Source: an uncultured virus (IMG/VR IMGVR_UViG_3300037189_025930) (lineage: Duplodnaviria > Heunggongvirae > Uroviricota > Caudoviricetes). From it: DNA of 64,000 nucleotides. Below, piece by piece: positions 1 to 64,000 of the stretch. The stretch lies in IMG/VR virus record IMGVR_UViG_3300037189_025930; one strand, written 5' to 3'. Every line of letters starts with the position of its first letter. Position 1 is the first letter of the stretch. The notes under the pieces were generated by a model, which saw only the letters and a program-made list of their open reading frames with translations, was not told where the DNA came from and ran no database searches. Made by a program: the position numbers and the translations under genes.

Positions 1-84
1 AAAATATATAGCCTTGTCATAATCAGCAATAACAAAACTCTGTATCTTATAGTTATTAGTATTAACACATAAATAATAATTCAT
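1..84 (-). CDS. Family A small protein, partial (runs off window)
   Basis: ATGA overlap with stop of 81..371; translates MNYYLCVNTNNYKIQSFVIADYDKAIYF, like family A N-termini. Confidence 0.7.
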   Translation of the reverse strand, partial: MNYYLCVNTNNYKIQSFVIADYDKAIYF

Positions 85-371
85 ATCAAATACTCTTGTA
101 ATCCAAATGAAATTAAAACTTTATTAAAATCCTGTTGACAAAAATGTTTACCATAATCACTTCTTAAAAAACGATTATAAGATTCAAAATCTATTACAAA
201 AACATAATCGTAATTGTACACAAGATTATCAAATTTAATTTCATCTATGAAAGAATCTCCAATCCTATCATTACCGTTAAATAAAAATCCATTCTCTGAA
301 TTGAAAAGATGTAATAACCAAATTGTTTTATCTTTATATATATCAATACAGAGATAATATTTCTTATCCAT
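81..371 (-). CDS. Family A small protein
   Basis: YYLCIDI N-terminus, ends LQEYLI; promoter motif upstream. Confidence 0.8.
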   Translation of the reverse strand: MDKKYYLCIDIYKDKTIWLLHLFNSENGFLFNGNDRIGDSFIDEIKFDNLVYNYDYVFVIDFESYNRFLRSDYGKHFCQQDFNKVLISFGLQEYLI

Positions 372-468
372 ATATCTATAATATAACTAATAATAAACAA
401 TGATTAAACCTAATAGTATAGAATTGAAAAAGATTTATGTCCTCTTATAAAAACACAATAGAGTAGGT

Positions 469-715
469 GGGACAATGGGACCTAAATGAGCAGCGAGGAT
501 CCTAAAATGATTACTCTCTGATTTCTGATTTATGCTCCTTTCCTCAACGATTAAAAACGATTAAAAACGATTAAAAAAGATTACAGAAGATTACAGAAGA
601 TTACAAAAGATTAAAGATTCATTAAAAAGATTTGAAGAAGATTTAAATCATCTAATGAAAGTATAATATGGTGGGAGGGACAATGGGACCTAAATGAGCA
701 AGAAGGATCCTAAAA
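469..715 (+). repeat. 39-bp direct repeat, two copies (469-507, 677-715)
   Basis: GGGACAATGGGACCTAAATGAGCA-nnn-AGGATCCTAAAA, 3 mismatches. Confidence 0.9.
546..615 (+). repeat. Tandem 10-bp repeat, about 7 copies
   Basis: AACGATTAAA x3 grading into GAAGATTACA. Confidence 0.85.
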
Positions 716-845
716 AACGATTGGTTTTTATTAGGAATTAAAGGTGGATGGATTAGAAGATCAGAAGATTTCAGGGAATTGAAAGATTCTAGCGATTCTA
801 ATAGTAGAAGATCTTTATTTTACTATATTGTTTATATCTTATATC

Positions 846-1093
846 TATCTTATTGGTTGATTATCTTATTAGTAGATAGATATATTGATATATCTATCTT
901 ATTGTTATTGATTGATATTGATATATTTATCTTATTAGTTGATTATCTTATTAGTAGATATGGATATAACTATCTTATTGATATATCTATCTTATTAGTT
1001 GATTATCTTATTTGTGATATTTATCTTATTAGTTGTTATTGTATATTTGGATTGTTTATCTTATTAGTTGTTATAGATATATCTATCTTATTT
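846..1093 (+). repeat. TATCTTATT iteron-like repeat, 11 copies
   Basis: Counted by eye in a low-complexity, strand-biased tract. Confidence 0.8.
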
Positions 1094-1108
1094 CTGAGAG
1101 ACGATATT

Positions 1109-1196
1109 AGGAAAGGAGCATAAAGTTTTGGTGACAATCATCGAGAAAGGAGCATACAATTTAAGGTTAAGGAAAGGAGCATAAAGTTTTGGTGAC
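1109..1196 (+). repeat. AGGAAAGGAGCATA repeats; 27-bp direct repeat at 1109-1135 and 1170-1196
   Basis: Core also at 1145; inverted copy at 529-544; hairpin pair at 2086-2126. Confidence 0.85.
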
Positions 1197-1237
1197 GATC
1201 ATAAGATTTTATTTGGATTAGTTTTGAAACTGTTTTC

Positions 1238-1254
1238 TTTTTAGGTTTGTACAT
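1238..1254 (+). promoter_or_regulatory. Extended early-type promoter motif
   Basis: TTTTTAGGTTTGTACAT upstream of AGGAG and ATG 1310. Confidence 0.6.
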
Positions 1255-1309
1255 CTATACAAATTTATATTACTATATAATTAGTAAAAAAAATTGGTAG
1301 GAGAAAAGT

Positions 1310-2011
1310 ATGTTACAAGAGTTTGAAAAAAATAACATGGATCTTTCTTTAGAATTCCTTAAAAAGGAAGGAAAGAACGCTTTGACTCTCGGTAGGTTAG
1401 AGTATATTCTGGGACAGGTTAGTGAGTTTCACGAACGTCACGAAAAGATTAATCTTTCTTTTACTCTCAAGACTCCCAAGTTACATTTTATTTTTGGGAT
1501 CAGTGGGTTGGAGTTTAATAAAGAGGACAAGATTAGTGTTTTGAGAGTTTATAAAGGAACTCGGGAGGTTCAGAATAATCTATTAGAGCAGTATGATTTA
1601 AAAAGATTTAATTTTACTACAATTCTACAACAGATTGTGACTTCGTACGATTATTTAATTAAATCGTCTCAAAAAGATTTTGACATTATGAATCAAAATA
1701 TTGCTGATGGAGAAGAAAAAATTAAATCAATTATTTTTCCTGATTATCATAATCCAAAAGAATACGTTAGTGTAAATTCTCTTCAGGAAGAGATTGATAA
1801 GATTAAAAAGATTAGTCAAGATATTCCTGGTTTTGATTGGAAGACGATTCCTTGTTGTATTGAATCAACTTTTTTTCCAACTGGGTTTATGATGATTGAA
1901 ATAGCAGCGACTCTAAAAAATATGCAAGAAGAGACTTCTCCTTACATTGGAGCTTCTTTTGTGTGTGATTCTTTTAATCCAGAAGAAGTTTTATTTGATT
2001 TTATTGGTTGA
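1310..2011 (+). CDS. Hypothetical protein
   Basis: 233-aa ORF with AGGAG RBS, promoter and terminator. Confidence 0.8.
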   Translation: MLQEFEKNNMDLSLEFLKKEGKNALTLGRLEYILGQVSEFHERHEKINLSFTLKTPKLHFIFGISGLEFNKEDKISVLRVYKGTREVQNNLLEQYDLKRFNFTTILQQIVTSYDYLIKSSQKDFDIMNQNIADGEEKIKSIIFPDYHNPKEYVSVNSLQEEIDKIKKISQDIPGFDWKTIPCCIESTFFPTGFMMIEIAATLKNMQEETSPYIGASFVCDSFNPEEVLFDFIG

Positions 2012-2044
2012 TTCTTATTTCACAATAAATGTCTTAGAGTTATT

Positions 2045-2078
2045 AAAAACCATAGTCGAATTTGACTATGGTTTTTTT
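2045..2078. terminator. Bidirectional intrinsic terminator
   Basis: AAAAACCATAGTC-GAATTT-GACTATGGTTTTTTTT between convergent genes. Confidence 0.85.
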
Positions 2079-2124
2079 TGCTTTAAAATATATGCTCCTT
2101 AGTCATCAGGAAAGGAGCATATAT

Positions 2125-2418
2125 TTAAATGATATATTCTTCTAGTTTCATGTTCATTAAGACTTCGTTGATGTGCTTATTGATTACAGTCGTTAGATTA
2201 GTGTGTAAGATTTTTTGTACGTGTTCTAGGGAAGGGATGGGAACGTGACGATTTTTATAGACGAAGAGATGTTTAGATAGCATAGTTTCTGGATGAGACT
2301 CGATACGATCACCAATAAAAAGATCACCGCAATATTCGATGTTTTTATCTTCGTTCATTACTGTACATGATATAACGATATTTTTTGAATCTAGTCCAAA
2401 GGTGAGATGATAGTTCAT
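2125..2418 (-). CDS. Family A small protein
   Basis: YCGD..IGD motif, ends LEEYII. Confidence 0.85.
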   Translation of the reverse strand: MNYHLTFGLDSKNIVISCTVMNEDKNIEYCGDLFIGDRIESHPETMLSKHLFVYKNRHVPIPSLEHVQKILHTNLTTVINKHINEVLMNMKLEEYII

Positions 2419-2711
2419 ATGATATATTCCTGAAGATTTAGTTCGTATAAGATTTCTTGATATTTTTTGTTTTTAATAGAATTAAAATTCATGTTCAATA
2501 GATGATCAATTTGATTCTGATCAGAGATTGGTATAATTATACTTTCAGTAGCGAACATGCTAACTGGACGTGCAATAGATCCATTGTGTGGTAGAATACT
2601 TTTACCAATAATTTGATCACCACAATACACGATACATTTTTTTTTATCTAATATCGTAAAAGATACTATAGTGTCATTTTTATTAATATCAATACAGAGA
2701 TATGTATTCAT
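2415..2711 (-). CDS. Family A small protein
   Basis: ATGA-coupled, ends LQEYII. Confidence 0.85.
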   Translation of the reverse strand: MNTYLCIDINKNDTIVSFTILDKKKCIVYCGDQIIGKSILPHNGSIARPVSMFATESIIIPISDQNQIDHLLNMNFNSIKNKKYQEILYELNLQEYII

Positions 2712-3007
2712 AGTAGTTGCTCCTGTAGTTGTAGAAGTTCTAAAACTTCTCGATATTGTTTACTTCTAATAGATTGAAAATTGATAGATAGCATCTCGTT
2801 AAAGATATCATTATCGTATATATAGATATAGATATGTTTGTTACTAAAAAAGTCGTGGATAGGTTGCGGTGAACTTTCTAGTAATCGAAGATGATAGTCA
2901 CCAATAATATTGTTTCCACAATATTTAATTTCTTTATCTAAATCTACTAATACGATGCAATTGATTTGATCTCTATCATTAAGACCAAAGTAAATATATT
3001 TTTTCAT
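2708..3007 (-). CDS. Family A small protein
   Basis: ATGA-coupled, ends LQEQLL. Confidence 0.85.
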   Translation of the reverse strand: MKKYIYFGLNDRDQINCIVLVDLDKEIKYCGNNIIGDYHLRLLESSPQPIHDFFSNKHIYIYIYDNDIFNEMLSINFQSIRSKQYREVLELLQLQEQLL

Positions 3008-3324
3008 ATTAGTTCCTCCTCTATTCCTAGGATTGTAATTATTTCAGATATATTCTTACCACTGATTTCTTGCCAATTAAGATTTAAGATTTTATTGACG
3101 ATTATTTGATTTTGAAGTCTCACAAAGAGATGATTATTAGGTATATATTCAACTGTCTTTTTTAAGTAGAAATTATTCATGTTATATTTATATTGATCTT
3201 TAATTTTAATAGTTCCAAAATATTTAATCTTTTTATTGTTATCTATTACATGTAAACTGGATATAGTGTTATTATCATATAAGAGAATGATAAGATAAAT
3301 TTGAATAGAGTTCATAGTTGCCAT
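3004..3324 (-). CDS. Family A small protein
   Basis: IKYFG..KIKD, ends IEEELI. Confidence 0.85.
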   Translation of the reverse strand: MATMNSIQIYLIILLYDNNTISSLHVIDNNKKIKYFGTIKIKDQYKYNMNNFYLKKTVEYIPNNHLFVRLQNQIIVNKILNLNWQEISGKNISEIITILGIEEELI

Positions 3325-3325
3325 C

Positions 3326-3628
3326 TCATATTAAGTGTTCTGATAAAAATGATTGTTCTAAAAAAGAACTCAATTTAGTAAGGTGAATCTTGTTAAAATT
3401 AAGATTTAAAATTTGTTCTGCTAAATCATTAGAGTTAAAGTAAAGATAAAAATCAGATCCTAATTTCATTTCATTTTGTTCTTGAGAGATAACTCCGATG
3501 CTATATTGATTATCTCTAATTTTTTCACATCCACAATATTTAATTTTTTGTTCAAGGTCTAAAAGAGCCATACCAGTGATTTTTTCTTTTTGACTTAAAA
3601 GAGTATTAATTGTCATTAACCATCTCAT
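3326..3628 (-). CDS. Family A small protein
   Basis: IKYCG..KIRD, ends LSEHLI. Confidence 0.85.
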   Translation of the reverse strand: MRWLMTINTLLSQKEKITGMALLDLEQKIKYCGCEKIRDNQYSIGVISQEQNEMKLGSDFYLYFNSNDLAEQILNLNFNKIHLTKLSSFLEQSFLSEHLI

Positions 3629-3915
3629 ATTAAATGTTCTCCTAAATTAAATTTAATTAAAGCTCGTTGTAATTTCATTAAATCAATATCCTTATATTCA
3701 GTGTTCAATATTTTTTGAATTATATTTTCATCTCTAATATGAAGAGAAAAACGAAAAGAATTAACAAATGACCAAATGTCTGTTTGCTTTAAAATTGATT
3801 TTCTATCTTTTATTTTTAAGTATCCCCAATATCGAATACACTCTTGAGTATCTGCTACATTAAAGCAAGTGATATAAGAATCATTATCCATATCAGCAAC
3901 TATCCACCACCTCAT
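3625..3915 (-). CDS. Family A small protein
   Basis: ATGA-coupled, ends LGEHLI. Confidence 0.85.
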   Translation of the reverse strand: MRWWIVADMDNDSYITCFNVADTQECIRYWGYLKIKDRKSILKQTDIWSFVNSFRFSLHIRDENIIQKILNTEYKDIDLMKLQRALIKFNLGEHLI

Positions 3916-4235
3916 ATTAGATACTCCACAAGATTTAGATTTTTTAATGCATCATTAATATGTTTACCTTGTATAAGATCACTTCTTGTATTAATTAAGT
4001 TATTAAATAATAGATCATCATTTAATCTAATAACGAAAGGTTTATATTTTTCTATAACTGAAAATACACCTTTTTCTAAAAGACTTATCATGTTGTTTAC
4101 ATCACTTAAATGATATTCATAATCTTTAGGACGACTTCTTCCAGAATATTCTATTCTTTTTTCGCAATCAATAGAAATAAAAGAAATAACTTTTGAATTG
4201 AGATTGTTTAGGCCAAAGCAAATAAAATATCTCAT
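3912..4235 (-). CDS. Family A small protein
   Basis: ATGA-coupled, ends LVEYLI. Confidence 0.85.
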   Translation of the reverse strand: MRYFICFGLNNLNSKVISFISIDCEKRIEYSGRSRPKDYEYHLSDVNNMISLLEKGVFSVIEKYKPFVIRLNDDLLFNNLINTRSDLIQGKHINDALKNLNLVEYLI

Positions 4236-4537
4236 AGCATGTACTCCATTATAAAATTTAAATCAGATAGCGCTTCATTTATTTTTTTATGACAAATAGT
4301 TCCATAGTGAATATTGATTACTTGTTGAAATAGATTTTCATCGTTAAATTCAAAGCATATATTATTATTATAAGTTTTAAAAAGAATAAAGTGTTGTTTT
4401 GGGTTATCTACCCTGTTATGATGATCCTTGATAAAACAACCACCATTATACAATTTTTTTTCATTAACATCACAAGCTAAAAATCCAATAATTCTAGTAT
4501 TATCATCATTAAGATTAATAATAACAAAATATTTCAT
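4232..4537 (-). CDS. Family A small protein
   Basis: Start moved to ATGA overlap (MKYFVII), ends IMEYML. Confidence 0.8.
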   Translation of the reverse strand: MKYFVIINLNDDNTRIIGFLACDVNEKKLYNGGCFIKDHHNRVDNPKQHFILFKTYNNNICFEFNDENLFQQVINIHYGTICHKKINEALSDLNFIMEYML

Positions 4538-4818
4538 ATACAATATTCCCACATTGAATATACTTTATAAAACCCGTGTAAACTTAATCCTTCTAGATTT
4601 TTAAAATAAGCTTCTGAAAGTCTTAGGAAGAATTGTTCGTCAATTGGTATTAAAAGATGATAACTTGATATTTCAAATCCAAGTGTATCTTTGTCGTAAG
4701 TATCACACTCTGAATTTATTTTTTCACCTCCACGATAAATAAATTTTTTATTAGCGTCAATTAAATGAAGTACTTCAATTTTATTTTTATTGATCAATAA
4801 GCCTATATAGAAATTCAT
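4534..4818 (-). CDS. Family A small protein
   Basis: Start moved to ATGA overlap (MNFYIGL), ends MWEYCI. Confidence 0.8.
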   Translation of the reverse strand: MNFYIGLLINKNKIEVLHLIDANKKFIYRGGEKINSECDTYDKDTLGFEISSYHLLIPIDEQFFLRLSEAYFKNLEGLSLHGFYKVYSMWEYCI

Positions 4819-5135
4819 ATTGCTTTTTCCCATATTTCAAGATCTTGATAAAAAATTTCAAGACGTAATCCTTGAATAGAATCGTGAGGTGTATCTAAAA
4901 TCTTTTTAGCTACATCTTCACTTATTTCAAGAAATAAACTTTCATTATCTTGTTTCTTTGGATTATCCCAATAGCCAGACTTAAGGTAGCGAGATGCTTT
5001 ATCTTTAATTCTTATTTGACCTCTCCCATAATATCTTTTACACCATGGATCAGTACTATATATATATATGGAACAACAATTAACTATTCCAAAGGAAGTA
5101 TTAATACCGCAATAATATTCAATTTTACGATTCAT
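4815..5135 (-). CDS. Family A small protein (first of array)
   Basis: YYCGINT, ends IWEKAI; AAGGA RBS. Confidence 0.8.
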   Translation of the reverse strand: MNRKIEYYCGINTSFGIVNCCSIYIYSTDPWCKRYYGRGQIRIKDKASRYLKSGYWDNPKKQDNESLFLEISEDVAKKILDTPHDSIQGLRLEIFYQDLEIWEKAI

Positions 5136-5262
5136 GTGATATCCTTTAATTTTATTAAGTGATTGTTTTTCTATTAGAAATCCAATTCAATAGTAAGTGT
5201 CAATACATAGGTAAAGCGTATTTTTCTTATCCATACTAATAGTATATAGTAAGTATAAATAA

Positions 5263-5279
5263 GTGATTAAACCTAAAAA
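5263..5279 (-). promoter_or_regulatory. Extended early-type promoter heading the family A array
   Basis: TTTTTAGGTTTAATCAC on minus strand. Confidence 0.65.
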
Positions 5280-5440
5280 TAAAACAGTATAATTATATTA
5301 ACCAGTCGCTTAAATCTATCTTTAATTATATAATAAGCGCGTGAAAAAGAATAATATAAATCAGTTGTGATAATTTTTTCTACTTCTGGTTCCCTACAAT
5401 TTCTTGTTTCACATATTTTATAAGCTTGAAAAGGATTCAT
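5273..5440 (-). pseudogene. Truncated family B repeat protein
   Basis: MNPFQAYKIC..EKIITTDLYYSF then loses similarity; lacks the conserved C-terminus. Confidence 0.55.
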
Positions 5441-5634
5441 AATAATAACTCTGGATGATTCTTTATAACCCATTCTTTAGTTCTTCTAAAACTTGAAATT
5501 ACATGTTCAGCATCTCTTAAAATAAATTGATCGCTATCTGATAAGAGTTTATAATCCCAAAAAAAATAATTTTTATCACATTCTATTTCAGTTTCTTTAA
5601 TGGAAAAAGTCATGATTTGATAACGATAATTCAT
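5437..5634 (-). CDS. Family C small protein
   Basis: SFRRTKEWVIKNHPELLL. Confidence 0.85.
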   Translation of the reverse strand: MNYRYQIMTFSIKETEIECDKNYFFWDYKLLSDSDQFILRDAEHVISSFRRTKEWVIKNHPELLL

Positions 5635-6029
5635 AATAATAATTCACTTTCTTTTATTTTATTTAAATCATAATTAATCTCTTTTAAGTAATCAATATAA
5701 TCTTCTTTCCACATAGATTTAAGAATAACAGGGTGAGCTTCTTCAAGAGGAAAATTGATTATAAGTTTACAATACCAATAAGCAAGTTTTGGATCTTTAA
5801 TTATACTTTTTTCTCCTTTTTTAAATCTTCCCATTTTTATATCTCTAGCATATTGATAAGATCTTGTGGAATCTTTAGAAATTATATCTTCTCCTTTTTT
5901 AAAAGGACCTTTAATAATATTAATAGCATAAAAATAAGAATATTCTGGATCAGTAATAATGATAGGTTCTAATTCTAGTATTCTACGTTTCCTATAATAA
6001 CATATATAATACGCTTGATCAGGTGTCAT
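5631..6029 (-). CDS. Family B helical-repeat protein
   Basis: MTP start; GEx(II)..YSYxYA..IKG repeats; ends SELLL. Confidence 0.85.
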   Translation of the reverse strand: MTPDQAYYICYYRKRRILELEPIIITDPEYSYFYAINIIKGPFKKGEDIISKDSTRSYQYARDIKMGRFKKGEKSIIKDPKLAYWYCKLIINFPLEEAHPVILKSMWKEDYIDYLKEINYDLNKIKESELLL

Positions 6030-6301
6030 ATTAACCATTCTCCATATTGATCACATATTTGAATTAAATTATAATTAATTAATTTTAAAAATTTAATATA
6101 ATCATTTTTATAAGTCGAATTAAAAATAACTGGATGACCTAAATCAAATGGACCATTTAAAATATCTACGGCATATCTATAAGAATAAAATTCATCTTTT
6201 GATATTTCTTTTTCAAGTTTTTTTAATTCTTTTTTTGATTTATAAAAAAAATCTTGTGGCGCCATGTTCCATAGATATTTATAAGCTTCTCTAGGACTCA
6301 T
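6026..6301 (-). CDS. Family B helical-repeat protein
   Basis: GPFDLGHPVIFNS, ends YGEWLI. Confidence 0.85.
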   Translation of the reverse strand: MSPREAYKYLWNMAPQDFFYKSKKELKKLEKEISKDEFYSYRYAVDILNGPFDLGHPVIFNSTYKNDYIKFLKLINYNLIQICDQYGEWLI

Positions 6302-6323
6302 ATTAAAAACTCCAATATTTTAT

Positions 6324-6518
6324 TTAAACCATTAACTCTGGATGATTTCTTTCTAACCAATCAAAACATCTATATAAAGATTCCATTCCTAATATATTCA
6401 CGCTAGGAGGATATATATAAACTTCAGTAATAGTTTGTATATCCCATTCATAAGATGGTTGCGAGTTGCTAAATTCTTTTAATATCTCTCCATCAAATAT
6501 ATAAGTATATTTATTCAT
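6324..6518 (-). CDS. Family C small protein
   Basis: ends WLERNHPELMV. Confidence 0.8.
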   Translation of the reverse strand: MNKYTYIFDGEILKEFSNSQPSYEWDIQTITEVYIYPPSVNILGMESLYRCFDWLERNHPELMV

Positions 6519-6718
6519 AGTATTATCTCTGGATATTTCTCTTTAACCCATTTAGTTGTTCTTCTAAAAGATTCATTGTCTCTCCACATGTCACTATAAA
6601 ATTTTATAGTTGCTAAAAACCACATTTCTGGTTTATTTGAACGATTTTTATTATCATACTCAATAATCATTGTTTCTTTTTTATTATCATCTTTAATAAT
6701 TTCATAACTATAACTCAT
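6515..6718 (-). CDS. Family C small protein
   Basis: Start at ATGA overlap; ends KYPEIIL. Confidence 0.8.
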   Translation of the reverse strand: MSYSYEIIKDDNKKETMIIEYDNKNRSNKPEMWFLATIKFYSDMWRDNESFRRTTKWVKEKYPEIIL

Positions 6719-6894
6719 AAAATTAACTCCGGATAATTTTCTAATATCCATTGACGACTTCTATTAAATGATGAATTAATAGTATTCTCTTTTAAATTGT
6801 TTTTAATAGTAGAAAGTAACCAAGATGTTTGTTTATTATCGTTCATATTAATTTCTCGTATAGAATTTTTAGTAATGATATAATCATAATTCAT
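6715..6894 (-). CDS. Family C small protein
   Basis: Start at ATGA overlap; ends NYPELIL. Confidence 0.8.
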   Translation of the reverse strand: MNYDYIITKNSIREINMNDNKQTSWLLSTIKNNLKENTINSSFNRSRQWILENYPELIL

Positions 6895-7091
6895 AACATC
6901 AATTCTGAATAATTTTGGTATAACCATTCTTGTGATCTTTTAAAAGAATCATTTCCATAAGGAAAATCTCCTTCTTTGTGATTAATTAAAGATTTGACTG
7001 TCCATTTATTTCCATTTAATAAATTATCGTGGTATTGAATCACTCTAAAATCTCCATCAAACTTTTCAATTTTGTATTTCCAATAATTCAT
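6891..7091 (-). CDS. Family C small protein
   Basis: ends NYSELML. Confidence 0.8.
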   Translation of the reverse strand: MNYWKYKIEKFDGDFRVIQYHDNLLNGNKWTVKSLINHKEGDFPYGNDSFKRSQEWLYQNYSELML

Positions 7092-7363
7092 AATAATAAT
7101 TCAGGATGTTTTTGTAACACCCAATTTTTTGTTCTTTGAAATGAATCTCTCAAATGTAAAGCAAGAAAATCATTTTTTGAATTTTTTAAAAAATTCAAAT
7201 ACCAACTCTCTTGAAATTCATCATTCAATAACTCTATAATTATAATTTCTCTATAATCAATGGATGACACTCTGCTTTTTATTCCGTTTTCAGATTCATA
7301 AACAAAAAACATCATTTCTTTTTTTAATCCGATTTCATATTTTAATTCATAAGTATAATTCAT
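7088..7363 (-). CDS. Family C small protein
   Basis: MNYTYE start at ATGA overlap; ends KHPELLL. Confidence 0.8.
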   Translation of the reverse strand: MNYTYELKYEIGLKKEMMFFVYESENGIKSRVSSIDYREIIIIELLNDEFQESWYLNFLKNSKNDFLALHLRDSFQRTKNWVLQKHPELLL

Positions 7364-7575
7364 AATATTAACTCTGGATGATTTTGTAATAACCAATTTT
7401 TCATACGTTTTAAAGAATTTAAATATTCATTGTCTTTGCTTTCAAAGCATTGTTCAGTATTCATAATATTTTTTAATCCAAAAATTGTGCAATGAAAATA
7501 ATATTGACCATTTTGAAATTCATTAACTTCTAAACCAGTCGCCACATTTTTTGAAATTTTGTAAGTGTAATTCAT
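7360..7575 (-). CDS. Family C small protein
   Basis: MNYTYK start; ends NHPELIL. Confidence 0.8.
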   Translation of the reverse strand: MNYTYKISKNVATGLEVNEFQNGQYYFHCTIFGLKNIMNTEQCFESKDNEYLNSLKRMKNWLLQNHPELIL

Positions 7576-7790
7576 AATATCAACTCCGGATGATTTTTTA
7601 ATACCCATTCTTTAGTTCTCAAAAGAGATTCATAAACTACTTGAACATACCCTTCATTATTTGATTTGCTATCAAATAATTCCCCTATTGACCAAGTCAT
7701 AAAAAAACCTTTAGAATCAATTTCTTGTATTTGTAGATATGGTCCCGATTTAGTGTTAATTGTTTTTATTATACGATAAGTGTACTTCAT
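7572..7790 (-). CDS. Family C small protein
   Basis: MKYTYR start; ends NHPELIL. Confidence 0.8.
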   Translation of the reverse strand: MKYTYRIIKTINTKSGPYLQIQEIDSKGFFMTWSIGELFDSKSNNEGYVQVVYESLLRTKEWVLKNHPELIL

Positions 7791-7978
7791 AGTAATAACT
7801 CTGGATGATTTTTTAATACCCATTCTTTAGTTCTATGAAAAGAATCAGCAACTCCCATAAATGATAAAATACTTGGCGCTGTATCTTTTTTCAAAAATTC
7901 AAAACTCCAATTTGCATTATAGATTTTATTTTCAAATTCTGTTACCGATCCATCTTTAATTTTATATTCATATTTCAT
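7787..7978 (-). CDS. Family C small protein
   Basis: MKYEYK start; ends NHPELLL. Confidence 0.8.
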   Translation of the reverse strand: MKYEYKIKDGSVTEFENKIYNANWSFEFLKKDTAPSILSFMGVADSFHRTKEWVLKNHPELLL

Positions 7979-8187
7979 AAAAATAACTCTGGATGATTTT
8001 TTAATATCCATTCTCTAGTCCTAAGAAAAGATTGAGAATGATTAGAACAAGTATTTGAAAAATATGGAGCATTATTTTTAAGTTCATTAATAGTCCAATA
8101 AAATTTTGTTTGTGATCTTTTCTTATTATGATTTGGAATTTCACAGACAGTAGTATTACTGTAAATAATAATATATGTTCGTTTCAT
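7975..8187 (-). CDS. Family C small protein
   Basis: ends NHPELFL. Confidence 0.8.
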   Translation of the reverse strand: MKRTYIIIYSNTTVCEIPNHNKKRSQTKFYWTINELKNNAPYFSNTCSNHSQSFLRTREWILKNHPELFL

Positions 8188-8417
8188 AAAAGTAACTCTG
8201 GGTAATTTTCTTGAAACCATTTTTTAGTTCTTTTAAAACTTGAAATTATATCTTCAATATCTCTTGAACGAAATTTATCTTTATCTAATTCATCTAACGA
8301 TTTTTGTAATTTATCAATATCCCATAATGTTCCAACCCTAGAACCATGAGTGCTTATAAATTCAAAAACACGAATCCCATTATTTTCTTTTTCTATTTGA
8401 TATTGATAATTTTTCAT
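8184..8417 (-). CDS. Family C small protein
   Basis: ends NYPELLL. Confidence 0.85.
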   Translation of the reverse strand: MKNYQYQIEKENNGIRVFEFISTHGSRVGTLWDIDKLQKSLDELDKDKFRSRDIEDIISSFKRTKKWFQENYPELLL

Positions 8418-8602
8418 AGAATTAACTCTGGATAATTTTCATATAACCATTTTTTAGTTCTTAGAAATGGTTCTCTTTTTGGAGAATCATCTGTATAAAA
8501 TAAATCTATATCTTCTTTTAAAGAAGATATAGAAAACGAATTGACATTTAATGTACTTTTTTCAATTACAAAATAAAGACTAATTTCATAAGTATAATTC
8601 AT
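8414..8602 (-). CDS. Family C small protein
   Basis: MNYTYEI; ends NYPELIL. Confidence 0.85.
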   Translation of the reverse strand: MNYTYEISLYFVIEKSTLNVNSFSISSLKEDIDLFYTDDSPKREPFLRTKKWLYENYPELIL

Positions 8603-8796
8603 AATAGTAACTCAGGATTATTTTTTTGTAACCATTTATATATTCTTTCTAAAGAAGTTTTTTCCCAAACAGGATTTTTAAGGTCTTGTTTTAAAATATA
8701 ACTTATTTCCCATTGAGCGTTTTTTTTATTGTCTAAATATTCTGCTATAATTAAATCAAGGTATTCATCTTTTTTAATTTCGTAAGTATAATTCAT
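8599..8796 (-). CDS. Family C small protein
   Basis: MNYTYEI; ends NNPELLL. Confidence 0.85.
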   Translation of the reverse strand: MNYTYEIKKDEYLDLIIAEYLDNKKNAQWEISYILKQDLKNPVWEKTSLERIYKWLQKNNPELLL

Positions 8797-8975
8797 AATA
8801 GTAACTCTGGATAATTTTCATAAATCCATTTTTGTGTTCTTAAAAAAGAATCTTTATATGTATATAGATGATCTTGATAACTATATTTTTTTAAAGATTC
8901 TAAATCCCAATGTATAGATCCCATAATAGCACTTTCGATTACTATATGTTTATCAATTTCATAAGTATAATTCAT
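8793..8975 (-). CDS. Family C small protein
   Basis: MNYTYEI at ATGA overlap; ends NYPELLL. Confidence 0.8.
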   Translation of the reverse strand: MNYTYEIDKHIVIESAIMGSIHWDLESLKKYSYQDHLYTYKDSFLRTQKWIYENYPELLL

Positions 8976-9175
8976 AACATCAACTCTGGATGATTTTCCG
9001 TAACCCATTCTTTTGTTCTATTATAAGATTTAATATGTTCACCACTAAGAAAATATTTTTGATTATTTTTTAATTCCTCTAATGAGAAAGTCCAATTTTT
9101 AAATTTATCATTAATGGTTTCAATGATAACCATAAAACCCAAAGATTCCTTATCAACTTCATAAGTATAATTCAT
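8972..9175 (-). CDS. Family C small protein
   Basis: MNYTYEV at ATGA overlap; ends NHPELML. Confidence 0.8.
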   Translation of the reverse strand: MNYTYEVDKESLGFMVIIETINDKFKNWTFSLEELKNNQKYFLSGEHIKSYNRTKEWVTENHPELML

Positions 9176-9378
9176 AACATTAATTCTGGATAATTTTTTT
9201 TTAACCATTCTTTAGTTCTTATAAAGGAACTTCTAAAACGTCTTCTAAAGTTTTTGATATCACTTTTAAAATCTGATATATTCCAAGCTGTTGAATCAAA
9301 ACTATTAAGAGTGTTTATTTCACGAATACGATCAAAATTATCATTTAGTTGGTGTATATAATTTATATTCATATCCAC
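9172..9378 (-). CDS. Family C small protein (first of sub-array)
   Basis: AAGGAG RBS; ends NYPELML; start may be 9372. Confidence 0.8.
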   Translation of the reverse strand: MDMNINYIHQLNDNFDRIREINTLNSFDSTAWNISDFKSDIKNFRRRFRSSFIRTKEWLKKNYPELML

Positions 9379-9426
9379 TCCTTAATATATTTATTCTTAT
9401 ATATATTCTATAATAAAGAATAATAG

Positions 9427-9443
9427 ATGTATAAACCTAAAAA
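9427..9443 (-). promoter_or_regulatory. Extended early-type promoter heading the family C array
   Basis: TTTTTAGGTTTATACAT on minus strand. Confidence 0.65.
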
Positions 9444-9447
9444 TTAA

Positions 9448-9660
9448 TCACAAAATAAGTTCAGGATATTTTTGAATCACCCATTTTTTAGTTCTTTCTT
9501 TTGAATCACTAAAGATTTTTAAGATGTTTCTAAAATCATTTGGATTTTCATCAAAAATTTGTTTAATTTCCCACGATGTATCCCTAATCTTAAGAGAGTC
9601 TTTTTCAACAATAAAAATTTTTTTATTTTCTATTTCAATAACATAATTATAACTACTCAT
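9448..9660 (-). CDS. Family C small protein
   Basis: ends KYPELIL. Confidence 0.8.
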   Translation of the reverse strand: MSSYNYVIEIENKKIFIVEKDSLKIRDTSWEIKQIFDENPNDFRNILKIFSDSKERTKKWVIQKYPELIL

Positions 9661-9971
9661 ATTAACCACTCCATTATTTGATTAAGATCATAATTAATTT
9701 CTTTTAAAAAAAGGATGTAATCTTTTCTATATGATGAATTAAAAATAATTAAATGACACTCTATAAATGGACCTTTAATTACATGTTGAGCATATAAAAA
9801 AGAATAAAATATTTCTTGACTAATTATTTTTTCACCTAATATAAAACGATCTTTAATAATTTCTTTAGCGTAAAGATAACTTGTTTGTGCATGAGTTGCG
9901 ATTATTTTTTCTAATTCTAAGGTTCTATTATTTTGATTTTTACATTTTTCAAAAGCTTCGTGAGGTGTCAT
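9657..9971 (-). CDS. Family B helical-repeat protein
   Basis: MTPHEAF; ends NYDLNQIMEWLI. Confidence 0.85.
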   Translation of the reverse strand: MTPHEAFEKCKNQNNRTLELEKIIATHAQTSYLYAKEIIKDRFILGEKIISQEIFYSFLYAQHVIKGPFIECHLIIFNSSYRKDYILFLKEINYDLNQIMEWLI

Positions 9972-10171
9972 ATTAAATGTTCTGGATATTTATTCATAAA
10001 CCATTCCTTAGTTCTATAATAGGAATCAACATAAGATTCTGGGTGATAACCAATATTAACTACGTCGCTTGATTTTTTACAAAGTAAACGTACTATCCAA
10101 GTTATACTTTTTTTATCATCTATAGATTCTATTACAAGTTGATCATCTATTATTACATAACTATAATTCAT
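9968..10171 (-). CDS. Family C small protein
   Basis: ends KYPEHLI. Confidence 0.8.
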   Translation of the reverse strand: MNYSYVIIDDQLVIESIDDKKSITWIVRLLCKKSSDVVNIGYHPESYVDSYYRTKEWFMNKYPEHLI

Positions 10172-10482
10172 ATTAACCACTCTCCTATTTCACCTAGATC
10201 ATAATTGATAAATTTTAAAAAATCTATATAGTTTTCTTTCCATTTTGAATTGAAAATAATTGGATGACACAAATGAAACGGGCCTTTAAGAATATAACGA
10301 GCATAAAGATAAGAATATTCTGGATGTGTAGCAATACTTTTTTCACCTTCTTCCCATCTTCCTTTAACTATATGGCGAGTATACATGTAAGAATAATATA
10401 GATCAGTAGCAATTATACTCTCTAATTCTAATATTCTACGATTTTTATTATAACACTTATAAAAAGCATTTGAAGAATTCAT
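10168..10482 (-). CDS. Family B helical-repeat protein
   Basis: KGRWEEGEKSIA repeat; ends IGEWLI. Confidence 0.85.
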   Translation of the reverse strand: MNSSNAFYKCYNKNRRILELESIIATDLYYSYMYTRHIVKGRWEEGEKSIATHPEYSYLYARYILKGPFHLCHPIIFNSKWKENYIDFLKFINYDLGEIGEWLI

Positions 10483-10793
10483 ATTAACCATTCACTTATT
10501 TCATTTAAATCATAATTGATAGATTTTAAAAAATCTATATAATCTTTTTTATAAAAAGAATTAAAAATAATACGATGACCTAAATGAAATGGTCCATTTA
10601 AAACATATTTAGCATACATAAGAGAATTAAATGAATCACCAGAAATCATCTTTTCTCCTTCTAAGAAACGTCCACGTAATACTTGCCTAGCATAATCAAA
10701 ACAAAGTTGAGGACTTTCAATTATTAGTTTTTCTAATTTAGAACTTCTTTTTTTTAAACTTTTTGATATTTGTAGAGCTTCGTATGGAGTCAT
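10479..10793 (-). CDS. Family B helical-repeat protein
   Basis: ends FLKSINYDLNEISEWLI. Confidence 0.85.
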   Translation of the reverse strand: MTPYEALQISKSLKKRSSKLEKLIIESPQLCFDYARQVLRGRFLEGEKMISGDSFNSLMYAKYVLNGPFHLGHRIIFNSFYKKDYIDFLKSINYDLNEISEWLI

Positions 10794-11104
10794 ATTAACC
10801 ACTCGCTTATTTCATTTAGATCATAATTAATAGATTTTAAAAAATCAATATATACATATTTACATTCTGAATTAAAAATAATTGGATGGCCTAAATAAAA
10901 AGGACCTTTAATAACATGTTTAGCGTAACCATAACTCCAATTATCAGCTGTAGCAATTATTTTTTCTCCTTCTTTAAATCTTCCTTTAATAATATTAAAA
11001 GAATACTTATATGAGTAATATGAACTAGAAACAATAATATCTTCTAATTCACGTATTCTTTTATTTTCTTTATAACATATTTCATAAGCTCTATCTGGTG
11101 TCAC
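10790..11104 (-). CDS. Family B helical-repeat protein
   Basis: GTG start; ends FLKSINYDLNEISEWLI. Confidence 0.85.
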   Translation of the reverse strand: MTPDRAYEICYKENKRIRELEDIIVSSSYYSYKYSFNIIKGRFKEGEKIIATADNWSYGYAKHVIKGPFYLGHPIIFNSECKYVYIDFLKSINYDLNEISEWLI

Positions 11105-11155
11105 ATTAACTACTCACTTATTTCATTTAAATCATAATTAATAGATTTTAAAAAA
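11101..11155 (-). pseudogene. Orphan 3' end of a family B gene
   Basis: Reads FLKSINYDLNEISE*LM*; near-identical in nucleotides to the 3' ends at 10479 and 10790. Confidence 0.75.
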
Positions 11156-11164
11156 CTCATCTAA

Positions 11165-11308
11165 TCATTTTTGTTTTTTATCTTGTTTTATTTTTTTAAA
11201 TTTTTCAATTGCTTTTTTAAATGGTTTTTCATGATAAATCTTTTGAGTAAAATTTTCATACTCATTAATAGTGATTTTTAGTTTACCTATTGTTTTATTA
11301 CTAGACAC
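11165..11308 (-). CDS. Small basic hypothetical protein (47 aa, below ORF-track cutoff)
   Basis: GTG start with AAGGAG RBS, promoter motif at 11354. Confidence 0.45.
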   Translation of the reverse strand: MSSNKTIGKLKITINEYENFTQKIYHEKPFKKAIEKFKKIKQDKKQK

Positions 11309-11424
11309 AATATTTTTTCTCCTTGTAGTTATATTATAATTATAAAAAAATTAATGTTTAAACCTTATATTAAGATTATGAAAACTTTTAATAGATTTTC
11401 ATATATCTTTTTTATCGTATTCTT

Positions 11425-11793
11425 TTAACTTATGCTTGTTTTTTTACGACTTTGTTTAATCTTATCCTTATTTTTTTCACGATATTGTTTTTTATATTGT
11501 TTTACTTTATCTTTATTTTCTTCATAGTATTGTTTTTGACGTTCTTTTATTTTATCCTTATTTTCTTCACGATATTGTTTTTGATATTTTTTTAAGTTAT
11601 CCTTATTTTCTTCATAGAAAATTTTAATCTTATCCTTGTTTTCTTCATAGTATTTTTTAATCTTATCCTTATTTTCTTCATAGTATTGTTTACTTTGTTC
11701 TTTATTTTTTTTATAATATTGTTTTTGATATTTTTTTAAGTTATCCTTATTTTCTTCATAGTATTGTTTTTTATATTCTTTTGTATCGAACAT
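11425..11793 (-). CDS. Low-complexity protein with 11-aa YYEENKDK repeats
   Basis: KKQYYEENKDK-like unit about 9 times; AGGAG RBS; own promoter at 11849. Confidence 0.7.
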   Translation of the reverse strand: MFDTKEYKKQYYEENKDNLKKYQKQYYKKNKEQSKQYYEENKDKIKKYYEENKDKIKIFYEENKDNLKKYQKQYREENKDKIKERQKQYYEENKDKVKQYKKQYREKNKDKIKQSRKKTSIS

Positions 11794-11872
11794 AGTATCT
11801 GCTCCTAATTAAATTTCTATAATAGTATTGTAATATAGAATTAATTAGATGTATTAACCCAAAAATTAAACC

Positions 11873-13390
11873 TTATATTAAAGTTACAGGAACCTTTAAT
11901 AAATTTTCGTATATCTTCTTTCTTTTTTTACTTTGCTTTAAAGATAAAGGATTATCATATTGCATGAAATCAATTATTTCAGCGTCTTCTTTAAGAGTGT
12001 TTAAATCTTTTCTAGTTGCTCTACCTATCTTTTGCATGACTCTAACATTACTTACAGAACTACCAGCTAGGATAAGTGTTTTAATTGCTGGTATATCTAC
12101 TCCGACATCAAAAATAGAACTCGCAATAATTACTGTGTTTAGATCATCTTTTATTTTTTGTTTAGCTTGTTCACGAGCGTAACGATCATCATCACCACTA
12201 ATTAAAATGCCATGTGGAATAAGTTTTAATAATTCTCTTCCATGTGCTAACTTAGTGAATAGGATAAGAACTCTTTCTTTTTGCGATGCTATTTTAGCAA
12301 TGAGTTCATTTCTAGTGGAATTATAAATATATAAATTGCTTTCATCACCATAACAAATAAATTTTCTAGCACTTATGTTATTACCTTCTTTAACGATTTC
12401 ATAATTTAATTTTTCATAAATCTCTATATCTTCTGGTTTTTTAATTTTTATTGTTTCATAAACATCATTCCAAGATCCAATTATTGGTATAGAATTTATA
12501 ACACCTATTTTATACATAGTTACTGATACTGTTGCTAGTGTTCCCATATCACGTAATTTATCGTATGGTACCTTATGTATGATTGGACCTATGTTACCAT
12601 GTAATTTCATTTTTTCGTAAGGATTTTCAATTACTGATACAGTTGCTGACAAACCTATTTTAATAGAAGCGCTTTGACAAGAATAAATAATCTTCTCTGC
12701 TGTTGACGTTCTACCAGTTTCGTGACACTCATCAGTAATAATAACTTTTATATCTGGAAAAAGATGAAAGATATTTTGATAACTTTGTGTTGTTAGAAGT
12801 GTTATTCTACACGAATCATCATAAGATCCGCCACCAATTATACCAACTTCATCTTCTTTGAATCCATACTCTTTAACAAATTTTTCTCGTGTTTGAAAAA
12901 GAAGTTCTGTACGATTAAAAAGAACTAAAATTTTAGATGTATTATAAAGACTACACGCCATAGACATAATAAAAGTATTGTGGTGAACATATCCTTTGGC
13001 ATCAGAATATAAGTGATCCTCACTATCTATTTGAAGATCAAATACATCTTCTTCATCTTCTAGTTTTATGCTTTCTATGCCAACTAGACTTGCATTGTTT
13101 TTAATGAGTTTATCTTTTAGGTTTAAATCTTTACATTTTTTTTCTTCCCAATTTTGGGTACAAATAATATGATTTGTACCTACCTTAAGAAGATCTTTAT
13201 TTTGTAATACAATTTTTAAGATTTGATCTCGTTTTTTTATTAGTGCTGGAACTTTTTGAAAATCACCATTTTTATCTTTTAATTTAATTTCTGTTTTTGG
13301 ATAATATTCTTCATCTGTATAAAAGTTATGTTTTTCATATTTTTCAATAGCTTCAAATAGTTTACCTATTTTAATTTTTACCTTTTTCAT
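11873..13390 (-). CDS. uvsW: UvsW-like SF2 helicase C-terminal part, preceded by C-intein (aa 1-138)
   Basis: VFDLQI..HHN|T intein end; helicase motifs ITDECH, IGLSAT, FDVGVDIP, QKIGRATR. Confidence 0.9.
   Translation of the reverse strand: MKKVKIKIGKLFEAIEKYEKHNFYTDEEYYPKTEIKLKDKNGDFQKVPALIKKRDQILKIVLQNKDLLKVGTNHIICTQNWEEKKCKDLNLKDKLIKNNASLVGIESIKLEDEEDVFDLQIDSEDHLYSDAKGYVHHNTFIMSMACSLYNTSKILVLFNRTELLFQTREKFVKEYGFKEDEVGIIGGGSYDDSCRITLLTTQSYQNIFHLFPDIKVIITDECHETGRTSTAEKIIYSCQSASIKIGLSATVSVIENPYEKMKLHGNIGPIIHKVPYDKLRDMGTLATVSVTMYKIGVINSIPIIGSWNDVYETIKIKKPEDIEIYEKLNYEIVKEGNNISARKFICYGDESNLYIYNSTRNELIAKIASQKERVLILFTKLAHGRELLKLIPHGILISGDDDRYAREQAKQKIKDDLNTVIIASSIFDVGVDIPAIKTLILAGSSVSNVRVMQKIGRATRKDLNTLKEDAEIIDFMQYDNPLSLKQSKKRKKIYENLLKVPVTLI
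12977..13390 (-). mobile_element. Split intein C-fragment (138 aa)
   Basis: Block B-like GTNH, block F VFDL, block G HHN followed by Thr+1. Confidence 0.9.
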
Positions 13391-13431
13391 ATATAATTAT
13401 ATTTCAACTATAACTATATGTTTAAACAATA

Positions 13432-14964
13432 TTAAGGATTATTTTCCTTTTCTATTTTTATTTTTTTCTCTATCATATCATAATAAATTTTATTATTAGT
13501 AAATTTATTGCTTCTAACTAATTTAAAAATTTTATCTAATATAACATCTATTGTATTTTGAAAATTATAAACTTCTTTTTTACCAACTAATTGTTTTCCT
13601 ATTTGACCTATTTCATATTGATTAGTATATTTTTGAAATTGAATATATTTTTTAAATAATCTTTCTCTTTTTTCTTTATCTGGTATTTTCAACATAGCTG
13701 CTTCAATGTCGTTTTTACTTTTACCTCTCATCCTCTTTAAAAAATTAGGAAGTTCTACTATCTCTTCTTTTCTTTTAGTATTACCAGATGTAGAACTTGT
13801 TTTCATTAAGCTTTGACCAGAATCTAATGCTTTATAAAATATTTGATTAATATCATTAAGTTCAGGATGATCACTAATTTTTTTATCATCTAGATATTTA
13901 TCTTTTTTAAATAATATTTGTATTGCTGGGTAATCGTTAAAGTATGTTCTAAAATCTTTCCACGTTGGAATTTTACTTTGACGTTTTTGAATTGAAGAAA
14001 TAACGTTTTGAATAAATGGATAACTATATCTTTTAAAATTAACTATTTTACCTTGAGAATCTTTATGTTTTTGTAAAAAAGAATATGAGTTTTGAAAATA
14101 TTGTTTATGTTTTTCAACAACTGAAAAAATATCAATTAAGAGTTTTCCGTAAACAACTTTTTCATTAAATAACTGTCTTTGTATTAAATATTTTATTTTT
14201 TCATCTTTAAAGAAATTAAGAACTGTTTCTAATTGATTTTTTGATTGAATCTCAGAAAGATCTTTATAAAAAACGTCTATAAAAGGTTTTTGAACTTCAT
14301 AACTATAATAAAAAATCATATGATCAGACTGTAAAGCATATAGTTCATTTAATAAACTTTCTGGTGAATAACCGCTAGGATCATTAAATCCATATCCATT
14401 ATCACTTATTGAAAAATAAAACATATCTTCTTGATTAGCAAAAAGATGTAAAACTAAATCATGAATTATTTCTGCATTGATATTATTAAGCGTAGTTACA
14501 TCGCTTAAATAAAGTTCGCCTCTTTCACTTTTAAAAAAGGCCCAAAAATTAGAATTTTGTAATTCTTTTTCAAAATGCTTTTTATAATCTTTATTTAAAT
14601 TTTTATCATCCTTAAACCATTCTACTATATGATTAATATATTTTATTTTAAAATTGTGAAGCGCTGCTTTATCATTTTTATCGTCTTCTATAAATTTTTC
14701 AACCATTTCTAACGATTCATTTTTTTCCTTCGTTTGATTAAATTCAATTTTAATTTTTTGTTTTTTATTGTTAGGAAAAATTTTATTAAATCTATCTATC
14801 TCTTCGTTAATAAAAAATTTTATCTGTTTCATTAAATAAGCATTATCAATAAAATTTAAAAATGAATCATCTTTTCCTATATTAAGACCAATTTGAGTGG
14901 AATTAAAATTAATCGTTGAACCTATACCTTCAACAAGAAGATTTAATTTTTCAATAAATTTCAT
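13432..14964 (-). CDS. Hypothetical protein between the split-helicase halves
   Basis: 510-aa ORF; no nuclease motif recognised; MKFIEKLNLLVEG N-terminus. Confidence 0.8.
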   Translation of the reverse strand: MKFIEKLNLLVEGIGSTINFNSTQIGLNIGKDDSFLNFIDNAYLMKQIKFFINEEIDRFNKIFPNNKKQKIKIEFNQTKEKNESLEMVEKFIEDDKNDKAALHNFKIKYINHIVEWFKDDKNLNKDYKKHFEKELQNSNFWAFFKSERGELYLSDVTTLNNINAEIIHDLVLHLFANQEDMFYFSISDNGYGFNDPSGYSPESLLNELYALQSDHMIFYYSYEVQKPFIDVFYKDLSEIQSKNQLETVLNFFKDEKIKYLIQRQLFNEKVVYGKLLIDIFSVVEKHKQYFQNSYSFLQKHKDSQGKIVNFKRYSYPFIQNVISSIQKRQSKIPTWKDFRTYFNDYPAIQILFKKDKYLDDKKISDHPELNDINQIFYKALDSGQSLMKTSSTSGNTKRKEEIVELPNFLKRMRGKSKNDIEAAMLKIPDKEKRERLFKKYIQFQKYTNQYEIGQIGKQLVGKKEVYNFQNTIDVILDKIFKLVRSNKFTNNKIYYDMIEKKIKIEKENNP

Positions 14965-14997
14965 AATTTATTTTTATGATTTAAAAATAAAAATTCT

Positions 14998-15336
14998 TTA
15001 AATTATTAAATGCGGATTATCTTTTAAAATTTTTTCTATCCTTGACTTCTCGAAGTTATACCAAATATCTTCTGCATCCCTTTCTATTTTATCTTTATCA
15101 AAATCTTTTTGTGAATACCAACGATTATACTTATTAAATAAATCATAATGAAACATCCCTATTTTTAGAAGTTCTTCTAATTCTTTTTTATCTTCTTCAA
15201 TATAAATGTTATAAGTGAACGGATCATTCCATCTCCATCTTAAATAAAGAATTAACTCTATTCCTTCGACATAAACTCTTTTACTTAATTGTGTTGGACA
15301 CCAAGCAATCATTTCATCCCATTCTGAATCATTCAT
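14998..15336 (-). CDS. Hypothetical protein
   Basis: WCPTQ..LYLRWRW; start at ATGA overlap. Confidence 0.75.
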   Translation of the reverse strand: MNDSEWDEMIAWCPTQLSKRVYVEGIELILYLRWRWNDPFTYNIYIEEDKKELEELLKIGMFHYDLFNKYNRWYSQKDFDKDKIERDAEDIWYNFEKSRIEKILKDNPHLII

Positions 15337-15533
15337 ATTAATAACTCTGGGTGTTCTTTTTCTACCCAATCAAGAAGTTCAAAATAATATTCTAATTTTT
15401 TTTCTTTCCACATGCTTTGGTTATCAAGATTTTTTAAATATCCTAGCGATGCACTAAAGTTAAATTTTCCTACACAACTGACTTGGTAATTTTTAATCAT
15501 CTTATCATATTCTATTGTATATTGATTTTTCAT
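15333..15533 (-). CDS. Family C-like small protein
   Basis: ends WVEKEHPELLI. Confidence 0.75.
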   Translation of the reverse strand: MKNQYTIEYDKMIKNYQVSCVGKFNFSASLGYLKNLDNQSMWKEKKLEYYFELLDWVEKEHPELLI

Positions 15534-16039
15534 ATAAAATTATGTTTTATTAGAAATGAATAAAAGTCATCATCAACTTCTATTTCAATCTCTGTTGATT
15601 TACCAAGACATTTACCCATTCCAGTTCCTCCCTCCATTATTCCTCCACGATATTTAACTAAATCAGCTAGAGCATCTATTTGGTAATCCCTTGCTTCGTG
15701 AATTCCCATTTTAATTTGTTTATCGTTGATCCCATCTAATATGTTTTGGTTTTGTTTTGGAAATTTTCTAAAGTCTTTAATTTCAATTTGAAAATTATTT
15801 TGTTTAGAATAAATTCTAAGATGTGGAACTAAACCAGTTGGAAGAATAGAGTTTTCAACGTCGTAAAAACAATGATCAGCACTCATTAGTCCTCTTATTA
15901 CCATAGGGTTTCTTTCTAGCGATGGATTTCTAACTGTAAATTTTTCTTTCAGCATTTTAATAAATTCTTTCTTTTCTGATTTATCGACTGATTCAAAATC
16001 TATTTTAGAATGTGTATTAGCAATTAATATTTTTATCAT
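15530..16039 (-). CDS. uvsW: UvsW-like helicase N-terminal part, followed by N-intein (last 26 aa)
   Basis: LPTGL, Q-motif RDYQ, Walker A GGTGMGK interrupted by intein start CLGKSTEI. Confidence 0.9.
   Translation of the reverse strand: MIKILIANTHSKIDFESVDKSEKKEFIKMLKEKFTVRNPSLERNPMVIRGLMSADHCFYDVENSILPTGLVPHLRIYSKQNNFQIEIKDFRKFPKQNQNILDGINDKQIKMGIHEARDYQIDALADLVKYRGGIMEGGTGMGKCLGKSTEIEIEVDDDFYSFLIKHNFI
15533..15610 (-). mobile_element. Split intein N-fragment (26 aa)
   Basis: CLGKSTEIEIEVDDDFYSFLIKHNFI; block A C-L-x-x-x-T-x-I. Confidence 0.9.
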
Positions 16040-16375
16040 TTATATAATGTACTCCTCAAAACTAAACGATCTTAAAAACTTTTTTAAACTTTTATGATTA
16101 AGAATGTTAATCTGTTTTATCATATCAAATTTTTCTTTTGTAATAGGAATAATAATATCATGTCCAGTTCTCCATTCTTCAAAAGTAAAGTTATCTCCAA
16201 GTTTTTGAAACGTGAATCTTTCTTTATTTTTAAAACTTGTAGAACAATGAGAATATATTTGTTGATTAAAAGAATTATAAAAGTCTATCATGGAAATTTT
16301 ATCTGTTGGATCATTAGAAAATTTATCTAACGATATTCCCATATATAAGTAAGTTTCTTTTTTAGATTCAACCAT
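16040..16375 (-). CDS. Family A small protein
   Basis: YLYMGI..IIIPI; ends FEEYII. Confidence 0.75.
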   Translation of the reverse strand: MVESKKETYLYMGISLDKFSNDPTDKISMIDFYNSFNQQIYSHCSTSFKNKERFTFQKLGDNFTFEEWRTGHDIIIPITKEKFDMIKQINILNHKSLKKFLRSFSFEEYII

Positions 16376-16586
16376 ATCCGCCTCTATTTATCCACATTGG
16401 TTTGTTAATTGATCTTCTTTCTTCTAATTCTTTTTTATATTTAAAAACAGAAGAAAAAATAACTTCTTCGTTAAAAGAAGATATTATTTTACTTTTAATA
16501 AGATTATTTAATGTGTGTTTTTTAATTTGTAAAATATCACATGCCTCTTTTTTAGTTATTGTTTGTTTTTCTATTGTTGTTTCCAT
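16368..16586 (-). CDS. Excisionase/MerR-like helix-turn-helix protein
   Basis: TKKEACDILQIKKHTLNNLI; paralog of 16603..16794. Confidence 0.65.
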   Translation of the reverse strand: METTIEKQTITKKEACDILQIKKHTLNNLIKSKIISSFNEEVIFSSVFKYKKELEERRSINKPMWINRGGYG

Positions 16587-16602
16587 TTATTTTTTTATCC
16601 TT

Positions 16603-16794
16603 TTAAAATTCATTTCTTTTAATCCAATTTATTGGAGGTGCTTTTCTTCTTTCCTCTAATTCATTAAGGTAATCAAAAACTGATTGATCAATTATTTTAC
16701 CAGTAATATCAGTTTTAATTGCCTTTCTTTTAATTGCTTCATTAAGAGCTTCTAATCTAATGTTTAAAATTCTAGTTGCTTCTTTTTTTGTCAT
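16603..16794 (-). CDS. Excisionase/MerR-like helix-turn-helix protein
   Basis: TKKEATRILNI; shares SVFxY..ELEERR..WI with neighbour. Confidence 0.65.
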   Translation of the reverse strand: MTKKEATRILNIRLEALNEAIKRKAIKTDITGKIIDQSVFDYLNELEERRKAPPINWIKRNEF

Positions 16795-16839
16795 TTAATA
16801 TTCCTTTATATATAATATATATACAAAATATAAAAGTGT

Positions 16840-17370
16840 TTATTCTAAAAAACTTTCTTTATACGTTCCATAAACAGTTTCATCTATATCAAAGTGAACT
16901 AATTTATTTTTATCCCATCCTACATTACCACCCCATAAATCACCTCCATCACTTAATCCAAATTCTTTTAATTGACTTTTAATCTTTTTTAATTCAAAAC
17001 CAATAAGTCCAAAATTATTTAAATCTTTATTTTTTAAAGCAAAATCAACTAAATCAGATGTTATAGAATTAACAAAATAAAACTTTTTATAAATAACATA
17101 TAATTCATTAGGACTTAAAATATTACAATCATATACTGTACAAAGATTAAGATATTGATTCTTAATTAATTTTTTAGAAATCTTATATTCTAATCTTCTA
17201 GTTGTTAATTTTATAACTCCTCTTATTTCAGAATCAGAAACCATAAAAGCGTCTCCTTCATCTCCTGATCCAAGATAATATTGATAAGAATAAAAAACAT
17301 TATTTTTAATTAGAAAATTATTATATTTCTCTTTTATCTTTTTATTTTCTAATAAATATAAAGTTTTCAT
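16840..17370 (-). CDS. Small protein-kinase-like fold protein
   Basis: YLGSGDEGDAF, VIKLT, DLWGGNVG, LVHFD. Confidence 0.65.
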   Translation of the reverse strand: MKTLYLLENKKIKEKYNNFLIKNNVFYSYQYYLGSGDEGDAFMVSDSEIRGVIKLTTRRLEYKISKKLIKNQYLNLCTVYDCNILSPNELYVIYKKFYFVNSITSDLVDFALKNKDLNNFGLIGFELKKIKSQLKEFGLSDGGDLWGGNVGWDKNKLVHFDIDETVYGTYKESFLE

Positions 17371-17372
17371 TT

Positions 17373-18266
17373 TTAAATTAAGAACTCTGAGAAGTTTACT
17401 GTTTTCTTTTTACTTAATTTATTGAGAAAATTTGTATAGCGATTTATAATTCTTTTATCTGTTTTAGAACTAAAGATATTTTGATGTGCTTTTACAAAAG
17501 GTCTTTTTATAATTTTCATTGCATACATAACACTAAGGTTAGCATCAAGAACAATAAACTCTTCTGCTTCTTCCCAACCTTTTGGATGTGCTCCATTTAT
17601 ATATCTAAAAATATTTACATGAGGATATTTCTCGCAAAAATATTTCATATTTTTAATAATCTCTTTATCAATATCGTCAATTTTACATTTAGCGATTTTA
17701 TCTATATAATAAGATAATTGGTAAACAAGGTGGAAGTGCAAATGGCTAGAAAAGTTTATATTTGTTATTTCTTCTAAAAAAACTTGTTCTCCCTCTTTCC
17801 ATCTACCTTTAATATAATATTTAGAATACCAATTAATATCGTTAAGAGATTTACATTCAATAATAGCGTCTTCACCTTCTTTCCATCTTCTTTTAATTAC
17901 ACTAGAGATATAATATCTAATAGCCATAAAATCCTTAAACTCTACCATACATTTTTCTAATTTTGGAAATAAATCTTCAAGATCTCTAACTTTATTTTCT
18001 ATCAAAAAAGTTAAATAAAAATAAATAGATTGATCAGAAGGAAAGTTAAAAATTATATCTTCGCCTTCTATCCATCTATCCATTACAACTTCTCTAGCAT
18101 AGAAAACAGCTAATAAAGGATTTTGACTCTTTAAAATTCTTTCCTCTAAATTTAAATCTCTTTTTCTATTAACTTTATGCTTTCTTACAATTTCGTAAAA
18201 ATCTTCTTTTAAAATTTGGTCATCAATTTTTATTATGTGATCGTATTTATAGTTATATTTATTCAT
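17373..18266 (-). CDS. Long family B helical-repeat protein
   Basis: Several RWxEGE repeats; ends FSEFLI. Confidence 0.85.
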   Translation of the reverse strand: MNKYNYKYDHIIKIDDQILKEDFYEIVRKHKVNRKRDLNLEERILKSQNPLLAVFYAREVVMDRWIEGEDIIFNFPSDQSIYFYLTFLIENKVRDLEDLFPKLEKCMVEFKDFMAIRYYISSVIKRRWKEGEDAIIECKSLNDINWYSKYYIKGRWKEGEQVFLEEITNINFSSHLHFHLVYQLSYYIDKIAKCKIDDIDKEIIKNMKYFCEKYPHVNIFRYINGAHPKGWEEAEEFIVLDANLSVMYAMKIIKRPFVKAHQNIFSSKTDKRIINRYTNFLNKLSKKKTVNFSEFLI

Positions 18267-18365
18267 ATTATTTTATCCTATATATTATATTATAATTCAA
18301 TTTATAATAAGTGTTTAAACCTAAAAAGTAAACAGTCTAATTAGTTAATCTTTTAAAAAATCTTT

Positions 18366-18737
18366 TTAAATCAAATGGTGTAAGAAACAAGTCATTTTAT
18401 TTATTTCGTACCAACGAAAATATTCCCATCTTTGTTCTTGTTCCTTATAAATGTAATTATAATCTTGTAAAGAATGAAAATATCCTGGTTCATCTAAACT
18501 TTTATATTCTAAATAAGCAATACGACTATCTTTTTCATGATAAAAATCTGTTTCATTTATCGTTGATCCTAAACAAGAAACATCGCCATTTTCAATAAGT
18601 TCATCTACTTGTTGAGGCGTTTTATAGTTTACAATTAACGTTTCTCCTACTCCTTCTAAATACCCATCCCAGTGACAATAGATTGATTTTAATGTTCCAT
18701 ATTTTTTTAAAATTGAAATTGTTGATCTTGTAGCCAT
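18366..18737 (-). CDS. Conserved phage protein (YCHWDGY family)
   Basis: MATRSTI..SIYCHWDGYLEGVG; paralog at 34284. Confidence 0.8.
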   Translation of the reverse strand: MATRSTISILKKYGTLKSIYCHWDGYLEGVGETLIVNYKTPQQVDELIENGDVSCLGSTINETDFYHEKDSRIAYLEYKSLDEPGYFHSLQDYNYIYKEQEQRWEYFRWYEINKMTCFLHHLI

Positions 18738-18747
18738 TTGTATCTCC

Positions 18748-19218
18748 TTATATCATATATTCAGAAAATTTGTTAATGTTGTAATTGTTGTTTTGTAAAA
18801 ATTGTATATAGTCTTGTAAAAATTTAGAATTAAAAATTATTTTATTAAATTGTGGCAATGGTTTTTTGACAACGTACTTTATATACCAGTAAGAATATTT
18901 TGGATTTTTAATAATACTTTTTTCTCCTTTTTTAAATCTTCCTATTTTTATATCTTTGGCATAATGATAAGAACACTCTGAATCATTAGAAATTACTTCT
19001 TCTCCTTTTATCCATTTACCTTTAACAATATGAAGGGCATATAAGTAAGAATAATAAGGACTTGTAATAATTATATTTTCTCCTTTTCTCCATTTACCTT
19101 TAACAACGTGAAGAGCATACTGATAAGAATAATTAGCGTCAGTAGAAATAATATTTTCTAATTTAGGAGATCTCTTATTTTCGTATGAAGAAATAAAAAA
19201 AGCTATTTTAGGAGTCAT
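18748..19218 (-). CDS. Family B helical-repeat protein
   Basis: Four 24-aa repeats; ends FSEYMI. Confidence 0.85.
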   Translation of the reverse strand: MTPKIAFFISSYENKRSPKLENIISTDANYSYQYALHVVKGKWRKGENIIITSPYYSYLYALHIVKGKWIKGEEVISNDSECSYHYAKDIKIGRFKKGEKSIIKNPKYSYWYIKYVVKKPLPQFNKIIFNSKFLQDYIQFLQNNNYNINKFSEYMI

Positions 19219-19502
19219 ATTAAGTGTTCTTCTAAAGATATTTTTTCAAAAAAATCCTTAATATTAATATGGTGTTTTTTCATAATTCCATAAGTATTTA
19301 TTTTAGTAAAAACATTTTCATCAATAAAGATTGTATGCTTTTTAATAAAATCAATTGATAATGATAAATAAGATGCTACTTCATTAATATTATAATCATC
19401 ATATGTATATATCGTATGAATTAAATTGCCATTAAAAAATTTTTCATCTTGACTAATTTTCTTATACATATCATTAATTGTTACAATAAACAATTTTCTC
19501 AT
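19215..19502 (-). CDS. Family A-like small protein
   Basis: ends LEEHLI. Confidence 0.75.
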   Translation of the reverse strand: MRKLFIVTINDMYKKISQDEKFFNGNLIHTIYTYDDYNINEVASYLSLSIDFIKKHTIFIDENVFTKINTYGIMKKHHINIKDFFEKISLEEHLI

Positions 19503-19816
19503 ATGATCCACTCTTCTAATCCATTTAGAGCAAGAAAAATGTTTTTATTAGTTTCTCGTAAATTATGTATTGATAATTTTAAAAAATCATTAAACAGTCT
19601 TTTTGAAATTGGAATTTTATATTGTTTTGTTTTTTGAGATTCATCAAAACTATCATAATAATTTTTAATTTCATATGTTCCAAAAAAACAAAGTTTTTCA
19701 TTGAAATCATATAAAATAAAACTATCAATTTTATTAAGACTATCAGAAGTTATTTCTAAATAGTAAGGAGTATTTAACATTATTTTTTTATTTATCTTTT
19801 TGATCTTATAATTCAT
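19499..19816 (-). CDS. Family A small protein
   Basis: YYLEI..LYD..YKIPIS; ends LEEWII. Confidence 0.8.
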   Translation of the reverse strand: MNYKIKKINKKIMLNTPYYLEITSDSLNKIDSFILYDFNEKLCFFGTYEIKNYYDSFDESQKTKQYKIPISKRLFNDFLKLSIHNLRETNKNIFLALNGLEEWII

Positions 19817-19858
19817 TATACTAAATAATCCTCATGTTTTTATAAAAATTATAAATAG

Positions 19859-20173
19859 TCATATTAACCATTCTCCTATTTCATTAAGATCATAATTGAT
19901 AGATTTTAAAAAGTTTATATAATCGTTTTTATAAATAGAACTAAAAATAATTGGATGACATAAATTGAATGGACCTTTAATTACATAATGAGCATAATAA
20001 TAAGAATATTCTGAATGTGTAGCAATATTTTTTTCACGGCTTTCCCATCTTCCTCTAATTACATCACTAGCATAACGATAAGAATAATATGAATCAGTAG
20101 CAATAATATTTTCTAATTCAGGTATTCTACGATTTTCATTATAACATTTAATATAGGCTTCTTTAGGAGTCAT
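19859..20173 (-). CDS. Family B helical-repeat protein
   Basis: ends FLKSINYDLNEIGEWLI. Confidence 0.85.
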   Translation of the reverse strand: MTPKEAYIKCYNENRRIPELENIIATDSYYSYRYASDVIRGRWESREKNIATHSEYSYYYAHYVIKGPFNLCHPIIFSSIYKNDYINFLKSINYDLNEIGEWLI

Positions 20174-20559
20174 ATTAACCATTCTCCTATTTCATTAAGA
20201 TCATAATTAATAGATTTTAAGAAATTTATATAATCATTTTTAAATGAAGATTTAAAAATAACTGGATGAGCGAGATGAAATACATTTTTTAATATATTTT
20301 TTGCATAACGATAAGAATAAAATGGTTCTGTGGAAATAATCTTTTCTCCTTTTGGAAAAGGAGCCCTTACTATTTCTTCAATATAGTGATGAGTATGATA
20401 TACACTAATGATTATCGCTTCTTCTCCTTGAACGAATCTTTCGTTTAAATGACAAGCATAAAGAAAAGAAGATTCTGGATCTTGTGCAATTATTTTTTCT
20501 AATCTACAAGATCTTTTATTGTTTTTAATAATTTTATCAAGTGCTTGTCTAGGGGTCAT
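20170..20559 (-). CDS. Family B helical-repeat protein
   Basis: ends FLKSINYDLNEIGEWLI. Confidence 0.85.
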   Translation of the reverse strand: MTPRQALDKIIKNNKRSCRLEKIIAQDPESSFLYACHLNERFVQGEEAIIISVYHTHHYIEEIVRAPFPKGEKIISTEPFYSYRYAKNILKNVFHLAHPVIFKSSFKNDYINFLKSINYDLNEIGEWLI

Positions 20560-20762
20560 ATTATCCACTCCCCATAATTACGATATAAAATTTCTTGAAA
20601 AATTTTATAATGTTCTGGAGCATCTTTCTCTAGTATCAACAAATCTTTAAACGCAACATTTAAGAAATGATGATAGTGATCTTCAGTTTTATAAAAAATT
20701 CTTTTCTTGTTTATGTCTACTACTAGTGATTCCCATATGATTTTTCTTTTTTTAATATCCAT
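20556..20762 (-). CDS. Small protein with C-terminal E-x-x-I motif
   Basis: ends NYGEWII; promoter at 20812. Confidence 0.7.
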   Translation of the reverse strand: MDIKKRKIIWESLVVDINKKRIFYKTEDHYHHFLNVAFKDLLILEKDAPEHYKIFQEILYRNYGEWII

Positions 20763-20922
20763 ATATTTATATATAAAATTTCTAATTAAATTATATACAA
20801 ATATAAAATAAATGTTTAAACCTAAAAAAATAGCGTATTTTAATAGTAATTTTTTGGGTTTATAAAATACTTACAAAAAATATTATTCTATTAGTATAAA
20901 TTTTAAAACCGGAGAAAAAACC

Positions 20923-21099
20923 ATGGAAATTAAAGTAAGTAAAGTTTACAGAGTAAACGGGGTTGAATACAATTCTAAAGAAGAAGCAGTCAAAGCAACC
21001 GCAAGAGAAATTCTTGAAAAACACTTCGAGAATGGGTTAGAGGCTCTTATTGAGAATGCTGAAGAAGTACGAAAGGCTTTAAACATTCTTTCTAAGTAA
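20923..21099 (+). CDS. 58-aa protein, family D (not in ORF track)
   Basis: MEIKVSKVYRVNGVEYNSKEEAVKA; GGAG RBS; paralogs at 29268 and 30359. Confidence 0.8.
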   Translation: MEIKVSKVYRVNGVEYNSKEEAVKATAREILEKHFENGLEALIENAEEVRKALNILSK

Positions 21100-21103
21100 G
21101 AAG

Positions 21104-21136
21104 AAAAAAGTGGGGTTGAAAAATCCCACTTTTTTT
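21104..21136. terminator. Intrinsic terminator
   Basis: AAAAAAGTGGG..CCCACTTTTTTT. Confidence 0.85.
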
Positions 21137-21187
21137 ATGTTTATTTATTTTTTATCATTTAATAAAATTTGTTAATTATGTTTTATA

Positions 21188-21466
21188 TTAAATATCTCTT
21201 ACAAAACGAACATACATTCTTGAATCTAAATCCATTTTCCAAATATTAGCAGTATAAAAATAAACAATTAATTTATATTGATCTTCTGTATCACAACTCC
21301 AATAACCCCATCTCTGAAAACCTTCTTCATAATTTTTACAAGCATACAGTAATTCATCAATAGAAGGTAATCTCCAACCATCTTCAGATACAGTTTTTAA
21401 ATAGTCCATAGCATCTTTATAATTTAATTTTTCTGTGCAATGAAATTTTTCCCATTCTAGTTCCAT
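21188..21466 (-). CDS. DUF1566 (Lcl C-terminal-like) domain protein
   Basis: LEWEK, GWRLPSIDEL, YWS, VRFVR. Confidence 0.8.
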   Translation of the reverse strand: MELEWEKFHCTEKLNYKDAMDYLKTVSEDGWRLPSIDELLYACKNYEEGFQRWGYWSCDTEDQYKLIVYFYTANIWKMDLDSRMYVRFVRDI

Positions 21467-21532
21467 TTTTTATTTTTATGTTTTCTTAATATAATTATAT
21501 TAAGAAAAGGACAAAAGGTATAAAAAATGAAA

Positions 21533-21709
21533 TTAAATAATTAATTCAGAATGATATTTTTTTAACCACTTTAACATATCTTTATATACATAAGAATTAT
21601 CATAGTAAATAAATCTTTCTTCTATTAAAAAATCTATTGATGCTCTTATTGAAGTCAGATTATCATCAATATATTTATTTTCTTTTAAAGAAAAATCACT
21701 TTTATTCAT
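21533..21709 (-). CDS. Family C-like small protein (58 aa, not in ORF track)
   Basis: ATGA-coupled; ends KWLKKYHSELII. Confidence 0.7.
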   Translation of the reverse strand: MNKSDFSLKENKYIDDNLTSIRASIDFLIEERFIYYDNSYVYKDMLKWLKKYHSELII

Positions 21710-22086
21710 ATTAATTGATGAGAATATTGAATTAAAAGCGAATCAATTTTTTCCTTACTATATCCTTTTTCAATTAAGAAATCCACATAATCATCTATAC
21801 AGTCTTGATCATTTTTTGAATTAAAAATAACTGGATGTCCTTTTTCAAAGGGTGCATCTAAAACATAAAAAGCATACTCTGTTGCAAGTTGTGGATTTTT
21901 AAGAATAATTGCTTCTCCCTCTGGAAAAGATCCTCCTACTACGTCTAAAGCATAAACATAAGCGGTATCTTCTTCAGATGCAATTATTTTTTCAAGTTTA
22001 TGGATTCTTTTGTTATACTCACGACATATTTCTAAAGCCCTTTGAGCTCTTGAATAAGTTGTTTTATTTCTTGTTGACTTTCTCAT
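21706..22086 (-). CDS. Family B helical-repeat protein
   Basis: LEKIIA..FPEGE..PFEKGHPVIFNS. Confidence 0.8.
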   Translation of the reverse strand: MRKSTRNKTTYSRAQRALEICREYNKRIHKLEKIIASEEDTAYVYALDVVGGSFPEGEAIILKNPQLATEYAFYVLDAPFEKGHPVIFNSKNDQDCIDDYVDFLIEKGYSKEKIDSLLIQYSHQLI

Positions 22087-22226
22087 AGTGTTTTATTCTC
22101 CATATATTAATTCTAATATAAAAAGAAATAGATGTATAAACCCAAAAATAATTTTATGTTGTAGATTAAAAACATTTAAAATAAATTAAAAGTTTTTAAC
22201 GATAGAAATAATTGGCACTTTGCACG

Positions 22227-22643
22227 TTAAAGTTTAATTATTGAATTTTCTTTCCAATAAAGACAATCTTTCCATACATCCCATTTTAGTTTTTTAAGCC
22301 TACCAGAACAGTATTCTACTTTACCTTTTTTTCTATAATGAAAACATTTCTTACATTTTTTTTCACCCTTAAATGGAATATAGTTAAATTGAAAATTAAG
22401 ACCTCTTTCAGGTATTGGTTTATTTTCTATATAATTATAAGTTCGTCTAATGATATAATCAAAAAACTCTATTTTGATTAATGGATAATCTTCTCTAATA
22501 GAATGTAATTGGGTCAATAAAACTATAAAATCGGTAACTCTTGTAGAAGTAGATATTAATTCTTTTTTTCTAGGCGAAATAGAAAAGGTCTCTATAATTA
22601 GAGACCCCTCTTTTTTTATTTCACGATAAAGATTAACTATCAA
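22227..22643 (-). CDS. Hypothetical protein, possible C-terminal zinc finger
   Basis: CKKC..C..C cluster; coupled to uvsX. Confidence 0.65.
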   Translation of the reverse strand: MIVNLYREIKKEGSLIIETFSISPRKKELISTSTRVTDFIVLLTQLHSIREDYPLIKIEFFDYIIRRTYNYIENKPIPERGLNFQFNYIPFKGEKKCKKCFHYRKKGKVEYCSGRLKKLKWDVWKDCLYWKENSIIKL

Positions 22644-23794
22644 TCAGCAACTTCCATTAATGGAACCAAAACATCTTCTTCATCGTCTCCTTCTTCTTCA
22701 AAAGATTCTTCGATGTTTTGGTTTCCATAAATATCATCTAAATGTTTTTGCCATCTTTCTAAAACTTTTTCTTCGCCACCACTTTGTGCTATCCATTCCT
22801 CTAACTTAGAAGCACTAAATTCTTCACCTTCAAAAACAACTTTAGTTGTCTTTTTAATATCTTTGGTGCTTAATTTAATTACATCATTATCAGCGAGAAG
22901 CTCTAGTAATCCACTATACTTTTGAATTCCTTTTTTAAATGAAAGATTAACACTTGCTTTTCTACCTTTAAAAACAAGACGATTCTTTTCTATTTTAAAA
23001 TTAATTCTAACTCCTAGTGGTATCCCAGCAGAATCAGAAACCTCTTTAGACGAAGTAATCCAAGCCCTAACAGATGAAGCAAATTTAACTCCACCTCCGT
23101 GATTAGCAGCTGTTACAGGATTACCAAAAGCTCCAATAGCAGCACTCGTATGACTTAGAACAACAAGAGTCATATTAGCAGCCCGTAAGTAACGATTAAC
23201 AACTCGAAAGAGCGCTCTCATTGCTTGCTGTTTAGTCATATCACGAGCACTATTACCAGTCCTAGAATCTTCCATTTCTTTATCAGAACTTAATTGAGAA
23301 ATAGAATCTATCCCCACAAAAATAGGGATCTCTGTTTTCATAGCAATTTTCTTTTCAGCAAGATTAATTAAAAAACCTTTTAATTGTTCTATTGTATCAA
23401 TAGTATCAATTCTTTGGATTTTATTAATTATCTTTCCTTCAGGATCATTCATAATAATTCGTGCAAAATTAGGATTAACAGCGTCTTCTGTATCAACGAC
23501 ATAAGAAAGACCGCCTTTTTTAATATTTTCACCTGCTAATTTTATTAGCATTAAAGATTTACCACTTCCTTCTGCACCAAACATTTCTACACATTTTGTA
23601 GCAGGGAATCCGCCTTTGAATTTACCACAGATTGCCCAGTTGAGTGCAAAATTACCAGTGTCTAAAAATTCAGGGAAAAAATCATGGTCCTCTAAACTCT
23701 CGACTTCTATTTTAGAATTAGTTTTAATAAATGAATTTATTTCTTTTTGGAGAAGATCTAATTCTGTCACTTCACCTTTTTCTTTTTTAGCCAT
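22640..23794 (-). CDS. uvsX: UvsX/RecA-like recombinase
   Basis: DTGNFALNWAICG, Walker A GAEGSGKS, DTE, IDSI, GGGVKFASS, KNR; start moved to ATG with GAGGT RBS. Confidence 0.95.
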   Translation of the reverse strand: MAKKEKGEVTELDLLQKEINSFIKTNSKIEVESLEDHDFFPEFLDTGNFALNWAICGKFKGGFPATKCVEMFGAEGSGKSLMLIKLAGENIKKGGLSYVVDTEDAVNPNFARIIMNDPEGKIINKIQRIDTIDTIEQLKGFLINLAEKKIAMKTEIPIFVGIDSISQLSSDKEMEDSRTGNSARDMTKQQAMRALFRVVNRYLRAANMTLVVLSHTSAAIGAFGNPVTAANHGGGVKFASSVRAWITSSKEVSDSAGIPLGVRINFKIEKNRLVFKGRKASVNLSFKKGIQKYSGLLELLADNDVIKLSTKDIKKTTKVVFEGEEFSASKLEEWIAQSGGEEKVLERWQKHLDDIYGNQNIEESFEEEGDDEEDVLVPLMEVAD

Positions 23795-23814
23795 TTTAAC
23801 CTCATAGTCATATG

Positions 23815-23837
23815 AAGCCACTTTTAATAAGTGGCTT
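23815..23837. other. Hairpin between ssb and uvsX
   Basis: AAGCCACTT-TTAAT-AAGTGGCTT. Confidence 0.55.
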
Positions 23838-23846
23838 GTTTTAAAA

Positions 23847-24773
23847 TTAATCTAATAATTGAGCTCTAAGATCTTCTTCTGATAAATCATCTTCAACAGT
23901 AGCTGATTGAACATATGGAGCAGCTGTTGTTTTAGAAGTAAACGGTGCTTTTGGAGAAGCAGTACTTCCACTTGATTTATTAATACTTAAATGGCTAATA
24001 GCCCTATTTAAATATTCTTCAATTTTATTAAAGTCAGATTCATAATTTACATAATTATAAAGATCAGGAGCACTCTTTAACATCGACTGTTCAGTATCAG
24101 TTAGAGGTCTAAGTCCTTTATTAGTAATTGGGAAAGATTCATTGTAATCAAAATTCCATGGATCTTTTCCAGTTATGCTTTTTTTAATTTTAAAATCATA
24201 TCCAGAGGTAGTGTCGACAAGATTAAAATATGGTTTATCTGGATCATAAGCAAAATCTTTATCAGGAAACCATTTGTCATCAATATCTTTACAAAATGGT
24301 ATTCCCATTACAGAACAGATTCTTCTTGCTAATTTTCCTTCTCCAGATGTATCAACTATAACTTTAAGAGTTGGAGTAACACCATCTTCATATACAAGAG
24401 CATTAAAATAAAAAGCTCTTTTTCTTTTTAAAGAAGCTGCAATCTTAATTTCACTATCAATTTTTGTATCGTAAAGTTTTCTTACAAATACATCTATTGG
24501 ATCTTCAACTAGTGCTCCATCTTTATTTACTTTCTTTGGTACGAAGAGTTTAATGTCTTTTCCATCATCTCTACCACCTTGAATATAGTGATAAGTATGA
24601 GTCATGTAAGGGAAATTTAACTTACCTTCTTTTTCAGGTAAAGGTAAAAATCTTACTTTTGTTGGAACATCTGTTGGAGCCCACTCATTTTCATTTATAT
24701 ACTTTTTTGGACCACCGTCTAAAGCTGCCATCGCTTGTTGTCGGAGTTTTTCTAAATAGTCATTTGCACTCAT
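23847..24773 (-). CDS. gp32-like single-stranded DNA-binding protein
   Basis: VRFLP, HYI, GYDFKIK, acidic tail EDDLSEEDL; next to uvsX. Confidence 0.8.
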   Translation of the reverse strand: MSANDYLEKLRQQAMAALDGGPKKYINENEWAPTDVPTKVRFLPLPEKEGKLNFPYMTHTYHYIQGGRDDGKDIKLFVPKKVNKDGALVEDPIDVFVRKLYDTKIDSEIKIAASLKRKRAFYFNALVYEDGVTPTLKVIVDTSGEGKLARRICSVMGIPFCKDIDDKWFPDKDFAYDPDKPYFNLVDTTSGYDFKIKKSITGKDPWNFDYNESFPITNKGLRPLTDTEQSMLKSAPDLYNYVNYESDFNKIEEYLNRAISHLSINKSSGSTASPKAPFTSKTTAAPYVQSATVEDDLSEEDLRAQLLD

Positions 24774-24859
24774 TTTTGTTTTCCTTTTGTTAAATTTTGT
24801 AGTTCTTTGTAAACCACTTTGTATTATTATATTTAGTCCTATTTGTAAATGTTTATTTT

Positions 24860-25483
24860 TTATTTAGATTCAATGTTATAAAAATATTCACCTTCAGCTT
24901 TCCAACCACTCTTTGGTATTTCCCATATTTTTGTGTTAGCTTTCCATTTCGGAGTTTCTTTATAAGGATCTATAAAAGATGTATCACTCCATAAAATTCT
25001 ATTATTAGGCATAATAGCAAAATTTCCATTATCTAGTTTTATTAAGTTAGCACTTTTATGATCATCAGGATCTTCTGAGTAATCAAAATCTAAATTGTTT
25101 TTTTGTGGATGAGCGTAGTCAATAGTAAATAGATAATCACCAAAATAAGGGTTATTATCTCTTAAAAAAACTTTAGGTTTACAATCAGCTAAATAATCAT
25201 ATCTGATAACATCAATATCATATGAGAAATTATTCCAAATAACTAAATCTTCAAGTTTTTGTTTAGGAGCGTTTTTTTTATGGCAAAAAGCGTGTATTGG
25301 CATTCTACAAAAATGTCCACCGCCTTTAGTCATAACATTAAACATCAATGTTCTGAACCTTAAAGATGTAACGCCAAAAATTATAACTTCTTCAAACTGT
25401 TCATTTTGTTCTTCACCATTAAAAAGAAATTCTTTTCTTATGTAACACTCTATCAATGGTATGTTAGCGTTTATAAAACTCAT
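24860..25483 (-). CDS. Conserved phage hypothetical protein
   Basis: NANIP..IRKEFL..MPIHAF..LDNGNFAIMPNNRILW. Confidence 0.75.
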   Translation of the reverse strand: MSFINANIPLIECYIRKEFLFNGEEQNEQFEEVIIFGVTSLRFRTLMFNVMTKGGGHFCRMPIHAFCHKKNAPKQKLEDLVIWNNFSYDIDVIRYDYLADCKPKVFLRDNNPYFGDYLFTIDYAHPQKNNLDFDYSEDPDDHKSANLIKLDNGNFAIMPNNRILWSDTSFIDPYKETPKWKANTKIWEIPKSGWKAEGEYFYNIESK

Positions 25484-25492
25484 ATAACCTCA

Positions 25493-25816
25493 TCAGTAAT
25501 CAATTTTAATTAAAAAATAATAGGTACTCTTAGAATTCTTATCCATTGTTATTTCTTTGAAATCATATTTATTATAATAATTTACAAAAACTAAACACTT
25601 AATCTCATTTTCTGAATCTTTAACTAATTCATTAGAAATATAAGGTTTATTTTGAATAAAAGGTATATCAGCATATTTAATTGCTATTCTTATTTCTTCA
25701 ATAGAAGGAACATGAAAAGTATCATCATAACTCTTATCATTAATAGCATCATAATAAGTGCCTTTTTTTATTTGATTTATAGTTAAATTTGAAGGAATAC
25801 GAATTTTAATAATCAA
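25493..25816 (-). CDS. Degenerate DUF1566-like protein
   Basis: YYDA..HVPSIEEI; paralog of 25806 and 43766. Confidence 0.6.
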   Translation of the reverse strand: MIIKIRIPSNLTINQIKKGTYYDAINDKSYDDTFHVPSIEEIRIAIKYADIPFIQNKPYISNELVKDSENEIKCLVFVNYYNKYDFKEITMDKNSKSTYYFLIKIDY

Positions 25817-26165
25817 TCCTCACTAATACAAAAGAACACTTTTTAGTTTTACTTATTGGAGAAAGTTCTGAACGATAACGATCATTACCGATTTTTTCTA
25901 AAAGGAACCCCATAACAGAATTAAATTCGGGAGTCTCAGTGTTAGAAACTAATCTTACCATTTGTGGTAACATAAATGGAGCAACATCAGCAATAACATG
26001 TAACTCTTCTATCACAGGAATATGATGATTAGGATCTGTTTTAGCAAATTCCTCAGCATCATAATAATTACCCGCTCTTTCCCTAGATACAGAGATTCCT
26101 CTAGGAGCTTTAAGTCCTGTAGAAGTTAATCCTTCGGGCAATTCTATTTTATTAAATTCTTCCAT
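25806..26165 (-). CDS. Degenerate DUF1566-like protein
   Basis: YYDA..HIPVIEEL..FVLVR. Confidence 0.6.
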   Translation of the reverse strand: MEEFNKIELPEGLTSTGLKAPRGISVSRERAGNYYDAEEFAKTDPNHHIPVIEELHVIADVAPFMLPQMVRLVSNTETPEFNSVMGFLLEKIGNDRYRSELSPISKTKKCSFVLVRIDY

Positions 26166-26480
26166 TTATTTTCCTAGTTGATTAGATGTGTATTTATAAG
26201 TTTCAATTTCTTTTTCAAGAGATATCATTTCGTTTTTTATGTTTTGTTTAATGATTTTATCTCTTTGATATTTACCGCCATAAGATAATAAAATTTTATC
26301 TTCAAGTTTTTTAATTTCATTTTCTTTTTTAGAAATTAAAGATTTAAAATAATTACTCATAATTGTTTTTTGTGCCGGTGTTATAGAACTTTCAACTAAA
26401 ACAGAAAATAAAAGTTCGTTCTCTGATTCAGCTTTAAGAGGTAAAATACATAATAATAAAATAAAAATAATTTTTTTCAT
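26166..26480 (-). CDS. Secreted protein resembling Leptospira LIC10421/LIC12816 family
   Basis: Signal peptide; ENELL..LVESSITPAQK..SNYF..GGK; similarity recalled, not searched. Confidence 0.55.
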   Translation of the reverse strand: MKKIIFILLLCILPLKAESENELLFSVLVESSITPAQKTIMSNYFKSLISKKENEIKKLEDKILLSYGGKYQRDKIIKQNIKNEMISLEKEIETYKYTSNQLGK

Positions 26481-26668
26481 TTTGATTCTCCTTTTTTATC
26501 TTCATTGTTTATTTCAAAAAAATAAGAGTAAAAAGTAACTAATGAAGTTATGATTAATGAAACAACAAAAATTATAATAAAAACAGGTAATAAAACTATT
26601 GCTAATAATACCTTTATTAATTCATATGTTTTATTTTTCATAATTTATTTTTTATATTAAGACAATGA

Positions 26669-27340
26669 TTATTTTGGAAAAAATATATAATCAGTTCTAT
26701 TTTTTTTATACTGATATCCTCTATCTAAAAACCAATTAATCGTTTCTTCTTTTGTAGGTGAATCTTTCCAGATTTCTATTTGAATATATTTTGGATTACG
26801 AAGTTTAAAAAACTCTACTGATCCTTTTAGAACTTCTAACTCGTGTCCTTCAACGTCTATTTTAATAAGGTGACATTCTTTAATGCTATCTATATGAGAA
26901 TCTAAAGTTCTTAATTCAATATCTAAATCACCTTTTTTAGATATTTTAGACATGCCAATGTTGTTACTTTTTGGTATTCTAATTTTAGCGTTTCCATTAT
27001 AAGAAGATAATCCATAATTATAAATATTGATATTAGGAATATCGTTTAATTTTATGTTTTCTAAAAAAGATTGATATACTATTGGAACTGGTTCAAAAGA
27101 GTGTACTACTAGGTTAGGATTAAATAGTGATAAATAAGAATAAGAACCAAAATTAGATCCAATATCTAAAAGAACTGGATTAGAATATTTTAAAGATTGA
27201 TTTAAAAAATATCTTATTTTTTTCTCTTCTCTTAAAATAGAATAACCATTTTCATCTAGTGTTCCAGAGAAAGATCCCATTTTACTCGCTGAGAAGTCGT
27301 CTATTTTTAATTCTTTTTCGAGGAAAATTATTTTTTTCAC
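26669..27340 (-). CDS. FkbM-family SAM methyltransferase
   Basis: LDIGSNFGSYS, SFEPVP, LIKIDVEGHELEVLKG. Confidence 0.92.
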   Translation of the reverse strand: MKKIIFLEKELKIDDFSASKMGSFSGTLDENGYSILREEKKIRYFLNQSLKYSNPVLLDIGSNFGSYSYLSLFNPNLVVHSFEPVPIVYQSFLENIKLNDIPNINIYNYGLSSYNGNAKIRIPKSNNIGMSKISKKGDLDIELRTLDSHIDSIKECHLIKIDVEGHELEVLKGSVEFFKLRNPKYIQIEIWKDSPTKEETINWFLDRGYQYKKNRTDYIFFPK

Positions 27341-27359
27341 TATTTAATCCTATTAAAAA

Positions 27360-27608
27360 TTATTTGTAAGAACCGGTTGCGAAAGAACAAAGTCCTTCGA
27401 GTTCTAGAACTCTCATTACTTTTCTTCTTGGAATACCTATGGTATCAGAAATCTTTTTAGCGCCTAGTTTTTCTTTTGTGTAAAGAGTCTTGATGGAGTT
27501 AACTTGTACTTTTTCTAATCCTAAATCTTTTGCAGATGCAGTTGCTATTTTAGGTGTTTTAGAAATTTTAGAAATTGTTTTAGTTTTTTTTGTTCTGAGT
27601 TTTGCCAT
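27360..27608 (-). CDS. Basic HTH-like protein
   Basis: Lys-rich N-terminus; GAKKISDTIGIPRRKV. Confidence 0.6.
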   Translation of the reverse strand: MAKLRTKKTKTISKISKTPKIATASAKDLGLEKVQVNSIKTLYTKEKLGAKKISDTIGIPRRKVMRVLELEGLCSFATGSYK

Positions 27609-27819
27609 GTTTTATGGTCTCCTTATAGTGATCTCTGATATTAAATATCAGCTATTTAAATTATATTAAATCAGAAACGAAAAAACATATTAAACATAAA
27701 ATTCAATGTTTTTATTTTCACCTTCTTTATTTTTTTTTAAGTTATTAGAACAATTAATGGTATTGATTGGCTTTATTTTATCTTTGTTTTTTTTAATCAT
27801 CAAATATATATTTTGAAAA

Positions 27820-28398
27820 TTAATCCCACCAATAACCATTATTCTCCGCTAGAGTTTTATATATTTTATCTATTAAAATCTTTTTTCTTTTTTCATTTAA
27901 ATCCATAAAATTTCTTAAATCTTCAAAATATTTTTCATTTCTATTTTTAGAAACTAACCATCTATAACCTTGTTTAACTCTTTTAGTAGAAAACGGATCT
28001 ATATCTTTACCGTAAATTTTTTCTACTTCATTACCATATATCTCGTTATCTTCATAATGATATAAATCAATTAATCTTATTAATTCATCTATTTCTTTAG
28101 CTATTGTAGCTGATTCGACAGTCATCCCATTTTCTTTAAAATTAATTGCCATATCTTTTAATTTATGTTTTAAAATAATTAAAATATAATAATCATCAAA
28201 CCAATAATCTTTCCAAATTATAGGAATCCAGTAAATGAGATATTTTATTCTTTTAAAAAACCATCTTGGATTAGAAATAAAAATCTTATCTATTTTATCA
28301 TGAATATCACTAAAAAAATATTTAAAATCTTGACGAAGAAAAAAACTTTTAACTTTAATTTTTCTTTTTAAATAGAAGAAGTTCATCTTATATACCAT
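27820..28398 (-). CDS. Conserved phage hypothetical protein
   Basis: WIPIIWKDYWFD..KHKL..WWD. Confidence 0.75.
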   Translation of the reverse strand: MVYKMNFFYLKRKIKVKSFFLRQDFKYFFSDIHDKIDKIFISNPRWFFKRIKYLIYWIPIIWKDYWFDDYYILIILKHKLKDMAINFKENGMTVESATIAKEIDELIRLIDLYHYEDNEIYGNEVEKIYGKDIDPFSTKRVKQGYRWLVSKNRNEKYFEDLRNFMDLNEKRKKILIDKIYKTLAENNGYWWD

Positions 28399-28439
28399 AT
28401 ATTAATTATATAGTTAGGTATATAAGATGAACTAATTTT

Positions 28440-29216
28440 TTATTTTTTTAATTCAAAAAGTTTATCTAAAAAGAAGATAACCTTTTGATTGTCTTTTTGA
28501 AGGGATTTTTTAGAGAAGTGGTATAGTTTGTTATCAAGGTTGATATGTTTAGCATACTTAAATTTATCATCTCCAAGAGAATTAAAAGTATCTTCAAAAC
28601 TTTTATTATTCATAAAAGAATTAAAAAATACATTAGAATCAGGAGGTAAATCTAAGTCCAATTCGACTAACATACAATCCTTAAAGTTTTCAGTTTCTTT
28701 AATCCAAACAATATCTTTTAATTGAAATGAATAATTTTTACTTTGTGATTTTCTTAGCATCTCAGTTAAAGATTTATTGAATCCAGATCCAGACATATAA
28801 CTTAAACTTAAAACCATTTTTTCTAATACTTCAACAGTCAGTTGTTTATGTGAAGTTGGATTATCATTAGAAAAATTAGATTCTAAATAAAAATTAAATA
28901 AGTTAAAGAACATTTGTTTTTTATAGATATAGTCTTTAATAACTCTGATCCTTGCTGATTGAAATGGAGTATCATTATAAACTGTTTCTCTATTTATTGT
29001 TCTTTTTCTAGCGACATGGACTTCTTTATAGATAGTATTTAATGAGTCTAATTTTAGAAAGAATAAAAAATCACTTAATTCTTTTTCATTGAAATCAAAT
29101 TTTTCAGAATTTAAAATCTTAAGATCATCTTGAAAAATATTTTGTGGAATTTCTTGGTCTAAAAAAGATTCAAAATTATATCCCCATATTTCTTTATTTA
29201 TTGTTAGTTGATTCAT
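28440..29216 (-). CDS. Hypothetical protein
   Basis: 258-aa ORF. Confidence 0.7.
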   Translation of the reverse strand: MNQLTINKEIWGYNFESFLDQEIPQNIFQDDLKILNSEKFDFNEKELSDFLFFLKLDSLNTIYKEVHVARKRTINRETVYNDTPFQSARIRVIKDYIYKKQMFFNLFNFYLESNFSNDNPTSHKQLTVEVLEKMVLSLSYMSGSGFNKSLTEMLRKSQSKNYSFQLKDIVWIKETENFKDCMLVELDLDLPPDSNVFFNSFMNNKSFEDTFNSLGDDKFKYAKHINLDNKLYHFSKKSLQKDNQKVIFFLDKLFELKK

Positions 29217-29221
29217 AGTTT

Positions 29222-29252
29222 AAAAAAAAATAGGGAGTTTTGTACTCCCTAT
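29222..29252 (-). terminator. Intrinsic terminator
   Basis: TAGGGAGT-TTTGT-ACTCCCTA with T-run on minus strand. Confidence 0.8.
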
Positions 29253-29267
29253 AATTAGGCTCCTATT

Positions 29268-29444
29268 TTATTTTTTAAATGGTCGGAGAAGTCTGATAAC
29301 TTCAGAGGAATTAGCAACAATCTCATCAATACCTTTATCTAGGTACTCTTGAAGAGATTTTTTAGATAAAGCTAAATTAGCCTCTTTTTTCGTTTCATAA
29401 TCCATACCATCTACCTTATACACTTTTTTACTTTCGAGTTTCAT
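29268..29444 (-). CDS. 58-aa protein, family D (not in ORF track)
   Basis: MKLESKKVYKVDGMDYETKKEA; AGGAGG RBS. Confidence 0.8.
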   Translation of the reverse strand: MKLESKKVYKVDGMDYETKKEANLALSKKSLQEYLDKGIDEIVANSSEVIRLLRPFKK

Positions 29445-29475
29445 TCAGAAACCTCCTTTTTATTTTTTTGTTGAC

Positions 29476-29886
29476 CTAAGAAAGAAAATAATAAGTATCA
29501 TTAGAATCATTCATATAACTACCATTAGCATATGAATAGTTATCACAAGAAATTCTAACGCTAGACCAATCATCTATATCAAACTTTAAGAAATCTAAAT
29601 ATTTTTCTAATTGTGATAAAGTAACTATCTCAGATATATTATCCTTAGATTTGAAAACTAAATTTCTTCGTCCTCTATCTAATTCAAAATCATTTACTTC
29701 TAAAGGTAATTTTTTATCGCTAGAAAAAGTCATTACATATCCTAGTTTAATATCCTTCCAAGAATCATAATTTTCTTTACAGAAATTTATTATGCTCTGT
29801 ATATCAGAACAATTCATTGAACACAAACCTTCATTGCTTGATTCATCTAATAAATCATCTATCATGTGCTCATCCATTTTACTCAC
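29476..29886 (-). CDS. Hypothetical protein (paralog of 56135..56566)
   Basis: SIINFCKENYDSWKDIKLGY vs SINLISENFDDFKELKLNY. Confidence 0.7.
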   Translation of the reverse strand: MSKMDEHMIDDLLDESSNEGLCSMNCSDIQSIINFCKENYDSWKDIKLGYVMTFSSDKKLPLEVNDFELDRGRRNLVFKSKDNISEIVTLSQLEKYLDFLKFDIDDWSSVRISCDNYSYANGSYMNDSNDTYYFLS

Positions 29887-29894
29887 CTTTTATT

Positions 29895-30188
29895 TTAAAT
29901 TTTATTTTCAATTTGAATCTTCCTCAATATTTTCCTCCATTTTTTTTCTAATCGGCAATCCCTAAAGTAGATACTTTTTAAATTCTCTTGAATCATGATA
30001 TTCTTGATTTTTTCACCATTTTCTACTTTCGCAAAATGTTCCTTATCTGTTTTATTCTTTTTAAGAATAAAACAATAATCCCACTCAGAAAAAGATAATG
30101 GATCTTCAATTATATCACCTATTTCAGGAGTGCTAAATATTGATTTTGAGATTAGAAAAACAGTTAGAATTAATTTTTTATTAACCAT
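29895..30188 (-). CDS. Hypothetical protein
   Basis: 97-aa ORF downstream of promoter motif. Confidence 0.55.
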   Translation of the reverse strand: MVNKKLILTVFLISKSIFSTPEIGDIIEDPLSFSEWDYCFILKKNKTDKEHFAKVENGEKIKNIMIQENLKSIYFRDCRLEKKWRKILRKIQIENKI

Positions 30189-30243
30189 ATTGTACCATAC
30201 TTTTATTTCTTGCCATACTAATTTATACTATTTATTCTAGTAA

Positions 30244-30301
30244 GTGATTAAACCTAAAAATATATCCTATATTACTGGATATACTTTTTGGGTTTTTGCA
30301 T
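30244..30301. promoter_or_regulatory. Divergent pair of extended promoters
   Basis: GTGATTAAACCTAAAAA (-) and TTTTTGGGTTTTTGCAT (+). Confidence 0.6.
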
Positions 30302-30358
30302 TAATTCAAAATAGTATTATTCTATTTATATAACTAAAATAAAAGAGGTAAATTAAAT

Positions 30359-30544
30359 ATGGAAGGAATAGAAATATCCAAGACTTATAAAGTAGGGGAC
30401 AGAGAGTTTTCAACGTTAGAAGAAGCAACAAAGGCAGCTGCTATGGAGCTTCTTTATGAGGAAATACCAAAAGGCTTAGATAACGTAGTTGCGAAAGCAA
30501 ACGATATTATCAAAGCACTCAATGTAGTAAACAAAAGTTCTTAA
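30359..30544 (+). CDS. 61-aa protein, family D
   Basis: ISKTYKVGDREFSTLEEA; GAGGT RBS. Confidence 0.8.
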   Translation: MEGIEISKTYKVGDREFSTLEEATKAAAMELLYEEIPKGLDNVVAKANDIIKALNVVNKSS

Positions 30545-30550
30545 AAAATA

Positions 30551-30584
30551 AAAAAGGTGGGATATAAAATTCCCACTTTTTTTT
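30551..30584 (+). terminator. Intrinsic terminator
   Basis: GTGGGA..TCCCAC-T8, same stem as 21104. Confidence 0.85.
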
Positions 30585-30660
30585 ATGTCTAAAAATAAAA
30601 TCATAAAAAATAAATAAAAATGTTATAAAATTATAAAATATATATTAAGTAATCTTTAAC

Positions 30661-31212
30661 ATGAATTTAATAAAATACTTTGAAAACAAAATTTTATTGT
30701 TTGAATTTTTAGAAAAAGTTTTTTACGATAAAAAAGAAAATACATTTTATCCTATAAATAGTATTCGTATCAATGGTCAATATAAATCATTTATTAATAA
30801 AGGTCTTTTTCCTAATATTAAAGATATTGGATATATAGAACCAAAAGCTTTAAATAAACCAATTAAAATATTTTTTTATTCAAGAAAAATTAAAGAATCT
30901 ACTTTAGAAGATCTTCCAAAAGATGAAGAAAAATTATATCTTGAGGTTAATAATTCTTATTACCCAATTATAAATAATGTAATTTATCAAAAAAACAATA
31001 AAAAAGAGATTAATATTAGCGATGATAAAAAAAGTTTAACTTTTAATAATCAAAAATATTATCTTGATTCTAAAACAATTCGAGGAGCATATGTTATTGC
31101 TGGTAAAAAGGATGGACAATCTGGATCTGATGATTTTGCATCTGAAATGGCTCCAGAAGAAAAGGTTGAATCTACACCTGCTGAAGAGACTCCTCCAGAA
31201 GAAACTAAATAA
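30661..31212 (+). CDS. Hypothetical protein with acidic Pro-rich tail
   Basis: 183-aa ORF. Confidence 0.7.
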   Translation: MNLIKYFENKILLFEFLEKVFYDKKENTFYPINSIRINGQYKSFINKGLFPNIKDIGYIEPKALNKPIKIFFYSRKIKESTLEDLPKDEEKLYLEVNNSYYPIINNVIYQKNNKKEINISDDKKSLTFNNQKYYLDSKTIRGAYVIAGKKDGQSGSDDFASEMAPEEKVESTPAEETPPEETK

Positions 31213-31797
31213 TCAATCAACAATATTTTTTAATAATTCATCTTCATCTTTTATAACATAATCTACAATCTTTTTCTTTAGTGCAGCATCAGCCATAAAA
31301 TAATTATCTCTTCTAGATGTTAACATCTTTTCAAGTTCTTGAGGAGTTATTTTTGTTTTAGTAGTTATAAATTTATTAAGAATACTATCAACTTTTAATT
31401 GAAAATCAACTACATCTTTTATATCTAATGGATGATTATAAACACCAAAATCATATTGACTATCATGAACCATAAAAGTTGAAAGAGGAGTACAAAATCT
31501 TTTTTCTCCCATAATAGAGATATTAAAAGCCATAGAATAAGCTGCTCCTATTACTACTGTGTACACTGGAACCTTAGACCAAAGCATAGCATCAATAATA
31601 GCATTACCAGCACTAACACTTCCACCCATAGAATTAATTAATAAAATCAAATTTTTATTTCTTTCTTTAAGTATCGGTATAATAACATCTTTAGAAGATT
31701 CGTCAGTAATATCGCCAAATAAACTTATAAATTTAAAATCCATCGTTTCTGTTTTTATAGTTTTTTTATGTTTCATATAGATATTATATAACATCAA
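31213..31797 (-). CDS. clpP: ClpP-family protease
   Basis: LFGDI, INSMGGSV, GAAYSMA (Ser), FMVH (His), RDNYF (Asp). Confidence 0.92.
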   Translation of the reverse strand: MMLYNIYMKHKKTIKTETMDFKFISLFGDITDESSKDVIIPILKERNKNLILLINSMGGSVSAGNAIIDAMLWSKVPVYTVVIGAAYSMAFNISIMGEKRFCTPLSTFMVHDSQYDFGVYNHPLDIKDVVDFQLKVDSILNKFITTKTKITPQELEKMLTSRRDNYFMADAALKKKIVDYVIKDEDELLKNIVD

Positions 31798-31901
31798 CTG
31801 TTAAAAATTTTTTATCATAAAATAAAAAAAACATAAACATATAATAAACATCTTGTATAAAATTCTCTGAAGGTAGAGAAAATAATACTACTGATTAAGA
31901 A

Positions 31902-32435
31902 ATGAAACAAGAAGAAATAAACAACAAAAAAGAAATTTTAAATCAAGATATTAACAAAGATAAGATAGATATGATTAATAGTAATGATGTAGATCTTATA
32001 ATAGAAAACATAAAAGATATTTTTTATGAAGAAGTTTTTATTGATAATCAAGAACAAACCTCTCAAATAAATGAGGGTTTGCTTTTTAATAGAATTGAAG
32101 ATTACTTAAAAGGATTTTTTAGCGTTAAAAAAAACGTTCATATTCAAGAGGTCAAAGAAGAAATAGAACTAGAAGAGACTTATAAACATCCTTGTTTGCC
32201 ATATTCTAAATTATCACATTATCTTTATAATAGAGGTAGTAACTGGAGTCTTTTAACGATAGATGATTTTATTAGTTTACCTAACAGTATAAAGAAAAAT
32301 TTTGATGATGATTTTTATTGGAGTTCAACACCATATGATCATCAAAATTATTGGGCATTTTCTTTTAAAAATAATAAGAAAGTTATAGTGAATATTAATA
32401 TGTACTGTTATGTTCTTTTAAAGAAATCAGTTTAA
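31902..32435 (+). CDS. Protein with C-terminal DUF1566-like region
   Basis: WSLLTIDD..FYWSST..WAFSF. Confidence 0.6.
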   Translation: MKQEEINNKKEILNQDINKDKIDMINSNDVDLIIENIKDIFYEEVFIDNQEQTSQINEGLLFNRIEDYLKGFFSVKKNVHIQEVKEEIELEETYKHPCLPYSKLSHYLYNRGSNWSLLTIDDFISLPNSIKKNFDDDFYWSSTPYDHQNYWAFSFKNNKKVIVNINMYCYVLLKKSV

Positions 32436-33442
32436 ATTTTTTCAAAATCTGGCTGAATCATTTTCCAAATTATTTTATCTACATCTTTATTATCTAATAA
32501 TCCAAATACAACAGACATTACATCTTTGTGATTATTAAGTAAGTGAACTGCTATTGATTTACGATCAGGAAAATTTTTAACATCATTAGCAATAGAAATT
32601 GATTTTTGTTTAATAGAAGAAAATTGATTTTCTAATTCTTCTTTAACATCTTTAACTTTTTGAAAGAATTCATCTGGAACAACTTCTAGAAGATCATTAA
32701 AATTTGCTCCAGTGCTTAACATCTCCCATACTTTTTTATTGCTAAATTCAGTAACGATTCCATGTAATTGAACATAGTCTTCAAATTTAATTTTAATTCT
32801 TTTTCCATTTTCAAACTTAATTACAAAACCTTCGTGATTTTTGATGTTAAGATTTTTAAGTTCTTTAAAAGATAGTGAATTGTATTGGCTAGGTTTTAAA
32901 TATGGAAAACCATAATCTTTTAATTCTATTTCTTGTAAGGAATTGCGATCAAAAATGCCAAGCATTATAATATCTTCTTGATCACCGTAGTTTAATACAA
33001 TACGATTCTCAGGATAAATTATTTCAAATAGATAAGTCCAATCACGATTTAAAGAATCTAAAAGATGAGAATATTTTTGGATTAATATTTGTTTAGCTTT
33101 AACAGACTGTTCAGAAATGAAGGATCCTCTAGTTGCCATATGCCAACCTTCATAAAAGAAAAGAATACCTAGTGATCCATCTAATTTTTCATAAATCGTA
33201 TAAGGTTCGTTAGGAATACTTTTTTCTTCTTCTAAATTAAAAAACTTAGGAAAAGGTTTAGCGATAACATTATAATTATCGTCTAAGATTAATCCTCTAC
33301 ATTGAAGAGTTATTTCATTCCATTCCTTTTTGAATTGACAAAATTTAGAATAATTAAAGATCGTAATTGGAAGAGTAGGGTGATCAGTAGCATTGACTAA
33401 ATCTTCTTCAACCATTTTTTCAAGTAAATTTATATTAACCAT
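32432..33442 (-). CDS. rnlA: T4 Rnl1-like RNA ligase
   Basis: CRGLI, PFPKFFN, motif I EKLDGS, ATRGSF, FEII, EGFV, KIK. Confidence 0.92.
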   Translation of the reverse strand: MVNINLLEKMVEEDLVNATDHPTLPITIFNYSKFCQFKKEWNEITLQCRGLILDDNYNVIAKPFPKFFNLEEEKSIPNEPYTIYEKLDGSLGILFFYEGWHMATRGSFISEQSVKAKQILIQKYSHLLDSLNRDWTYLFEIIYPENRIVLNYGDQEDIIMLGIFDRNSLQEIELKDYGFPYLKPSQYNSLSFKELKNLNIKNHEGFVIKFENGKRIKIKFEDYVQLHGIVTEFSNKKVWEMLSTGANFNDLLEVVPDEFFQKVKDVKEELENQFSSIKQKSISIANDVKNFPDRKSIAVHLLNNHKDVMSVVFGLLDNKDVDKIIWKMIQPDFEKI

Positions 33443-33473
33443 AGTAAAATTATTATATTAGCAATAGAGTTAA

Positions 33474-33520
33474 GTGTTTAAACCTAATAGTTCTATTGTT
33501 TCTTTTTTAGGTTTAGACAT
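33474..33520. promoter_or_regulatory. Divergent pair of extended promoters
   Basis: GTGTTTAAACCTAA (-) and TTTTTAGGTTTAGACAT (+). Confidence 0.65.
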
Positions 33521-33567
33521 CATATTAGAAAAATAGTTATTATATTAATATATAGGAGAAGAATAGT

Positions 33568-33936
33568 ATGATATATACGAATTTTAGAGGTGGTATAAAT
33601 TCTGATAAAGTAAAAAAAGCAAGACTTTATCAGCAAAATATGGACAAAGGAAAAGAAAGATATCGTCAAGAATCTATTTCTAAATGGGCTGATGAAGATA
33701 AAAAGAATTGGAATCGCCTCCTTAGAGTTCGTGAAATCTACTTATCTATTATGAATAAACCAGTACCTAAAGAAGAAAGAACAAAAATGGGAATGTTTCT
33801 ACGCTCAATACAATTTGTTAGTAATCAGATTTATTCTTCTTGTAATGAATGGGGAAAAGCACTTAGTTTTAAACAAATAGAGTCTTTAGAAAAAGCAGAA
33901 AAAATAATTAATGAAAAAGCTGAATTATTAATATGA
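33568..33936 (+). CDS. Hypothetical protein
   Basis: AGGAG RBS; LSFKQ; ends KAELLI. Confidence 0.75.
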   Translation: MIYTNFRGGINSDKVKKARLYQQNMDKGKERYRQESISKWADEDKKNWNRLLRVREIYLSIMNKPVPKEERTKMGMFLRSIQFVSNQIYSSCNEWGKALSFKQIESLEKAEKIINEKAELLI

Positions 33937-34268
33937 ATTATTTTTTAATTTTAACCAGTCTATATCAATTTGATGATTATTATTCTAAAAAATCAAATAG
34001 AAATGAAATTGACAGTCTTTTATTAATTGATGGACAAAAAAAAGTTACTTTTTTTACAGATAAAGAAGATATTTCTAATGATAGAATTTTGTACACTAAA
34101 ATTAGTAAAGATTTATTGCTTTTTAAAATTTATTATAATAATTCATCTAAAATACCAATCAGTTTTGAAAATTTTGAAAAAATTAAAAAATTAAAAATGA
34201 TAGATATTCATAGAATGGATTCAATAACATTTAGCAAGAAATTTTCATTTGAAGAATGGATTATTTAA
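33933..34268 (+). CDS. Family A small protein
   Basis: MNYFLI..KIPIS; ends FEEWII. Confidence 0.8.
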   Translation: MNYFLILTSLYQFDDYYSKKSNRNEIDSLLLIDGQKKVTFFTDKEDISNDRILYTKISKDLLLFKIYYNNSSKIPISFENFEKIKKLKMIDIHRMDSITFSKKFSFEEWII

Positions 34269-34283
34269 AAAAAGGAGAAAACC

Positions 34284-34628
34284 ATGGCAACAAGAAGTAC
34301 AATAGGAATTCAAAACGATGATGAGACAATAGAATCAGTTTATTGTCACTGGGATGGTTATTTAGGAGGAGTTGGAAAAACTCTAAAAGAAAATTATAAT
34401 TCTGAAGATAAAATTAGACAGTTATTATCTTTCGGAAATATATCTTCTCTTGGAGAGGATATTAATTCTAGTCTTTTTTATGAACGTGATCGTCAAGAAA
34501 AAGATCAAAAATCAGAAATTTTAAAAACTCAAAAGCAGTTACTTGATTTTAGACAAGAATATAACTATGTTTGGATTAATGAAGAATGGTTATATTATCA
34601 AAATCATTTAAACTTTAAAAAATTATAA
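34284..34628 (+). CDS. Conserved phage protein (YCHWDGY family)
   Basis: MATRSTIG..SVYCHWDGYLGGVG. Confidence 0.8.
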   Translation: MATRSTIGIQNDDETIESVYCHWDGYLGGVGKTLKENYNSEDKIRQLLSFGNISSLGEDINSSLFYERDRQEKDQKSEILKTQKQLLDFRQEYNYVWINEEWLYYQNHLNFKKL

Positions 34629-34690
34629 TTTTTTAAAAAAATACTACATATTTATCTTTTTATCATAAAAATAAAGAAAAAGAGGTAAAT

Positions 34691-35629
34691 ATGTCGCTGT
34701 TTAAAAAATACATTTCAATCATTCAAGAAGGATATAGTGATTCTGAAAAAAGAAGTATTTTAAATTCTTATAAGAAGCCTGATGTTTTTTGTTATTTAAT
34801 AAATCAAGAAAAATATATAATTGAAGAAATAAGTTATGATTATGCTAAAAAACAAAAATTAGGAGATTTATTAAATAAATTAAAATCTAATAGTAACATA
34901 GATGATGATACTAAGAAAAATATTGCAAATTTTAATAAAACAGATATTGCTATCATGAATCTTTTTAAGATTAATAAAGAAAGTTTAAAAAAGTTTCAAG
35001 AAAAAATTATCGAAGATGTTAATCTTGGAAAGATAATTACAGGATTTTTTAATGGAGATCCTATCGAATTTATTTTTAATTATCGTTTAATTACTCCAGA
35101 AAAATATGTTAAACTTTATAAAGATGATATTTTAAAAAGATTAGAAAGTGAAAGCTCAATAAAAAAACAAAAAAATAAGAAAGAAGTAAAAAAAATAGAA
35201 GCATCAATCAACGATAAATTTTTATCAGTAATAAAAGATAAACTAAAATTTTCAGAAGATAAAATATCTTCTATTATGAGTCAAAATAAAATTTCTCCTA
35301 TACGTGCTAGAACTATGTCAATAGGTTATTTTTTAGACGAAGTAAATTCTAATCCTTTTAATGGATATAATGTAGATAAAAAAGAAGATATAATAATTAT
35401 ATCAAAAAAAGAGTATGATGATAAAGAATCTTTAGAATATAACGCAATACAAATTGCTGGCATTAGTAAAGATAAATTAAAAGAAATTGTTGATAATGCT
35501 TTCTCTTCATCTTATAATTCTGATGATGGAAGTGAAATGTATGATAAAGATGAAATAATGAAAATGGAATATGGAATGTTTAAAGATATATTTCAAGATA
35601 ACGCTCCATTTTATGGATTAGAAGATTAA
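34691..35629 (+). CDS. Hypothetical protein, possibly virion-internal
   Basis: MSLFKKYISIIQEG N-terminus; ATCATAAAAATAA upstream. Confidence 0.7.
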   Translation: MSLFKKYISIIQEGYSDSEKRSILNSYKKPDVFCYLINQEKYIIEEISYDYAKKQKLGDLLNKLKSNSNIDDDTKKNIANFNKTDIAIMNLFKINKESLKKFQEKIIEDVNLGKIITGFFNGDPIEFIFNYRLITPEKYVKLYKDDILKRLESESSIKKQKNKKEVKKIEASINDKFLSVIKDKLKFSEDKISSIMSQNKISPIRARTMSIGYFLDEVNSNPFNGYNVDKKEDIIIISKKEYDDKESLEYNAIQIAGISKDKLKEIVDNAFSSSYNSDDGSEMYDKDEIMKMEYGMFKDIFQDNAPFYGLED

Positions 35630-35988
35630 ATAAAGTTCTCAATTTTGGAATAAAAATCAAAAGTTATTAGAGTTTCTTTAATAACTTTATTTTTATTCCA
35701 ATTTTTAGGATTATCTCCTAAATGTGAAGTATCAAAACCAAGAATCCAATCTTTATCGTTTATTTCAATATCGTTAAAATAAATTAGACTAATATGATTT
35801 TTATTAAAACTAGAAAAATAGTTGGAGTAAGTCCATAGACCATGAGGAATAAAATATTCATCGTTATCATTTATATTATTATAATGTTTTTCATATAATG
35901 GATGTGATGGAGGTAATGAAATATATCCATTACCCCAACCAGTTTCAAGAGAAAGCAGTTTAGAAGTTTTACATACAAAGTAATTCAT
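35626..35988 (-). CDS. Conserved phage hypothetical protein
   Basis: GWGNGY..HPLY..HG..TYS..WILGFDTSH. Confidence 0.75.
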   Translation of the reverse strand: MNYFVCKTSKLLSLETGWGNGYISLPPSHPLYEKHYNNINDNDEYFIPHGLWTYSNYFSSFNKNHISLIYFNDIEINDKDWILGFDTSHLGDNPKNWNKNKVIKETLITFDFYSKIENFI

Positions 35989-36447
35989 TTAATAACTCGC
36001 ATGATATAAAACAATAAAACCCTTTTTAAGGAAAGTTCTACTTTTAGACACAAATTCTAAATCATTTTCTATAATTTGTTTAAAGTACTTTTCTTTTTCT
36101 TCTTTATCCATATCTAAACTTTGAGGGTTATCTGAGCCAAAAAAGAATCCAGTAGTATCCCAAGGTAGATTAAAATCATTTAAATCATTTTCAAGTTCGT
36201 CTAAATCACTTTCATTTAGTCTTAGACAAGGACCATTGAAATCTAAATCATCTTCACTTGGAGAAATTTCATTCTCTTTTAATTTATCTAAATATTTATT
36301 GTACATCCATCCATGAAGAGCAGGATGTTTTCTCCAATAAAAAACTTCTTCTTCCTTAGAATTTTTCTTTAATCTAATTACAGGATTTAATTCATCACTA
36401 ACTAGATTCTTTTTAGATGTAGCATACACATACATATCTAACCCCAT
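35989..36447 (-). CDS. Conserved phage protein (MGLDMY/YWRK family)
   Basis: MGLDMY, YWRKHPALHGW, GFFFG. Confidence 0.8.
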   Translation of the reverse strand: MGLDMYVYATSKKNLVSDELNPVIRLKKNSKEEEVFYWRKHPALHGWMYNKYLDKLKENEISPSEDDLDFNGPCLRLNESDLDELENDLNDFNLPWDTTGFFFGSDNPQSLDMDKEEKEKYFKQIIENDLEFVSKSRTFLKKGFIVLYHASY

Positions 36448-36459
36448 TGTTTTTCTCCT

Positions 36460-36690
36460 TTATGTTGGATCTTTTATTTCACTGGAATTATTAATCCAGG
36501 GTTCTCCATATTCTAGGTATTTTTTCAATTCAATCACTATTTCTCTTTTTGTTTCTTTAGATAATTTAGAATCACATATCTCTTGAAATTTAGATTTAAT
36601 TTCTGATTTTAATTTTTTAACTTTTTGATTTTCTTCTGATAGCCTTTCTAACATTACTCTTTTAAATTGATCTTCACTTGATGTTTGCAT
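36460..36690 (-). CDS. Hypothetical protein, tandem paralog
   Basis: EIKSK.Q.I..SKLSKETKR shared with 36674. Confidence 0.7.
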   Translation of the reverse strand: MQTSSEDQFKRVMLERLSEENQKVKKLKSEIKSKFQEICDSKLSKETKREIVIELKKYLEYGEPWINNSSEIKDPT

Positions 36691-36967
36691 TTGATTCTCC
36701 TTTTTTTATATTATATAAAAAAGAAGAAGCAATATCGTTTGAATGTTCTATCCATTGTGCTGAATTTTTAGTTATATAATCAGTAATTTCTTTAATCTTT
36801 CTTTTTTTTGTATCCTTACTTAATTTTGAAGTAGTTATCATTTGAATTTTATATTTAATTTCTGATATAGCGTGATTAACTTTTTGACTCTCATCAGCAA
36901 TTTGTTCCATTATTGCTTTTTTTATTTGATCTTTAAAGTCTTCATTGTATATATCATTTTTATCCAT
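36674..36967 (-). CDS. Hypothetical protein, tandem paralog
   Basis: EIKYKIQMITTSKLSKDTKK. Confidence 0.7.
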   Translation of the reverse strand: MDKNDIYNEDFKDQIKKAIMEQIADESQKVNHAISEIKYKIQMITTSKLSKDTKKRKIKEITDYITKNSAQWIEHSNDIASSFLYNIKKGESNANIK

Positions 36968-36969
36968 AA

Positions 36970-37158
36970 TTAATTTCTCTTTGGATATTTTACGTCATAA
37001 TTACTATCTACAATTTCTGTTGTTCTTTCATCAGCGTTTTTATATTTACTTTTAACCTTAGCTTTTGGCTCTGGATAAGGTTTAGCAAGCTCACAGTTGT
37101 CAAAATATAAATTTATACCTATCATGAATAAAAATAAGTATATTGAAATTTTCATCAT
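36970..37158 (-). CDS. Small secreted/membrane protein
   Basis: Hydrophobic N-terminus; GAGGT RBS; promoter at 37205. Confidence 0.55.
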   Translation of the reverse strand: MMKISIYLFLFMIGINLYFDNCELAKPYPEPKAKVKSKYKNADERTTEIVDSNYDVKYPKRN

Positions 37159-37240
37159 ATTGTTTTTACCTCTTATATATATAATATAATATTTTTGAAT
37201 AAAAGATTAAACCTAAAAATATAGCATGTATTTTTTAAAA

Positions 37241-37549
37241 TCAAATAGACCATTCTATCATTCCAAATTTTTGGATAACTTGCTCTATTCTCATTTCTGA
37301 TAATTCAGTGTAAGAAGAATTTAAAATTTTAGATAGAACGTTTTTATCGTTTATTAAAAAAAAATAATCAAAATAAATACTTCCTCTTTCAGTAGAATTT
37401 ATTTTTTTAATATTATAATTAAAAACTTCTGTAGCGCCTCCTATGTTTGAAACTCCGCAATACATTAGTTTAGTATCAAAATCTATAACATATAGACTTT
37501 TTATTGTGGAGTCTTTAAAGACATTTATTGCTAAATATTTATTATTCAT
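37241..37549 (-). CDS. Family A small protein
   Basis: YLAINV..MYCG..IG; ends MIEWSI. Confidence 0.8.
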   Translation of the reverse strand: MNNKYLAINVFKDSTIKSLYVIDFDTKLMYCGVSNIGGATEVFNYNIKKINSTERGSIYFDYFFLINDKNVLSKILNSSYTELSEMRIEQVIQKFGMIEWSI

Positions 37550-37667
37550 AATTTATTTTTTTACTTTTCTATATTATAATAAATTACTATTCTAGTGTTG
37601 AAACCTAAAAAAAAATCATATATTTACTAATAACACTTAAAAATAAATAACAAGAGGATCATTATCA

Positions 37668-39425
37668 ATGAAATTTTCATCGCTACTAAAAAACATTATA
37701 TACATATATGAATCAATAGATGAGGCAAAAAAAATATTTGATCAATTTAATGAAATTGATTTTAATTCTTTTTTAAAAGAACCTAATAGTACCGATGGTA
37801 AAAAAGCGAAAAAAGAAATAGAAGATTTCGAGAAGATGTTTTTAGATGATAAACAAGTAAATTTTAATGATGCAATTCATATTCAAACTTTTAACATGTC
37901 TTTCGCACAGAATGACGTTATTATAAACGAAAAAAATCTTTTAGATGCAGAAGAATTGACTAAAAGAGAAAAAGATTTTCCATCAGCTTTTTTTAATATG
38001 GTTATAAGAAACCCTATATTAACAAAAAAAGAAAAACAAAGTTATATGAAACGTTTAGAAGATAAAGAATTTGAAAATTTAGAATTTCAAGAAAAAGAAA
38101 TTGAACGATATGAAAATAAAATTGAAATTGAAAAAGAAAGATATAGTAAAAGAGAAAAAGACATTTTATCAAGTAATTTATCAGAAGATAAAAAACGAGA
38201 AGAATTAGAAAAAAATAAAAAATTTGAAAGACAAACAATAACAAACATACGAGAAAATATTATAGAAGCTCGCTCTTTAGAAAAAAAGCTTAATAATCAA
38301 TCTATGATTGAAATGGCTAGAGAAATAATAAAAGATAAAACAGGCGGGAATAAATATAGCGTTTCAGCTTTTAAGTCTAACATGTTAAACGAACTTATAA
38401 AGAAAAAAAATGAAAATGAACAACTTAATAAATTATTAAATGCTCAAAAAGAATATTTATTAAAAATAGATAAAGATACGAAAGAACAAGAAAGAAAAGA
38501 TAAACTCCAATCTACTTATGGTATTACCAAATCTAAAACTTTAAGCACTGCATCAACCATGACGATTCCTAGTTCTAATATAAAAGTTTCATTAGCTGAT
38601 AAAAAAAGTATAGGTTGGGATAATCTTAAACCACAAGATAGAATTAATAAATGGGAAGAATATAAACCAGCAATTATTGACGGATGGAATAAAGTTAAAG
38701 GTGTATTTGATTCAATAAAAAGTTCATCTTTAAATACTGGATACTATAATTTAAGTGACGAAAATAAAATGTTCTATTCTATCTTTAAAGAAAGAAAAAA
38801 TAATCTTGATAACAATGACGTCTCAGATGCAACTTATGAAAAAATACTTACAAAAACTTTTTTATCACTTTTACCTCCTTCTATTATCTCAAAAATAAAA
38901 AAAGAAAATACATCTAAAAATCCAGAGAAAATTTTACAAAAAATAAATTCTGTGCTTTCACAAATAGAAAAAGGAACTTTAGTTCCAGATGAAATTGAAA
39001 AAGCAAAAAAAGATATTAGTAAAACTCAAACTTCTGTATTAAGTCCATCAAAAATTAAAGAAAAAGAAGAAGAACAAATCTTTAATAAATTATTAAAAAA
39101 AGAACAAGAAGATGAAGATAAATTAGATGAATTAATTGAATTAGAACAAGAAGAAATAGATAGAGAATCTAATGTATTTAGTGATTTTATTAAAAAAATA
39201 GATTTCATAAAAAGTGGAACTACTTCACAGAATGTTATTTATCAAACAATTAATAATTTAAGAAGTTTTATTAATAAAATAAAAGTTTCAAAAACACCTG
39301 TAAAAACTAGATTAGATTATTTAGATTTCTTAGAATTATCAATAGAAGAATTAAATCCTGACATCGTTGGATTAGATGATATAAAAGCAAGTATAGAATC
39401 AACGAGAAATTTTTTAAAAAAATAA
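37668..39425 (+). CDS. Large coiled-coil hypothetical protein
   Basis: 585 aa, K/E-rich; GAGGA RBS. Confidence 0.8.
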   Translation: MKFSSLLKNIIYIYESIDEAKKIFDQFNEIDFNSFLKEPNSTDGKKAKKEIEDFEKMFLDDKQVNFNDAIHIQTFNMSFAQNDVIINEKNLLDAEELTKREKDFPSAFFNMVIRNPILTKKEKQSYMKRLEDKEFENLEFQEKEIERYENKIEIEKERYSKREKDILSSNLSEDKKREELEKNKKFERQTITNIRENIIEARSLEKKLNNQSMIEMAREIIKDKTGGNKYSVSAFKSNMLNELIKKKNENEQLNKLLNAQKEYLLKIDKDTKEQERKDKLQSTYGITKSKTLSTASTMTIPSSNIKVSLADKKSIGWDNLKPQDRINKWEEYKPAIIDGWNKVKGVFDSIKSSSLNTGYYNLSDENKMFYSIFKERKNNLDNNDVSDATYEKILTKTFLSLLPPSIISKIKKENTSKNPEKILQKINSVLSQIEKGTLVPDEIEKAKKDISKTQTSVLSPSKIKEKEEEQIFNKLLKKEQEDEDKLDELIELEQEEIDRESNVFSDFIKKIDFIKSGTTSQNVIYQTINNLRSFINKIKVSKTPVKTRLDYLDFLELSIEELNPDIVGLDDIKASIESTRNFLKK

Positions 39426-39426
39426 T

Positions 39427-39804
39427 TTAAGATTTGGATAAAGAGGTATTATTTTTTATCCAAATACTATCTGTATTTAAAATAAAATCCCCAATAAAGT
39501 TAAATTTATTTTTCCATTCATCAGGAGAAATAATAGAACAAAGATATTTATTTTCTTCTTTTAAATAAAGATAAATTCTAATACCAATATGAGTTTTAAA
39601 TTTTATGTTTTCCCATATAATATCGTTCCATTTCTTTTCTTCATTTAAAGAAATTAATTGATTTTTTATTTGTAAAATTTTAGTAAGGTAATAAGAATCA
39701 CTTCCGTATTTTTTAGAATCTTTATATAAGTCAAGATCATTTTCAATTTCAATTTTAATAGATCCAACTTCTGTCGGATAAGTTAAAGAATGTTTTTCTA
39801 ACAT
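39427..39804 (-). CDS. DUF2452-like protein
   Basis: YPTEVG, IG..IYLY, SIISPDEW, FIGDF..D..W. Confidence 0.6.
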   Translation of the reverse strand: MLEKHSLTYPTEVGSIKIEIENDLDLYKDSKKYGSDSYYLTKILQIKNQLISLNEEKKWNDIIWENIKFKTHIGIRIYLYLKEENKYLCSIISPDEWKNKFNFIGDFILNTDSIWIKNNTSLSKS

Positions 39805-40034
39805 TATGAATTTATATCTACTCTTCCAAGAGTTTGATAAAGAGAAGAATCAATAGATATTGTTTCTCCATTTTTAGCTCTTAGAACTATATAATTATCA
39901 TTGTTATAAAGATTTTTTACTATGACTCGATAAAATTTATCATAAAACCAAGTGTAATCACCAGTCTCTGGTCTAGTAGATTTATCTAAAGTTTTAGTCC
40001 AAGTACCATCAGCAACAGTAACTTTTTGATTCAT
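39804..40034 (-). CDS. Hypothetical protein
   Basis: Coupled ORF. Confidence 0.6.
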   Translation of the reverse strand: MNQKVTVADGTWTKTLDKSTRPETGDYTWFYDKFYRVIVKNLYNNDNYIVLRAKNGETISIDSSLYQTLGRVDINS

Positions 40035-41317
40035 AAAATATTTCCTATTGTTTCTTGTAAGTCATCACTTACTTTTAATTTATGATTATAATCTAATATT
40101 ATTGGAATACAAAAATAATATTTAAGAGTTTCTACCGTAACATAAATATCGTTAATTGTTGTATGAAAATCTTGATTTAAAGATAAAGGTGCTAAACTAC
40201 CTAGTGCAACACTAAAACTTCCACTAGAATATTTTTTATTTGATAATGATTTTACAATATGTTTTAACATCTTTACTTTTTTAAGATCGTTCCTATGAGA
40301 ATATAAACTAACTAAACGATTACCATATTTTTTAGTATTTAAAATATCTTTAAAAATATCAATAGTATTTAGTTTGTTATAAAATATATTTTTATGTCTT
40401 TCTAGTAAAAAACCATAATATTCTTTTTTAGAAGGATTTTCATCTATATAAGTATAATAATCTATTGCAGATGTTATTGCTCCTTTAATCATACCTTCAT
40501 CGTAAGGCAAATTATGAGCTCCTATAATAACATTAGAATATAATTTCTTTTTAGATTCAATAAAATCAAAAAGTGATTCTATAAGATGTAATTCATCACT
40601 ATAATTATTATTGATTTTATAAGTTTTAGAATGGTCAAAAGGATATTTATAAATTTCTTTATCTGAGTGATTCATAAAACTTATTGCTTGTAATAGATTA
40701 TATTTGAAGATATATTTAATTAAAGTTTCTTTATTAAATTCATTTAAAGATTCAAACATAGATGGAAAATTACTTTTAAAAACTTGATAATCTGGATTAA
40801 ATTTTCCACTTTTTGCTTGTGCTAAAGAAAAAGCACTTATGATATTTTCTTTATTTTCTAGATATGTTTCTTGAAATTTAGAAATTAAATTGTTTTCAAT
40901 TTTTTCTACAGAATTATATTCATCAAGAACAGAATCTTTTATTTTTCCATGAAAAAAAGTTTTATCACTATTATCTTCAAAGTTTAAATCCCAATTATAA
41001 GAAACAGCTCCTATTTCTCTAATTTGATTACGATAAGAAATATATTCGTGTTTATTACCAAGATTATCAGTAAAAACATCTAATTTATTTTGTTGCATTA
41101 AACCTGTTGTCTCTGTATCAATCACTATTAATAGACAATCATCTGGTAATCTTTTTTCTGGAACTAAATAGTCCATTCTATTTCTAAATTTTAAAATATT
41201 ATCAATAGATAAAAAATCTGTTTTAATTTTGTTACATAATTGTACTATATTTTTAGAATCTTTATCTCTTTTGTTGAATGGATCAGATATTAGTTTTTTA
41301 GCTCTTTGTAGTGACAT
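40031..41317 (-). CDS. DEDDh 3'-5' exonuclease (DnaQ-like) with insertions
   Basis: IVIDTETTGL, EIGAV, AHNLPYD, HTTIND. Confidence 0.85.
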   Translation of the reverse strand: MSLQRAKKLISDPFNKRDKDSKNIVQLCNKIKTDFLSIDNILKFRNRMDYLVPEKRLPDDCLLIVIDTETTGLMQQNKLDVFTDNLGNKHEYISYRNQIREIGAVSYNWDLNFEDNSDKTFFHGKIKDSVLDEYNSVEKIENNLISKFQETYLENKENIISAFSLAQAKSGKFNPDYQVFKSNFPSMFESLNEFNKETLIKYIFKYNLLQAISFMNHSDKEIYKYPFDHSKTYKINNNYSDELHLIESLFDFIESKKKLYSNVIIGAHNLPYDEGMIKGAITSAIDYYTYIDENPSKKEYYGFLLERHKNIFYNKLNTIDIFKDILNTKKYGNRLVSLYSHRNDLKKVKMLKHIVKSLSNKKYSSGSFSVALGSLAPLSLNQDFHTTINDIYVTVETLKYYFCIPIILDYNHKLKVSDDLQETIGNIL

Positions 41318-41417
41318 ATATTTTTCCCTTAATTAATTATATTATTTAAAAATAATAAGTGTCTAAAATTAAAATATTAATACATAAAACATTTAATCAT
41401 AAAAATAATTAAATTGA

Positions 41418-42581
41418 GTGAGAAGTAAAATGGATTTATATAAAGAAAAATTATTTAGTGAAAGTTTAAAAGAAATTCTTTTAGAAGATATTTATGGTGC
41501 AAAAGCTACTGTATATCATCGAACAAAAGAAAAAGATTTAATAAATCTTATTTTTAAAGATGGATACAAGCCTAAAGATACATCTAATTATGGAATAGGT
41601 ATGTATGCTACATACGATTTAAAACATCAAATAGGTCGAAATAAAGATTATATGGAACACAAATATGGTTCGATTATAGTTAAAATGATGATTAAATCTA
41701 TAAATAATTTTTTAGTTTTAGATTATAAAGAATTTAAAAAAACTAATCTTTTTAAAAAATTAAAATCAAAGAAAAAAAATTTTATTATTGATCAATTAAA
41801 ACACTTTAATTTTCAATTTTTAGAACCAGAACAATCATTAGAAGATTTTGAATTTCGAGAATCAAAATATAGTTCTGATATTTTTAATCAAATATTAAGC
41901 TATTTTGGTGGTCATTTTAAAATTAAAAGATATATTGATGGAGTATTTTTTACATCTGATGATGAAGGCAAAAACATTGTTTGTTATAATACTGATTTAA
42001 TTATCCCATTATCTTTTTCTTTAAATGATGGAAAAGACTGGATTAAACCAAATAAAGATATAAACTATTTAAAAAAAGTATTCTCTCAATATACTGACGA
42101 CGTTAAAGTTAAATATAAAAAAGACACTAAAATAAAACATTGGATTGAGGATGCTAAAATATCTAGTGATGCTGATTACGAAATAGACGATATAGAAAAT
42201 TATGATATAAAATATAGAAATTATTTTACTTGGGAAAATGGGATTTGGTATAGTGGAGTTTGGTATAATGGTACATGGGAAAATGGTACTTGGAAAAAAG
42301 GAACATGGTTAAAAGGTTATTTTGAAGGTGGAACTTGGGAAGATGGAACATGGAAGGATGGAACATTTGGAAGTATATTTTGGAATGATGATGATAATCC
42401 AATTTGGGAAAAAGGCATTTGGGAAAAAGGTACTTGGAATAACGCCATTTGGAAAAACGGTGATTGGTTAGATGGAACTTGGAAAGGTGGCACTTGGTTA
42501 GGTGGTACTTGGCATGGAGGAAAAGATAAATTTGGAAGATTTCATCCACAAGGTGATTCACCAGATAAATGGAATATATAA
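41418..42581 (+). CDS. ADP-ribosyltransferase-like domain plus Trp-rich GTW pentapeptide repeats
   Basis: VYHRT..YGIGMYAT; WENGTWKKGTW repeats; start may be 41430. Confidence 0.6.
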   Translation: MRSKMDLYKEKLFSESLKEILLEDIYGAKATVYHRTKEKDLINLIFKDGYKPKDTSNYGIGMYATYDLKHQIGRNKDYMEHKYGSIIVKMMIKSINNFLVLDYKEFKKTNLFKKLKSKKKNFIIDQLKHFNFQFLEPEQSLEDFEFRESKYSSDIFNQILSYFGGHFKIKRYIDGVFFTSDDEGKNIVCYNTDLIIPLSFSLNDGKDWIKPNKDINYLKKVFSQYTDDVKVKYKKDTKIKHWIEDAKISSDADYEIDDIENYDIKYRNYFTWENGIWYSGVWYNGTWENGTWKKGTWLKGYFEGGTWEDGTWKDGTFGSIFWNDDDNPIWEKGIWEKGTWNNAIWKNGDWLDGTWKGGTWLGGTWHGGKDKFGRFHPQGDSPDKWNI

Positions 42582-43762
42582 GGATTAAAAAAATGACTAA
42601 TAAAAAATTTACTAAAAACTTAAATAATATTATTTTTGAAAGTATTTATAGTAATAAAGCTACTGTTTATCATAGAACTAAAACAGAAGATCTTATAAAT
42701 AAAATTTATAATACAGGTTTTAGGACAGGTGTTGGAGATACTTATGGAAAAGGATTTTATAGTACCTATGAATTAGAATCTCAATTTAGACAAAGAATGA
42801 AATCAAATTATGGTGATATAATTGTTAAGTTTATGATTAATTCTTTAAATAGATTTATGTTTTTTGATTATGATAATTTTTTAAAATCATCTGTTAGTAA
42901 AAAAATAAAAACATCAAAAGATATGTTTATTATAGATCAAATGAAATATTTTGATTTTGATAAATATGATAAGTATAAACAAATAGATGAAAAAAAAATA
43001 TTAGAATTACAGAAAACATCAAATTATTCATCTGATATAGCTTCTTATGTTTATAATGTATATAAAAAGTTATTAATAAAAATAATTGATGGGATAGTTT
43101 TTACTGGTAGACATGATGGTTTAGTTTTAGTATCATATAATAATGATATTATAATTCCTCTTTCTTATAGTGATAATGAAGGTAAATCTTGGAGGTCAGC
43201 TAATAAAGATATAAATTACCTTAAAAAAGTTTTTTCTCAAAACTCTGACACATCAAAACAAGAACAATTATCATTATACATTAAAAACTATGATGAACTT
43301 ATCAAAAAAAATATATCAAAAGATGCTGTTTATACAACATATTTACATGATCAACACGAAATAAAAATAAATTGGGAAAAAGGTGATTGGTATAATGGCA
43401 CCTGGGAAGGTGGTCAATGGGAAAATGGCATTTGGTGGAAAGGAACATGGGAAGATGGTACTTGGCATAAAGGAACGTGGAAGGATGGTGTTTGGAAAGA
43501 CGGTACTTGGTGGGTTGGTATTTGGTGGGGTGGTACTTGGGAAGATGGTACTTGGCATAAAGGAACATGGAAGAATGGTGTTTGGGAGTATGGTACTTGG
43601 TTTAAAGGAATTTGGGAAGATGGTATTTGGGAAAACGGTCTTTGGTATAAAGGAACATGGAAGAATGGTGTTTGGAAAGATGGTACTTGGCGAGGTGGAT
43701 ATGATAAATATGGTGATTATCACTCAGAAGGTGATTCGCCTGACAAATGGAGTAAGAAATAA
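42569..43762 (+). CDS. ADP-ribosyltransferase-like domain plus Trp-rich GTW pentapeptide repeats (paralog)
   Basis: VYHRT..YGKGFYST; about 20 WxxGx repeats; shared GDSPDKW end; start may be 42593. Confidence 0.6.
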   Translation: MEYIRIKKMTNKKFTKNLNNIIFESIYSNKATVYHRTKTEDLINKIYNTGFRTGVGDTYGKGFYSTYELESQFRQRMKSNYGDIIVKFMINSLNRFMFFDYDNFLKSSVSKKIKTSKDMFIIDQMKYFDFDKYDKYKQIDEKKILELQKTSNYSSDIASYVYNVYKKLLIKIIDGIVFTGRHDGLVLVSYNNDIIIPLSYSDNEGKSWRSANKDINYLKKVFSQNSDTSKQEQLSLYIKNYDELIKKNISKDAVYTTYLHDQHEIKINWEKGDWYNGTWEGGQWENGIWWKGTWEDGTWHKGTWKDGVWKDGTWWVGIWWGGTWEDGTWHKGTWKNGVWEYGTWFKGIWEDGIWENGLWYKGTWKNGVWKDGTWRGGYDKYGDYHSEGDSPDKWSKK

Positions 43763-43765
43763 ATA

Positions 43766-44071
43766 ATGAAAGTTTTAAAAAACAATATTATTCAAATTGA
43801 CGATAAATTATCAGTGCAAGTTTTAGAAGATCATCTATATAAAGATGCAATGAAAAAATATTCAAACCTAAATGATTTTCACATTCCTTCACCCGAAGAA
43901 GGTCACTATATTGCTGATAATTATTATATGACTTTTGGCCCTGGTGTTTCATATTTAACAACAGAATCGCCAGATGATAAATCTGTAACAACAATTGATC
44001 TTGGTTTAACTCTTTTTCTAATAGAAGATATTAATGAAAAACATCCAACTATATTAATTAAATTTTTTTAA
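43766..44071 (+). CDS. Degenerate DUF1566-like protein
   Basis: YKDA..FHIPSPEE. Confidence 0.55.
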   Translation: MKVLKNNIIQIDDKLSVQVLEDHLYKDAMKKYSNLNDFHIPSPEEGHYIADNYYMTFGPGVSYLTTESPDDKSVTTIDLGLTLFLIEDINEKHPTILIKFF

Positions 44072-44103
44072 ACATCGTAATAATTTTTTTATATATTTAA
44101 AAT

Positions 44104-45117
44104 ATGAGAAAATTAGCCACTATTAGATATGTTCAAGAATTAGTTCCTATAGAAGGGGCTGATCTTATTGAGGTTGCTGTAGTAGACGGATGGAACTGTG
44201 TTGTTAAAAAAGGTGATTTTGAAGTTAGACAAATGTGTGTTTATTTTGAGATTGATTCTTTTTTACCAATTCATCCAGTGTTTGAATTTTTAAGAAAAAG
44301 TTCTTATAAAAAAATGGGTGATCAAGAAGGCTTTCGTCTAAAGACAGTTAAGTTAAGAGGAACTATAAGTCAAGGATTAATAGTTCCAATAAAAACTTTA
44401 ATTGATTCTTCTTTATTAAAAGAAAGAAACTTTTATGTAAGTGAAGATTTAACAGAAGAGTTAGGAATTCAAAAATACGAACCTCCTATTCCAGCACAAT
44501 TAAGTGGAGTTGCAAGAGGAAATTTCCCATCTGAAATTCCAAAAACTGATGAAGAAAGAATCCAAAATTTAGATTATAATAAATTAGTTGATGATCAATA
44601 CTATGTCACAGAAAAATGTGATGGTAGTTCGATAACTATTTATTTAAAAGACGGTGTCTTTGGAGTTTGTTCTAGGAATTTAGATTTACTAGAAGACGAT
44701 AAAAATACTTTTTGGTCTACTGTTAGAAAATTAAATATTGAAAATATTTTAAAAAGTAAATCAATAGATAATATTGCTTTACAAGGTGAATTAATTGGTG
44801 AAGGTATTCAAGGTAATAAGTATAAAATATCTGGACATCAAATTAAATTCTTTAATGTTTTCGATATATTCACTATGAAATATTATAACTTTAATGATTT
44901 TAAAACGATCATTAAAAATCTAGGATTAGAGACAGTTCCAATGATTGATGAAGATTTTAAATTACCTTTTAACATGAAAGAATTATTGACTTATGCAGAA
45001 GGTAAATCTTTATTACATAAAGATACAGAAAGAGAAGGGATTGTTTTAAGAACTAAAATTCTTAATCGAACATCATTTAAAGCAATCAGTAATAAATTTC
45101 TTTTAAAAGAAGATTAA
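44104..45117 (+). CDS. RNA ligase, DRB0094 family
   Basis: RKLATIR, YFEIDSFLP, KLRGTISQGL, KTDEERIQN, TEKCDGSS, QGELIG, EGIV, SFKAISN. Confidence 0.92.
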   Translation: MRKLATIRYVQELVPIEGADLIEVAVVDGWNCVVKKGDFEVRQMCVYFEIDSFLPIHPVFEFLRKSSYKKMGDQEGFRLKTVKLRGTISQGLIVPIKTLIDSSLLKERNFYVSEDLTEELGIQKYEPPIPAQLSGVARGNFPSEIPKTDEERIQNLDYNKLVDDQYYVTEKCDGSSITIYLKDGVFGVCSRNLDLLEDDKNTFWSTVRKLNIENILKSKSIDNIALQGELIGEGIQGNKYKISGHQIKFFNVFDIFTMKYYNFNDFKTIIKNLGLETVPMIDEDFKLPFNMKELLTYAEGKSLLHKDTEREGIVLRTKILNRTSFKAISNKFLLKED

Positions 45118-45434
45118 ATCAAGTGTTCTTGAAAATTATTTTCTTCTAAGAAGATTTTATATTTCTGTAAAAAAGGATCTGACAAATATTTTTCCATTTT
45201 TGGCCAAGGTCCTTTTAATATTTTTCTTATGTAAAAAGAAATCTCACTTTCATCTATTCCCCATAAAGATTCATATTCTTCACAATACTGTTCTAAAATT
45301 TTTTCAAACTTTAAATTTCTTACTTTAGAAACATCATTTACATATTTGATTGATAAACCAATACTAACAATATTAGGATTAAAAAGAATATCTTCATCTT
45401 CTTTTGATAGAACTAAACCTTTCTTTGCTTTCAT
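45114..45434 (-). CDS. Divergent family B protein
   Basis: YIRKILKGPWP..E; ends FQEHLI. Confidence 0.7.
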   Translation of the reverse strand: MKAKKGLVLSKEDEDILFNPNIVSIGLSIKYVNDVSKVRNLKFEKILEQYCEEYESLWGIDESEISFYIRKILKGPWPKMEKYLSDPFLQKYKIFLEENNFQEHLI

Positions 45435-45677
45435 TAGAATTTTTTTTTGCTTTATTGTTCATAATAGAATTATAAGTAATTTTCAATTTAATGTATAAAC
45501 CTAAATTTTATAGAGGAATTTTAAAGCCTATCCAAAAAAATTCAAAAATTAAACTTACATCATTCTTATCAATAACTAAAGATAATCTTGGGAAAAATTC
45601 TAGGTGTCTATAATCTATCGGATTATATTTTATAAATTTTTTGTCCACTATATATATTTAGTGTTTGAAACGAAAAA

Positions 45678-46145
45678 TTAGACTTTATCTATAAAGTCTG
45701 CTTTTCTTTTAATAATTTTTTCAATGTTATCGATGATAAAGTCATTATCTTTAACATATGTGATTTTATTAATAAAATTAATGATTGAATTTATTTCAAA
45801 ACTTTTTAAAGGAGAATTGTATTGAATTAAAAGAGAATTTTCAGAACCTATTAGTGATAAATAAAAACCTTTATAATAATGCGGATCTATCATGTCTTCA
45901 TTATCACTAAATGAGTTAGTTATTTTAATCCAAATAAAATTATCAATCGTACTAGAGTTTCTTTTAAGTCCTAGCCAAGTTTGTATCCTTCCAGGATAAG
46001 TTATCAATTCTATTGAACCTAATAAAGCTTGTAATTTTTTATCGGGTTGATTAACATTATTATAAGATATATAATTAAATATTTCGCATCTATTATCATT
46101 ATTAAAATATTGAAATAATTGATTATTTTGTTTAAAGTGATTCAA
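45678..46145 (-). CDS. Hypothetical protein
   Basis: 155-aa ORF, TTG start. Confidence 0.55.
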   Translation of the reverse strand: MNHFKQNNQLFQYFNNDNRCEIFNYISYNNVNQPDKKLQALLGSIELITYPGRIQTWLGLKRNSSTIDNFIWIKITNSFSDNEDMIDPHYYKGFYLSLIGSENSLLIQYNSPLKSFEINSIINFINKITYVKDNDFIIDNIEKIIKRKADFIDKV

Positions 46146-46206
46146 CTTGTTGCCTTATTTTTAAGATTAGTATATATTTTATTTTTAATCAAATAAATGT
46201 TTTTAT

Positions 46207-47136
46207 TTAAAAATTTCCTTCTTGAACCTGTAAACATTTAACTCCGATGCTTCTCCACATTTCTACAACTTGATTTCTATCATCTAAACAAAAAAGAACA
46301 TTATAATTATCTTTAATATATTTATCAAATATTTCTTTTTTAACAATAGCATCTTTTCTAAAATCTTTATATTTTCTCATGTATAAAAAATCAAAAGGAA
46401 CACGATATTTATTTAACCAATCACAAGTCATGTTATAGCAAGAATCTTCCCTTCCTGAAACAATTATTATTTTGTGATTTGAATTTTTATAAGAAGTAAC
46501 TATATCTCTAATAATTTCGTCTATATCATCATTAATAACTTTATCATATTCAAATGGACTTCTTAATCCGCCACTATGAGATAGTGTTCCATCTATATCA
46601 ACAATTATAGCCCTATCGTTATTATTAATAATTGGTATTTTACTAATGATTGTTGGTTTATATTCAGAAATAAAAGAAGAATCGTTATTAAAATTATTAA
46701 TTAATTCAATAACACTTTTTAAATTTTGTTTACACCTTGTAAAAAATTTTTTAATTACTACCAGATCAACTTTTCTATCACGATTTAAAGATCTTTCTAA
46801 TAGTGTATCAAACGGTATATCACTAAAATCAACAAGACGAACCTTAATTTTTATTTTACTTTTTTTTATTAAATTAAGGAAGTCTTTAATGTATTTAACT
46901 TTAGAAAAAGTATTATCACAAATAATATCGTATTGAGTAATTAAAGATGAAAAATAAGATTCCTCTATTTTAGTTATTATGGTTTCAATCTCAGGTAAAT
47001 TAGAGTGATCGTTTAAATTATCTCTAATAACATCTCTTGAAACAATTTTTATGTCTTTATCGTATTTAGTTATAAGGTTAGAAAAAGTTGTTTTACCAGA
47101 TAGAGGTGGGCCATAAAGGATATATATATTTCTCAT
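46207..47136 (-). CDS. pseT: Polynucleotide 5'-kinase/3'-phosphatase
   Basis: GPPLSGKTT, SRDVIR, HAD DIDGT, SGR, LDDRNQVVEMWR. Confidence 0.95.
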   Translation of the reverse strand: MRNIYILYGPPLSGKTTFSNLITKYDKDIKIVSRDVIRDNLNDHSNLPEIETIITKIEESYFSSLITQYDIICDNTFSKVKYIKDFLNLIKKSKIKIKVRLVDFSDIPFDTLLERSLNRDRKVDLVVIKKFFTRCKQNLKSVIELINNFNNDSSFISEYKPTIISKIPIINNNDRAIIVDIDGTLSHSGGLRSPFEYDKVINDDIDEIIRDIVTSYKNSNHKIIIVSGREDSCYNMTCDWLNKYRVPFDFLYMRKYKDFRKDAIVKKEIFDKYIKDNYNVLFCLDDRNQVVEMWRSIGVKCLQVQEGNF

Positions 47137-47155
47137 TTAACTTCCTTTTTAAAAT

Positions 47156-47186
47156 AAATATCCACTTATTTAAAAGTGGATATTTT
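47156..47186. terminator. Hairpin/terminator
   Basis: AAATATCCACTT..AAGTGGATATTT. Confidence 0.7.
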
Positions 47187-47319
47187 TATTGTATTTCAAT
47201 TTTTTTTAGATGTGTATTTTTTGTTATTGATTTCACATGCTAAAGATGAAATAACAGCTAATAAACCAACTATTAATACTGCTATAAAAGAAAAAGTTTC
47301 TAACATTTTTTAATTCTCC

Positions 47320-47751
47320 TTATACTGTTTCTACTAATTTTAAAAATGATTCTTCGTCAATTTTAGCTTCTTCAATTTTTTCAATTTCAAGTCTGATTTG
47401 TTTGATCATTCTTTTTTGATCTTTAAGAAAATTCTTCACTAGAGTTGGATCTATTTTTTGATAGAGTTCACCTTGATTTTTATTTTTATCATAACTTAAA
47501 AAGAATTTTTGGTTTTCAATTTTTATAGAAGCTGAATCTTCTTTGAAACAAAAAGAAGGAATTACTTCTGGTTGTTTTGAATAAACCTTAACTGCTGAGT
47601 TTTTTGATTTTCTTGTTTTATAATAAAAACCAGAAGAATCAACTAAATTAGGGTTAATTGTTCTAATTTTTGAAATCTTTTGTTTTTGAATATCTTCTTT
47701 TTTAAGAATATTCCCTTGACTGTCTTTATATACTATTTCTATTTTTAACAC
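47320..47751 (-). CDS. Hypothetical protein
   Basis: GTG start, GGAG RBS, promoter at 47802. Confidence 0.65.
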   Translation of the reverse strand: MLKIEIVYKDSQGNILKKEDIQKQKISKIRTINPNLVDSSGFYYKTRKSKNSAVKVYSKQPEVIPSFCFKEDSASIKIENQKFFLSYDKNKNQGELYQKIDPTLVKNFLKDQKRMIKQIRLEIEKIEEAKIDEESFLKLVETV

Positions 47752-47832
47752 TTTTATTCTCCATTAACTTAATAAATATATTGTAATATATTCTTAATAG
47801 AGTGATAAAACCCAAAAATTAATCATTATTAA

Positions 47833-47859
47833 AACCTCTCTCAATGATAGAGAGAGGTT
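47833..47859 (-). terminator. Intrinsic terminator
   Basis: AACCTCTCTC-N7-GAGAGAGGTT. Confidence 0.75.
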
Positions 47860-47869
47860 AAGCTTTTAA

Positions 47870-48097
47870 TTAATTAAAAATAAAATCATTAAAAAGTTTT
47901 GCCATTTTAATAACTTCATCTTCATCTGGAAAATCCAGATTTGATTTCCAATCTGGATAATCCTTACCACTTTTTTCGGCTACGTTCAAACCTGCTTGCC
48001 AATTACATATTAGAACTTCTTTTTTATTAAAATATCTATCAACAATTATATCTTTAGCCATTTTTAAAACATTCAATTTTATTTCCATCTCATTCAT
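47870..48097 (-). CDS. Conserved T4-like phage small protein (paralog)
   Basis: EIKLNVLKMAKD..FPDEDEVIKMAK..F. Confidence 0.7.
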   Translation of the reverse strand: MNEMEIKLNVLKMAKDIIVDRYFNKKEVLICNWQAGLNVAEKSGKDYPDWKSNLDFPDEDEVIKMAKLFNDFIFN

Positions 48098-48335
48098 AAG
48101 AACCACCTTTAGATGAAACAAATTGATTTAAAACTTTAGCTTTTTTGATAATGTCATCTTCACTGGGGAAGGAAGATTTTCTCTCATAAATTGGTAATGC
48201 TGAGCCAGTTCTCTCTGCATCATTTACTTTTTTTTCCCAATTTATTCTTTCAATCTCATTTTCTTGATTGTACTTTTCAATCAATAAACTTTGTGCCATT
48301 TCTAGCAATTTTAGCCTAATTTCATAAGCTGTCAT
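48090..48335 (-). CDS. Conserved T4-like phage small protein
   Basis: YEIRLKLLEMA..FPSEDDIIKKAKVLNQFVS. Confidence 0.8.
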   Translation of the reverse strand: MTAYEIRLKLLEMAQSLLIEKYNQENEIERINWEKKVNDAERTGSALPIYERKSSFPSEDDIIKKAKVLNQFVSSKGGSYE

Positions 48336-48423
48336 ATTTTCTACCTCTTGTGTGTGTTGTGTGTAGAATTAATCTTTGATTAACTCTATAAATATTATAT
48401 AAAATTAAATTTAAAAATATGTT

Positions 48424-48861
48424 TTATCTAAAATTTTTTGTTTCTAAGAGAAATAAATCGTCTTCTCTTTTTTGAGAAGTTATAAATAAATCGTCTTGAG
48501 CATCTTCAAGAGAATTATATTTTTTAATAAAATCTACTTTCTCATTACAAATCAGCCAAAATTTATTTTTAGAAACATCTATTTTATTTGGATTTTTATA
48601 TAACACTACTTTACATTTTTGATTTTTATCTCTAAAATCAAAAAAACCATATTTATAATTATAAGTCTGACTTGCTTTTTTTAATGTATTATGAACTTTG
48701 TTAGTCCATATATGATTATCAATTTTATCTTTATGTGAATTAACATAAAAAATTAATAAATCATCTGGAACTAAATCCCATTCTGATTCAGCAATAAGAT
48801 CATTTATTTCATACCAATTATAAAAACTATTAAATTTATCGTTCCACTCTATATCAATCAT
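48424..48861 (-). CDS. Hypothetical protein
   Basis: 145-aa ORF, AGGTG RBS. Confidence 0.65.
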   Translation of the reverse strand: MIDIEWNDKFNSFYNWYEINDLIAESEWDLVPDDLLIFYVNSHKDKIDNHIWTNKVHNTLKKASQTYNYKYGFFDFRDKNQKCKVVLYKNPNKIDVSKNKFWLICNEKVDFIKKYNSLEDAQDDLFITSQKREDDLFLLETKNFR

Positions 48862-49217
48862 TTGTCACCTGTATAAAATTATTTAAAAATTTAAAATGTT
48901 CACTTCATATATCTAAAATACATGGATAAAGCATAATCATTAATAGGTTTATTAGCGTTAGAATTATAATATTCTATAAAATCTTTAATTTTAAAAATAT
49001 CTTTTGATTGATTAAAAAAACCATCTATTATTTTTTGATTTTGATTGTGACTTAGTGATCCATAAGTTGAAATAAGATGCATTAAAATTTTCTTATTATT
49101 CAATTTTAAATTCCTTTATTTATTATAGAATTTAAAATTACTTATGTTTAAAAAAAAATGCCATCCTAAGATGGCGAGTGTTTGTTTAAGGGGTGATAAA
49201 CTATGAATAAAAATTGA

Positions 49218-49415
49218 TTATTCCTTGGGGTTAAATTCAAATCCTTGAAAAGATATTCTAAAAAAAATATTTAAAACTACTGACTCTAAATAAGAAATTT
49301 GTCTTAATGAAAATATATCTGATATAAGACTGTTCCATACTACTTGCGTTATAAGTCCAATAACTAAAACTATTACAATCAAATATACCACTAGAACTAT
49401 TATTTCCTGTTTCAT
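49218..49415 (-). CDS. Small membrane protein
   Basis: TM helix; WN..I..IF.L..I.Y. Confidence 0.65.
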   Translation of the reverse strand: MKQEIIVLVVYLIVIVLVIGLITQVVWNSLISDIFSLRQISYLESVVLNIFFRISFQGFEFNPKE

Positions 49416-49524
49416 ATATTTATATTATATATTTAATCAAAACATATTTAAAGTTTTTATAAAAATTCTAACTGTTCAATTTTTAGGATTAAACATCTAA
49501 TTACTATTAGTATAAAATATAGTT

Positions 49525-49893
49525 ATGGATAATTTACAAATAATAAAAAAAGAATTACAAAAATATACAATGATTAATAATTTTAAAGAAACTGATAAAT
49601 TTATTATAATCAATACAAATATTCCAATTAATTTTAGAAATCCTAATACAGAAGTTTCATTTAAACAAAAGGATAAAAATTATATTTCCTTTAAACTAAA
49701 AAAACAAAATTGGTCACTAACAATATCTAAAATACAATGGGTTTTCCCTAAAAAAAGTTTTAAATTTGAATTAAAACATAAGTATTCAATTTATTTTCGA
49801 TATTATAATTACAAGGATACTTTAGAATATGCAATAGAAAAAATAGATGACTTTTTAAAAGAATACATTTTAAACATGCAAGATTATATATGA
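49525..49893 (+). CDS. Hypothetical protein
   Basis: Downstream of promoter at 49480. Confidence 0.65.
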   Translation: MDNLQIIKKELQKYTMINNFKETDKFIIINTNIPINFRNPNTEVSFKQKDKNYISFKLKKQNWSLTISKIQWVFPKKSFKFELKHKYSIYFRYYNYKDTLEYAIEKIDDFLKEYILNMQDYI

Positions 49894-50234
49894 AATTTAT
49901 TGATTATTATTTATGTATAAACGATTATGATCATACAAAATATAAAGAATTATGTTTAATTGATTTTAATAATTATTATGTTATAATTTTTCACAATGTT
50001 GATAATTTATTAATTAATAAACAAAAAGTTATTTTTGATTTTTTTAAAACAGAAGAAGATCTTATTGTTTTTAAACATTATTTTAATGGTTATTATGATT
50101 GTCAAATAAATAAAATGCACGAGTTATCTTTTAAAGATTTTCAAAAATTATCTAACGATACACCAAAACACTTAACAGAAGAATCATTAAACGATTTTTT
50201 TAAGAAGCATCAATTATTTGAATTGATTATTTGA
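49890..50234 (+). CDS. Family A-like small protein
   Basis: YYLCI..LIDFNNYY; ends LFELII; close to 51665. Confidence 0.75.
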   Translation: MKFIDYYLCINDYDHTKYKELCLIDFNNYYVIIFHNVDNLLINKQKVIFDFFKTEEDLIVFKHYFNGYYDCQINKMHELSFKDFQKLSNDTPKHLTEESLNDFFKKHQLFELII

Positions 50235-50235
50235 A

Positions 50236-50790
50236 TTAATAGGAATAAATAATTTTACCTTTTTGTTTCTCATCAAGATAAATCATTTCGTCGATTGAAT
50301 TTGGAATTGGAGGATCTCTAAACCAAGATTCTTGTTTATTTTCTTTTTTAAGAAGAAATGCCATTCTTTTATATTGTGGATAAATATCATTAAAAACTTT
50401 TCTTTCATTATCGTAAGAAATATAAGTGTTATATAAAAATCTAGTAGAAGTCCAAAATTCTTTTAAAGGCAACCATTCAGGAATAAGTTTTAAAGTTTGT
50501 AATTTTTTTATTTCAGAATAAGTAGGTAGCACATAACGATACTGTTCGTTGGATAATTTTTGACGCATTTCAACTAAATCTAATAAAGTAGCCTCATCAT
50601 AAATTTCGTGATGAAAAATTAAATTAGAAATATCAACATCGTAAACTGGAATAAGAGAAAAATTACTTTTTTTCTGAGGTGACTCCTCTAATAATTGTTG
50701 ATTATATTTGATTTTAGCTTCTTTTAATTGTTCAAGAGAATCATACTCTTTTCCATTGAAGGTATAAATTTCTTTAATTTCTAATTTCAT
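50236..50790 (-). CDS. Family D-like N-terminus fused to DUF1566-like region
   Basis: IYTFNGKEYDSLE; YVLPTYSEI..FWTST. Confidence 0.6.
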   Translation of the reverse strand: MKLEIKEIYTFNGKEYDSLEQLKEAKIKYNQQLLEESPQKKSNFSLIPVYDVDISNLIFHHEIYDEATLLDLVEMRQKLSNEQYRYVLPTYSEIKKLQTLKLIPEWLPLKEFWTSTRFLYNTYISYDNERKVFNDIYPQYKRMAFLLKKENKQESWFRDPPIPNSIDEMIYLDEKQKGKIIYSY

Positions 50791-50842
50791 AATTTTGCCT
50801 CTTTTTATTTATCTAGTTAAATAATAAACTAAAAATTTAATA

Positions 50843-50913
50843 GTGACTAAACCCAAAAGAATATCCTATACAGAATTTTAGGTTTAAACACTTATCTAAA
50901 ATAATTATATAAT
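50843..50913. promoter_or_regulatory. Divergent pair of extended promoters
   Basis: (+) TTTTAGGTT-TAAACA-N17-TATAAT; (-) copy at 50843-50858. Confidence 0.75.
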
Positions 50914-50921
50914 AGTTACAA

Positions 50922-51230
50922 ATGGATAATATTTTATATATAAGATTAGAAGGAGATTCTATAAAAGGGTTATTATTATATGATAATAAAGGTAATAACT
51001 ATCATAGTGATAATAATTTTTTTACAATGACTTTTTATATGTTAGGACAAGAAGTAAGTAAATCTAAAAATCAAGAAATAATAAAATCTTTTAATAAAGA
51101 AAATTATTATAAATATTTTATTGATAATGATATCTTTAAAAAAATATTAAAAATGACTAACTATGAAATTCAAAATATAGATGTAAAAGATTTTATATTT
51201 AGATTAGGATTATTAGAGGCATATATTTAA
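50922..51230 (+). CDS. Family A small protein
   Basis: LYIRL..LLLYD; ends LLEAYI. Confidence 0.75.
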   Translation: MDNILYIRLEGDSIKGLLLYDNKGNNYHSDNNFFTMTFYMLGQEVSKSKNQEIIKSFNKENYYKYFIDNDIFKKILKMTNYEIQNIDVKDFIFRLGLLEAYI

Positions 51231-51265
51231 AAAAGAATTACCAATATCCCTTAATTTTTCCTAGC

Positions 51266-51339
51266 AGTCGTCCTGGCGACTTTAAATAGTTCCTTAAGCC
51301 AGAGCGTGCACACTCTTTAAAATGGTTTGTGCGGTGGAG
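51266..51339 (+). ncRNA. Pistol self-cleaving ribozyme
   Basis: P1 AGUCG/CGACU with loop UCCUGG; UUAAAUAG; P3 UUCC/GGAG; UUAAG; pseudoknot CCAGA; GCG; P2 UGCAC/GUGCG; G-U cleavage site 51334/51335. Confidence 0.85.
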
Positions 51340-51347
51340 ATCATAAT

Positions 51348-51668
51348 ATGGATTATGAAAAATTTTATAATGATATAGAATCTTTATTATATAAATATAA
51401 AGATGAATTTAATGTTTCTAGAGGAGGAACTCTACTAGACAAAATTGAGAATGTTTTTTATGATTACGTAGAAAAAATAAATGAGTGTTCAAGATTAGAA
51501 GATGATATATCAGACTCTCTAGGTGCAAATTCAGAGTACAGAGTTGAAATTGATACCTTACAAGAAGAAAATGACGCTCTATCGTCTAAAGTATTTCAGT
51601 TAGAAGAATCTATTAATCAATATCGTAACATCTTATTAGAAAATAATTTGAGTGAACATTTACTTTGA
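51348..51668 (+). CDS. Coiled-coil hypothetical protein
   Basis: ATG 8 nt after GGAG; ends LSEHLL. Confidence 0.75.
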   Translation: MDYEKFYNDIESLLYKYKDEFNVSRGGTLLDKIENVFYDYVEKINECSRLEDDISDSLGANSEYRVEIDTLQEENDALSSKVFQLEESINQYRNILLENNLSEHLL

Positions 51669-52057
51669 AATTTGAAGGATATTACGTTCATATTATTGAT
51701 GATAATTACGTTAATAATGGTAATTTATATGGATATAAATTAGATTTAATTAATTTTAATAATTATTATTTTATATCTTATTTTTCTGAATATCATTATG
51801 TGGACGTTAAAGATAACGTTTTAATGGAATTTCGTTATTTTGATAAACGTTATGATATCAAAAAAACTTTTAATTTAGAAAGATTACTTTTAAAGGATGT
51901 TAAATATGATCATATATATGATGTTAATATAAAAAAAATGTATCCTTTAAATTTAAAAACTTTTTTTAACTTAAAAAGGAATAGACCAAAATCTATGAAA
52001 TCAGAATATATTAATGAATATTTTATTGAAAATAAATTATATGAGCTAGTGATATGA
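51665..52057 (+). CDS. Family A-like small protein
   Basis: LINFNNYY; ends LYELVI. Confidence 0.75.
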   Translation: MKFEGYYVHIIDDNYVNNGNLYGYKLDLINFNNYYFISYFSEYHYVDVKDNVLMEFRYFDKRYDIKKTFNLERLLLKDVKYDHIYDVNIKKMYPLNLKTFFNLKRNRPKSMKSEYINEYFIENKLYELVI

Positions 52058-52389
52058 AAAACAGTTATTATATTTATCTTAATTGCCATCAAATTAATCA
52101 TCAAATAATTGAATGCGTTTTATTTGATTTAGAAAATAAAAAAATATATGATCCATCAATCGTTAATGAGTTTGATAAAAAAAATGATTTAATAGGTGAT
52201 AACTATGTTGATTTTATTTTAAACGATGAATTATATGAAGAGTATTTAGTTAGTTATCCTGAGGATGAAGTATTTGTTTTGACACCTCAACAATTAAATT
52301 ATATATTAGGACTTCATCCTAATCAAATTTTTAGTCAAAGTTTAGAGGATCTTTTTACAACTCTTAAATTAGAGGAATATCTAATTTAA
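52054..52389 (+). CDS. Family A small protein
   Basis: YYIYL..VLFD; ends LEEYLI. Confidence 0.8.
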   Translation: MKNSYYIYLNCHQINHQIIECVLFDLENKKIYDPSIVNEFDKKNDLIGDNYVDFILNDELYEEYLVSYPEDEVFVLTPQQLNYILGLHPNQIFSQSLEDLFTTLKLEEYLI

Positions 52390-52459
52390 TATGATATACT
52401 TTTAGGTTTATGCATCTACTCAAAATTCTAGTATTCTATATACTAGAAGGAGAAATAGC

Positions 52460-52744
52460 GTGAGTATATATAAAATAAGTAAAAAAGGTTCTGAAGATTA
52501 TTCTGGAGCAATAATTGGCGGCGAGTTTTCAAAGTTTGAAGCTTTTAGTATTTTTAATAAAAAGTGTAATTTTGGAGATAATAATATTTTTGAACAGTTT
52601 GATATTGAAGAATTTCAAGATCTTCAAAAAGCTTTAGAAAAAATAGATTGTCCAGTTCTAGCACCTAGATATAAAAAAATGAATCGTAAATCAAGTGAAG
52701 CAAAAATAGTAATTTTACAATGGTATAAAGGATGGATAAAATGA
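52460..52744 (+). CDS. Hypothetical protein
   Basis: GTG start, AAGGAG RBS, promoter at 52400. Confidence 0.65.
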   Translation: MSIYKISKKGSEDYSGAIIGGEFSKFEAFSIFNKKCNFGDNNIFEQFDIEEFQDLQKALEKIDCPVLAPRYKKMNRKSSEAKIVILQWYKGWIK

Positions 52745-53051
52745 AGAAAGAAGTTTTAATTTGTGGAACATGTAAGCAAGTTATTAAAGATGGAAAGAAG
52801 CATCATTGTGAGGATGTTTCTTCTAATAAAAGAAATGAGTATTATATAGATGATAAATTAAAAACTAATTACTTTTTATCTTTTCTTAAAAAATAACAAT
52901 ATTCTTATAATTATCATTATTGGATAAAAAAGAGAAAACAAAGCAAACATCTTTATTTTATCTTGTTCTTCAATATAAGAATCGTCTAAGAAATAAAAAA
53001 TTAAACCTAAAATAGTTCCTATCGTTATATAACAAAAAAGAATTTTTATTT

Positions 53052-53225
53052 TCATAAAAAAGTCTTTTTAAAGATTTTGAAAAAATCTTTTTCATTTTTA
53101 ACAAAAAATTTATCTTTATCTTTTTGCTTATAAAGAATTTTAAATTCATTACGATTATCAAGATATTGATCTATTATTTGATATATATTTTTACCTTTTA
53201 ATCCTTGATAAAAAGTATTATTCAT
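53052..53225 (-). CDS. Small hypothetical protein
   Basis: ATGA-coupled; YQGLKGKNIYQII..LY..FFV. Confidence 0.5.
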   Translation of the reverse strand: MNNTFYQGLKGKNIYQIIDQYLDNRNEFKILYKQKDKDKFFVKNEKDFFKIFKKTFL

Positions 53226-53500
53226 AATGTCCATTCCTCCAATAAACATGCTTGTAAAAATTCTTGTCTATTTAAACAACAAAAATGAATTAAATTTATT
53301 TTACTAAACAGTTCATAATATTTATCTGATATTGGTATTGAATCTTTAATAATATTTTTATAATATGTTTCTATTTTTTTTATTTTAAATTCTTTTTTTT
53401 GATGTATAACTATATCTTTATCGGTATCTATAACTAAAATATTAAGTATTTTATTTGTTATCTTTGAATCTTCTATATATAATCTTTTTTTATTTTTCAT
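53222..53500 (-). CDS. Family A small protein
   Basis: SIPIS; ends LEEWTL. Confidence 0.7.
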   Translation of the reverse strand: MKNKKRLYIEDSKITNKILNILVIDTDKDIVIHQKKEFKIKKIETYYKNIIKDSIPISDKYYELFSKINLIHFCCLNRQEFLQACLLEEWTL

Positions 53501-53778
53501 TAAATTTGCCACTCTTGTAGTTTTAATTTTTCTAAAAATTGTTTTTCAGATAACGCTGTTATTTCATTTTTTATCTCATATATATTATCCTCATTAAATG
53601 GTATTCTTTTCCAGCTATTAGTTGGAAACACTTCGTTAAAACCTTCTGTTGATAATGGATCAATGTTACATATAGTCCCAGCAAAAGAAAACATTTTTAT
53701 TTTTTCTTCTTTTTTAAAATATAAGTAAAATACATCAATTTTATTTATATATAAACTATACACTAAATAACAATTCAC
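53500..53778 (-). CDS. Family A small protein
   Basis: MNCYLV; ends LQEWQI. Confidence 0.7.
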   Translation of the reverse strand: MNCYLVYSLYINKIDVFYLYFKKEEKIKMFSFAGTICNIDPLSTEGFNEVFPTNSWKRIPFNEDNIYEIKNEITALSEKQFLEKLKLQEWQI

Positions 53779-54281
53779 AATAAATATTCTACCTTATTTA
53801 TATCAATTAAAAATTGTCTATAATCGTTAGCATAGTCAGAATCTAAAATAATTTCATTTCCTAATTCAAAATAATCTTTTAAAACATGCTTAGCATATAA
53901 AAAAGAATAATATGGACTATTAGATATTTTTTTTTCTCCTTTTTCCCATCTACCTTTTATTATATAAAGAGAATAATAATAAGAAGCATCAGAATATAAT
54001 AAAATCTTTTTTTCACTTTTTATCCATCTTTTTTTTATTACTCTACGACAATAAAGAACGATTTCTTTAGAATTAACTCTTCCATTTGATCTTAAAAAAT
54101 TTTTTTCTAAATCTTCCCATCTACCTTTAATAATATTACTAGCATAATAAATTGCATACTCTTTATATCTTAATAATCTTTTTTCGTTCTCAAGATCCCT
54201 TTTTTTACTCTTTTTACAATCTTTAAGAATTTTTTTTGCTTCAGCATAAGAAGTTTGATAAATCATGTTCATAAAAGCCAT
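53775..54281 (-). CDS. Family B helical-repeat protein
   Basis: IIKGRWE repeats; ends KVEYLL. Confidence 0.85.
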   Translation of the reverse strand: MAFMNMIYQTSYAEAKKILKDCKKSKKRDLENEKRLLRYKEYAIYYASNIIKGRWEDLEKNFLRSNGRVNSKEIVLYCRRVIKKRWIKSEKKILLYSDASYYYSLYIIKGRWEKGEKKISNSPYYSFLYAKHVLKDYFELGNEIILDSDYANDYRQFLIDINKVEYLL

Positions 54282-54520
54282 TCAGTTTTCCAGTGTTTTT
54301 AGTAATTTCATAAATATCTTTAAGTGTTATTATATCGCTATTCAAAAATATTTTCCTCTATTATGTGTTTATAATAAAAATATTCCCTATTATTATTATA
54401 TAGTAAATATATTTGAATGTTTAAACTTGAAAACTGATTAAATTTTGATCACTTATTTTTAATGTTTTTAAATATTTAAAATATTTTTCAATTAATTGAT
54501 CTCAAATTTTGAAAATATCA

Positions 54521-54817
54521 TTATATAAAATACTCCTCAAAGCCATGTTCTACATGAAAATTACTATTGTTTTCTTTATTAAAAGAAATAGATAATAAAT
54601 ACCTAAGTTTATCTTTATTTATAAGTTGATTTTTATTTTTTGTAAAAGGCATAGTCGTGTAATATACAAACCAATTATTTTTTAATTTCCTTCTAAGAGT
54701 TAAATATTTAGTTGGATTCATAAAAGTAATAATAAGATTTGAATAAACATAATTTTTTCTATAAATGTAAATAATAACAGAATCGTTAAATTTTGAGACA
54801 CTAATATAATCATTCAT
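54521..54817 (-). CDS. Family A-like small protein
   Basis: ends FEEYFI. Confidence 0.6.
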   Translation of the reverse strand: MNDYISVSKFNDSVIIYIYRKNYVYSNLIITFMNPTKYLTLRRKLKNNWFVYYTTMPFTKNKNQLINKDKLRYLLSISFNKENNSNFHVEHGFEEYFI

Positions 54818-54855
54818 TAACTCATTTTATTTATTAATAAAATGAATGTTTATTT

Positions 54856-55191
54856 TTAAATAAATTGATCAGCATTTTGTTCTACAAATTTTTTAACCAT
54901 AAGGTGTGTAAGATCATCTTCATTTATAATACCTTCTTTTATATAATTAAAAGGTCCAGTATAAAAATATTTTAATTTAGAAGTTCCAGGTACACACCAA
55001 TATCCTATTTTCTTATGCTTTCTTAAAATACCAAGTTGATATAATTTAGTAATGTTTGTTGACCAAGATGAATAATTAATTGGATCTTTTCTTCCAGAGA
55101 TTCTCCAAATTTCTTCAATCATTTGTTTTCTTTTTAGAGTTTTTTCTTCTAAAACTTTTACTAATTGTCTAACAATAGAATTTTCTTTCAA
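54856..55191 (-). CDS. Possible winged-helix protein
   Basis: STNITKLYQLGIL..GYW. Confidence 0.55.
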   Translation of the reverse strand: MKENSIVRQLVKVLEEKTLKRKQMIEEIWRISGRKDPINYSSWSTNITKLYQLGILRKHKKIGYWCVPGTSKLKYFYTGPFNYIKEGIINEDDLTHLMVKKFVEQNADQFI

Positions 55192-55276
55192 TTTTATTAC
55201 CTACTAGATAATTATACTTACATTTTAATACAATGATTAATCCTAAAATATTAACATCTAAACAAAAAACTAACGC

Positions 55277-55801
55277 TTAAGCGTTAGTTTTTTCACTTTC
55301 TAATTGTTGAACTAATAATCCCATACAGTGTTTTAATACAAAGATTGGAAGTGTCGCCATAGTTAAAGATACGAATAAATGAAAAAATTGTCCAGGATCT
55401 AAAAAACTAAGAAGTAAATTTTTAAAAGTTGATCCACCAGCACTGTGAAGAGATAACATCAAGTTAGCATATACAGAAATAGTGAATGTTGAAAAAGTAG
55501 ATATGTTAATTAATTTTTTATCCCTCATAAGATAAAAAACTATAATCATCATATCTAAAAAAGCAGTTAATCCAATAGCGTATATATCAGCATAATGAGA
55601 GCCTATCATATCGAACCTTGATTCAGATATTTGGTGTCTAACTGCGTGATAATTACTAATTGTACCAACAACTCCAGATGTTAATGCTACTCCAAATTTT
55701 AATTTTTTGCTTTCAAAAAAATTAAAAAATTCAGATTCCCCAATTTTAAATGCTTCTTCTTGTGAGAAGTATTGTTTTTGAATCCATGGTTCTGTTTTCA
55801 T
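55277..55801 (-). CDS. Multi-pass membrane protein
   Basis: About 4 hydrophobic segments. Confidence 0.7.
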   Translation of the reverse strand: MKTEPWIQKQYFSQEEAFKIGESEFFNFFESKKLKFGVALTSGVVGTISNYHAVRHQISESRFDMIGSHYADIYAIGLTAFLDMMIIVFYLMRDKKLINISTFSTFTISVYANLMLSLHSAGGSTFKNLLLSFLDPGQFFHLFVSLTMATLPIFVLKHCMGLLVQQLESEKTNA

Positions 55802-55831
55802 AGTTTTCTTTCCCTTTTAGGTTTTATTTTT

Positions 55832-56014
55832 TTATTTTGTTAGAGTACAACGATATTTTTCACCTGAATCGTAAAATCTGATTTCTGTTTTAGCATTTTT
55901 TTCAATTATTTTATATTCTGTCATTGCAACATCTGAATCACTAATGAAATTATTCAGTAACACTAGAACTGCTGCTAGAACTATTAGATTTTTTACCATC
56001 TGCTCCCTCCTCAA
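55832..56014 (-). CDS. Small membrane-anchored protein
   Basis: NLIVLAAVLVLL. Confidence 0.55.
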   Translation of the reverse strand: MRREQMVKNLIVLAAVLVLLNNFISDSDVAMTEYKIIEKNAKTEIRFYDSGEKYRCTLTK

Positions 56015-56134
56015 AGTTTACTTCTTTAATCCAAGAAGACGGGCTATTTTCTTTTTCAAGTTTTTTAAATTCATGCCAAACACTTTTTACGTTGTTTAGC
56101 ATTTCATTTAAAAAATCAAAATTTATTCTTATCT

Positions 56135-56566
56135 TCAAACTGAAACTCCTGTACTATTTGGTTTAAAAGAAAAACAAAGTTTATCACCAATAATAACACA
56201 ATTATTGATAACAAATAAGTTTTCACAATTAAGAATAATAGAACCCCAACTATTAGGTTTTTCTTTTCTTAGGTGCTCAATAAAACCAATTAAATCTTTT
56301 AAAGTTAAACTATCGTGACCTTCGCTACCATATACGAAACTGACCATGTTTATTTCTTCTTCAAAAGAAATATTTGAGATTTTAAAAAATACTTCTTTAT
56401 CATTTTCAACGTCAACTACGCCATAATTTAATTTTAATTCTTTAAAATCATCAAAGTTTTCACTTATCAAGTTTATTGATCTTTGAGCCCATGAACAGTT
56501 AAACGGTTCAATACCAAGCAGATTTGAAAATTCAACGGATGTTTTTAATAATTTTTTTCTTTCCAT
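56135..56566 (-). CDS. Hypothetical protein (paralog of 29476..29886)
   Basis: AAGGAG RBS, promoter at 56625. Confidence 0.7.
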   Translation of the reverse strand: MERKKLLKTSVEFSNLLGIEPFNCSWAQRSINLISENFDDFKELKLNYGVVDVENDKEVFFKISNISFEEEINMVSFVYGSEGHDSLTLKDLIGFIEHLRKEKPNSWGSIILNCENLFVINNCVIIGDKLCFSFKPNSTGVSV

Positions 56567-56666
56567 ATTACTTTCTCCTTATTTTATTATTTGTAATAAT
56601 ATAATATACTATAATATATAATAAGTGTTTAAACCTAAAAATAAAACACTTAATATATTAAAACAC

Positions 56667-56945
56667 ATGAAAGAAAATTATTACCTTGGTTTTACTTTAA
56701 AAAATGAAAAAATATCATCCATTAGAGTGTACGATAAAAACAAAGGAGATATTTTTTTTTTAGATAATCCAAACGAATTTTCAATGAAAGGAAATTTACT
56801 TTTTTTTAAATTAAATTTAGATTTTTTTGTTCCAATAAATAAAGTTTTATTTTTTAAAGTTCTAAATTTAAAAAGAAAAGATTATAGAAAAATAGATTTA
56901 AAAACGTTTTTAATTTATAATGGATTAGAGGAGTGGTGTTTATAA
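56667..56945 (+). CDS. Family A small protein
   Basis: YYLGF..VYD..FVPIN; ends LEEWCL. Confidence 0.75.
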   Translation: MKENYYLGFTLKNEKISSIRVYDKNKGDIFFLDNPNEFSMKGNLLFFKLNLDFFVPINKVLFFKVLNLKRKDYRKIDLKTFLIYNGLEEWCL

Positions 56946-57230
56946 AATAAATTCTTCAAAATTATATTTTTTATAAAAATCAATTAAAAACATATCTTTA
57001 ATATCTCTAAAATCAGCTTTTAAAAATTGATTAAAAGTTTTTTCATCTATATTAATTAGATGTGGGTCACTTTGAAAATTTGCTAAATAAAACGATAAGT
57101 CTGAACTATAATCTTTAATTATTTTTTCACCTGTATATTTTAAATTGTTTTTAGCGTCAAATACAGATAATCCTATTATTTTTTGATTATCATTTATTTT
57201 AATTGATAATGTATATTCTTTTTGATTCAT
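56940..57230 (-). CDS. Family A small protein
   Basis: KYTGEKIIKD; ends FEEFIL. Confidence 0.8.
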   Translation of the reverse strand: MNQKEYTLSIKINDNQKIIGLSVFDAKNNLKYTGEKIIKDYSSDLSFYLANFQSDPHLINIDEKTFNQFLKADFRDIKDMFLIDFYKKYNFEEFIL

Positions 57231-57317
57231 TATTATATCCTTTTTTGTTTTTAATAAATCATCAAAAATAATTAAAAAAAATCTCTTTCTTAAAAAAGAA
57301 AGAGATTAATTATTTTT

Positions 57318-58577
57318 TTAATCTATATTAAAAACTTTTGCTTTTTTGAAATTAGAAATATCTAACGCTAATTTTCCATCTTTGGGTAAAAGAAAGAATA
57401 TATTTTGTTGAGGTACTTCTTTCCAAGAATTTTCAATTTCTCCATCCGTTAATACTATTATATAGTCACAACGAATTTTTTTATTTTTAATATGTTCAAT
57501 TGCTGGATAAAGATAAGTACCACCTCTACCAACAATACCTACTTTCTTATTAGAAGGAGTATATTTTTTAATACTATGTACTTGAGCATCTACCTGAATT
57601 AGTTCGACTTCAGAATTAGTTGATTTACATAAGTTATCAATTTCTCCTAAAGTTTTAGAAATAAATTCATTACTAACTGATCCAGAAGTATCTAATATTA
57701 CTACTCCTTTAGAAGAATAAGTTTTTATAAATCCTTTAATTTCTACTCGATTCATAAATCTACGATTTCTTCTTTTTATAGACTCTTCTACATCTATGGA
57801 AGAATTAGAAGCTTGATTACGAATATGCTTTTTCCAATCAATTTTCTTAGAACGAAGTTTTTCAATTTCATCTGCAATATCAGATGGTATCAATCCCCTA
57901 CTTTTATTCTCAGCATGTTGAATTAATTTCTCCCTCATAAGATTTACTAATTCTTCATTTACTTCACCTTCGTTACGATCGTCTGCTACGTGAGGGTCAA
58001 TTTCATATTCTTTGACACCACTTTTAGATTTAACCCTCATAATAACTTTCGATATTTTCTTTCCATTGCCTTGCTGCGGATTTCCATTGTTGTTATCGTC
58101 AGAAGAACCGTCTTCATAAATTACTTTGAAAGAAATTTCTTTATCGTCAATTTTCTTTCTAAGAAAAGAATAATAATTCTCCGCAGATAATTTTGGTTCT
58201 AATCCAAATTTTTCTGGTAACATACAGTCTGGCGGTAAATCCTTGATAAATTGATTTAAAGCAGTATCTGTTGATATATTCCAGCAAAATCTTCTTTTAT
58301 TCTTTGCTCTACCTATATGATTAAGAATTATATGTAAAGCTTCGTGAACTAATATTGATCTTCTTTCTTTTAGAGAGTATTCAGAAAACTTTTCTAAATT
58401 AATCACTAAATTAAATTGACTTTTTGCGAAATATACCCCAGCAGGTGCAGGTAGTGTATTATCAAAATGTACTTTTGTGGCTGCAATTATGTGACCATAA
58501 AATACATATTGATTTTCTTGTCCCCAAAGAGTATTAGCCATTGTTTCTTCATAGACTTCTTTGTTGATTTTATCCAT
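57318..58577 (-). CDS. Metallopeptidase (HExxH) plus VWA-like domain protein (DUF2201-like)
   Basis: HEALH, WNISTD..N, ILDTSGSV, GRGGT, LTDG. Confidence 0.9.
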   Translation of the reverse strand: MDKINKEVYEETMANTLWGQENQYVFYGHIIAATKVHFDNTLPAPAGVYFAKSQFNLVINLEKFSEYSLKERRSILVHEALHIILNHIGRAKNKRRFCWNISTDTALNQFIKDLPPDCMLPEKFGLEPKLSAENYYSFLRKKIDDKEISFKVIYEDGSSDDNNNGNPQQGNGKKISKVIMRVKSKSGVKEYEIDPHVADDRNEGEVNEELVNLMREKLIQHAENKSRGLIPSDIADEIEKLRSKKIDWKKHIRNQASNSSIDVEESIKRRNRRFMNRVEIKGFIKTYSSKGVVILDTSGSVSNEFISKTLGEIDNLCKSTNSEVELIQVDAQVHSIKKYTPSNKKVGIVGRGGTYLYPAIEHIKNKKIRCDYIIVLTDGEIENSWKEVPQQNIFFLLPKDGKLALDISNFKKAKVFNID

Positions 58578-58697
58578 AGTATCCTCCTATTAAATATTTT
58601 CTATTTTCAATTATTTTTTGTTCCATAATATAAATTATACTAATAATAATTACAAGTGATTAAACCTAAAAAAATAACATTTAAAATAAAAAAAATA

Positions 58698-58724
58698 GGA
58701 GCCACTAAAAAAGTAGTGGCTTCC
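58698..58724 (-). terminator. Intrinsic terminator after AAA ATPase
   Basis: GGAGCCACTA..TAGTGGCTTCC with T-run on minus strand. Confidence 0.7.
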
Positions 58725-58747
58725 AAGAAGATTGAAATAAGGATTAG

Positions 58748-59905
58748 TTATTTCTTGTTGTCGAATTTATCTATAATCCTTCGGAAAATTTCTTTTTCTC
58801 TAAATTTTCCAGCAGCTGCTGAATCACAACGAGCTAAACCAGCGTATAATTCTTTCATATTTTCATCGTCTTTTTCTTTAAGACCTTTTAGAATAGAATG
58901 TGAAACTTCTAATTCTAAAGAATAGAAAAAAGCCATAACTGGAAAAGCGGTTTCAAATGCTTTATCTATTGTTGCAATAGTAGCTGTTTTTGGAATATAC
59001 TTTTTAAGTAAGTCCTCTCCAATAAGAGAAAGTTTTATGACTTCGATAGTAGAGAGAACTGGTTTTAGTATCTCCATAGCTTCGTCCATGTTTTCTTTCT
59101 TCCTATTCTTAATTTTCTTAATTGCTTTTTCAATACTTTCCATAGAAAGTGCTTGTTTTTCTTTCCAATAAATAGAAAATTGATTACCAACGCTTCTACC
59201 AATCTTTCCATTTACAAAAGTTTGAAGTAAAAAGAATTTTTCCTCATCTGCTTCTTTTTCAAGTTCTAAAACTTTTAGAAAATTAGATACTTTTACCCAG
59301 CTTCTTGGAGTAGGATGGTTGATTTCATTTTCATTGTTAGTTTTGAACCACAATTTATCTGGATTATCTGCTACAAAAGAAACTACTGTTTCATTGACTG
59401 ACTTTTTTCTAGCCCATTCAATCCACTCTTCAGTGTTTGCTTTCAATTCAATAGCTTCAAATCTATCTAAAAGTGCTGGATCTAATTCAGACACTTGGTA
59501 ATCATCTTCTGGATTAACTGCTGCTACTACTAAAGAATCTTTTGGAAGTACGTGCTGGTGAATTTGCTTAGATAATACTAACTGTAAAGCAGATTGTCTA
59601 ACATCTAATCTTGCTCTGTTTAATTCATCTAAGAATAATACACACGTTTTTCCATTCTTAGAAGCATCATAAATTCTTTGTAACCAGATTGGTGTACTCC
59701 ATACGGTATTTCCATTTTCTAAATATGGAATACCAATTAAATCTCCAGTTTCTTGGTGAGAAAGAAATAAAATTTCGCAATGATAACCTTTTTCTTTTGC
59801 GAATGCTTCTACTCTTTCACTCTTCCCTATTCCGTGAGGTCCCTTTAATAAGACTGAATTGTCGGATTTTTGACAAAGGTCTAATATTTTTTCTAAATTC
59901 CTCAT
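58748..59905 (-). CDS. MoxR-like AAA+ ATPase
   Basis: GPHGIGKS, DLIGIP, LFLDELNRA, LDPALLDRF, TPRSW. Confidence 0.92.
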   Translation of the reverse strand: MRNLEKILDLCQKSDNSVLLKGPHGIGKSERVEAFAKEKGYHCEILFLSHQETGDLIGIPYLENGNTVWSTPIWLQRIYDASKNGKTCVLFLDELNRARLDVRQSALQLVLSKQIHQHVLPKDSLVVAAVNPEDDYQVSELDPALLDRFEAIELKANTEEWIEWARKKSVNETVVSFVADNPDKLWFKTNNENEINHPTPRSWVKVSNFLKVLELEKEADEEKFFLLQTFVNGKIGRSVGNQFSIYWKEKQALSMESIEKAIKKIKNRKKENMDEAMEILKPVLSTIEVIKLSLIGEDLLKKYIPKTATIATIDKAFETAFPVMAFFYSLELEVSHSILKGLKEKDDENMKELYAGLARCDSAAAGKFREKEIFRRIIDKFDNKK

Positions 59906-59985
59906 TTTTTTCTCCTTGTTAAAATTAAATTTCTACTTAATAAATAAAAATTTCTAATATAATACTATACTTATTTACTCTATTA

Positions 59986-60074
59986 GTGTTTAAACCTAAA
60001 AAAATATCCAGTACGGGTAGTTTATAAATGTCTTTTTTTTAGGTTTAGTCACTATTACTATTCTTATATATAAT
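59986..60074. promoter_or_regulatory. Divergent pair of extended promoters
   Basis: (-) GTGTTTAAACCTAAAAA; (+) TTTTTAGGTT-TAGTCA-N17-TATAAT. Confidence 0.75.
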
Positions 60075-60080
60075 TGTAAT

Positions 60081-60404
60081 ATGAATAAAAATAAAATAAA
60101 CGCTTATTTGTGTCTTAATTTATTTAACGATAAAATTATTACCTGCGTTTTATATCATTATGTTGATAAAGAAAATTATCTAGTTTATAATGGATATTCT
60201 TATTTTTCAGATTCTAAACAAGAGAAAACCAAGAACCAAAATGATTTTAAATATGAATTGAAAATTAAATTTAATCTTTCTATAAAGATAAATAATAAAG
60301 ATCTTTTTGAAGAACTTTTAAAACTAAATTTTAAAGAAGATGTTTTAAATAAAAATAAAGTTGATTTTTTAGGTAAATTTAATCTACATGAATGGGTGAT
60401 ATGA
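60081..60404 (+). CDS. Family A small protein
   Basis: YLCLN..VYNG; ends LHEWVI. Confidence 0.8.
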   Translation: MNKNKINAYLCLNLFNDKIITCVLYHYVDKENYLVYNGYSYFSDSKQEKTKNQNDFKYELKIKFNLSIKINNKDLFEELLKLNFKEDVLNKNKVDFLGKFNLHEWVI

Positions 60405-60685
60405 ATTATTTTCTTTGTATAAAAACATCAAAAAGTTATTTAGATTCAGATTGCTTAATAAAAAATTATGTTCTTGTAAATCAGGAAAATACTGAAACAG
60501 AAATTTATTTTGAGAATGGACAAAATATCATTTCTAATAATCATAAATTATTAAATGATATTAATTGGGATTTTAAATTATTAATCAATCAAGAACAATA
60601 TTTTATAATAAAAGAAAATAATCTTGTCTTTAGAAGATTAAAAAGTGTTTTAAATCAATTAAAATTAATAGAACACCTAATATGA
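60401..60685 (+). CDS. Family A small protein
   Basis: MNYFLCI at ATGA overlap; ends LIEHLI. Confidence 0.8.
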   Translation: MNYFLCIKTSKSYLDSDCLIKNYVLVNQENTETEIYFENGQNIISNNHKLLNDINWDFKLLINQEQYFIIKENNLVFRRLKSVLNQLKLIEHLI

Positions 60686-60999
60686 CACCTATTGAAGCTT
60701 TACATAAAAGTTTATCTATGGATAAAAGAATAACAGAACTAGAAAAAATTATTGCTACTGATGCTGAGCAATCTTTTTATTATGCTATGTATATGATTAA
60801 AGGAGCTTGGGATGAAGGAGAAGAAGTTATTTCTAAAGATGCATACGTATCTTATTTTTATGCTATTAATATATTAGAAGATATTTTTGAAAAAGGTCAT
60901 CATACTATTTTTAAATCTCAATATAAAGATGATTATATAGAATTTTTAAAAAAGAATAATAAGTATGATGAAAAAAAATTATTACAATGGATGATTTAA
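60682..60999 (+). CDS. Family B helical-repeat protein
   Basis: MTPIEAL..LEKIIATD..KGAWDEGE. Confidence 0.85.
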   Translation: MTPIEALHKSLSMDKRITELEKIIATDAEQSFYYAMYMIKGAWDEGEEVISKDAYVSYFYAINILEDIFEKGHHTIFKSQYKDDYIEFLKKNNKYDEKKLLQWMI

Positions 61000-61016
61000 A
61001 AAAAGAGGATAAAACT

Positions 61017-61343
61017 ATGAAAAAAAATACTTTTTACTATTTAGACGTAATAAGAGAGTTACCTGTTTTTTATAAAATAGAAACAGATTTATCTTTGAAA
61101 AGTTTAAGATCACTTTTAAAAAAGCAAGCAAAAATAGAAGCCAATAGATTAGGAATTAAAGAATCTTATTTCAGTGAAGGTCAATGTGAAAATCCAGATT
61201 ATTTTACTTTTGATGTTGATGCTGGAAATTTTAATTATGTTTTTTCACTTCAAACTTTTCTAAGTAAATTTAGATCTGAAGAACGTTTAACTTCTAAACT
61301 TGATTTTATAAATATGGAAATAAACAAAGAGGATTTAGAATGA
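61017..61343 (+). CDS. Hypothetical protein, tandem paralog
   Basis: FYYLD..FYKIETDL shared with 61340. Confidence 0.7.
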   Translation: MKKNTFYYLDVIRELPVFYKIETDLSLKSLRSLLKKQAKIEANRLGIKESYFSEGQCENPDYFTFDVDAGNFNYVFSLQTFLSKFRSEERLTSKLDFINMEINKEDLE

Positions 61344-61654
61344 AAAACTTCTACTATATAGATTCACTTGATAATTCAAACGATGTTATTTTTTATAAAA
61401 TTAAAACTGATCTTAATAAAGATCAGTTAGTTAATTTTATTCATAAAAATGCTATCAATTATTGTGAAAAACTTGAAATGGATATAGAAGAATATCTTTA
61501 TAATCACGACGATGAATACGTTGAATTAGAAGTCCATAAAATAACATATCTTTTATCTTTAAGAACGTGTTTAGAAAAATCTGTTTTAGAATCTAAAATA
61601 AATTCTAAATTAAAATATCCTACAATTAATATAAAATCAGAATCTTTAATTTAA
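61340..61654 (+). CDS. Hypothetical protein, tandem paralog
   Basis: FYYID..FYKIKTDL. Confidence 0.7.
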   Translation: MKNFYYIDSLDNSNDVIFYKIKTDLNKDQLVNFIHKNAINYCEKLEMDIEEYLYNHDDEYVELEVHKITYLLSLRTCLEKSVLESKINSKLKYPTINIKSESLI

Positions 61655-61989
61655 GTTACATATATAGATTCATTTTTTTCATCTAACATTATTTCTTTTT
61701 CTTCGGGTATAAATTTCAAACACAACGTTTCATCTGTATTATTCCAAGATGCTTCAAATCTTCCACTTGCTATAATCATATTAATATTTTTCTTTTTACC
61801 TAGATTATAGCAATCCTTTAAAAGATGATAACTCATTTCTTTTAAATCTTCTATTTCAGGATTATATTCTTCATGTAAATTTTTCATATATTTATAATCA
61901 CAAACATGAAAGATTTTTTCTATATTGTTCCAATCCATAGAATCAAAAATTAAATCAATTTGTGATTGAAACGAGTGATCTCTAGTCAT
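61651..61989 (-). CDS. Conserved phage hypothetical protein
   Basis: ID.I.D.MDW..SGRFEA..L.LKF. Confidence 0.7.
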   Translation of the reverse strand: MTRDHSFQSQIDLIFDSMDWNNIEKIFHVCDYKYMKNLHEEYNPEIEDLKEMSYHLLKDCYNLGKKKNINMIIASGRFEASWNNTDETLCLKFIPEEKEIMLDEKNESIYVT

Positions 61990-62029
61990 CTTATATTCCT
62001 TAATTTATATAAAATATATTTAAGAAATA

Positions 62030-62521
62030 TTAATAAAATTCATCTTCTAAATGTCTAATTTTAAAATTTTTTTTAGTAAAATTAGTAGGATTAAAATTAA
62101 CTCCATTAAAAGATATTTCATAATGTAAATGAGGTCCAAAAGAAAGTCCAGTATTTCCAATGTAACCTATAATTTCACCTTGTTTAATTTCTTTAGATTC
62201 ATTAAAATCAACTTTACTAAGGTGAGCAAAAAGATAATAAAAATTATCATAATCTTTTCCAATTATATAAAGACCATGATTTTCATTTCTTCCTACTTTA
62301 AATATTTTCATATCTATAGGTGAAATTATTGGTGTTCCATAAGGAGCAGAAAAATCTATTCCCCAATGAAAATTACCTTTTCTTTTTCCAAAACCAGAAG
62401 ATATTCTTACATCACGAACTGGATAAATATTATCTTGTCTTTTTTCTATTTTTTCTGGGTGATAACAAAATGCAAAAACATTTAGCAATAGGGGTATCAA
62501 TATGATTAAAATTCTTTCCAT
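62030..62521 (-). CDS. M23-family metallopeptidase with signal peptide
   Basis: ISSGFG.R, HWGIDF, FAHL, GNTGLSFGPHLHYE. Confidence 0.92.
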   Translation of the reverse strand: MERILIILIPLLLNVFAFCYHPEKIEKRQDNIYPVRDVRISSGFGKRKGNFHWGIDFSAPYGTPIISPIDMKIFKVGRNENHGLYIIGKDYDNFYYLFAHLSKVDFNESKEIKQGEIIGYIGNTGLSFGPHLHYEISFNGVNFNPTNFTKKNFKIRHLEDEFY

Positions 62522-62529
62522 ATATTTTT

Positions 62530-62862
62530 TTATCTAATTTTTAGAAGTTCCCAGTTATTAATCGGGAAATTATGATTGATAATACTGTAATGTGGAGTAT
62601 CAAAAATAATCTTCTTAATTATTCCTTTGTCAGAAAAATAAACCATAAAAGTATTTATTTCCTTATTTATTAAAACTTTAATTTCATCTAAATATGTAAA
62701 ATTAAAATTTTGATTAAATAATTCTGGATATAAATCAAAAAACAAACTATAATAACTTAATTTAACTTTTTGGTCTTTTATTTCATTAATATTTGATTTT
62801 TTTTGGTAATCATCAAATTTTTCAATTAAAAAATTTGCTTTATCATTGTAATTATTTTCCAT
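62530..62862 (-). CDS. Hypothetical protein
   Basis: 110-aa ORF in operon. Confidence 0.6.
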   Translation of the reverse strand: MENNYNDKANFLIEKFDDYQKKSNINEIKDQKVKLSYYSLFFDLYPELFNQNFNFTYLDEIKVLINKEINTFMVYFSDKGIIKKIIFDTPHYSIINHNFPINNWELLKIR

Positions 62863-62865
62863 AAT

Positions 62866-63579
62866 TTAATTATAAGATATAATTCTACTAGATATATCTT
62901 TCAATAAAGAAATACCATTATTCTTAAAAAAAACTTTGTTATCGTCAAATAAAAATTTATTTGCATCACGATTATATAATTCTTTCAATAAGAAATCACT
63001 ATTAATTGATGTAAATATTAAAAAACTATGAAAATCTTCTTCTTTTGTTTTTAACTGTTCTTCTGTTGCTATGTTTATTAATATATTTTCAAATTCATTG
63101 CTATTTTTAAAATCTTTAAAAGTTTTATAAGTTGCCTTATATTCATTTTTCCATTTTTCTTTTACTTTTTTAAATAATAATAAACTTCTTTTTATTTGAT
63201 CAAAAATATTAAAAGTAAAATGTATTATAGAACCATAAAATTCAGATTCTACATCTGTGCTTTTTAAAATCATGTAATCTAAAATTTTATTATATTTATT
63301 AAAATTAAATTCTGCGATATCTTTTAAATTTTCTTCTAAATCGTTTATTTCATCAATAGAATAATTAAAATTATTTTCTGTTTCAAAATATAAAATGTAA
63401 GAAAAACCATTTTTATATACTTCATTAAAAAACGAATCAGTTATTTTATTGAGAAGTAAAAACTCATCTAAAACAGATTTGAAATTAAACGACTTATCTA
63501 AATAATCATCGTTTAAAAAAAGACCATTGTTATTAAAATCATTAATATTATCTTCGTATTCTTTATCTAATAGTGACAT
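62866..63579 (-). CDS. Hypothetical protein
   Basis: 237-aa ORF; AGGAGG RBS. Confidence 0.7.
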   Translation of the reverse strand: MSLLDKEYEDNINDFNNNGLFLNDDYLDKSFNFKSVLDEFLLLNKITDSFFNEVYKNGFSYILYFETENNFNYSIDEINDLEENLKDIAEFNFNKYNKILDYMILKSTDVESEFYGSIIHFTFNIFDQIKRSLLLFKKVKEKWKNEYKATYKTFKDFKNSNEFENILINIATEEQLKTKEEDFHSFLIFTSINSDFLLKELYNRDANKFLFDDNKVFFKNNGISLLKDISSRIISYN

Positions 63580-63916
63580 TATTAACTTCCTCCTTTAGCT
63601 TATCTGGTAAATCAATAAATGGTATTTGAACAAAATTACTTTTAAAATAATTATCATTGACTATTTCAAATATATCTTTTCTTTTAATTATCCATTCACT
63701 TTCAAAAATTACCTTAACTTCTTTTTTATGATAAAAAAATCCACCTACGTGATTAAACTTAGATAAATTATCATCAAACACTTTTTGTTGAATCCCATTA
63801 ATTATTTCAATACCAAAAAACACAAATTTTTCTTCTGGAAATATTTCTATGATTTTTTGAACGGTTTCTTTATTTAATTGAATTGCTTCACATGGTTTTT
63901 GAACATATAAGTTCAT
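63563..63916 (-). CDS. Conserved phage hypothetical protein
   Basis: KP.EAIQL..EWIIK..F...F. Confidence 0.65.
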   Translation of the reverse strand: MNLYVQKPCEAIQLNKETVQKIIEIFPEEKFVFFGIEIINGIQQKVFDDNLSKFNHVGGFFYHKKEVKVIFESEWIIKRKDIFEIVNDNYFKSNFVQIPFIDLPDKLKEEVNNVTIR

Positions 63917-64000
63917 CTATTCGTCTTCAATGTTTTTATTTATAAAAGCATAATAAAAAAAAGTTAAAAGTAAAGTTGCTGTTAAAGCAAAGGTTACAAA

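Follow-up and report, generated by a model that had tools for sequence, protein, structure and literature searches.

Why do so many small proteins with little else in common, encoded in one phage genome, end in nearly the same residues? The question was raised by a stretch of 64,000 nucleotides (hereafter the window), for which an earlier note had claimed a shared C-terminal tag. We took ORFs of at least 40 aa from the window as a greedy, non-overlapping, uncurated set (n = 144), and an ORF was called tagged if its last residue was I, L or V and Glu stood at position −4. The tag is real and wider than claimed: E-x-x-[ILV] closes 66 of the 144 ORFs, against 1.9% of internal positions, with L, I, M or F at −2 in 55/66 and L, W, Y, H or F at −3 in 58/66. 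The tagged ORFs comprise three families (A, B and C) and singletons. The tag is absent, as had been stated, from every enzyme that Pfam recognises in the window: UvsX, gp32-like, helicase, ClpP, both RNA ligases, PNK, MoxR, VWA-zincin, M23 and FkbM.

The window belongs to a large T4-related phage, about a fifth of whose genes are tagged (91 of 429 ORFs in the whole genome, G001, 290,274 bp, the same sequence as the window). Tag carriers make up ~20–27% of genes and are small accessory proteins, mostly of 60–140 aa; in this genome they lie outside a tag-free stretch at 50–120 kb and adjoin replication and recombination genes. Judged from sequence, they appear to be either mutually unrelated or very fast-evolving. 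No window member of family A, B or C was recognised by Pfam at any curated cut-off. Among the 55 of 144 window ORFs scanned against PHROGs, representatives of A and C had no match, and the only match for the three families was a weak one of two family B members to phrog_28193 (unknown function).

Three families and their tails

Families were assigned by BLASTP and with profiles built after trimming the last eight residues, and they remain apart after this trimming. Family A has 21 firm members, all tagged (21/21), and two weak ones (49890, E = 1.5e-3; 16040, E = 8.9e-3); the earlier note had counted 27, likewise all tagged. Family C has 19 members rather than 20, again all tagged (19/19), 21533 having a C-like tail. 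Family B, previously given as 12 of 14 intact members with Glu, has 13 intact members with Glu at −4 in 11; most do carry Glu, the exceptions being 21706 (His) and 60682 (Gln). Not included in this count are a tagged gene that is weakly B-like (45114) and a truncated fragment (5273..5473). Profile-profile comparison (hhalign) returned no similarity between families, with probabilities of at most 4%, in agreement with what had been claimed; the sole inter-family signal covers the last 17–23 columns of A and B (probability 2.5–4%), and A–C and B–C comparisons showed none.

The tail is the most conserved segment in each family (tied in A). In family A no column other than Glu at −4 is invariant, whether 19 or 29 sequences are compared; entropy is lowest over the last six residues in B and C, and in A these residues share the lowest value. 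Homologues of family A keep the tail in 16/16 cases (one ending in Met) and those of family C in 90/90. Family B, which consists of alpha-repeat (helical repeat) proteins, sits in an old repeat superfamily with 5198 representatives; the tail is found in 13 of the best 150, and 11 of these 13 belong to the short clade. Each family has its own flavour. Family C ends in N-[HY]-P-E-L-L-L (L at −3 in 17/19 and at −1 in 16/19, H or Y at −6 in 18/19, Pro at −5), and A and B end in the Pro-less variants L-x-E-[YWH]-[LI]-I and I-x-E-W-L-I, with W, Y or H at −3, I at −1, and L, I, M or F at −6 (19/19 in A) together with Glu at −4. Exceptions without this Glu are few: 21706, 60682, 14998 and 18366 have His or Gln instead.

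AlphaFold2 predicts ordered tails in both families modelled, with a last-block pLDDT of 88 for family A (2125..2418) and a pLDDT of 90 for family C (7787..7978). Both tails are predicted to form a short helix after the last long helix, in similar architectures of N-terminal strands, a C-terminal long helix and a short terminal helix or hook. That the families are unrelated is a judgement from BLASTP and HMM comparisons. Given their narrow range of sizes (~80–140 aa) and the resemblance between the architectures predicted for A and C, they may still be one hyper-divergent superfamily.

Gene order and junctions in the window

The ATGA of the first tagged gene (81..371, −, family A, tail LQEYLI) runs into another family A gene (MNYYLCVN...) past the window edge. 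Ten family A genes of 96–107 aa, all ending E-x-x-[IL], follow in tandem (2125..5135, −); nine are ATGA-coupled, and the last (2125..2418) ends in ATT TAA with nothing downstream. Fifteen family C genes with tails [HY]PEL[LIM]L form a second array (6324..9378, −), whose true starts are at the ATGA overlap, giving products of ~60–90 aa; 6324..6518 (−) ends in GTT TAA and is uncoupled. Between the arrays lie the truncated, untagged family B fragment (5273..5473, −), a family C gene (5437..5634, −, HPELLL), a junction chimera of a family B body with the C-type tail ESELLL (5631..6038, −), and a family B gene (6026..6301, −, YGEWLI) with a non-coding relic junction, TTGGAGTTTTTAATATGA, upstream of it (6302–6320). 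A promoter-like motif with another relic junction, AAGGAGTGGATATGA, occupies 9379–9438, downstream of an uncoupled family C gene (9448..9669, −, YPELIL). The GGAG-N8-ATG strings previously noticed upstream of 6301 and 9378 exist, and they are relics of tail-coding junctions, kept as leaders after the upstream gene was lost. Four family B genes (tails EWLI) and one family C body follow (9657..11104, −); the C body at 9968..10180 (−) has an A/B-like tail, YPEHLI, and upstream of the first B gene stands a relic family B 3′ end (11105..11165, −; SFLKSINYDLNEISE*LM*) in which TGG has mutated to TAG.

Next to a family C gene (15333..15533, −, HPELLI) stands a gene whose body is unrelated and whose variant tail, DNPHLII, has His where Glu is expected (14998..15369, −). 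Dispersed over 16040..22086 (−) are 16040 (EEYII), 17373 (family B, 297 aa, SEFLI), 18366 (a phrog_1987 body with the variant tail HHLI), 18748 (family B, SEYMI, with its own SD after it), 19215 (EEHLI), 19499 (family A, tagged), 19859 and 20170 (both family B), 20556 (hybrid tail NYGEWII), 21533 (HSELII) and 21706 (family B, variant SHQLI). On the plus strand, 33568 (KAELLI) is coupled to 33933 (family A, EEWII; pair 33568..34268), which itself ends in ATT TAA before a gene with a separate SD. Further uncoupled genes are a family A gene (37241..37549, −, IEWSI) and the weak B-like gene with one repeat (45114..45434, −, FQEHLI), which ends in ATT TAA and is convergent with Rnl2. Dispersed tagged genes lie on both strands of 49890..54817 (plus: 49890, 50922 (A), 51327, 51665 and 52054 (A); minus: 53222 (A), 53500, 53775 (B) and 54521). 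Two family A genes stand tail to tail (56625..56945, +, and 56940..57230, −), both ending L-stop inside a common palindrome, TTATAA; this pair, 2125 and 45114 are tagged and uncoupled, as the earlier note had it. The last array (60081..61654, +) comprises 60081 (A, HEWVI), 60392 (A, IEHLI), 60682 (B, variant LQWMI), the untagged 60987 (ending EDLE) and its paralogue 61340 (SESLI). Tails are exchangeable between gene bodies at the junctions, as seen at 5631 (B body, ELLL), 9968 (C body, EHLI) and 20556 (hybrid).

The tail in other phages

The canonical tail, hydrophobic(−10)-[KR](−9)-x-x-[YHF](−6)-P(−5)-E(−4)-x-[FL](−2)-[IL](−1)-COOH, recurs in distant phages of 27–45% GC. It is carried by a clade of distant, large T4-related phages, among them the cultured Vibrio phages Va1 and phiKT1024. 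Tagged ORFs are frequent at four other loci (L006, with 45% GC: 12/24; L010: 9/28; L008: 7/30; L013: 5/35), compared with 62/1761 at the remaining loci. Among 59 tagged proteins from nine loci, nearly all of them singleton clusters, ATGA coupling is absent in 41 and Pro stands at −5 in 49; most of these genes stop with TAA or TAG, not ATGA. Their bodies match known profiles only sporadically (DUF7448 at L008:5239-5658, phrog_4400 of 277–288 aa, phrog_2251), and none of 18 tagged phiKT1024 proteins matched a PHROGs or Pfam profile. In phiKT1024, 91 of 336 ORFs are tagged, spread over 86 unrelated clusters.

The stop codon must directly follow the motif. In the 58,634 residues of phiKT1024 proteins, [YHFW]PE.[FLMIV][ILV] closes a protein in 42 cases and stands inside one in a single case, and it never occurs 1–10 residues from a protein end. 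At the DNA level, forward/reverse counts of the corresponding pattern were 87/3 in phiKT1024 (control 3/0) and 85/6 in Va1 (control 1/0), and stayed at control level in T4, Alteromonas AD45-P1, Vibrio 1.026.O and Bacillus BpSp. Conservation of the amino acids does not depend on nucleotide sequence, GC content or gene spacing. A protein-level signal, one of the two readings offered by the earlier note, is thereby strongly supported, now by independent genomes: the motif is strictly terminal, it is shared by unrelated proteins of distant phages at 27–45% GC, and the Glu codon of uncoupled phiKT1024 genes shows no GAG use above background.

Competing readings and candidate receptors

The other reading offered was an RNA-level junction, and ATGA translational coupling with an SD inside the upstream gene is indeed present: ATGA ends 43 of the 66 tagged window ORFs (the other 23 lack it), and 43 of the 53 ATGA-ending window ORFs are tagged. 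GAG is enriched at the Glu −4 codon of stop-start coupled genes in the window, in the whole genome and in phiKT1024, where 32 of 91 tagged genes are ATGA-coupled and GAG is used in 28/32 of these versus 11/59 of the others, the latter being at the genome background (21%), a comparison that the earlier note had proposed; in the genome of the window, uncoupled genes too use GAG more often (12/36 versus 12.6%). The coupled Glu codon is also recruited, as GAG, as a weak Shine-Dalgarno element, and as an overlay of this kind the RNA reading stands. That the tail codons are nothing but the ribosome-binding region of the next cistron, or that the nascent peptide acts in cis on termination or re-initiation and has no role after release, is the least probable account considered here, even with relic junctions kept as leaders and with a gene at most 15 nt downstream of 57/91 tagged phiKT1024 genes. 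A 4-nt SD core at the right distance from the start occurs in only 15/43 coupled tails (2/17 in family C), and in the first 100 kb of T4 the motif occurs in 1/31 ATGA ORFs and in 1/139 others, so that coupling cannot be its sole cause; three unrelated loci of lowest GC gave 1/20, 1/34 and 0/37. No same-strand gene lies within 50 nt downstream of 21/91 tagged genes in phiKT1024 and 20/91 in G001, and the tail is retained at convergent and terminal gene ends in the window. Synonymous codons vary freely while the amino acids hold at 45% GC; in the window the last codon is ATA, TTA or CTA when coupled and mostly ATT when uncoupled, the amino acid being kept while the base changes. Stop-start coupling does not explain the motif, since it leaves the hydrophobic residues, the uncoupled genes and the conservation across GC regimes unaccounted for, and the SD version of the RNA-level reading is largely refuted.

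A more serious competitor, although we consider it doubtful, is a structural cap, in which a helix-turn-hook ending in Glu and three hydrophobic residues would be part of each protein's own hydrophobic core, with no common receptor; most carriers would be one hyper-divergent superfamily of ~100 aa with only this C-terminal element still recognisable, and junction recombination would have passed it to a few other folds. The narrow size range, the family-specific flavours, which a single pocket need not tolerate, and the tail swaps at 5631, 9968 and 20556 are all consistent with it. So are the confidently predicted tails of A and C, with their common order of strands, long helix and short terminal helix: an ordered helix is, in these models, typical of a packed structural element rather than of a free linear motif, and a free docking tail would not need it. 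Clearly different bodies carry the tail, however (alpha-repeat B, DUF7448, the 277–288-aa phrog_4400), A–C and B–C profiles share no similarity, and 137 of the best 150 in the old B superfamily lack the tail, so the B fold does not need it; furthermore, a packed hook would accept a few extra residues, whereas the motif never lies 1–10 residues from the end. A special case of a common receptor, which we regard as improbable, is a C-terminal degron that would mark early accessory proteins for timed destruction through phage ClpP with a host unfoldase or through a MoxR/VWA-zincin machine. E. coli proteins are destabilised by non-polar C-termini, and like the ssrA tag, MuA-type tails and tail-specific protease signals the phage tails are terminal, non-polar and position-dependent; ClpP, MoxR and the VWA-zincin are common to G001 and phiKT1024, and the carriers' position beside replication and recombination genes, outside the tag-free stretch, also fits. 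The tails are nevertheless gene-encoded rather than added, are predicted to be ordered, and lack the terminal Ala-Ala or Leu-Ala-Ala-like end of ssrA/ClpX-type degrons (I, L or V last, L, I, M or F at −2 in 55/66), and tag load is not tracked by ClpP. Capsid targeting, by which the tail would send small proteins into the prohead for cleavage after Glu by a T4-type prohead protease, giving an injected protein cocktail, we hold to be very unlikely. The tail would then match, at the C-terminus, the T4 capsid-targeting sequence, likewise a short common signal with a key Glu on small unrelated proteins of a T4-related phage; a T4-type S77 prohead protease and a gp23-type capsid protein occur in both tag-rich genomes, and the −6 and −4 residues of A and B resemble the T4 cleavage rule [LI]-x-E. 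The T4 signal, however, lies at the N-terminus and is confined to a handful of proteins, an aromatic −6 residue and Pro at −5 set the canonical tail apart from the cleavage rule, T4 itself shows no excess of the motif, the genes lie among those for replication and recombination, and ~90 different cargo proteins per genome are implausible.

The best explanation, to which we assign a probability of about one half, is that the tails are a strictly C-terminal protein-level signal, putatively read by one common receptor. Such a receptor would recognise the free carboxylate together with the last three residues, which are hydrophobic, and the invariant Glu. The small proteins would then be a library whose members differ in body but bear one constant address, and this address may serve docking, localisation, loading or timed removal. 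C-terminal signals read with a free carboxylate include PTS1 (-SKL), KDEL, the Hsp70/90 -EEVD bound by TPR clamps, and class II PDZ ligands (hydrophobic-x-hydrophobic-COOH). The phage tails resemble them in being very short, at the extreme C-terminus of many unrelated proteins, and in having an acidic residue a few positions ahead of a hydrophobic end; they differ in sequence and in being predicted to be ordered, and the known signals are eukaryotic or periplasmic with known receptors. The class II PDZ pattern is matched (−3 as in the 58/66 above, terminal I, L or V), a match that does not by itself amount to membership, and no PDZ or TPR family was found by Pfam among the 144 window ORFs (PDZ at E ≤ 0.01). 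Poxvirus ankyrin-repeat proteins with a PRANC (F-box-like) end, and similar viral libraries that join a variable binder to a constant end docking on a hub, are a further parallel: these families are expanded and evolve fast, the body varying and the C-terminal element staying constant, and family B is also a helical repeat protein; PRANC, however, is a domain, while the constant part here is ~6–10 residues and spans unrelated folds.

The interpretation of the earlier note as a whole is partly supported, but the single hub that it proposed, such as a protease, is hypothetical, and the possible receptors encoded in the window are candidates only: a ClpP homologue (31213..31797, −), a zincin (HEALH) with a VWA domain and intact MIDAS (DTSGS...T...D; 57318..58577, −), and a MoxR-type AAA+ ATPase (58748..59905, −). 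All three are among the only 11 proteins detectably common to G001 and phiKT1024; MoxR (38% identity) and the VWA-zincin are the best conserved of them, MoxR most of all. The MIDAS residues D296, S298, S300, T354 and D378 and the HExxH residues are invariant in 42 VWA-zincin sequences. In the VWA-zincin tree, a clade of 15 rows (SH-aLRT 99) holds 8/8 tag-rich and 3/4 weakly tagged rows, an association that carries ascertainment bias because the loci were found via the VWA protein, and that could equally reflect phage ancestry. Four rows inside this clade have no tag within ±10 kb, and only one of the other 62 rows has a single tag; a VWA-zincin gene alone thus does not bring the tag. The co-distributed MoxR/VWA(MIDAS)-zincin pair is our first, if unlikely, candidate for the receptor, with the tail Glu as a possible ligand of the MIDAS metal. 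A ClpP-linked route comes second and is more unlikely still: ClpP is present in the tag-poor G007, G008 and G010 and was not found in the tag-bearing G005 (85% complete), and its presence does not separate tag-rich from tag-poor genomes.

We found no description of such a shared tail in print. It looks like an undescribed address label, borne by small unrelated phage proteins and read at the very end of the protein.

Three tagged families and their genomic setting

The tag, E-x-x-[ILV] followed by the free carboxylate (positions are counted back from the last residue, -1, so that Glu is at -4), ends 66 of the 144 ORFs of the window and occurs at 1.9% of internal positions, the ORFs being a greedy, non-overlapping set of at least 40 aa rather than curated gene calls. 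This bears out the claim of the earlier note that many small proteins share one tail, with slightly different family counts. BLASTP gave three large clusters: family A (21 members, 21/21 tagged, plus two weak candidates), family C (19 members, 19/19 tagged), and family B, in which 11 of 13 intact members have Glu at -4, and to which one truncated fragment and one weak B-like gene may be added. The recognisable enzymes of the window had been said to lack the tag, and none of them carries it. The families stayed apart when the last eight residues were cut from both profiles and targets. Profile-profile comparison found no similarity of family C to either A or B, and A and B matched over their last 17-23 columns only (probability 2.5-4%), in agreement with the claim that the families have nothing else in common. 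Glu is the sole invariant column of family A, in 19 as in 29 sequences, and the last six residues have the lowest variability in B and C and tie for the lowest in A. The likeness between tails extends beyond four residues: A-type tails and most of the "singletons" read F-L-x4-[LF]-x-E-[YWH]-[LI]-I, those of family B Y-D-L-N-E-I-x-E-W-L-I, and those of family C W-[VLI]-x-x-N-[HY]-P-E-L-[LIM]-L; hybrid tails, such as RNYGEWII and QYGEWLI, were also found.

Two pairs of genes in the window differ naturally in the tail: paralogues matching phrog_1987 (function unassigned), one ending in the tail-like CFLHHLI (18366-18737) and the other in NFKKL (34284-34628), and 61340..61654 (SESLI) vs 60987..61343 (EDLE). 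Two family A genes converge at 56940-56945 and share six bases, the palindrome TTATAA encoding Leu and the stop on both strands.

Family A was confined to close relatives, with the tail kept in 16/16 matches (one with a terminal Met). Family C gave 90 matches, on contigs of up to 399 kb, with the tail kept in 90/90, a count that is biased because the search profile contained the tail. Family B belongs to an old, widespread, and uncharacterised superfamily of helical repeats that is not in Pfam (5198 cluster representatives at E <= 0.001; the proteins reach 2253 aa and 27 repeats). The tag is found on 13 of its top 150 matches, 11 of these forming a short clade of 104-171 aa, which makes the tail a lineage-specific addition, and one that the fold can do without. 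The repeat itself, S-Y-x-Y-A-x-x-V-I-K-G-R-W-P-E-G-E-K-x-I in about 36 aa, is seen in the window at 9657-11104, 17373-20568, and elsewhere.

AlphaFold2 predicted five strands, two helices, and a short terminal helix for family A (pLDDT 88.4, pTM 0.80), and three strands with a long helix at residues 43-57 for family C (pLDDT 89.6, pTM 0.77), where P-E-L-L forms a one-turn helix at 59-62. Fold searches gave nothing significant for the family A model (best matches: Foldseek against PDB, E = 1.5; VIA-align wide, Z = 3.8; BFVD, E = 0.022) or for the family C model against PDB (best E = 0.35), which does not show that either fold is new. A family A protein reached a best feature score of 0.76 in the ESM Atlas, below lead level.

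The window (24% GC) has T4-type replication and repair genes (UvsX, a gp32-like protein, a UvsW-like helicase, RNA ligases 1 and 2, and PNK) and also encodes ClpP, a MoxR-type AAA+ ATPase, a zincin-VWA protein, and an M23 peptidase; no tRNA genes were found in it. UvsX and the helicase are <32% identical to anything in the phage collection, and no isolated phage is close. Neither megablast of window 1-12000 nor tblastn of a family B protein matched any phage, and locus searches of viral contigs (with UvsX and with a B protein), metagenome scans, and a degenerate junction pattern in viral contigs gave no useful DNA from close relatives. The whole genome containing the window (G001) is complete, with direct terminal repeats and 290,274 bp, and has all sampled words in common with the window, whose reverse complement begins there at 237,821, runs to the end, and continues over the first ~11.6 kb. 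G001 has a capsid protein, a prohead protease (S77), a tail sheath, and a gp41-like helicase of T4 type. The tag is on 91 of 429 ORFs, clustered in few regions (34/38 in the first 10 kb; none in 50-120 kb).

Several further observations concern gene content. In G001, outside the window, another array of ~12 A-like small genes lies at 34745-37516 and 39820-40429, with tails G-[LIF]-x-E-x-[LIV]-I. Auxiliary genes of the window include a phrog_3704 ("ferredoxin") match at 24860-25483 (E = 6e-57), an Lcl_C/FGE-sulfatase-like fragment at 21188-21466, and an FkbM-type methyltransferase at 26669-27340. Adjacent paralogues of 387 and 397 aa (41418-43762), of no known family and both ending in ...GDSPDKW.., are related to 40031..41317 and 62866..63579.

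Coupling, codon use, and promoters

The earlier note had offered two readings of the tail, an RNA-level junction and a protein-level signal. Consecutive genes in the tandem arrays overlap as ATGA, family C proteins starting at that ATG (MNY...), and the Shine-Dalgarno (SD) sites of this phage lie 6-9 nt 5' of start codons. Three results show this coupling to be real. The tag is found in 43/53 ATGA-ending window ORFs vs 23/91 others. The Glu codon is GAG in 23/41 coupled, 3/8 near-coupled, and 6/17 uncoupled genes, compared with 11.7% in the genome and 44/332 at internal E-x-x-[ILV] sites. The SD-like strings noticed upstream of 6301 and 9378 proved to be relic tail-coding junctions (6302-6320 and 9379-9395) kept as leaders after loss of the upstream gene. 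A decayed 3' end of a B gene, with TGG mutated to TAG, lies at 11105-11165.

The junction reading nevertheless fails as a cause of the motif. The 4-nt SD core is present in 15/43 coupled tails (2/17 in family C), and the spacer codons are hydrophobic, in contrast to other C-termini, where Lys and Asn codons prevail. In uncoupled genes the amino acids are retained, but the last codon is the preferred ATT in place of ATA and the stop is TAA in place of TGA. Over the first 100 kb of T4, the motif is found in 1/31 ATGA-ending ORFs (Glu at -4 in 6), the last residues being mostly K, E, L, and Q. We also rejected, as a general rule, that the tail is a hitch-hiking leader of the downstream gene; tail type tracks the upstream body at most junctions, with a few chimeras. 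A pure RNA reading is thus essentially excluded, and the protein-level signal stands: uncoupled genes retain the tail residues despite changed codons, and the tail recurs in distant phages. The tail is a clean natural case of dual coding, with a protein signal and a ribosome-binding element in the same codon.

The element AGGTTTA[AT]ACA[TC] has 16 copies in the window (2 expected), at 400-411, 1243-1254, 9427-9438, 11354-11365, 18311-18322, 20812-20823, 22132-22143, 33474-33485, 33509-33520, 45491-45502, 49485-49496, 50880-50891, 52404-52415, 54417-54428, 56625-56636, and 59986-59997. The copies are mostly intergenic, upstream of the next operon and in the same orientation, and are followed by an AT-rich -10-like box; the element is probably an early or middle promoter element driving the tagged arrays as well as enzymes, MoxR and Rnl1 among them.

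The tag in distant phages

We searched viral contigs with the alignment of the VWA-zincin, the zincin-VWA protein of the window, and obtained 80 loci. Four are tag-rich (L006, with 45% GC, 12/24 ORFs; L010, 9/28; L008, 7/30; L013, 5/35), with tails of the family C form, [YHF]-P-E-x-[FL]-[IL]; 62/1761 ORFs are tagged in the remaining loci, and 1/20, 1/34, and 0/37 in the three loci of lowest GC. Among 59 tagged proteins pooled from nine loci (the neighbourhood of the VWA gene in the cultured Vibrio phage phiKT1024 included), Pro is at -5 in 49, Y/H/F at -6 in 43, and K/R at -9 in 27, position -10 is hydrophobic, and 18 end in ATGA. With tails trimmed, nearly all are BLASTP singletons, and the few recognisable bodies are all different (DUF7448, phrog_4400, and phrog_2251). 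In L006 (8526-13086) and L008 (11622-16140), small tagged genes are interleaved with conserved ones (primase, phrog_2135; a rIIA-like GHKL ATPase; MoxR; VWA-zincin; ThyX; dUTPase), the pattern expected of accessory genes inserted among core genes.

In phiKT1024 (191,289 bp, 34.8% GC), the tag is on 91 of 336 ORFs, in 86 clusters; 75 of the tagged ORFs have Pro at -5, 59 are not ATGA-coupled, and 21 have no same-strand gene within 50 nt downstream. A comparison of GAA and GAG at the Glu codon, proposed in the earlier note, gave a clear split here, with GAG in 28/32 coupled genes and in 11/59 others, the latter at background (21% genome-wide); the split is less clean in the window, where uncoupled genes have the 6/17 already given vs 11.7%. 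The phiKT1024 split indicates that Glu is kept as a residue everywhere, GAG being tuned only where it serves the next gene. The pattern [YHFW]PE.[FLMIV][ILV] occurs 42 times at the exact C-terminus, once internally (58,634 residues), and never at 1-10 residues from the end. Taken together, the data show a protein-level motif that is confined to the very C-terminus and portable between unrelated bodies, and it is conserved across very distant phages and GC contents with coupling overlaid at the codon level.

The corresponding DNA pattern (P-E-x-x, an NTN codon, and a stop; forward/reverse matches) gave 87/3 in phiKT1024 (control 3/0), 85/6 in Vibrio phage Va1 (control 1/0), 32/10 in G005 (control 4/2), and 29/3 in G001 (control 4/3), and was at control level in T4, Alteromonas AD45-P1, Vibrio 1.026.O, and Bacillus BpSp. 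It splits carriers (85-87 matches) from non-carriers, so that the tagged set can be recognised in new genomes by sequence alone. Since cultured Vibrio phages (Va1, phiKT1024, Pv27, and phiTY18) carry the tag, the system can be tested at the bench. The main text of the phiTY18 and Pv27 genome papers contains neither "C-terminal" nor "motif", and searches of the full-text literature, within a coverage that leaves out subscription journals, found nothing relevant for tail strings, repeat peptides, or the concept.

A candidate receptor

By tblastn, G001 and phiKT1024 have only 11 proteins in common. Five belong to the T4-type core or are common proteins (capsid protein, prohead protease, tail sheath, gp41-like helicase, and thioredoxin), one is a 369-aa protein without a Pfam family, and the other five are a UvsW-like helicase, Rnl1, ClpP, MoxR, and VWA-zincin. 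Conservation is highest for MoxR (38% identity) and VWA-zincin (30%). The VWA MIDAS is intact and accompanied by a zincin HExxH, and neither varies among 42 sequences. A quick maximum-likelihood tree of 77 VWA-zincins places 8/8 tag-rich and 3/4 weakly tagged rows in a single clade of 15 (SH-aLRT 99), four rows of which have no tag within ±10 kb; of the 62 rows outside this clade, one has a single tag. The loci were selected by way of VWA-zincin itself, and the tree may simply mirror phage ancestry. Because of their conservation and the single tag clade, we take MoxR/VWA-zincin as the first candidate receptor. Co-folding of VWA-zincin (alignment A7) with Mg and family A (alignment A5) scored 0.27, below the mark of 0.32, a value that is no evidence on binding either way. 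ClpP was rejected as a separator of tag-rich and tag-poor genomes, being present in both, and so were clamp-binding tails as a model, the ends of T4 gp43 and gp55 (SLDFLFG and SLDFLYEAND) being unlike the tag.

We infer that the tail and its free carboxylate are read by one receptor. The main rival explanation is that the tail is a structural hook of one hyper-divergent superfamily, occasionally grafted onto other folds. The ordered tails of the predicted structures speak for it, as they would favour packing on the body over a floppy tag; the tail is, on the other side, portable between bodies that are unrelated by profile and by BLASTP. With a probability of roughly 0.3, the tails form a phage address system, in which a single machine of the phage, most plausibly the co-inherited MoxR AAA+/VWA-MIDAS/zincin complex, would recognise the strictly C-terminal [YHF]-P-E-x-[FL]-[IL]-COOH and variants of it, with the invariant Glu completing the MIDAS metal site, and about 90 effectors handled per genome. 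Such a machine would load, localise, activate, or remove on schedule these fast-diversifying effectors. If so, bacterial viruses would have an equivalent of PTS1/KDEL-type signals or of viral F-box adaptor libraries.

The tagged set makes up a fifth to a quarter of the genes, small "hypothetical" proteins without a family for which the terminal peptide provides a common handle; the last 10-12 residues, used as one bait, could fish out the receptor and enrich the whole set. If there is a single receptor, the tag would reveal a new principle by which phage accessory proteomes are organised, and may give a function to the MoxR/VWA pairs, which are widespread in marine phages but as yet lack an explanation.

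Follow-up and report, generated by a model that had tools for sequence, protein, structure and literature searches.

A pistol-class ribozyme, assigned by covariance model, lies between two same-strand genes of an uncultured giant phage and represents a variant of this known ribozyme class: the 3' strand of its pseudoknot is shortened, and its P2 helix doubles as the ribosome-binding site (RBS) of the downstream gene. We consider it probable that the ribozyme cuts constitutively within one transcription unit, separating gene 1 from genes 2-4, and that translation is affected only modestly, if at all. The window, that is the whole stretch of DNA analysed (64,000 nt), belongs to a source record (G001) of 290,274 bp, which has direct terminal repeats and is rated complete. 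The T4-like functions of the record comprise a UvsX-like recombinase, a gp32-like protein, a helicase, the RNA ligase Rnl1, an Rnl2-like ligase and a polynucleotide kinase/phosphatase (PNKP).

Pistol self-cleaving ribozymes are reportedly the subject of work by Weinberg et al. from 2015. An earlier note on this DNA had described a GC-richer intergenic stretch with a pistol layout, and each of the elements that it listed is present where the note had placed it. The GC content of the element is 47%, compared with about 24% for the window. The covariance-model comparison that the note had proposed gave a significant match: the Rfam Pistol family (RF02679) matches 51266-51339 on the plus strand over its full length (model positions 1-68 of 68) with 47.7 bits, the gathering score being 34.5. 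The E-value of this match is 1.3e-5 in the window and 1.4e-8 when the single family was searched over the genome. In the covariance-model alignment the core positions agree with the model consensus. The score belongs to the lower half of the pistol family scores seen in this analysis. With 74 nt and a P3 loop of 15 nt the element is a minimal pistol. By the covariance model it is a pistol-class ribozyme, and we regard this call as sound.

In the scans of the window none of the other Rfam families matched at or near the pistol, and a permissive Rfam scan of the window yielded nothing further that was credible. The pistol is the sole ribozyme match in the 290-kb phage genome. Since the remaining genome returned two tRNAs only, the pistol is the only catalogued ribozyme of this genome. 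In these scans the part of G001 from 280001 to 290274 was covered via the window scan, as it corresponds to 11548-21821 of the window according to our own coordinate mapping.

The features of the ribozyme and of its surroundings are compiled in Table 1. The helices are named as in Harris 2015 (PMC4604425), where P2 denotes the outer helix and P3 the hairpin; the earlier note had the two names swapped. It had also given the hairpin as five pairs (UGCAC/GUGCG), while the actual stem has six (UGCACA/UGUGCG). P2 consists of four pairs, and the 3' junction between P2 and P3 is exactly 2 nt long and reads GU. The alignment predicts the cut at the same site, G51334-U51335, at which the note had put the scissile junction.

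Table 1. Positions of the ribozyme elements and of the neighbouring genes and promoter-like sites in the window.
Feature	Position	Strand	Basis or remark
Promoter-like site, motif TTAGGTTTAAACAC, then TATAAT	50878-50891, then 50908-50913	+	motif match
Gene 1, 102 aa	50922..51230	+	no family match, no SD
P1 hairpin AGUCG/CGACU	51266-70 / 51277-81 (51266..51281)	+	covariance-model alignment
P1 loop UCCUGG, 6 nt	51271-76	+	pseudoknot 5' strand
Conserved A-rich linker UUAAAUAG	51282-89	+	covariance-model alignment
P2 5' strand UUCC	51290-93	+	pairs C-G, C-G, U-A, U-G
Core UUAAG-CCAGA-GCG	51294..51306	+	UUAAG 51294-98, GCG 51304-06
Pseudoknot 3' strand CCAGA	51299-303	+	5 nt, not 6
P3 hairpin UGCACA/UGUGCG	51307-12 / 51328-33 (51307..51333)	+	6 pairs, 15-nt loop
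GU junction, predicted cut G51334/U51335	51334..51335	+	alignment; junction position as in PMC4604425
P2 3' strand GGAG	51336-39	+	Shine-Dalgarno (SD) core of gene 2
Gene 2, 106 aa, ATG 51348	51348..51668	+	coiled-coil-like hypothetical
Gene 3, 130 aa	51665..52057	+	overlaps gene 2 stop
Gene 4, 111 aa	52054..52389	+	overlaps gene 3 stop
Next copy of promoter-like motif	52402..52415	+	3 mismatches; before gene 52460; likely start of next unit

By our own mapping, which is an inferred one, onto the numbering of the review PMC6154101, A51297 corresponds to purine-32, G51298 to G33 and G51304/C51305/G51306 to G40/C41/G42; all of these positions are conserved. A predicted minimum-free-energy fold lacks P1 and is no better than the folds of shuffled sequences (z = -0.15), but nested folding cannot model a pseudoknot.

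For comparison, 99 unique pistols were listed in a survey, the cut sites being placed by the covariance model in 65 of them and by our own parse in 34. The two procedures agreed in 14 of 14 checks. The survey pattern demands a strict core, ORFs shorter than 40 codons were left out, and the 3' ends of low-scoring covariance-model pistols with long P3 inserts may be misplaced. Among the matches listed, the junction is GU in 81 of the 99 pistols.

The pistol pseudoknot consists of six pairs that link the P1 loop with the junction of P2 and P3 (PMC6154101). In the window pistol, in contrast to this six-pair helix, the 5-nt strand CCAGA opposite the loop UCCUGG allows four contiguous pairs and, past a bulged C, one U-A pair, with a duplex energy of -4.9 kcal/mol. 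The earlier note was right in calling this strand one nucleotide short: among the matches listed, all 90 other unique viral pistols that were parsed have a longer one.

The loss of a base in the pseudoknot could mean that cleavage is crippled. The element would then be a relic with little or no activity, which persists as a junction for cassette exchange or as leader and RBS of gene 2. The absence of a 5-nt strand with a bulged C from the other viral pistols listed speaks for this possibility, as does a comparison with the pistol L330 on a 39-kb IMG/VR contig. P1 and its loop (AGUCG UCCUGG CGACU) are the same in L330, which is likewise situated between two same-strand ORFs. Unlike the window pistol, however, it possesses a 6-nt pseudoknot strand, scores 60.6 bits instead of 47.7 and has a separate RBS with the ATG 32 nt after the cut. 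Against a relic stands that every core position is retained in the window pistol.

Searches with a short-pseudoknot pattern bear on the same question. In viral contigs 4 stretches and in genome contigs 68 stretches fitted the pattern, and by our own parse none of them had the complementarity between P1 loop and pseudoknot strand that is typical of pistols. In metagenome contigs at least 119 stretches were found, and among the matches listed seven are real pistols with a 5-nt strand. They come from human-gut metagenomes and score 49.8-54 bits, above the Rfam cut-off, which argues against the reading as a relic. The seven (L132, L149, L165, L180, L190, L214 and L236) share the loop UCUGGG, and none of them is a close relative of the window pistol.

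Related DNA was found in contigs from two DNA runs, X2 and X3, of the study that probably supplied the source sample; no RNA run was found to contain the locus. Both contigs align without gaps from position 51259 onwards, the X2 contig up to 52384 with 14 differences and the X3 contig up to 51983 with 7 differences. Upstream of this position they carry 384 unrelated letters in place of 50915-51258, the region of gene 1. One breakpoint directly follows the -10-like box, and the other is 7 nt ahead of the ribozyme. Judged by these contigs, gene 1 is a swappable cassette between conserved non-coding elements, with the ribozyme at the cassette edge. The recombination breakpoint so close to the element would fit a relic kept as an exchange junction. 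The only substitution within the element among the variants listed in related contigs is A51297G. Both A and G at purine-32 are reported to be active in the pistols tested (PMC6154101); A51297G as a change of purine-32 is therefore the kind of variant that keeps activity, and this again counts against a relic.

Shorter matches were obtained with a 262-nt contig of X5, which stems from an unrelated freshwater study, and with a 588-nt contig of X3. Both cover 51266-51310 only, without gaps and with 2-3 differences, and have other flanks. Beyond the match, judged by eye, a different hairpin follows in the X5 contig, and after it GU and GGAA; the pairing of GGAA with UUCC is retained. The short pseudoknot form is thus found gapless in at least three contig contexts, from which we conclude that it persists in nature. 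That this short form is kept in several contig contexts argues for a function without proving it. Altogether we regard an inactive relic as improbable, and as less likely than either cleavage-dependent translation or constitutive processing. A blastn search with 50800-52500 against the phage collection gave no match, and relatives of the gene 2 or gene 3 locus were not found in viral contigs.

The ribozyme seems to be situated inside a single transcription unit. The -10 box TATAAT upstream of gene 1 ends 8 nt before ATG 50922. A consensus scan found no terminator-like site in 50900-51350, and a motif scan found no promoter motif between the copies at 50878 and 52402. The ORFs all share one strand, genes 2-4 overlap, and the scans detected no terminator or promoter between gene 1 and the three-gene block; the ribozyme would thus divide one unit into gene 1 and genes 2-4. 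Promoters and unit boundaries are putative in this description, as they were placed by motif matches only. The earlier proposal that a cut would detach the three-gene block 51348-52389 from the cistron 50922-51230 is consistent with this arrangement. For gene 2 neither Pfam nor PHROG gave a match, and in the Atlas it leads only to unnamed viral clusters and to weak leucine-zipper-like candidates. Gene 3 (51665-52057) has a paralog at 49890-50234 in the neighbouring upstream unit.

The promoter-like motif is recurrent, with 45 matches at up to 3 mismatches compared with 17.4 expected. Followed by TATAAT about 16-17 nt later, it also occurs at 33474-33487(-), 18311-18324(-), 56625-56638(-), 59986-59999(-) and other sites. 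A TATAAT that starts 11-17 nt before an ATG and is not accompanied by an SD sequence was seen for 6 of 107 ORFs, the expected number being 1.6. This suggests that such ORFs are leaderless or near-leaderless first genes. Small ORFs of the window also fall into three large families of paralogs (18, 14 and 11 members); they are mostly arranged in head-to-tail arrays, for instance at 5437-10180(-) and 2125-4833(-), or scattered.

We confirmed that GGAG at 51336-39, which forms the 3' side of the outer helix, ends 8 nt before ATG 51348. With its core at -12 it occupies the modal RBS position of this phage: GGAG, GAGG or AGGA is present at -17 to -8 in 41 of the 107 upstream regions of ORFs in the window, versus about 6% expected, and mostly at -11 to -13. 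The RBS lies within P2, a helix that is needed for catalysis. Among the matches listed, 44 of the 99 surveyed pistols are followed on the same strand by an ATG-ORF with 40 codons or more that starts not more than 60 nt after the cut, and the most frequent distance between cut and ATG is 25-26 nt. The window pistol differs from the others in that the 3' strand of P2 is the RBS and only 13 nt separate the cut from the ATG, the usual distance among the matches listed being about 25 nt or more. It alone (1/99 of the matches listed) has an RBS core overlapping the 3' strand of P2. The overlap of RBS and P2 is real and rare. In the literature searched, which lay outside the subscription journals, we did not find a natural pistol containing an RBS reported.

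Several other arrangements were seen in the survey. In the two related loci L057 (381-443(-)) and L065 (384-446(+)) the 3' strand of P2 is AUGG, and the AUG, one base past the cut, begins a 77-codon ORF. With the AUG in P2, the mRNA released by cleavage would have practically no leader in these two cases. Tandem pistols, two or three per locus, are present in L103, L108, L109 and L013, where each pistol precedes a small ORF by about 21-27 nt with an A-rich, SD-less leader. L119 has two pistols that score just above the cut-off, with covariance-model distances of 101 and 105 nt. In two viral loci a tRNA gene is located about 150 nt downstream of the pistol (L010, 384-449 and 599-672; L077, 384-446 and 598-670).

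As the most probable course of events we propose that the ribozyme would fold during transcription and, as inferred from its family membership, cut at G51334/U51335. The first product would carry gene 1, with the folded ribozyme and a 2',3'-cyclic phosphate at its end. The second would be the mRNA of genes 2-4, which would start with a 5'-OH and have a leader of 13 nt, bases 2-5 of which are GGAG. The likely effect is that stability and translation of gene 1 would be uncoupled from those of genes 2-4. The earlier statement that only 4 bp hold the two products together agrees with the predicted stability of P2, which is -2.1 kcal/mol. Because such a short helix should fall apart after the cut, the 3' product would dissociate and the RBS would become free. 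The overlap with the RBS would then reflect a tight packing of the ribozyme with the gene start and not a regulated switch.

The earlier note had gone further and suggested a cleavage-gated translation switch, in which the uncut folded ribozyme hides the RBS and cleavage turns on the translation of genes 2-4. The element would then be a natural ribozyme expression platform. The SD core is indeed one strand of a helix that the ribozyme needs, and the sequence of P2 is free in the family, yet GGAG stands here at the right spacing, as in none of the other pistols listed. In addition, a preprint on eukaryotic RNA viruses (bioRxiv 10.1101/2024.05.16.594327) reported that ribozyme cleavage is essential there for the initiation of translation. 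Several observations do not favour such a switch. The pistol is of minimal size (74 nt), and the Rfam scans revealed no sensor, be it an aptamer or another input domain. P2 is predicted to be much weaker than the pairing of the RBS with the anti-SD motif (-2.1 versus -6.4 kcal/mol). The computed cost of opening the RBS is almost the same for the uncut and the cut RNA (4.52 kcal/mol for the precursor and 3.91 kcal/mol for the 3' product); the model behind these values allows nested pairs only and leaves the tertiary fold out of account. In a separate single-strand folding, the predicted fold of the 3' product varied with the arbitrarily chosen 3' end. As the tertiary fold is ignored, the true masking of the RBS before the cut could exceed the computed value, and a compact tertiary fold could hinder the 30S subunit to a greater degree than four pairs imply. 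Pistols are reported to cleave at about 10 per min (PMC4604425); with such fast cleavage in the class the uncut state should be brief and a masked RBS short-lived. Finally, the X5 relative has, by eye, GGAA at the position of GGAG. The claim of a switch was therefore not supported, and we consider it unlikely.

The relation between ribosome and ribozyme could also be reversed. A 30S subunit bound to GGAG would block P2, so that initiation protects the operon RNA and the cut occurs mainly when initiation is slow. The computed energies (-6.4 kcal/mol for SD/anti-SD and -2.1 kcal/mol for P2) would allow such a competition, and by geometry P2 formation and ribosome binding are presumably mutually exclusive. 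Intramolecular helix formation is, however, far faster than 30S binding, and an overlap in one of 99 pistols (among the matches listed) offers no comparative support. We regard this competition as very improbable.

The two ways in which a start signal is found in P2, an SD sequence here and an AUG in L057 and L065, lead to a broader idea. Pistols could act as start-site makers: the 3' strand of P2 would serve the next gene as a start signal, and the 5' end of the mRNA would become the ribosome-loading site; translation of genes 2-4 would then depend substantially on the cut. We put this idea forward tentatively and think it rather doubtful.

The ends left by the cut could be substrates for the RNA repair enzymes of the phage. 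PNKP is encoded at 46207-47136(-), the Rnl2-like ligase, which has a PHA02142 OB domain, at 44104-45117(+) and Rnl1 at 32432-33442(-), all within 20 kb of the ribozyme. The substrates of T4 Pnkp and Rnl have the same end chemistry as the ribozyme products. Phosphorylation of the 5'-OH or resealing by these enzymes could make the cut reversible or time the decay of the RNA. To our knowledge, this gene set is nevertheless common in T4-like phages without a ribozyme. With PNKP as bait, two distant records were retrieved (G002 and G003, 35% identity), and neither of them has a pistol. A role of RNA repair at this locus appears highly improbable to us.

The ribozyme of the window shares with the known pistols (RF02679; PMC4604425) the three stems, a predicted pseudoknot between loop and junction (in its shortened form), the conserved core, the 2-nt GU cut junction and the association with phages. 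That pistols occur near phage genes has been known since 2015 (PMC4604425). A related arrangement is provided by prophage hammerheads, which are clustered between same-strand genes and have been suggested to divide long transcripts into mRNAs of gene length; the genes flanking them vary from one genome to another (Perreault et al. 2011, PMC3088659). The processing proposed here follows the same idea. As in these prophages, the ribozyme of the window lies between same-strand phage genes and has a variable flanking gene, gene 1. In contrast to the hammerheads, it belongs to another ribozyme class and occurs singly, not clustered, in a genome of 290 kb.

Should the effect on translation be only modest, the element would be one more ordinary member of an already known class of phage ribozymes. 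The locus indicates that a pistol with a shortened pseudoknot persists in nature and that a ribozyme may border a swappable gene cassette. It also provides a compact case for the biological role of pistols, with the RBS placed in a catalytic helix and only 13 nt between the predicted cut and the start codon.
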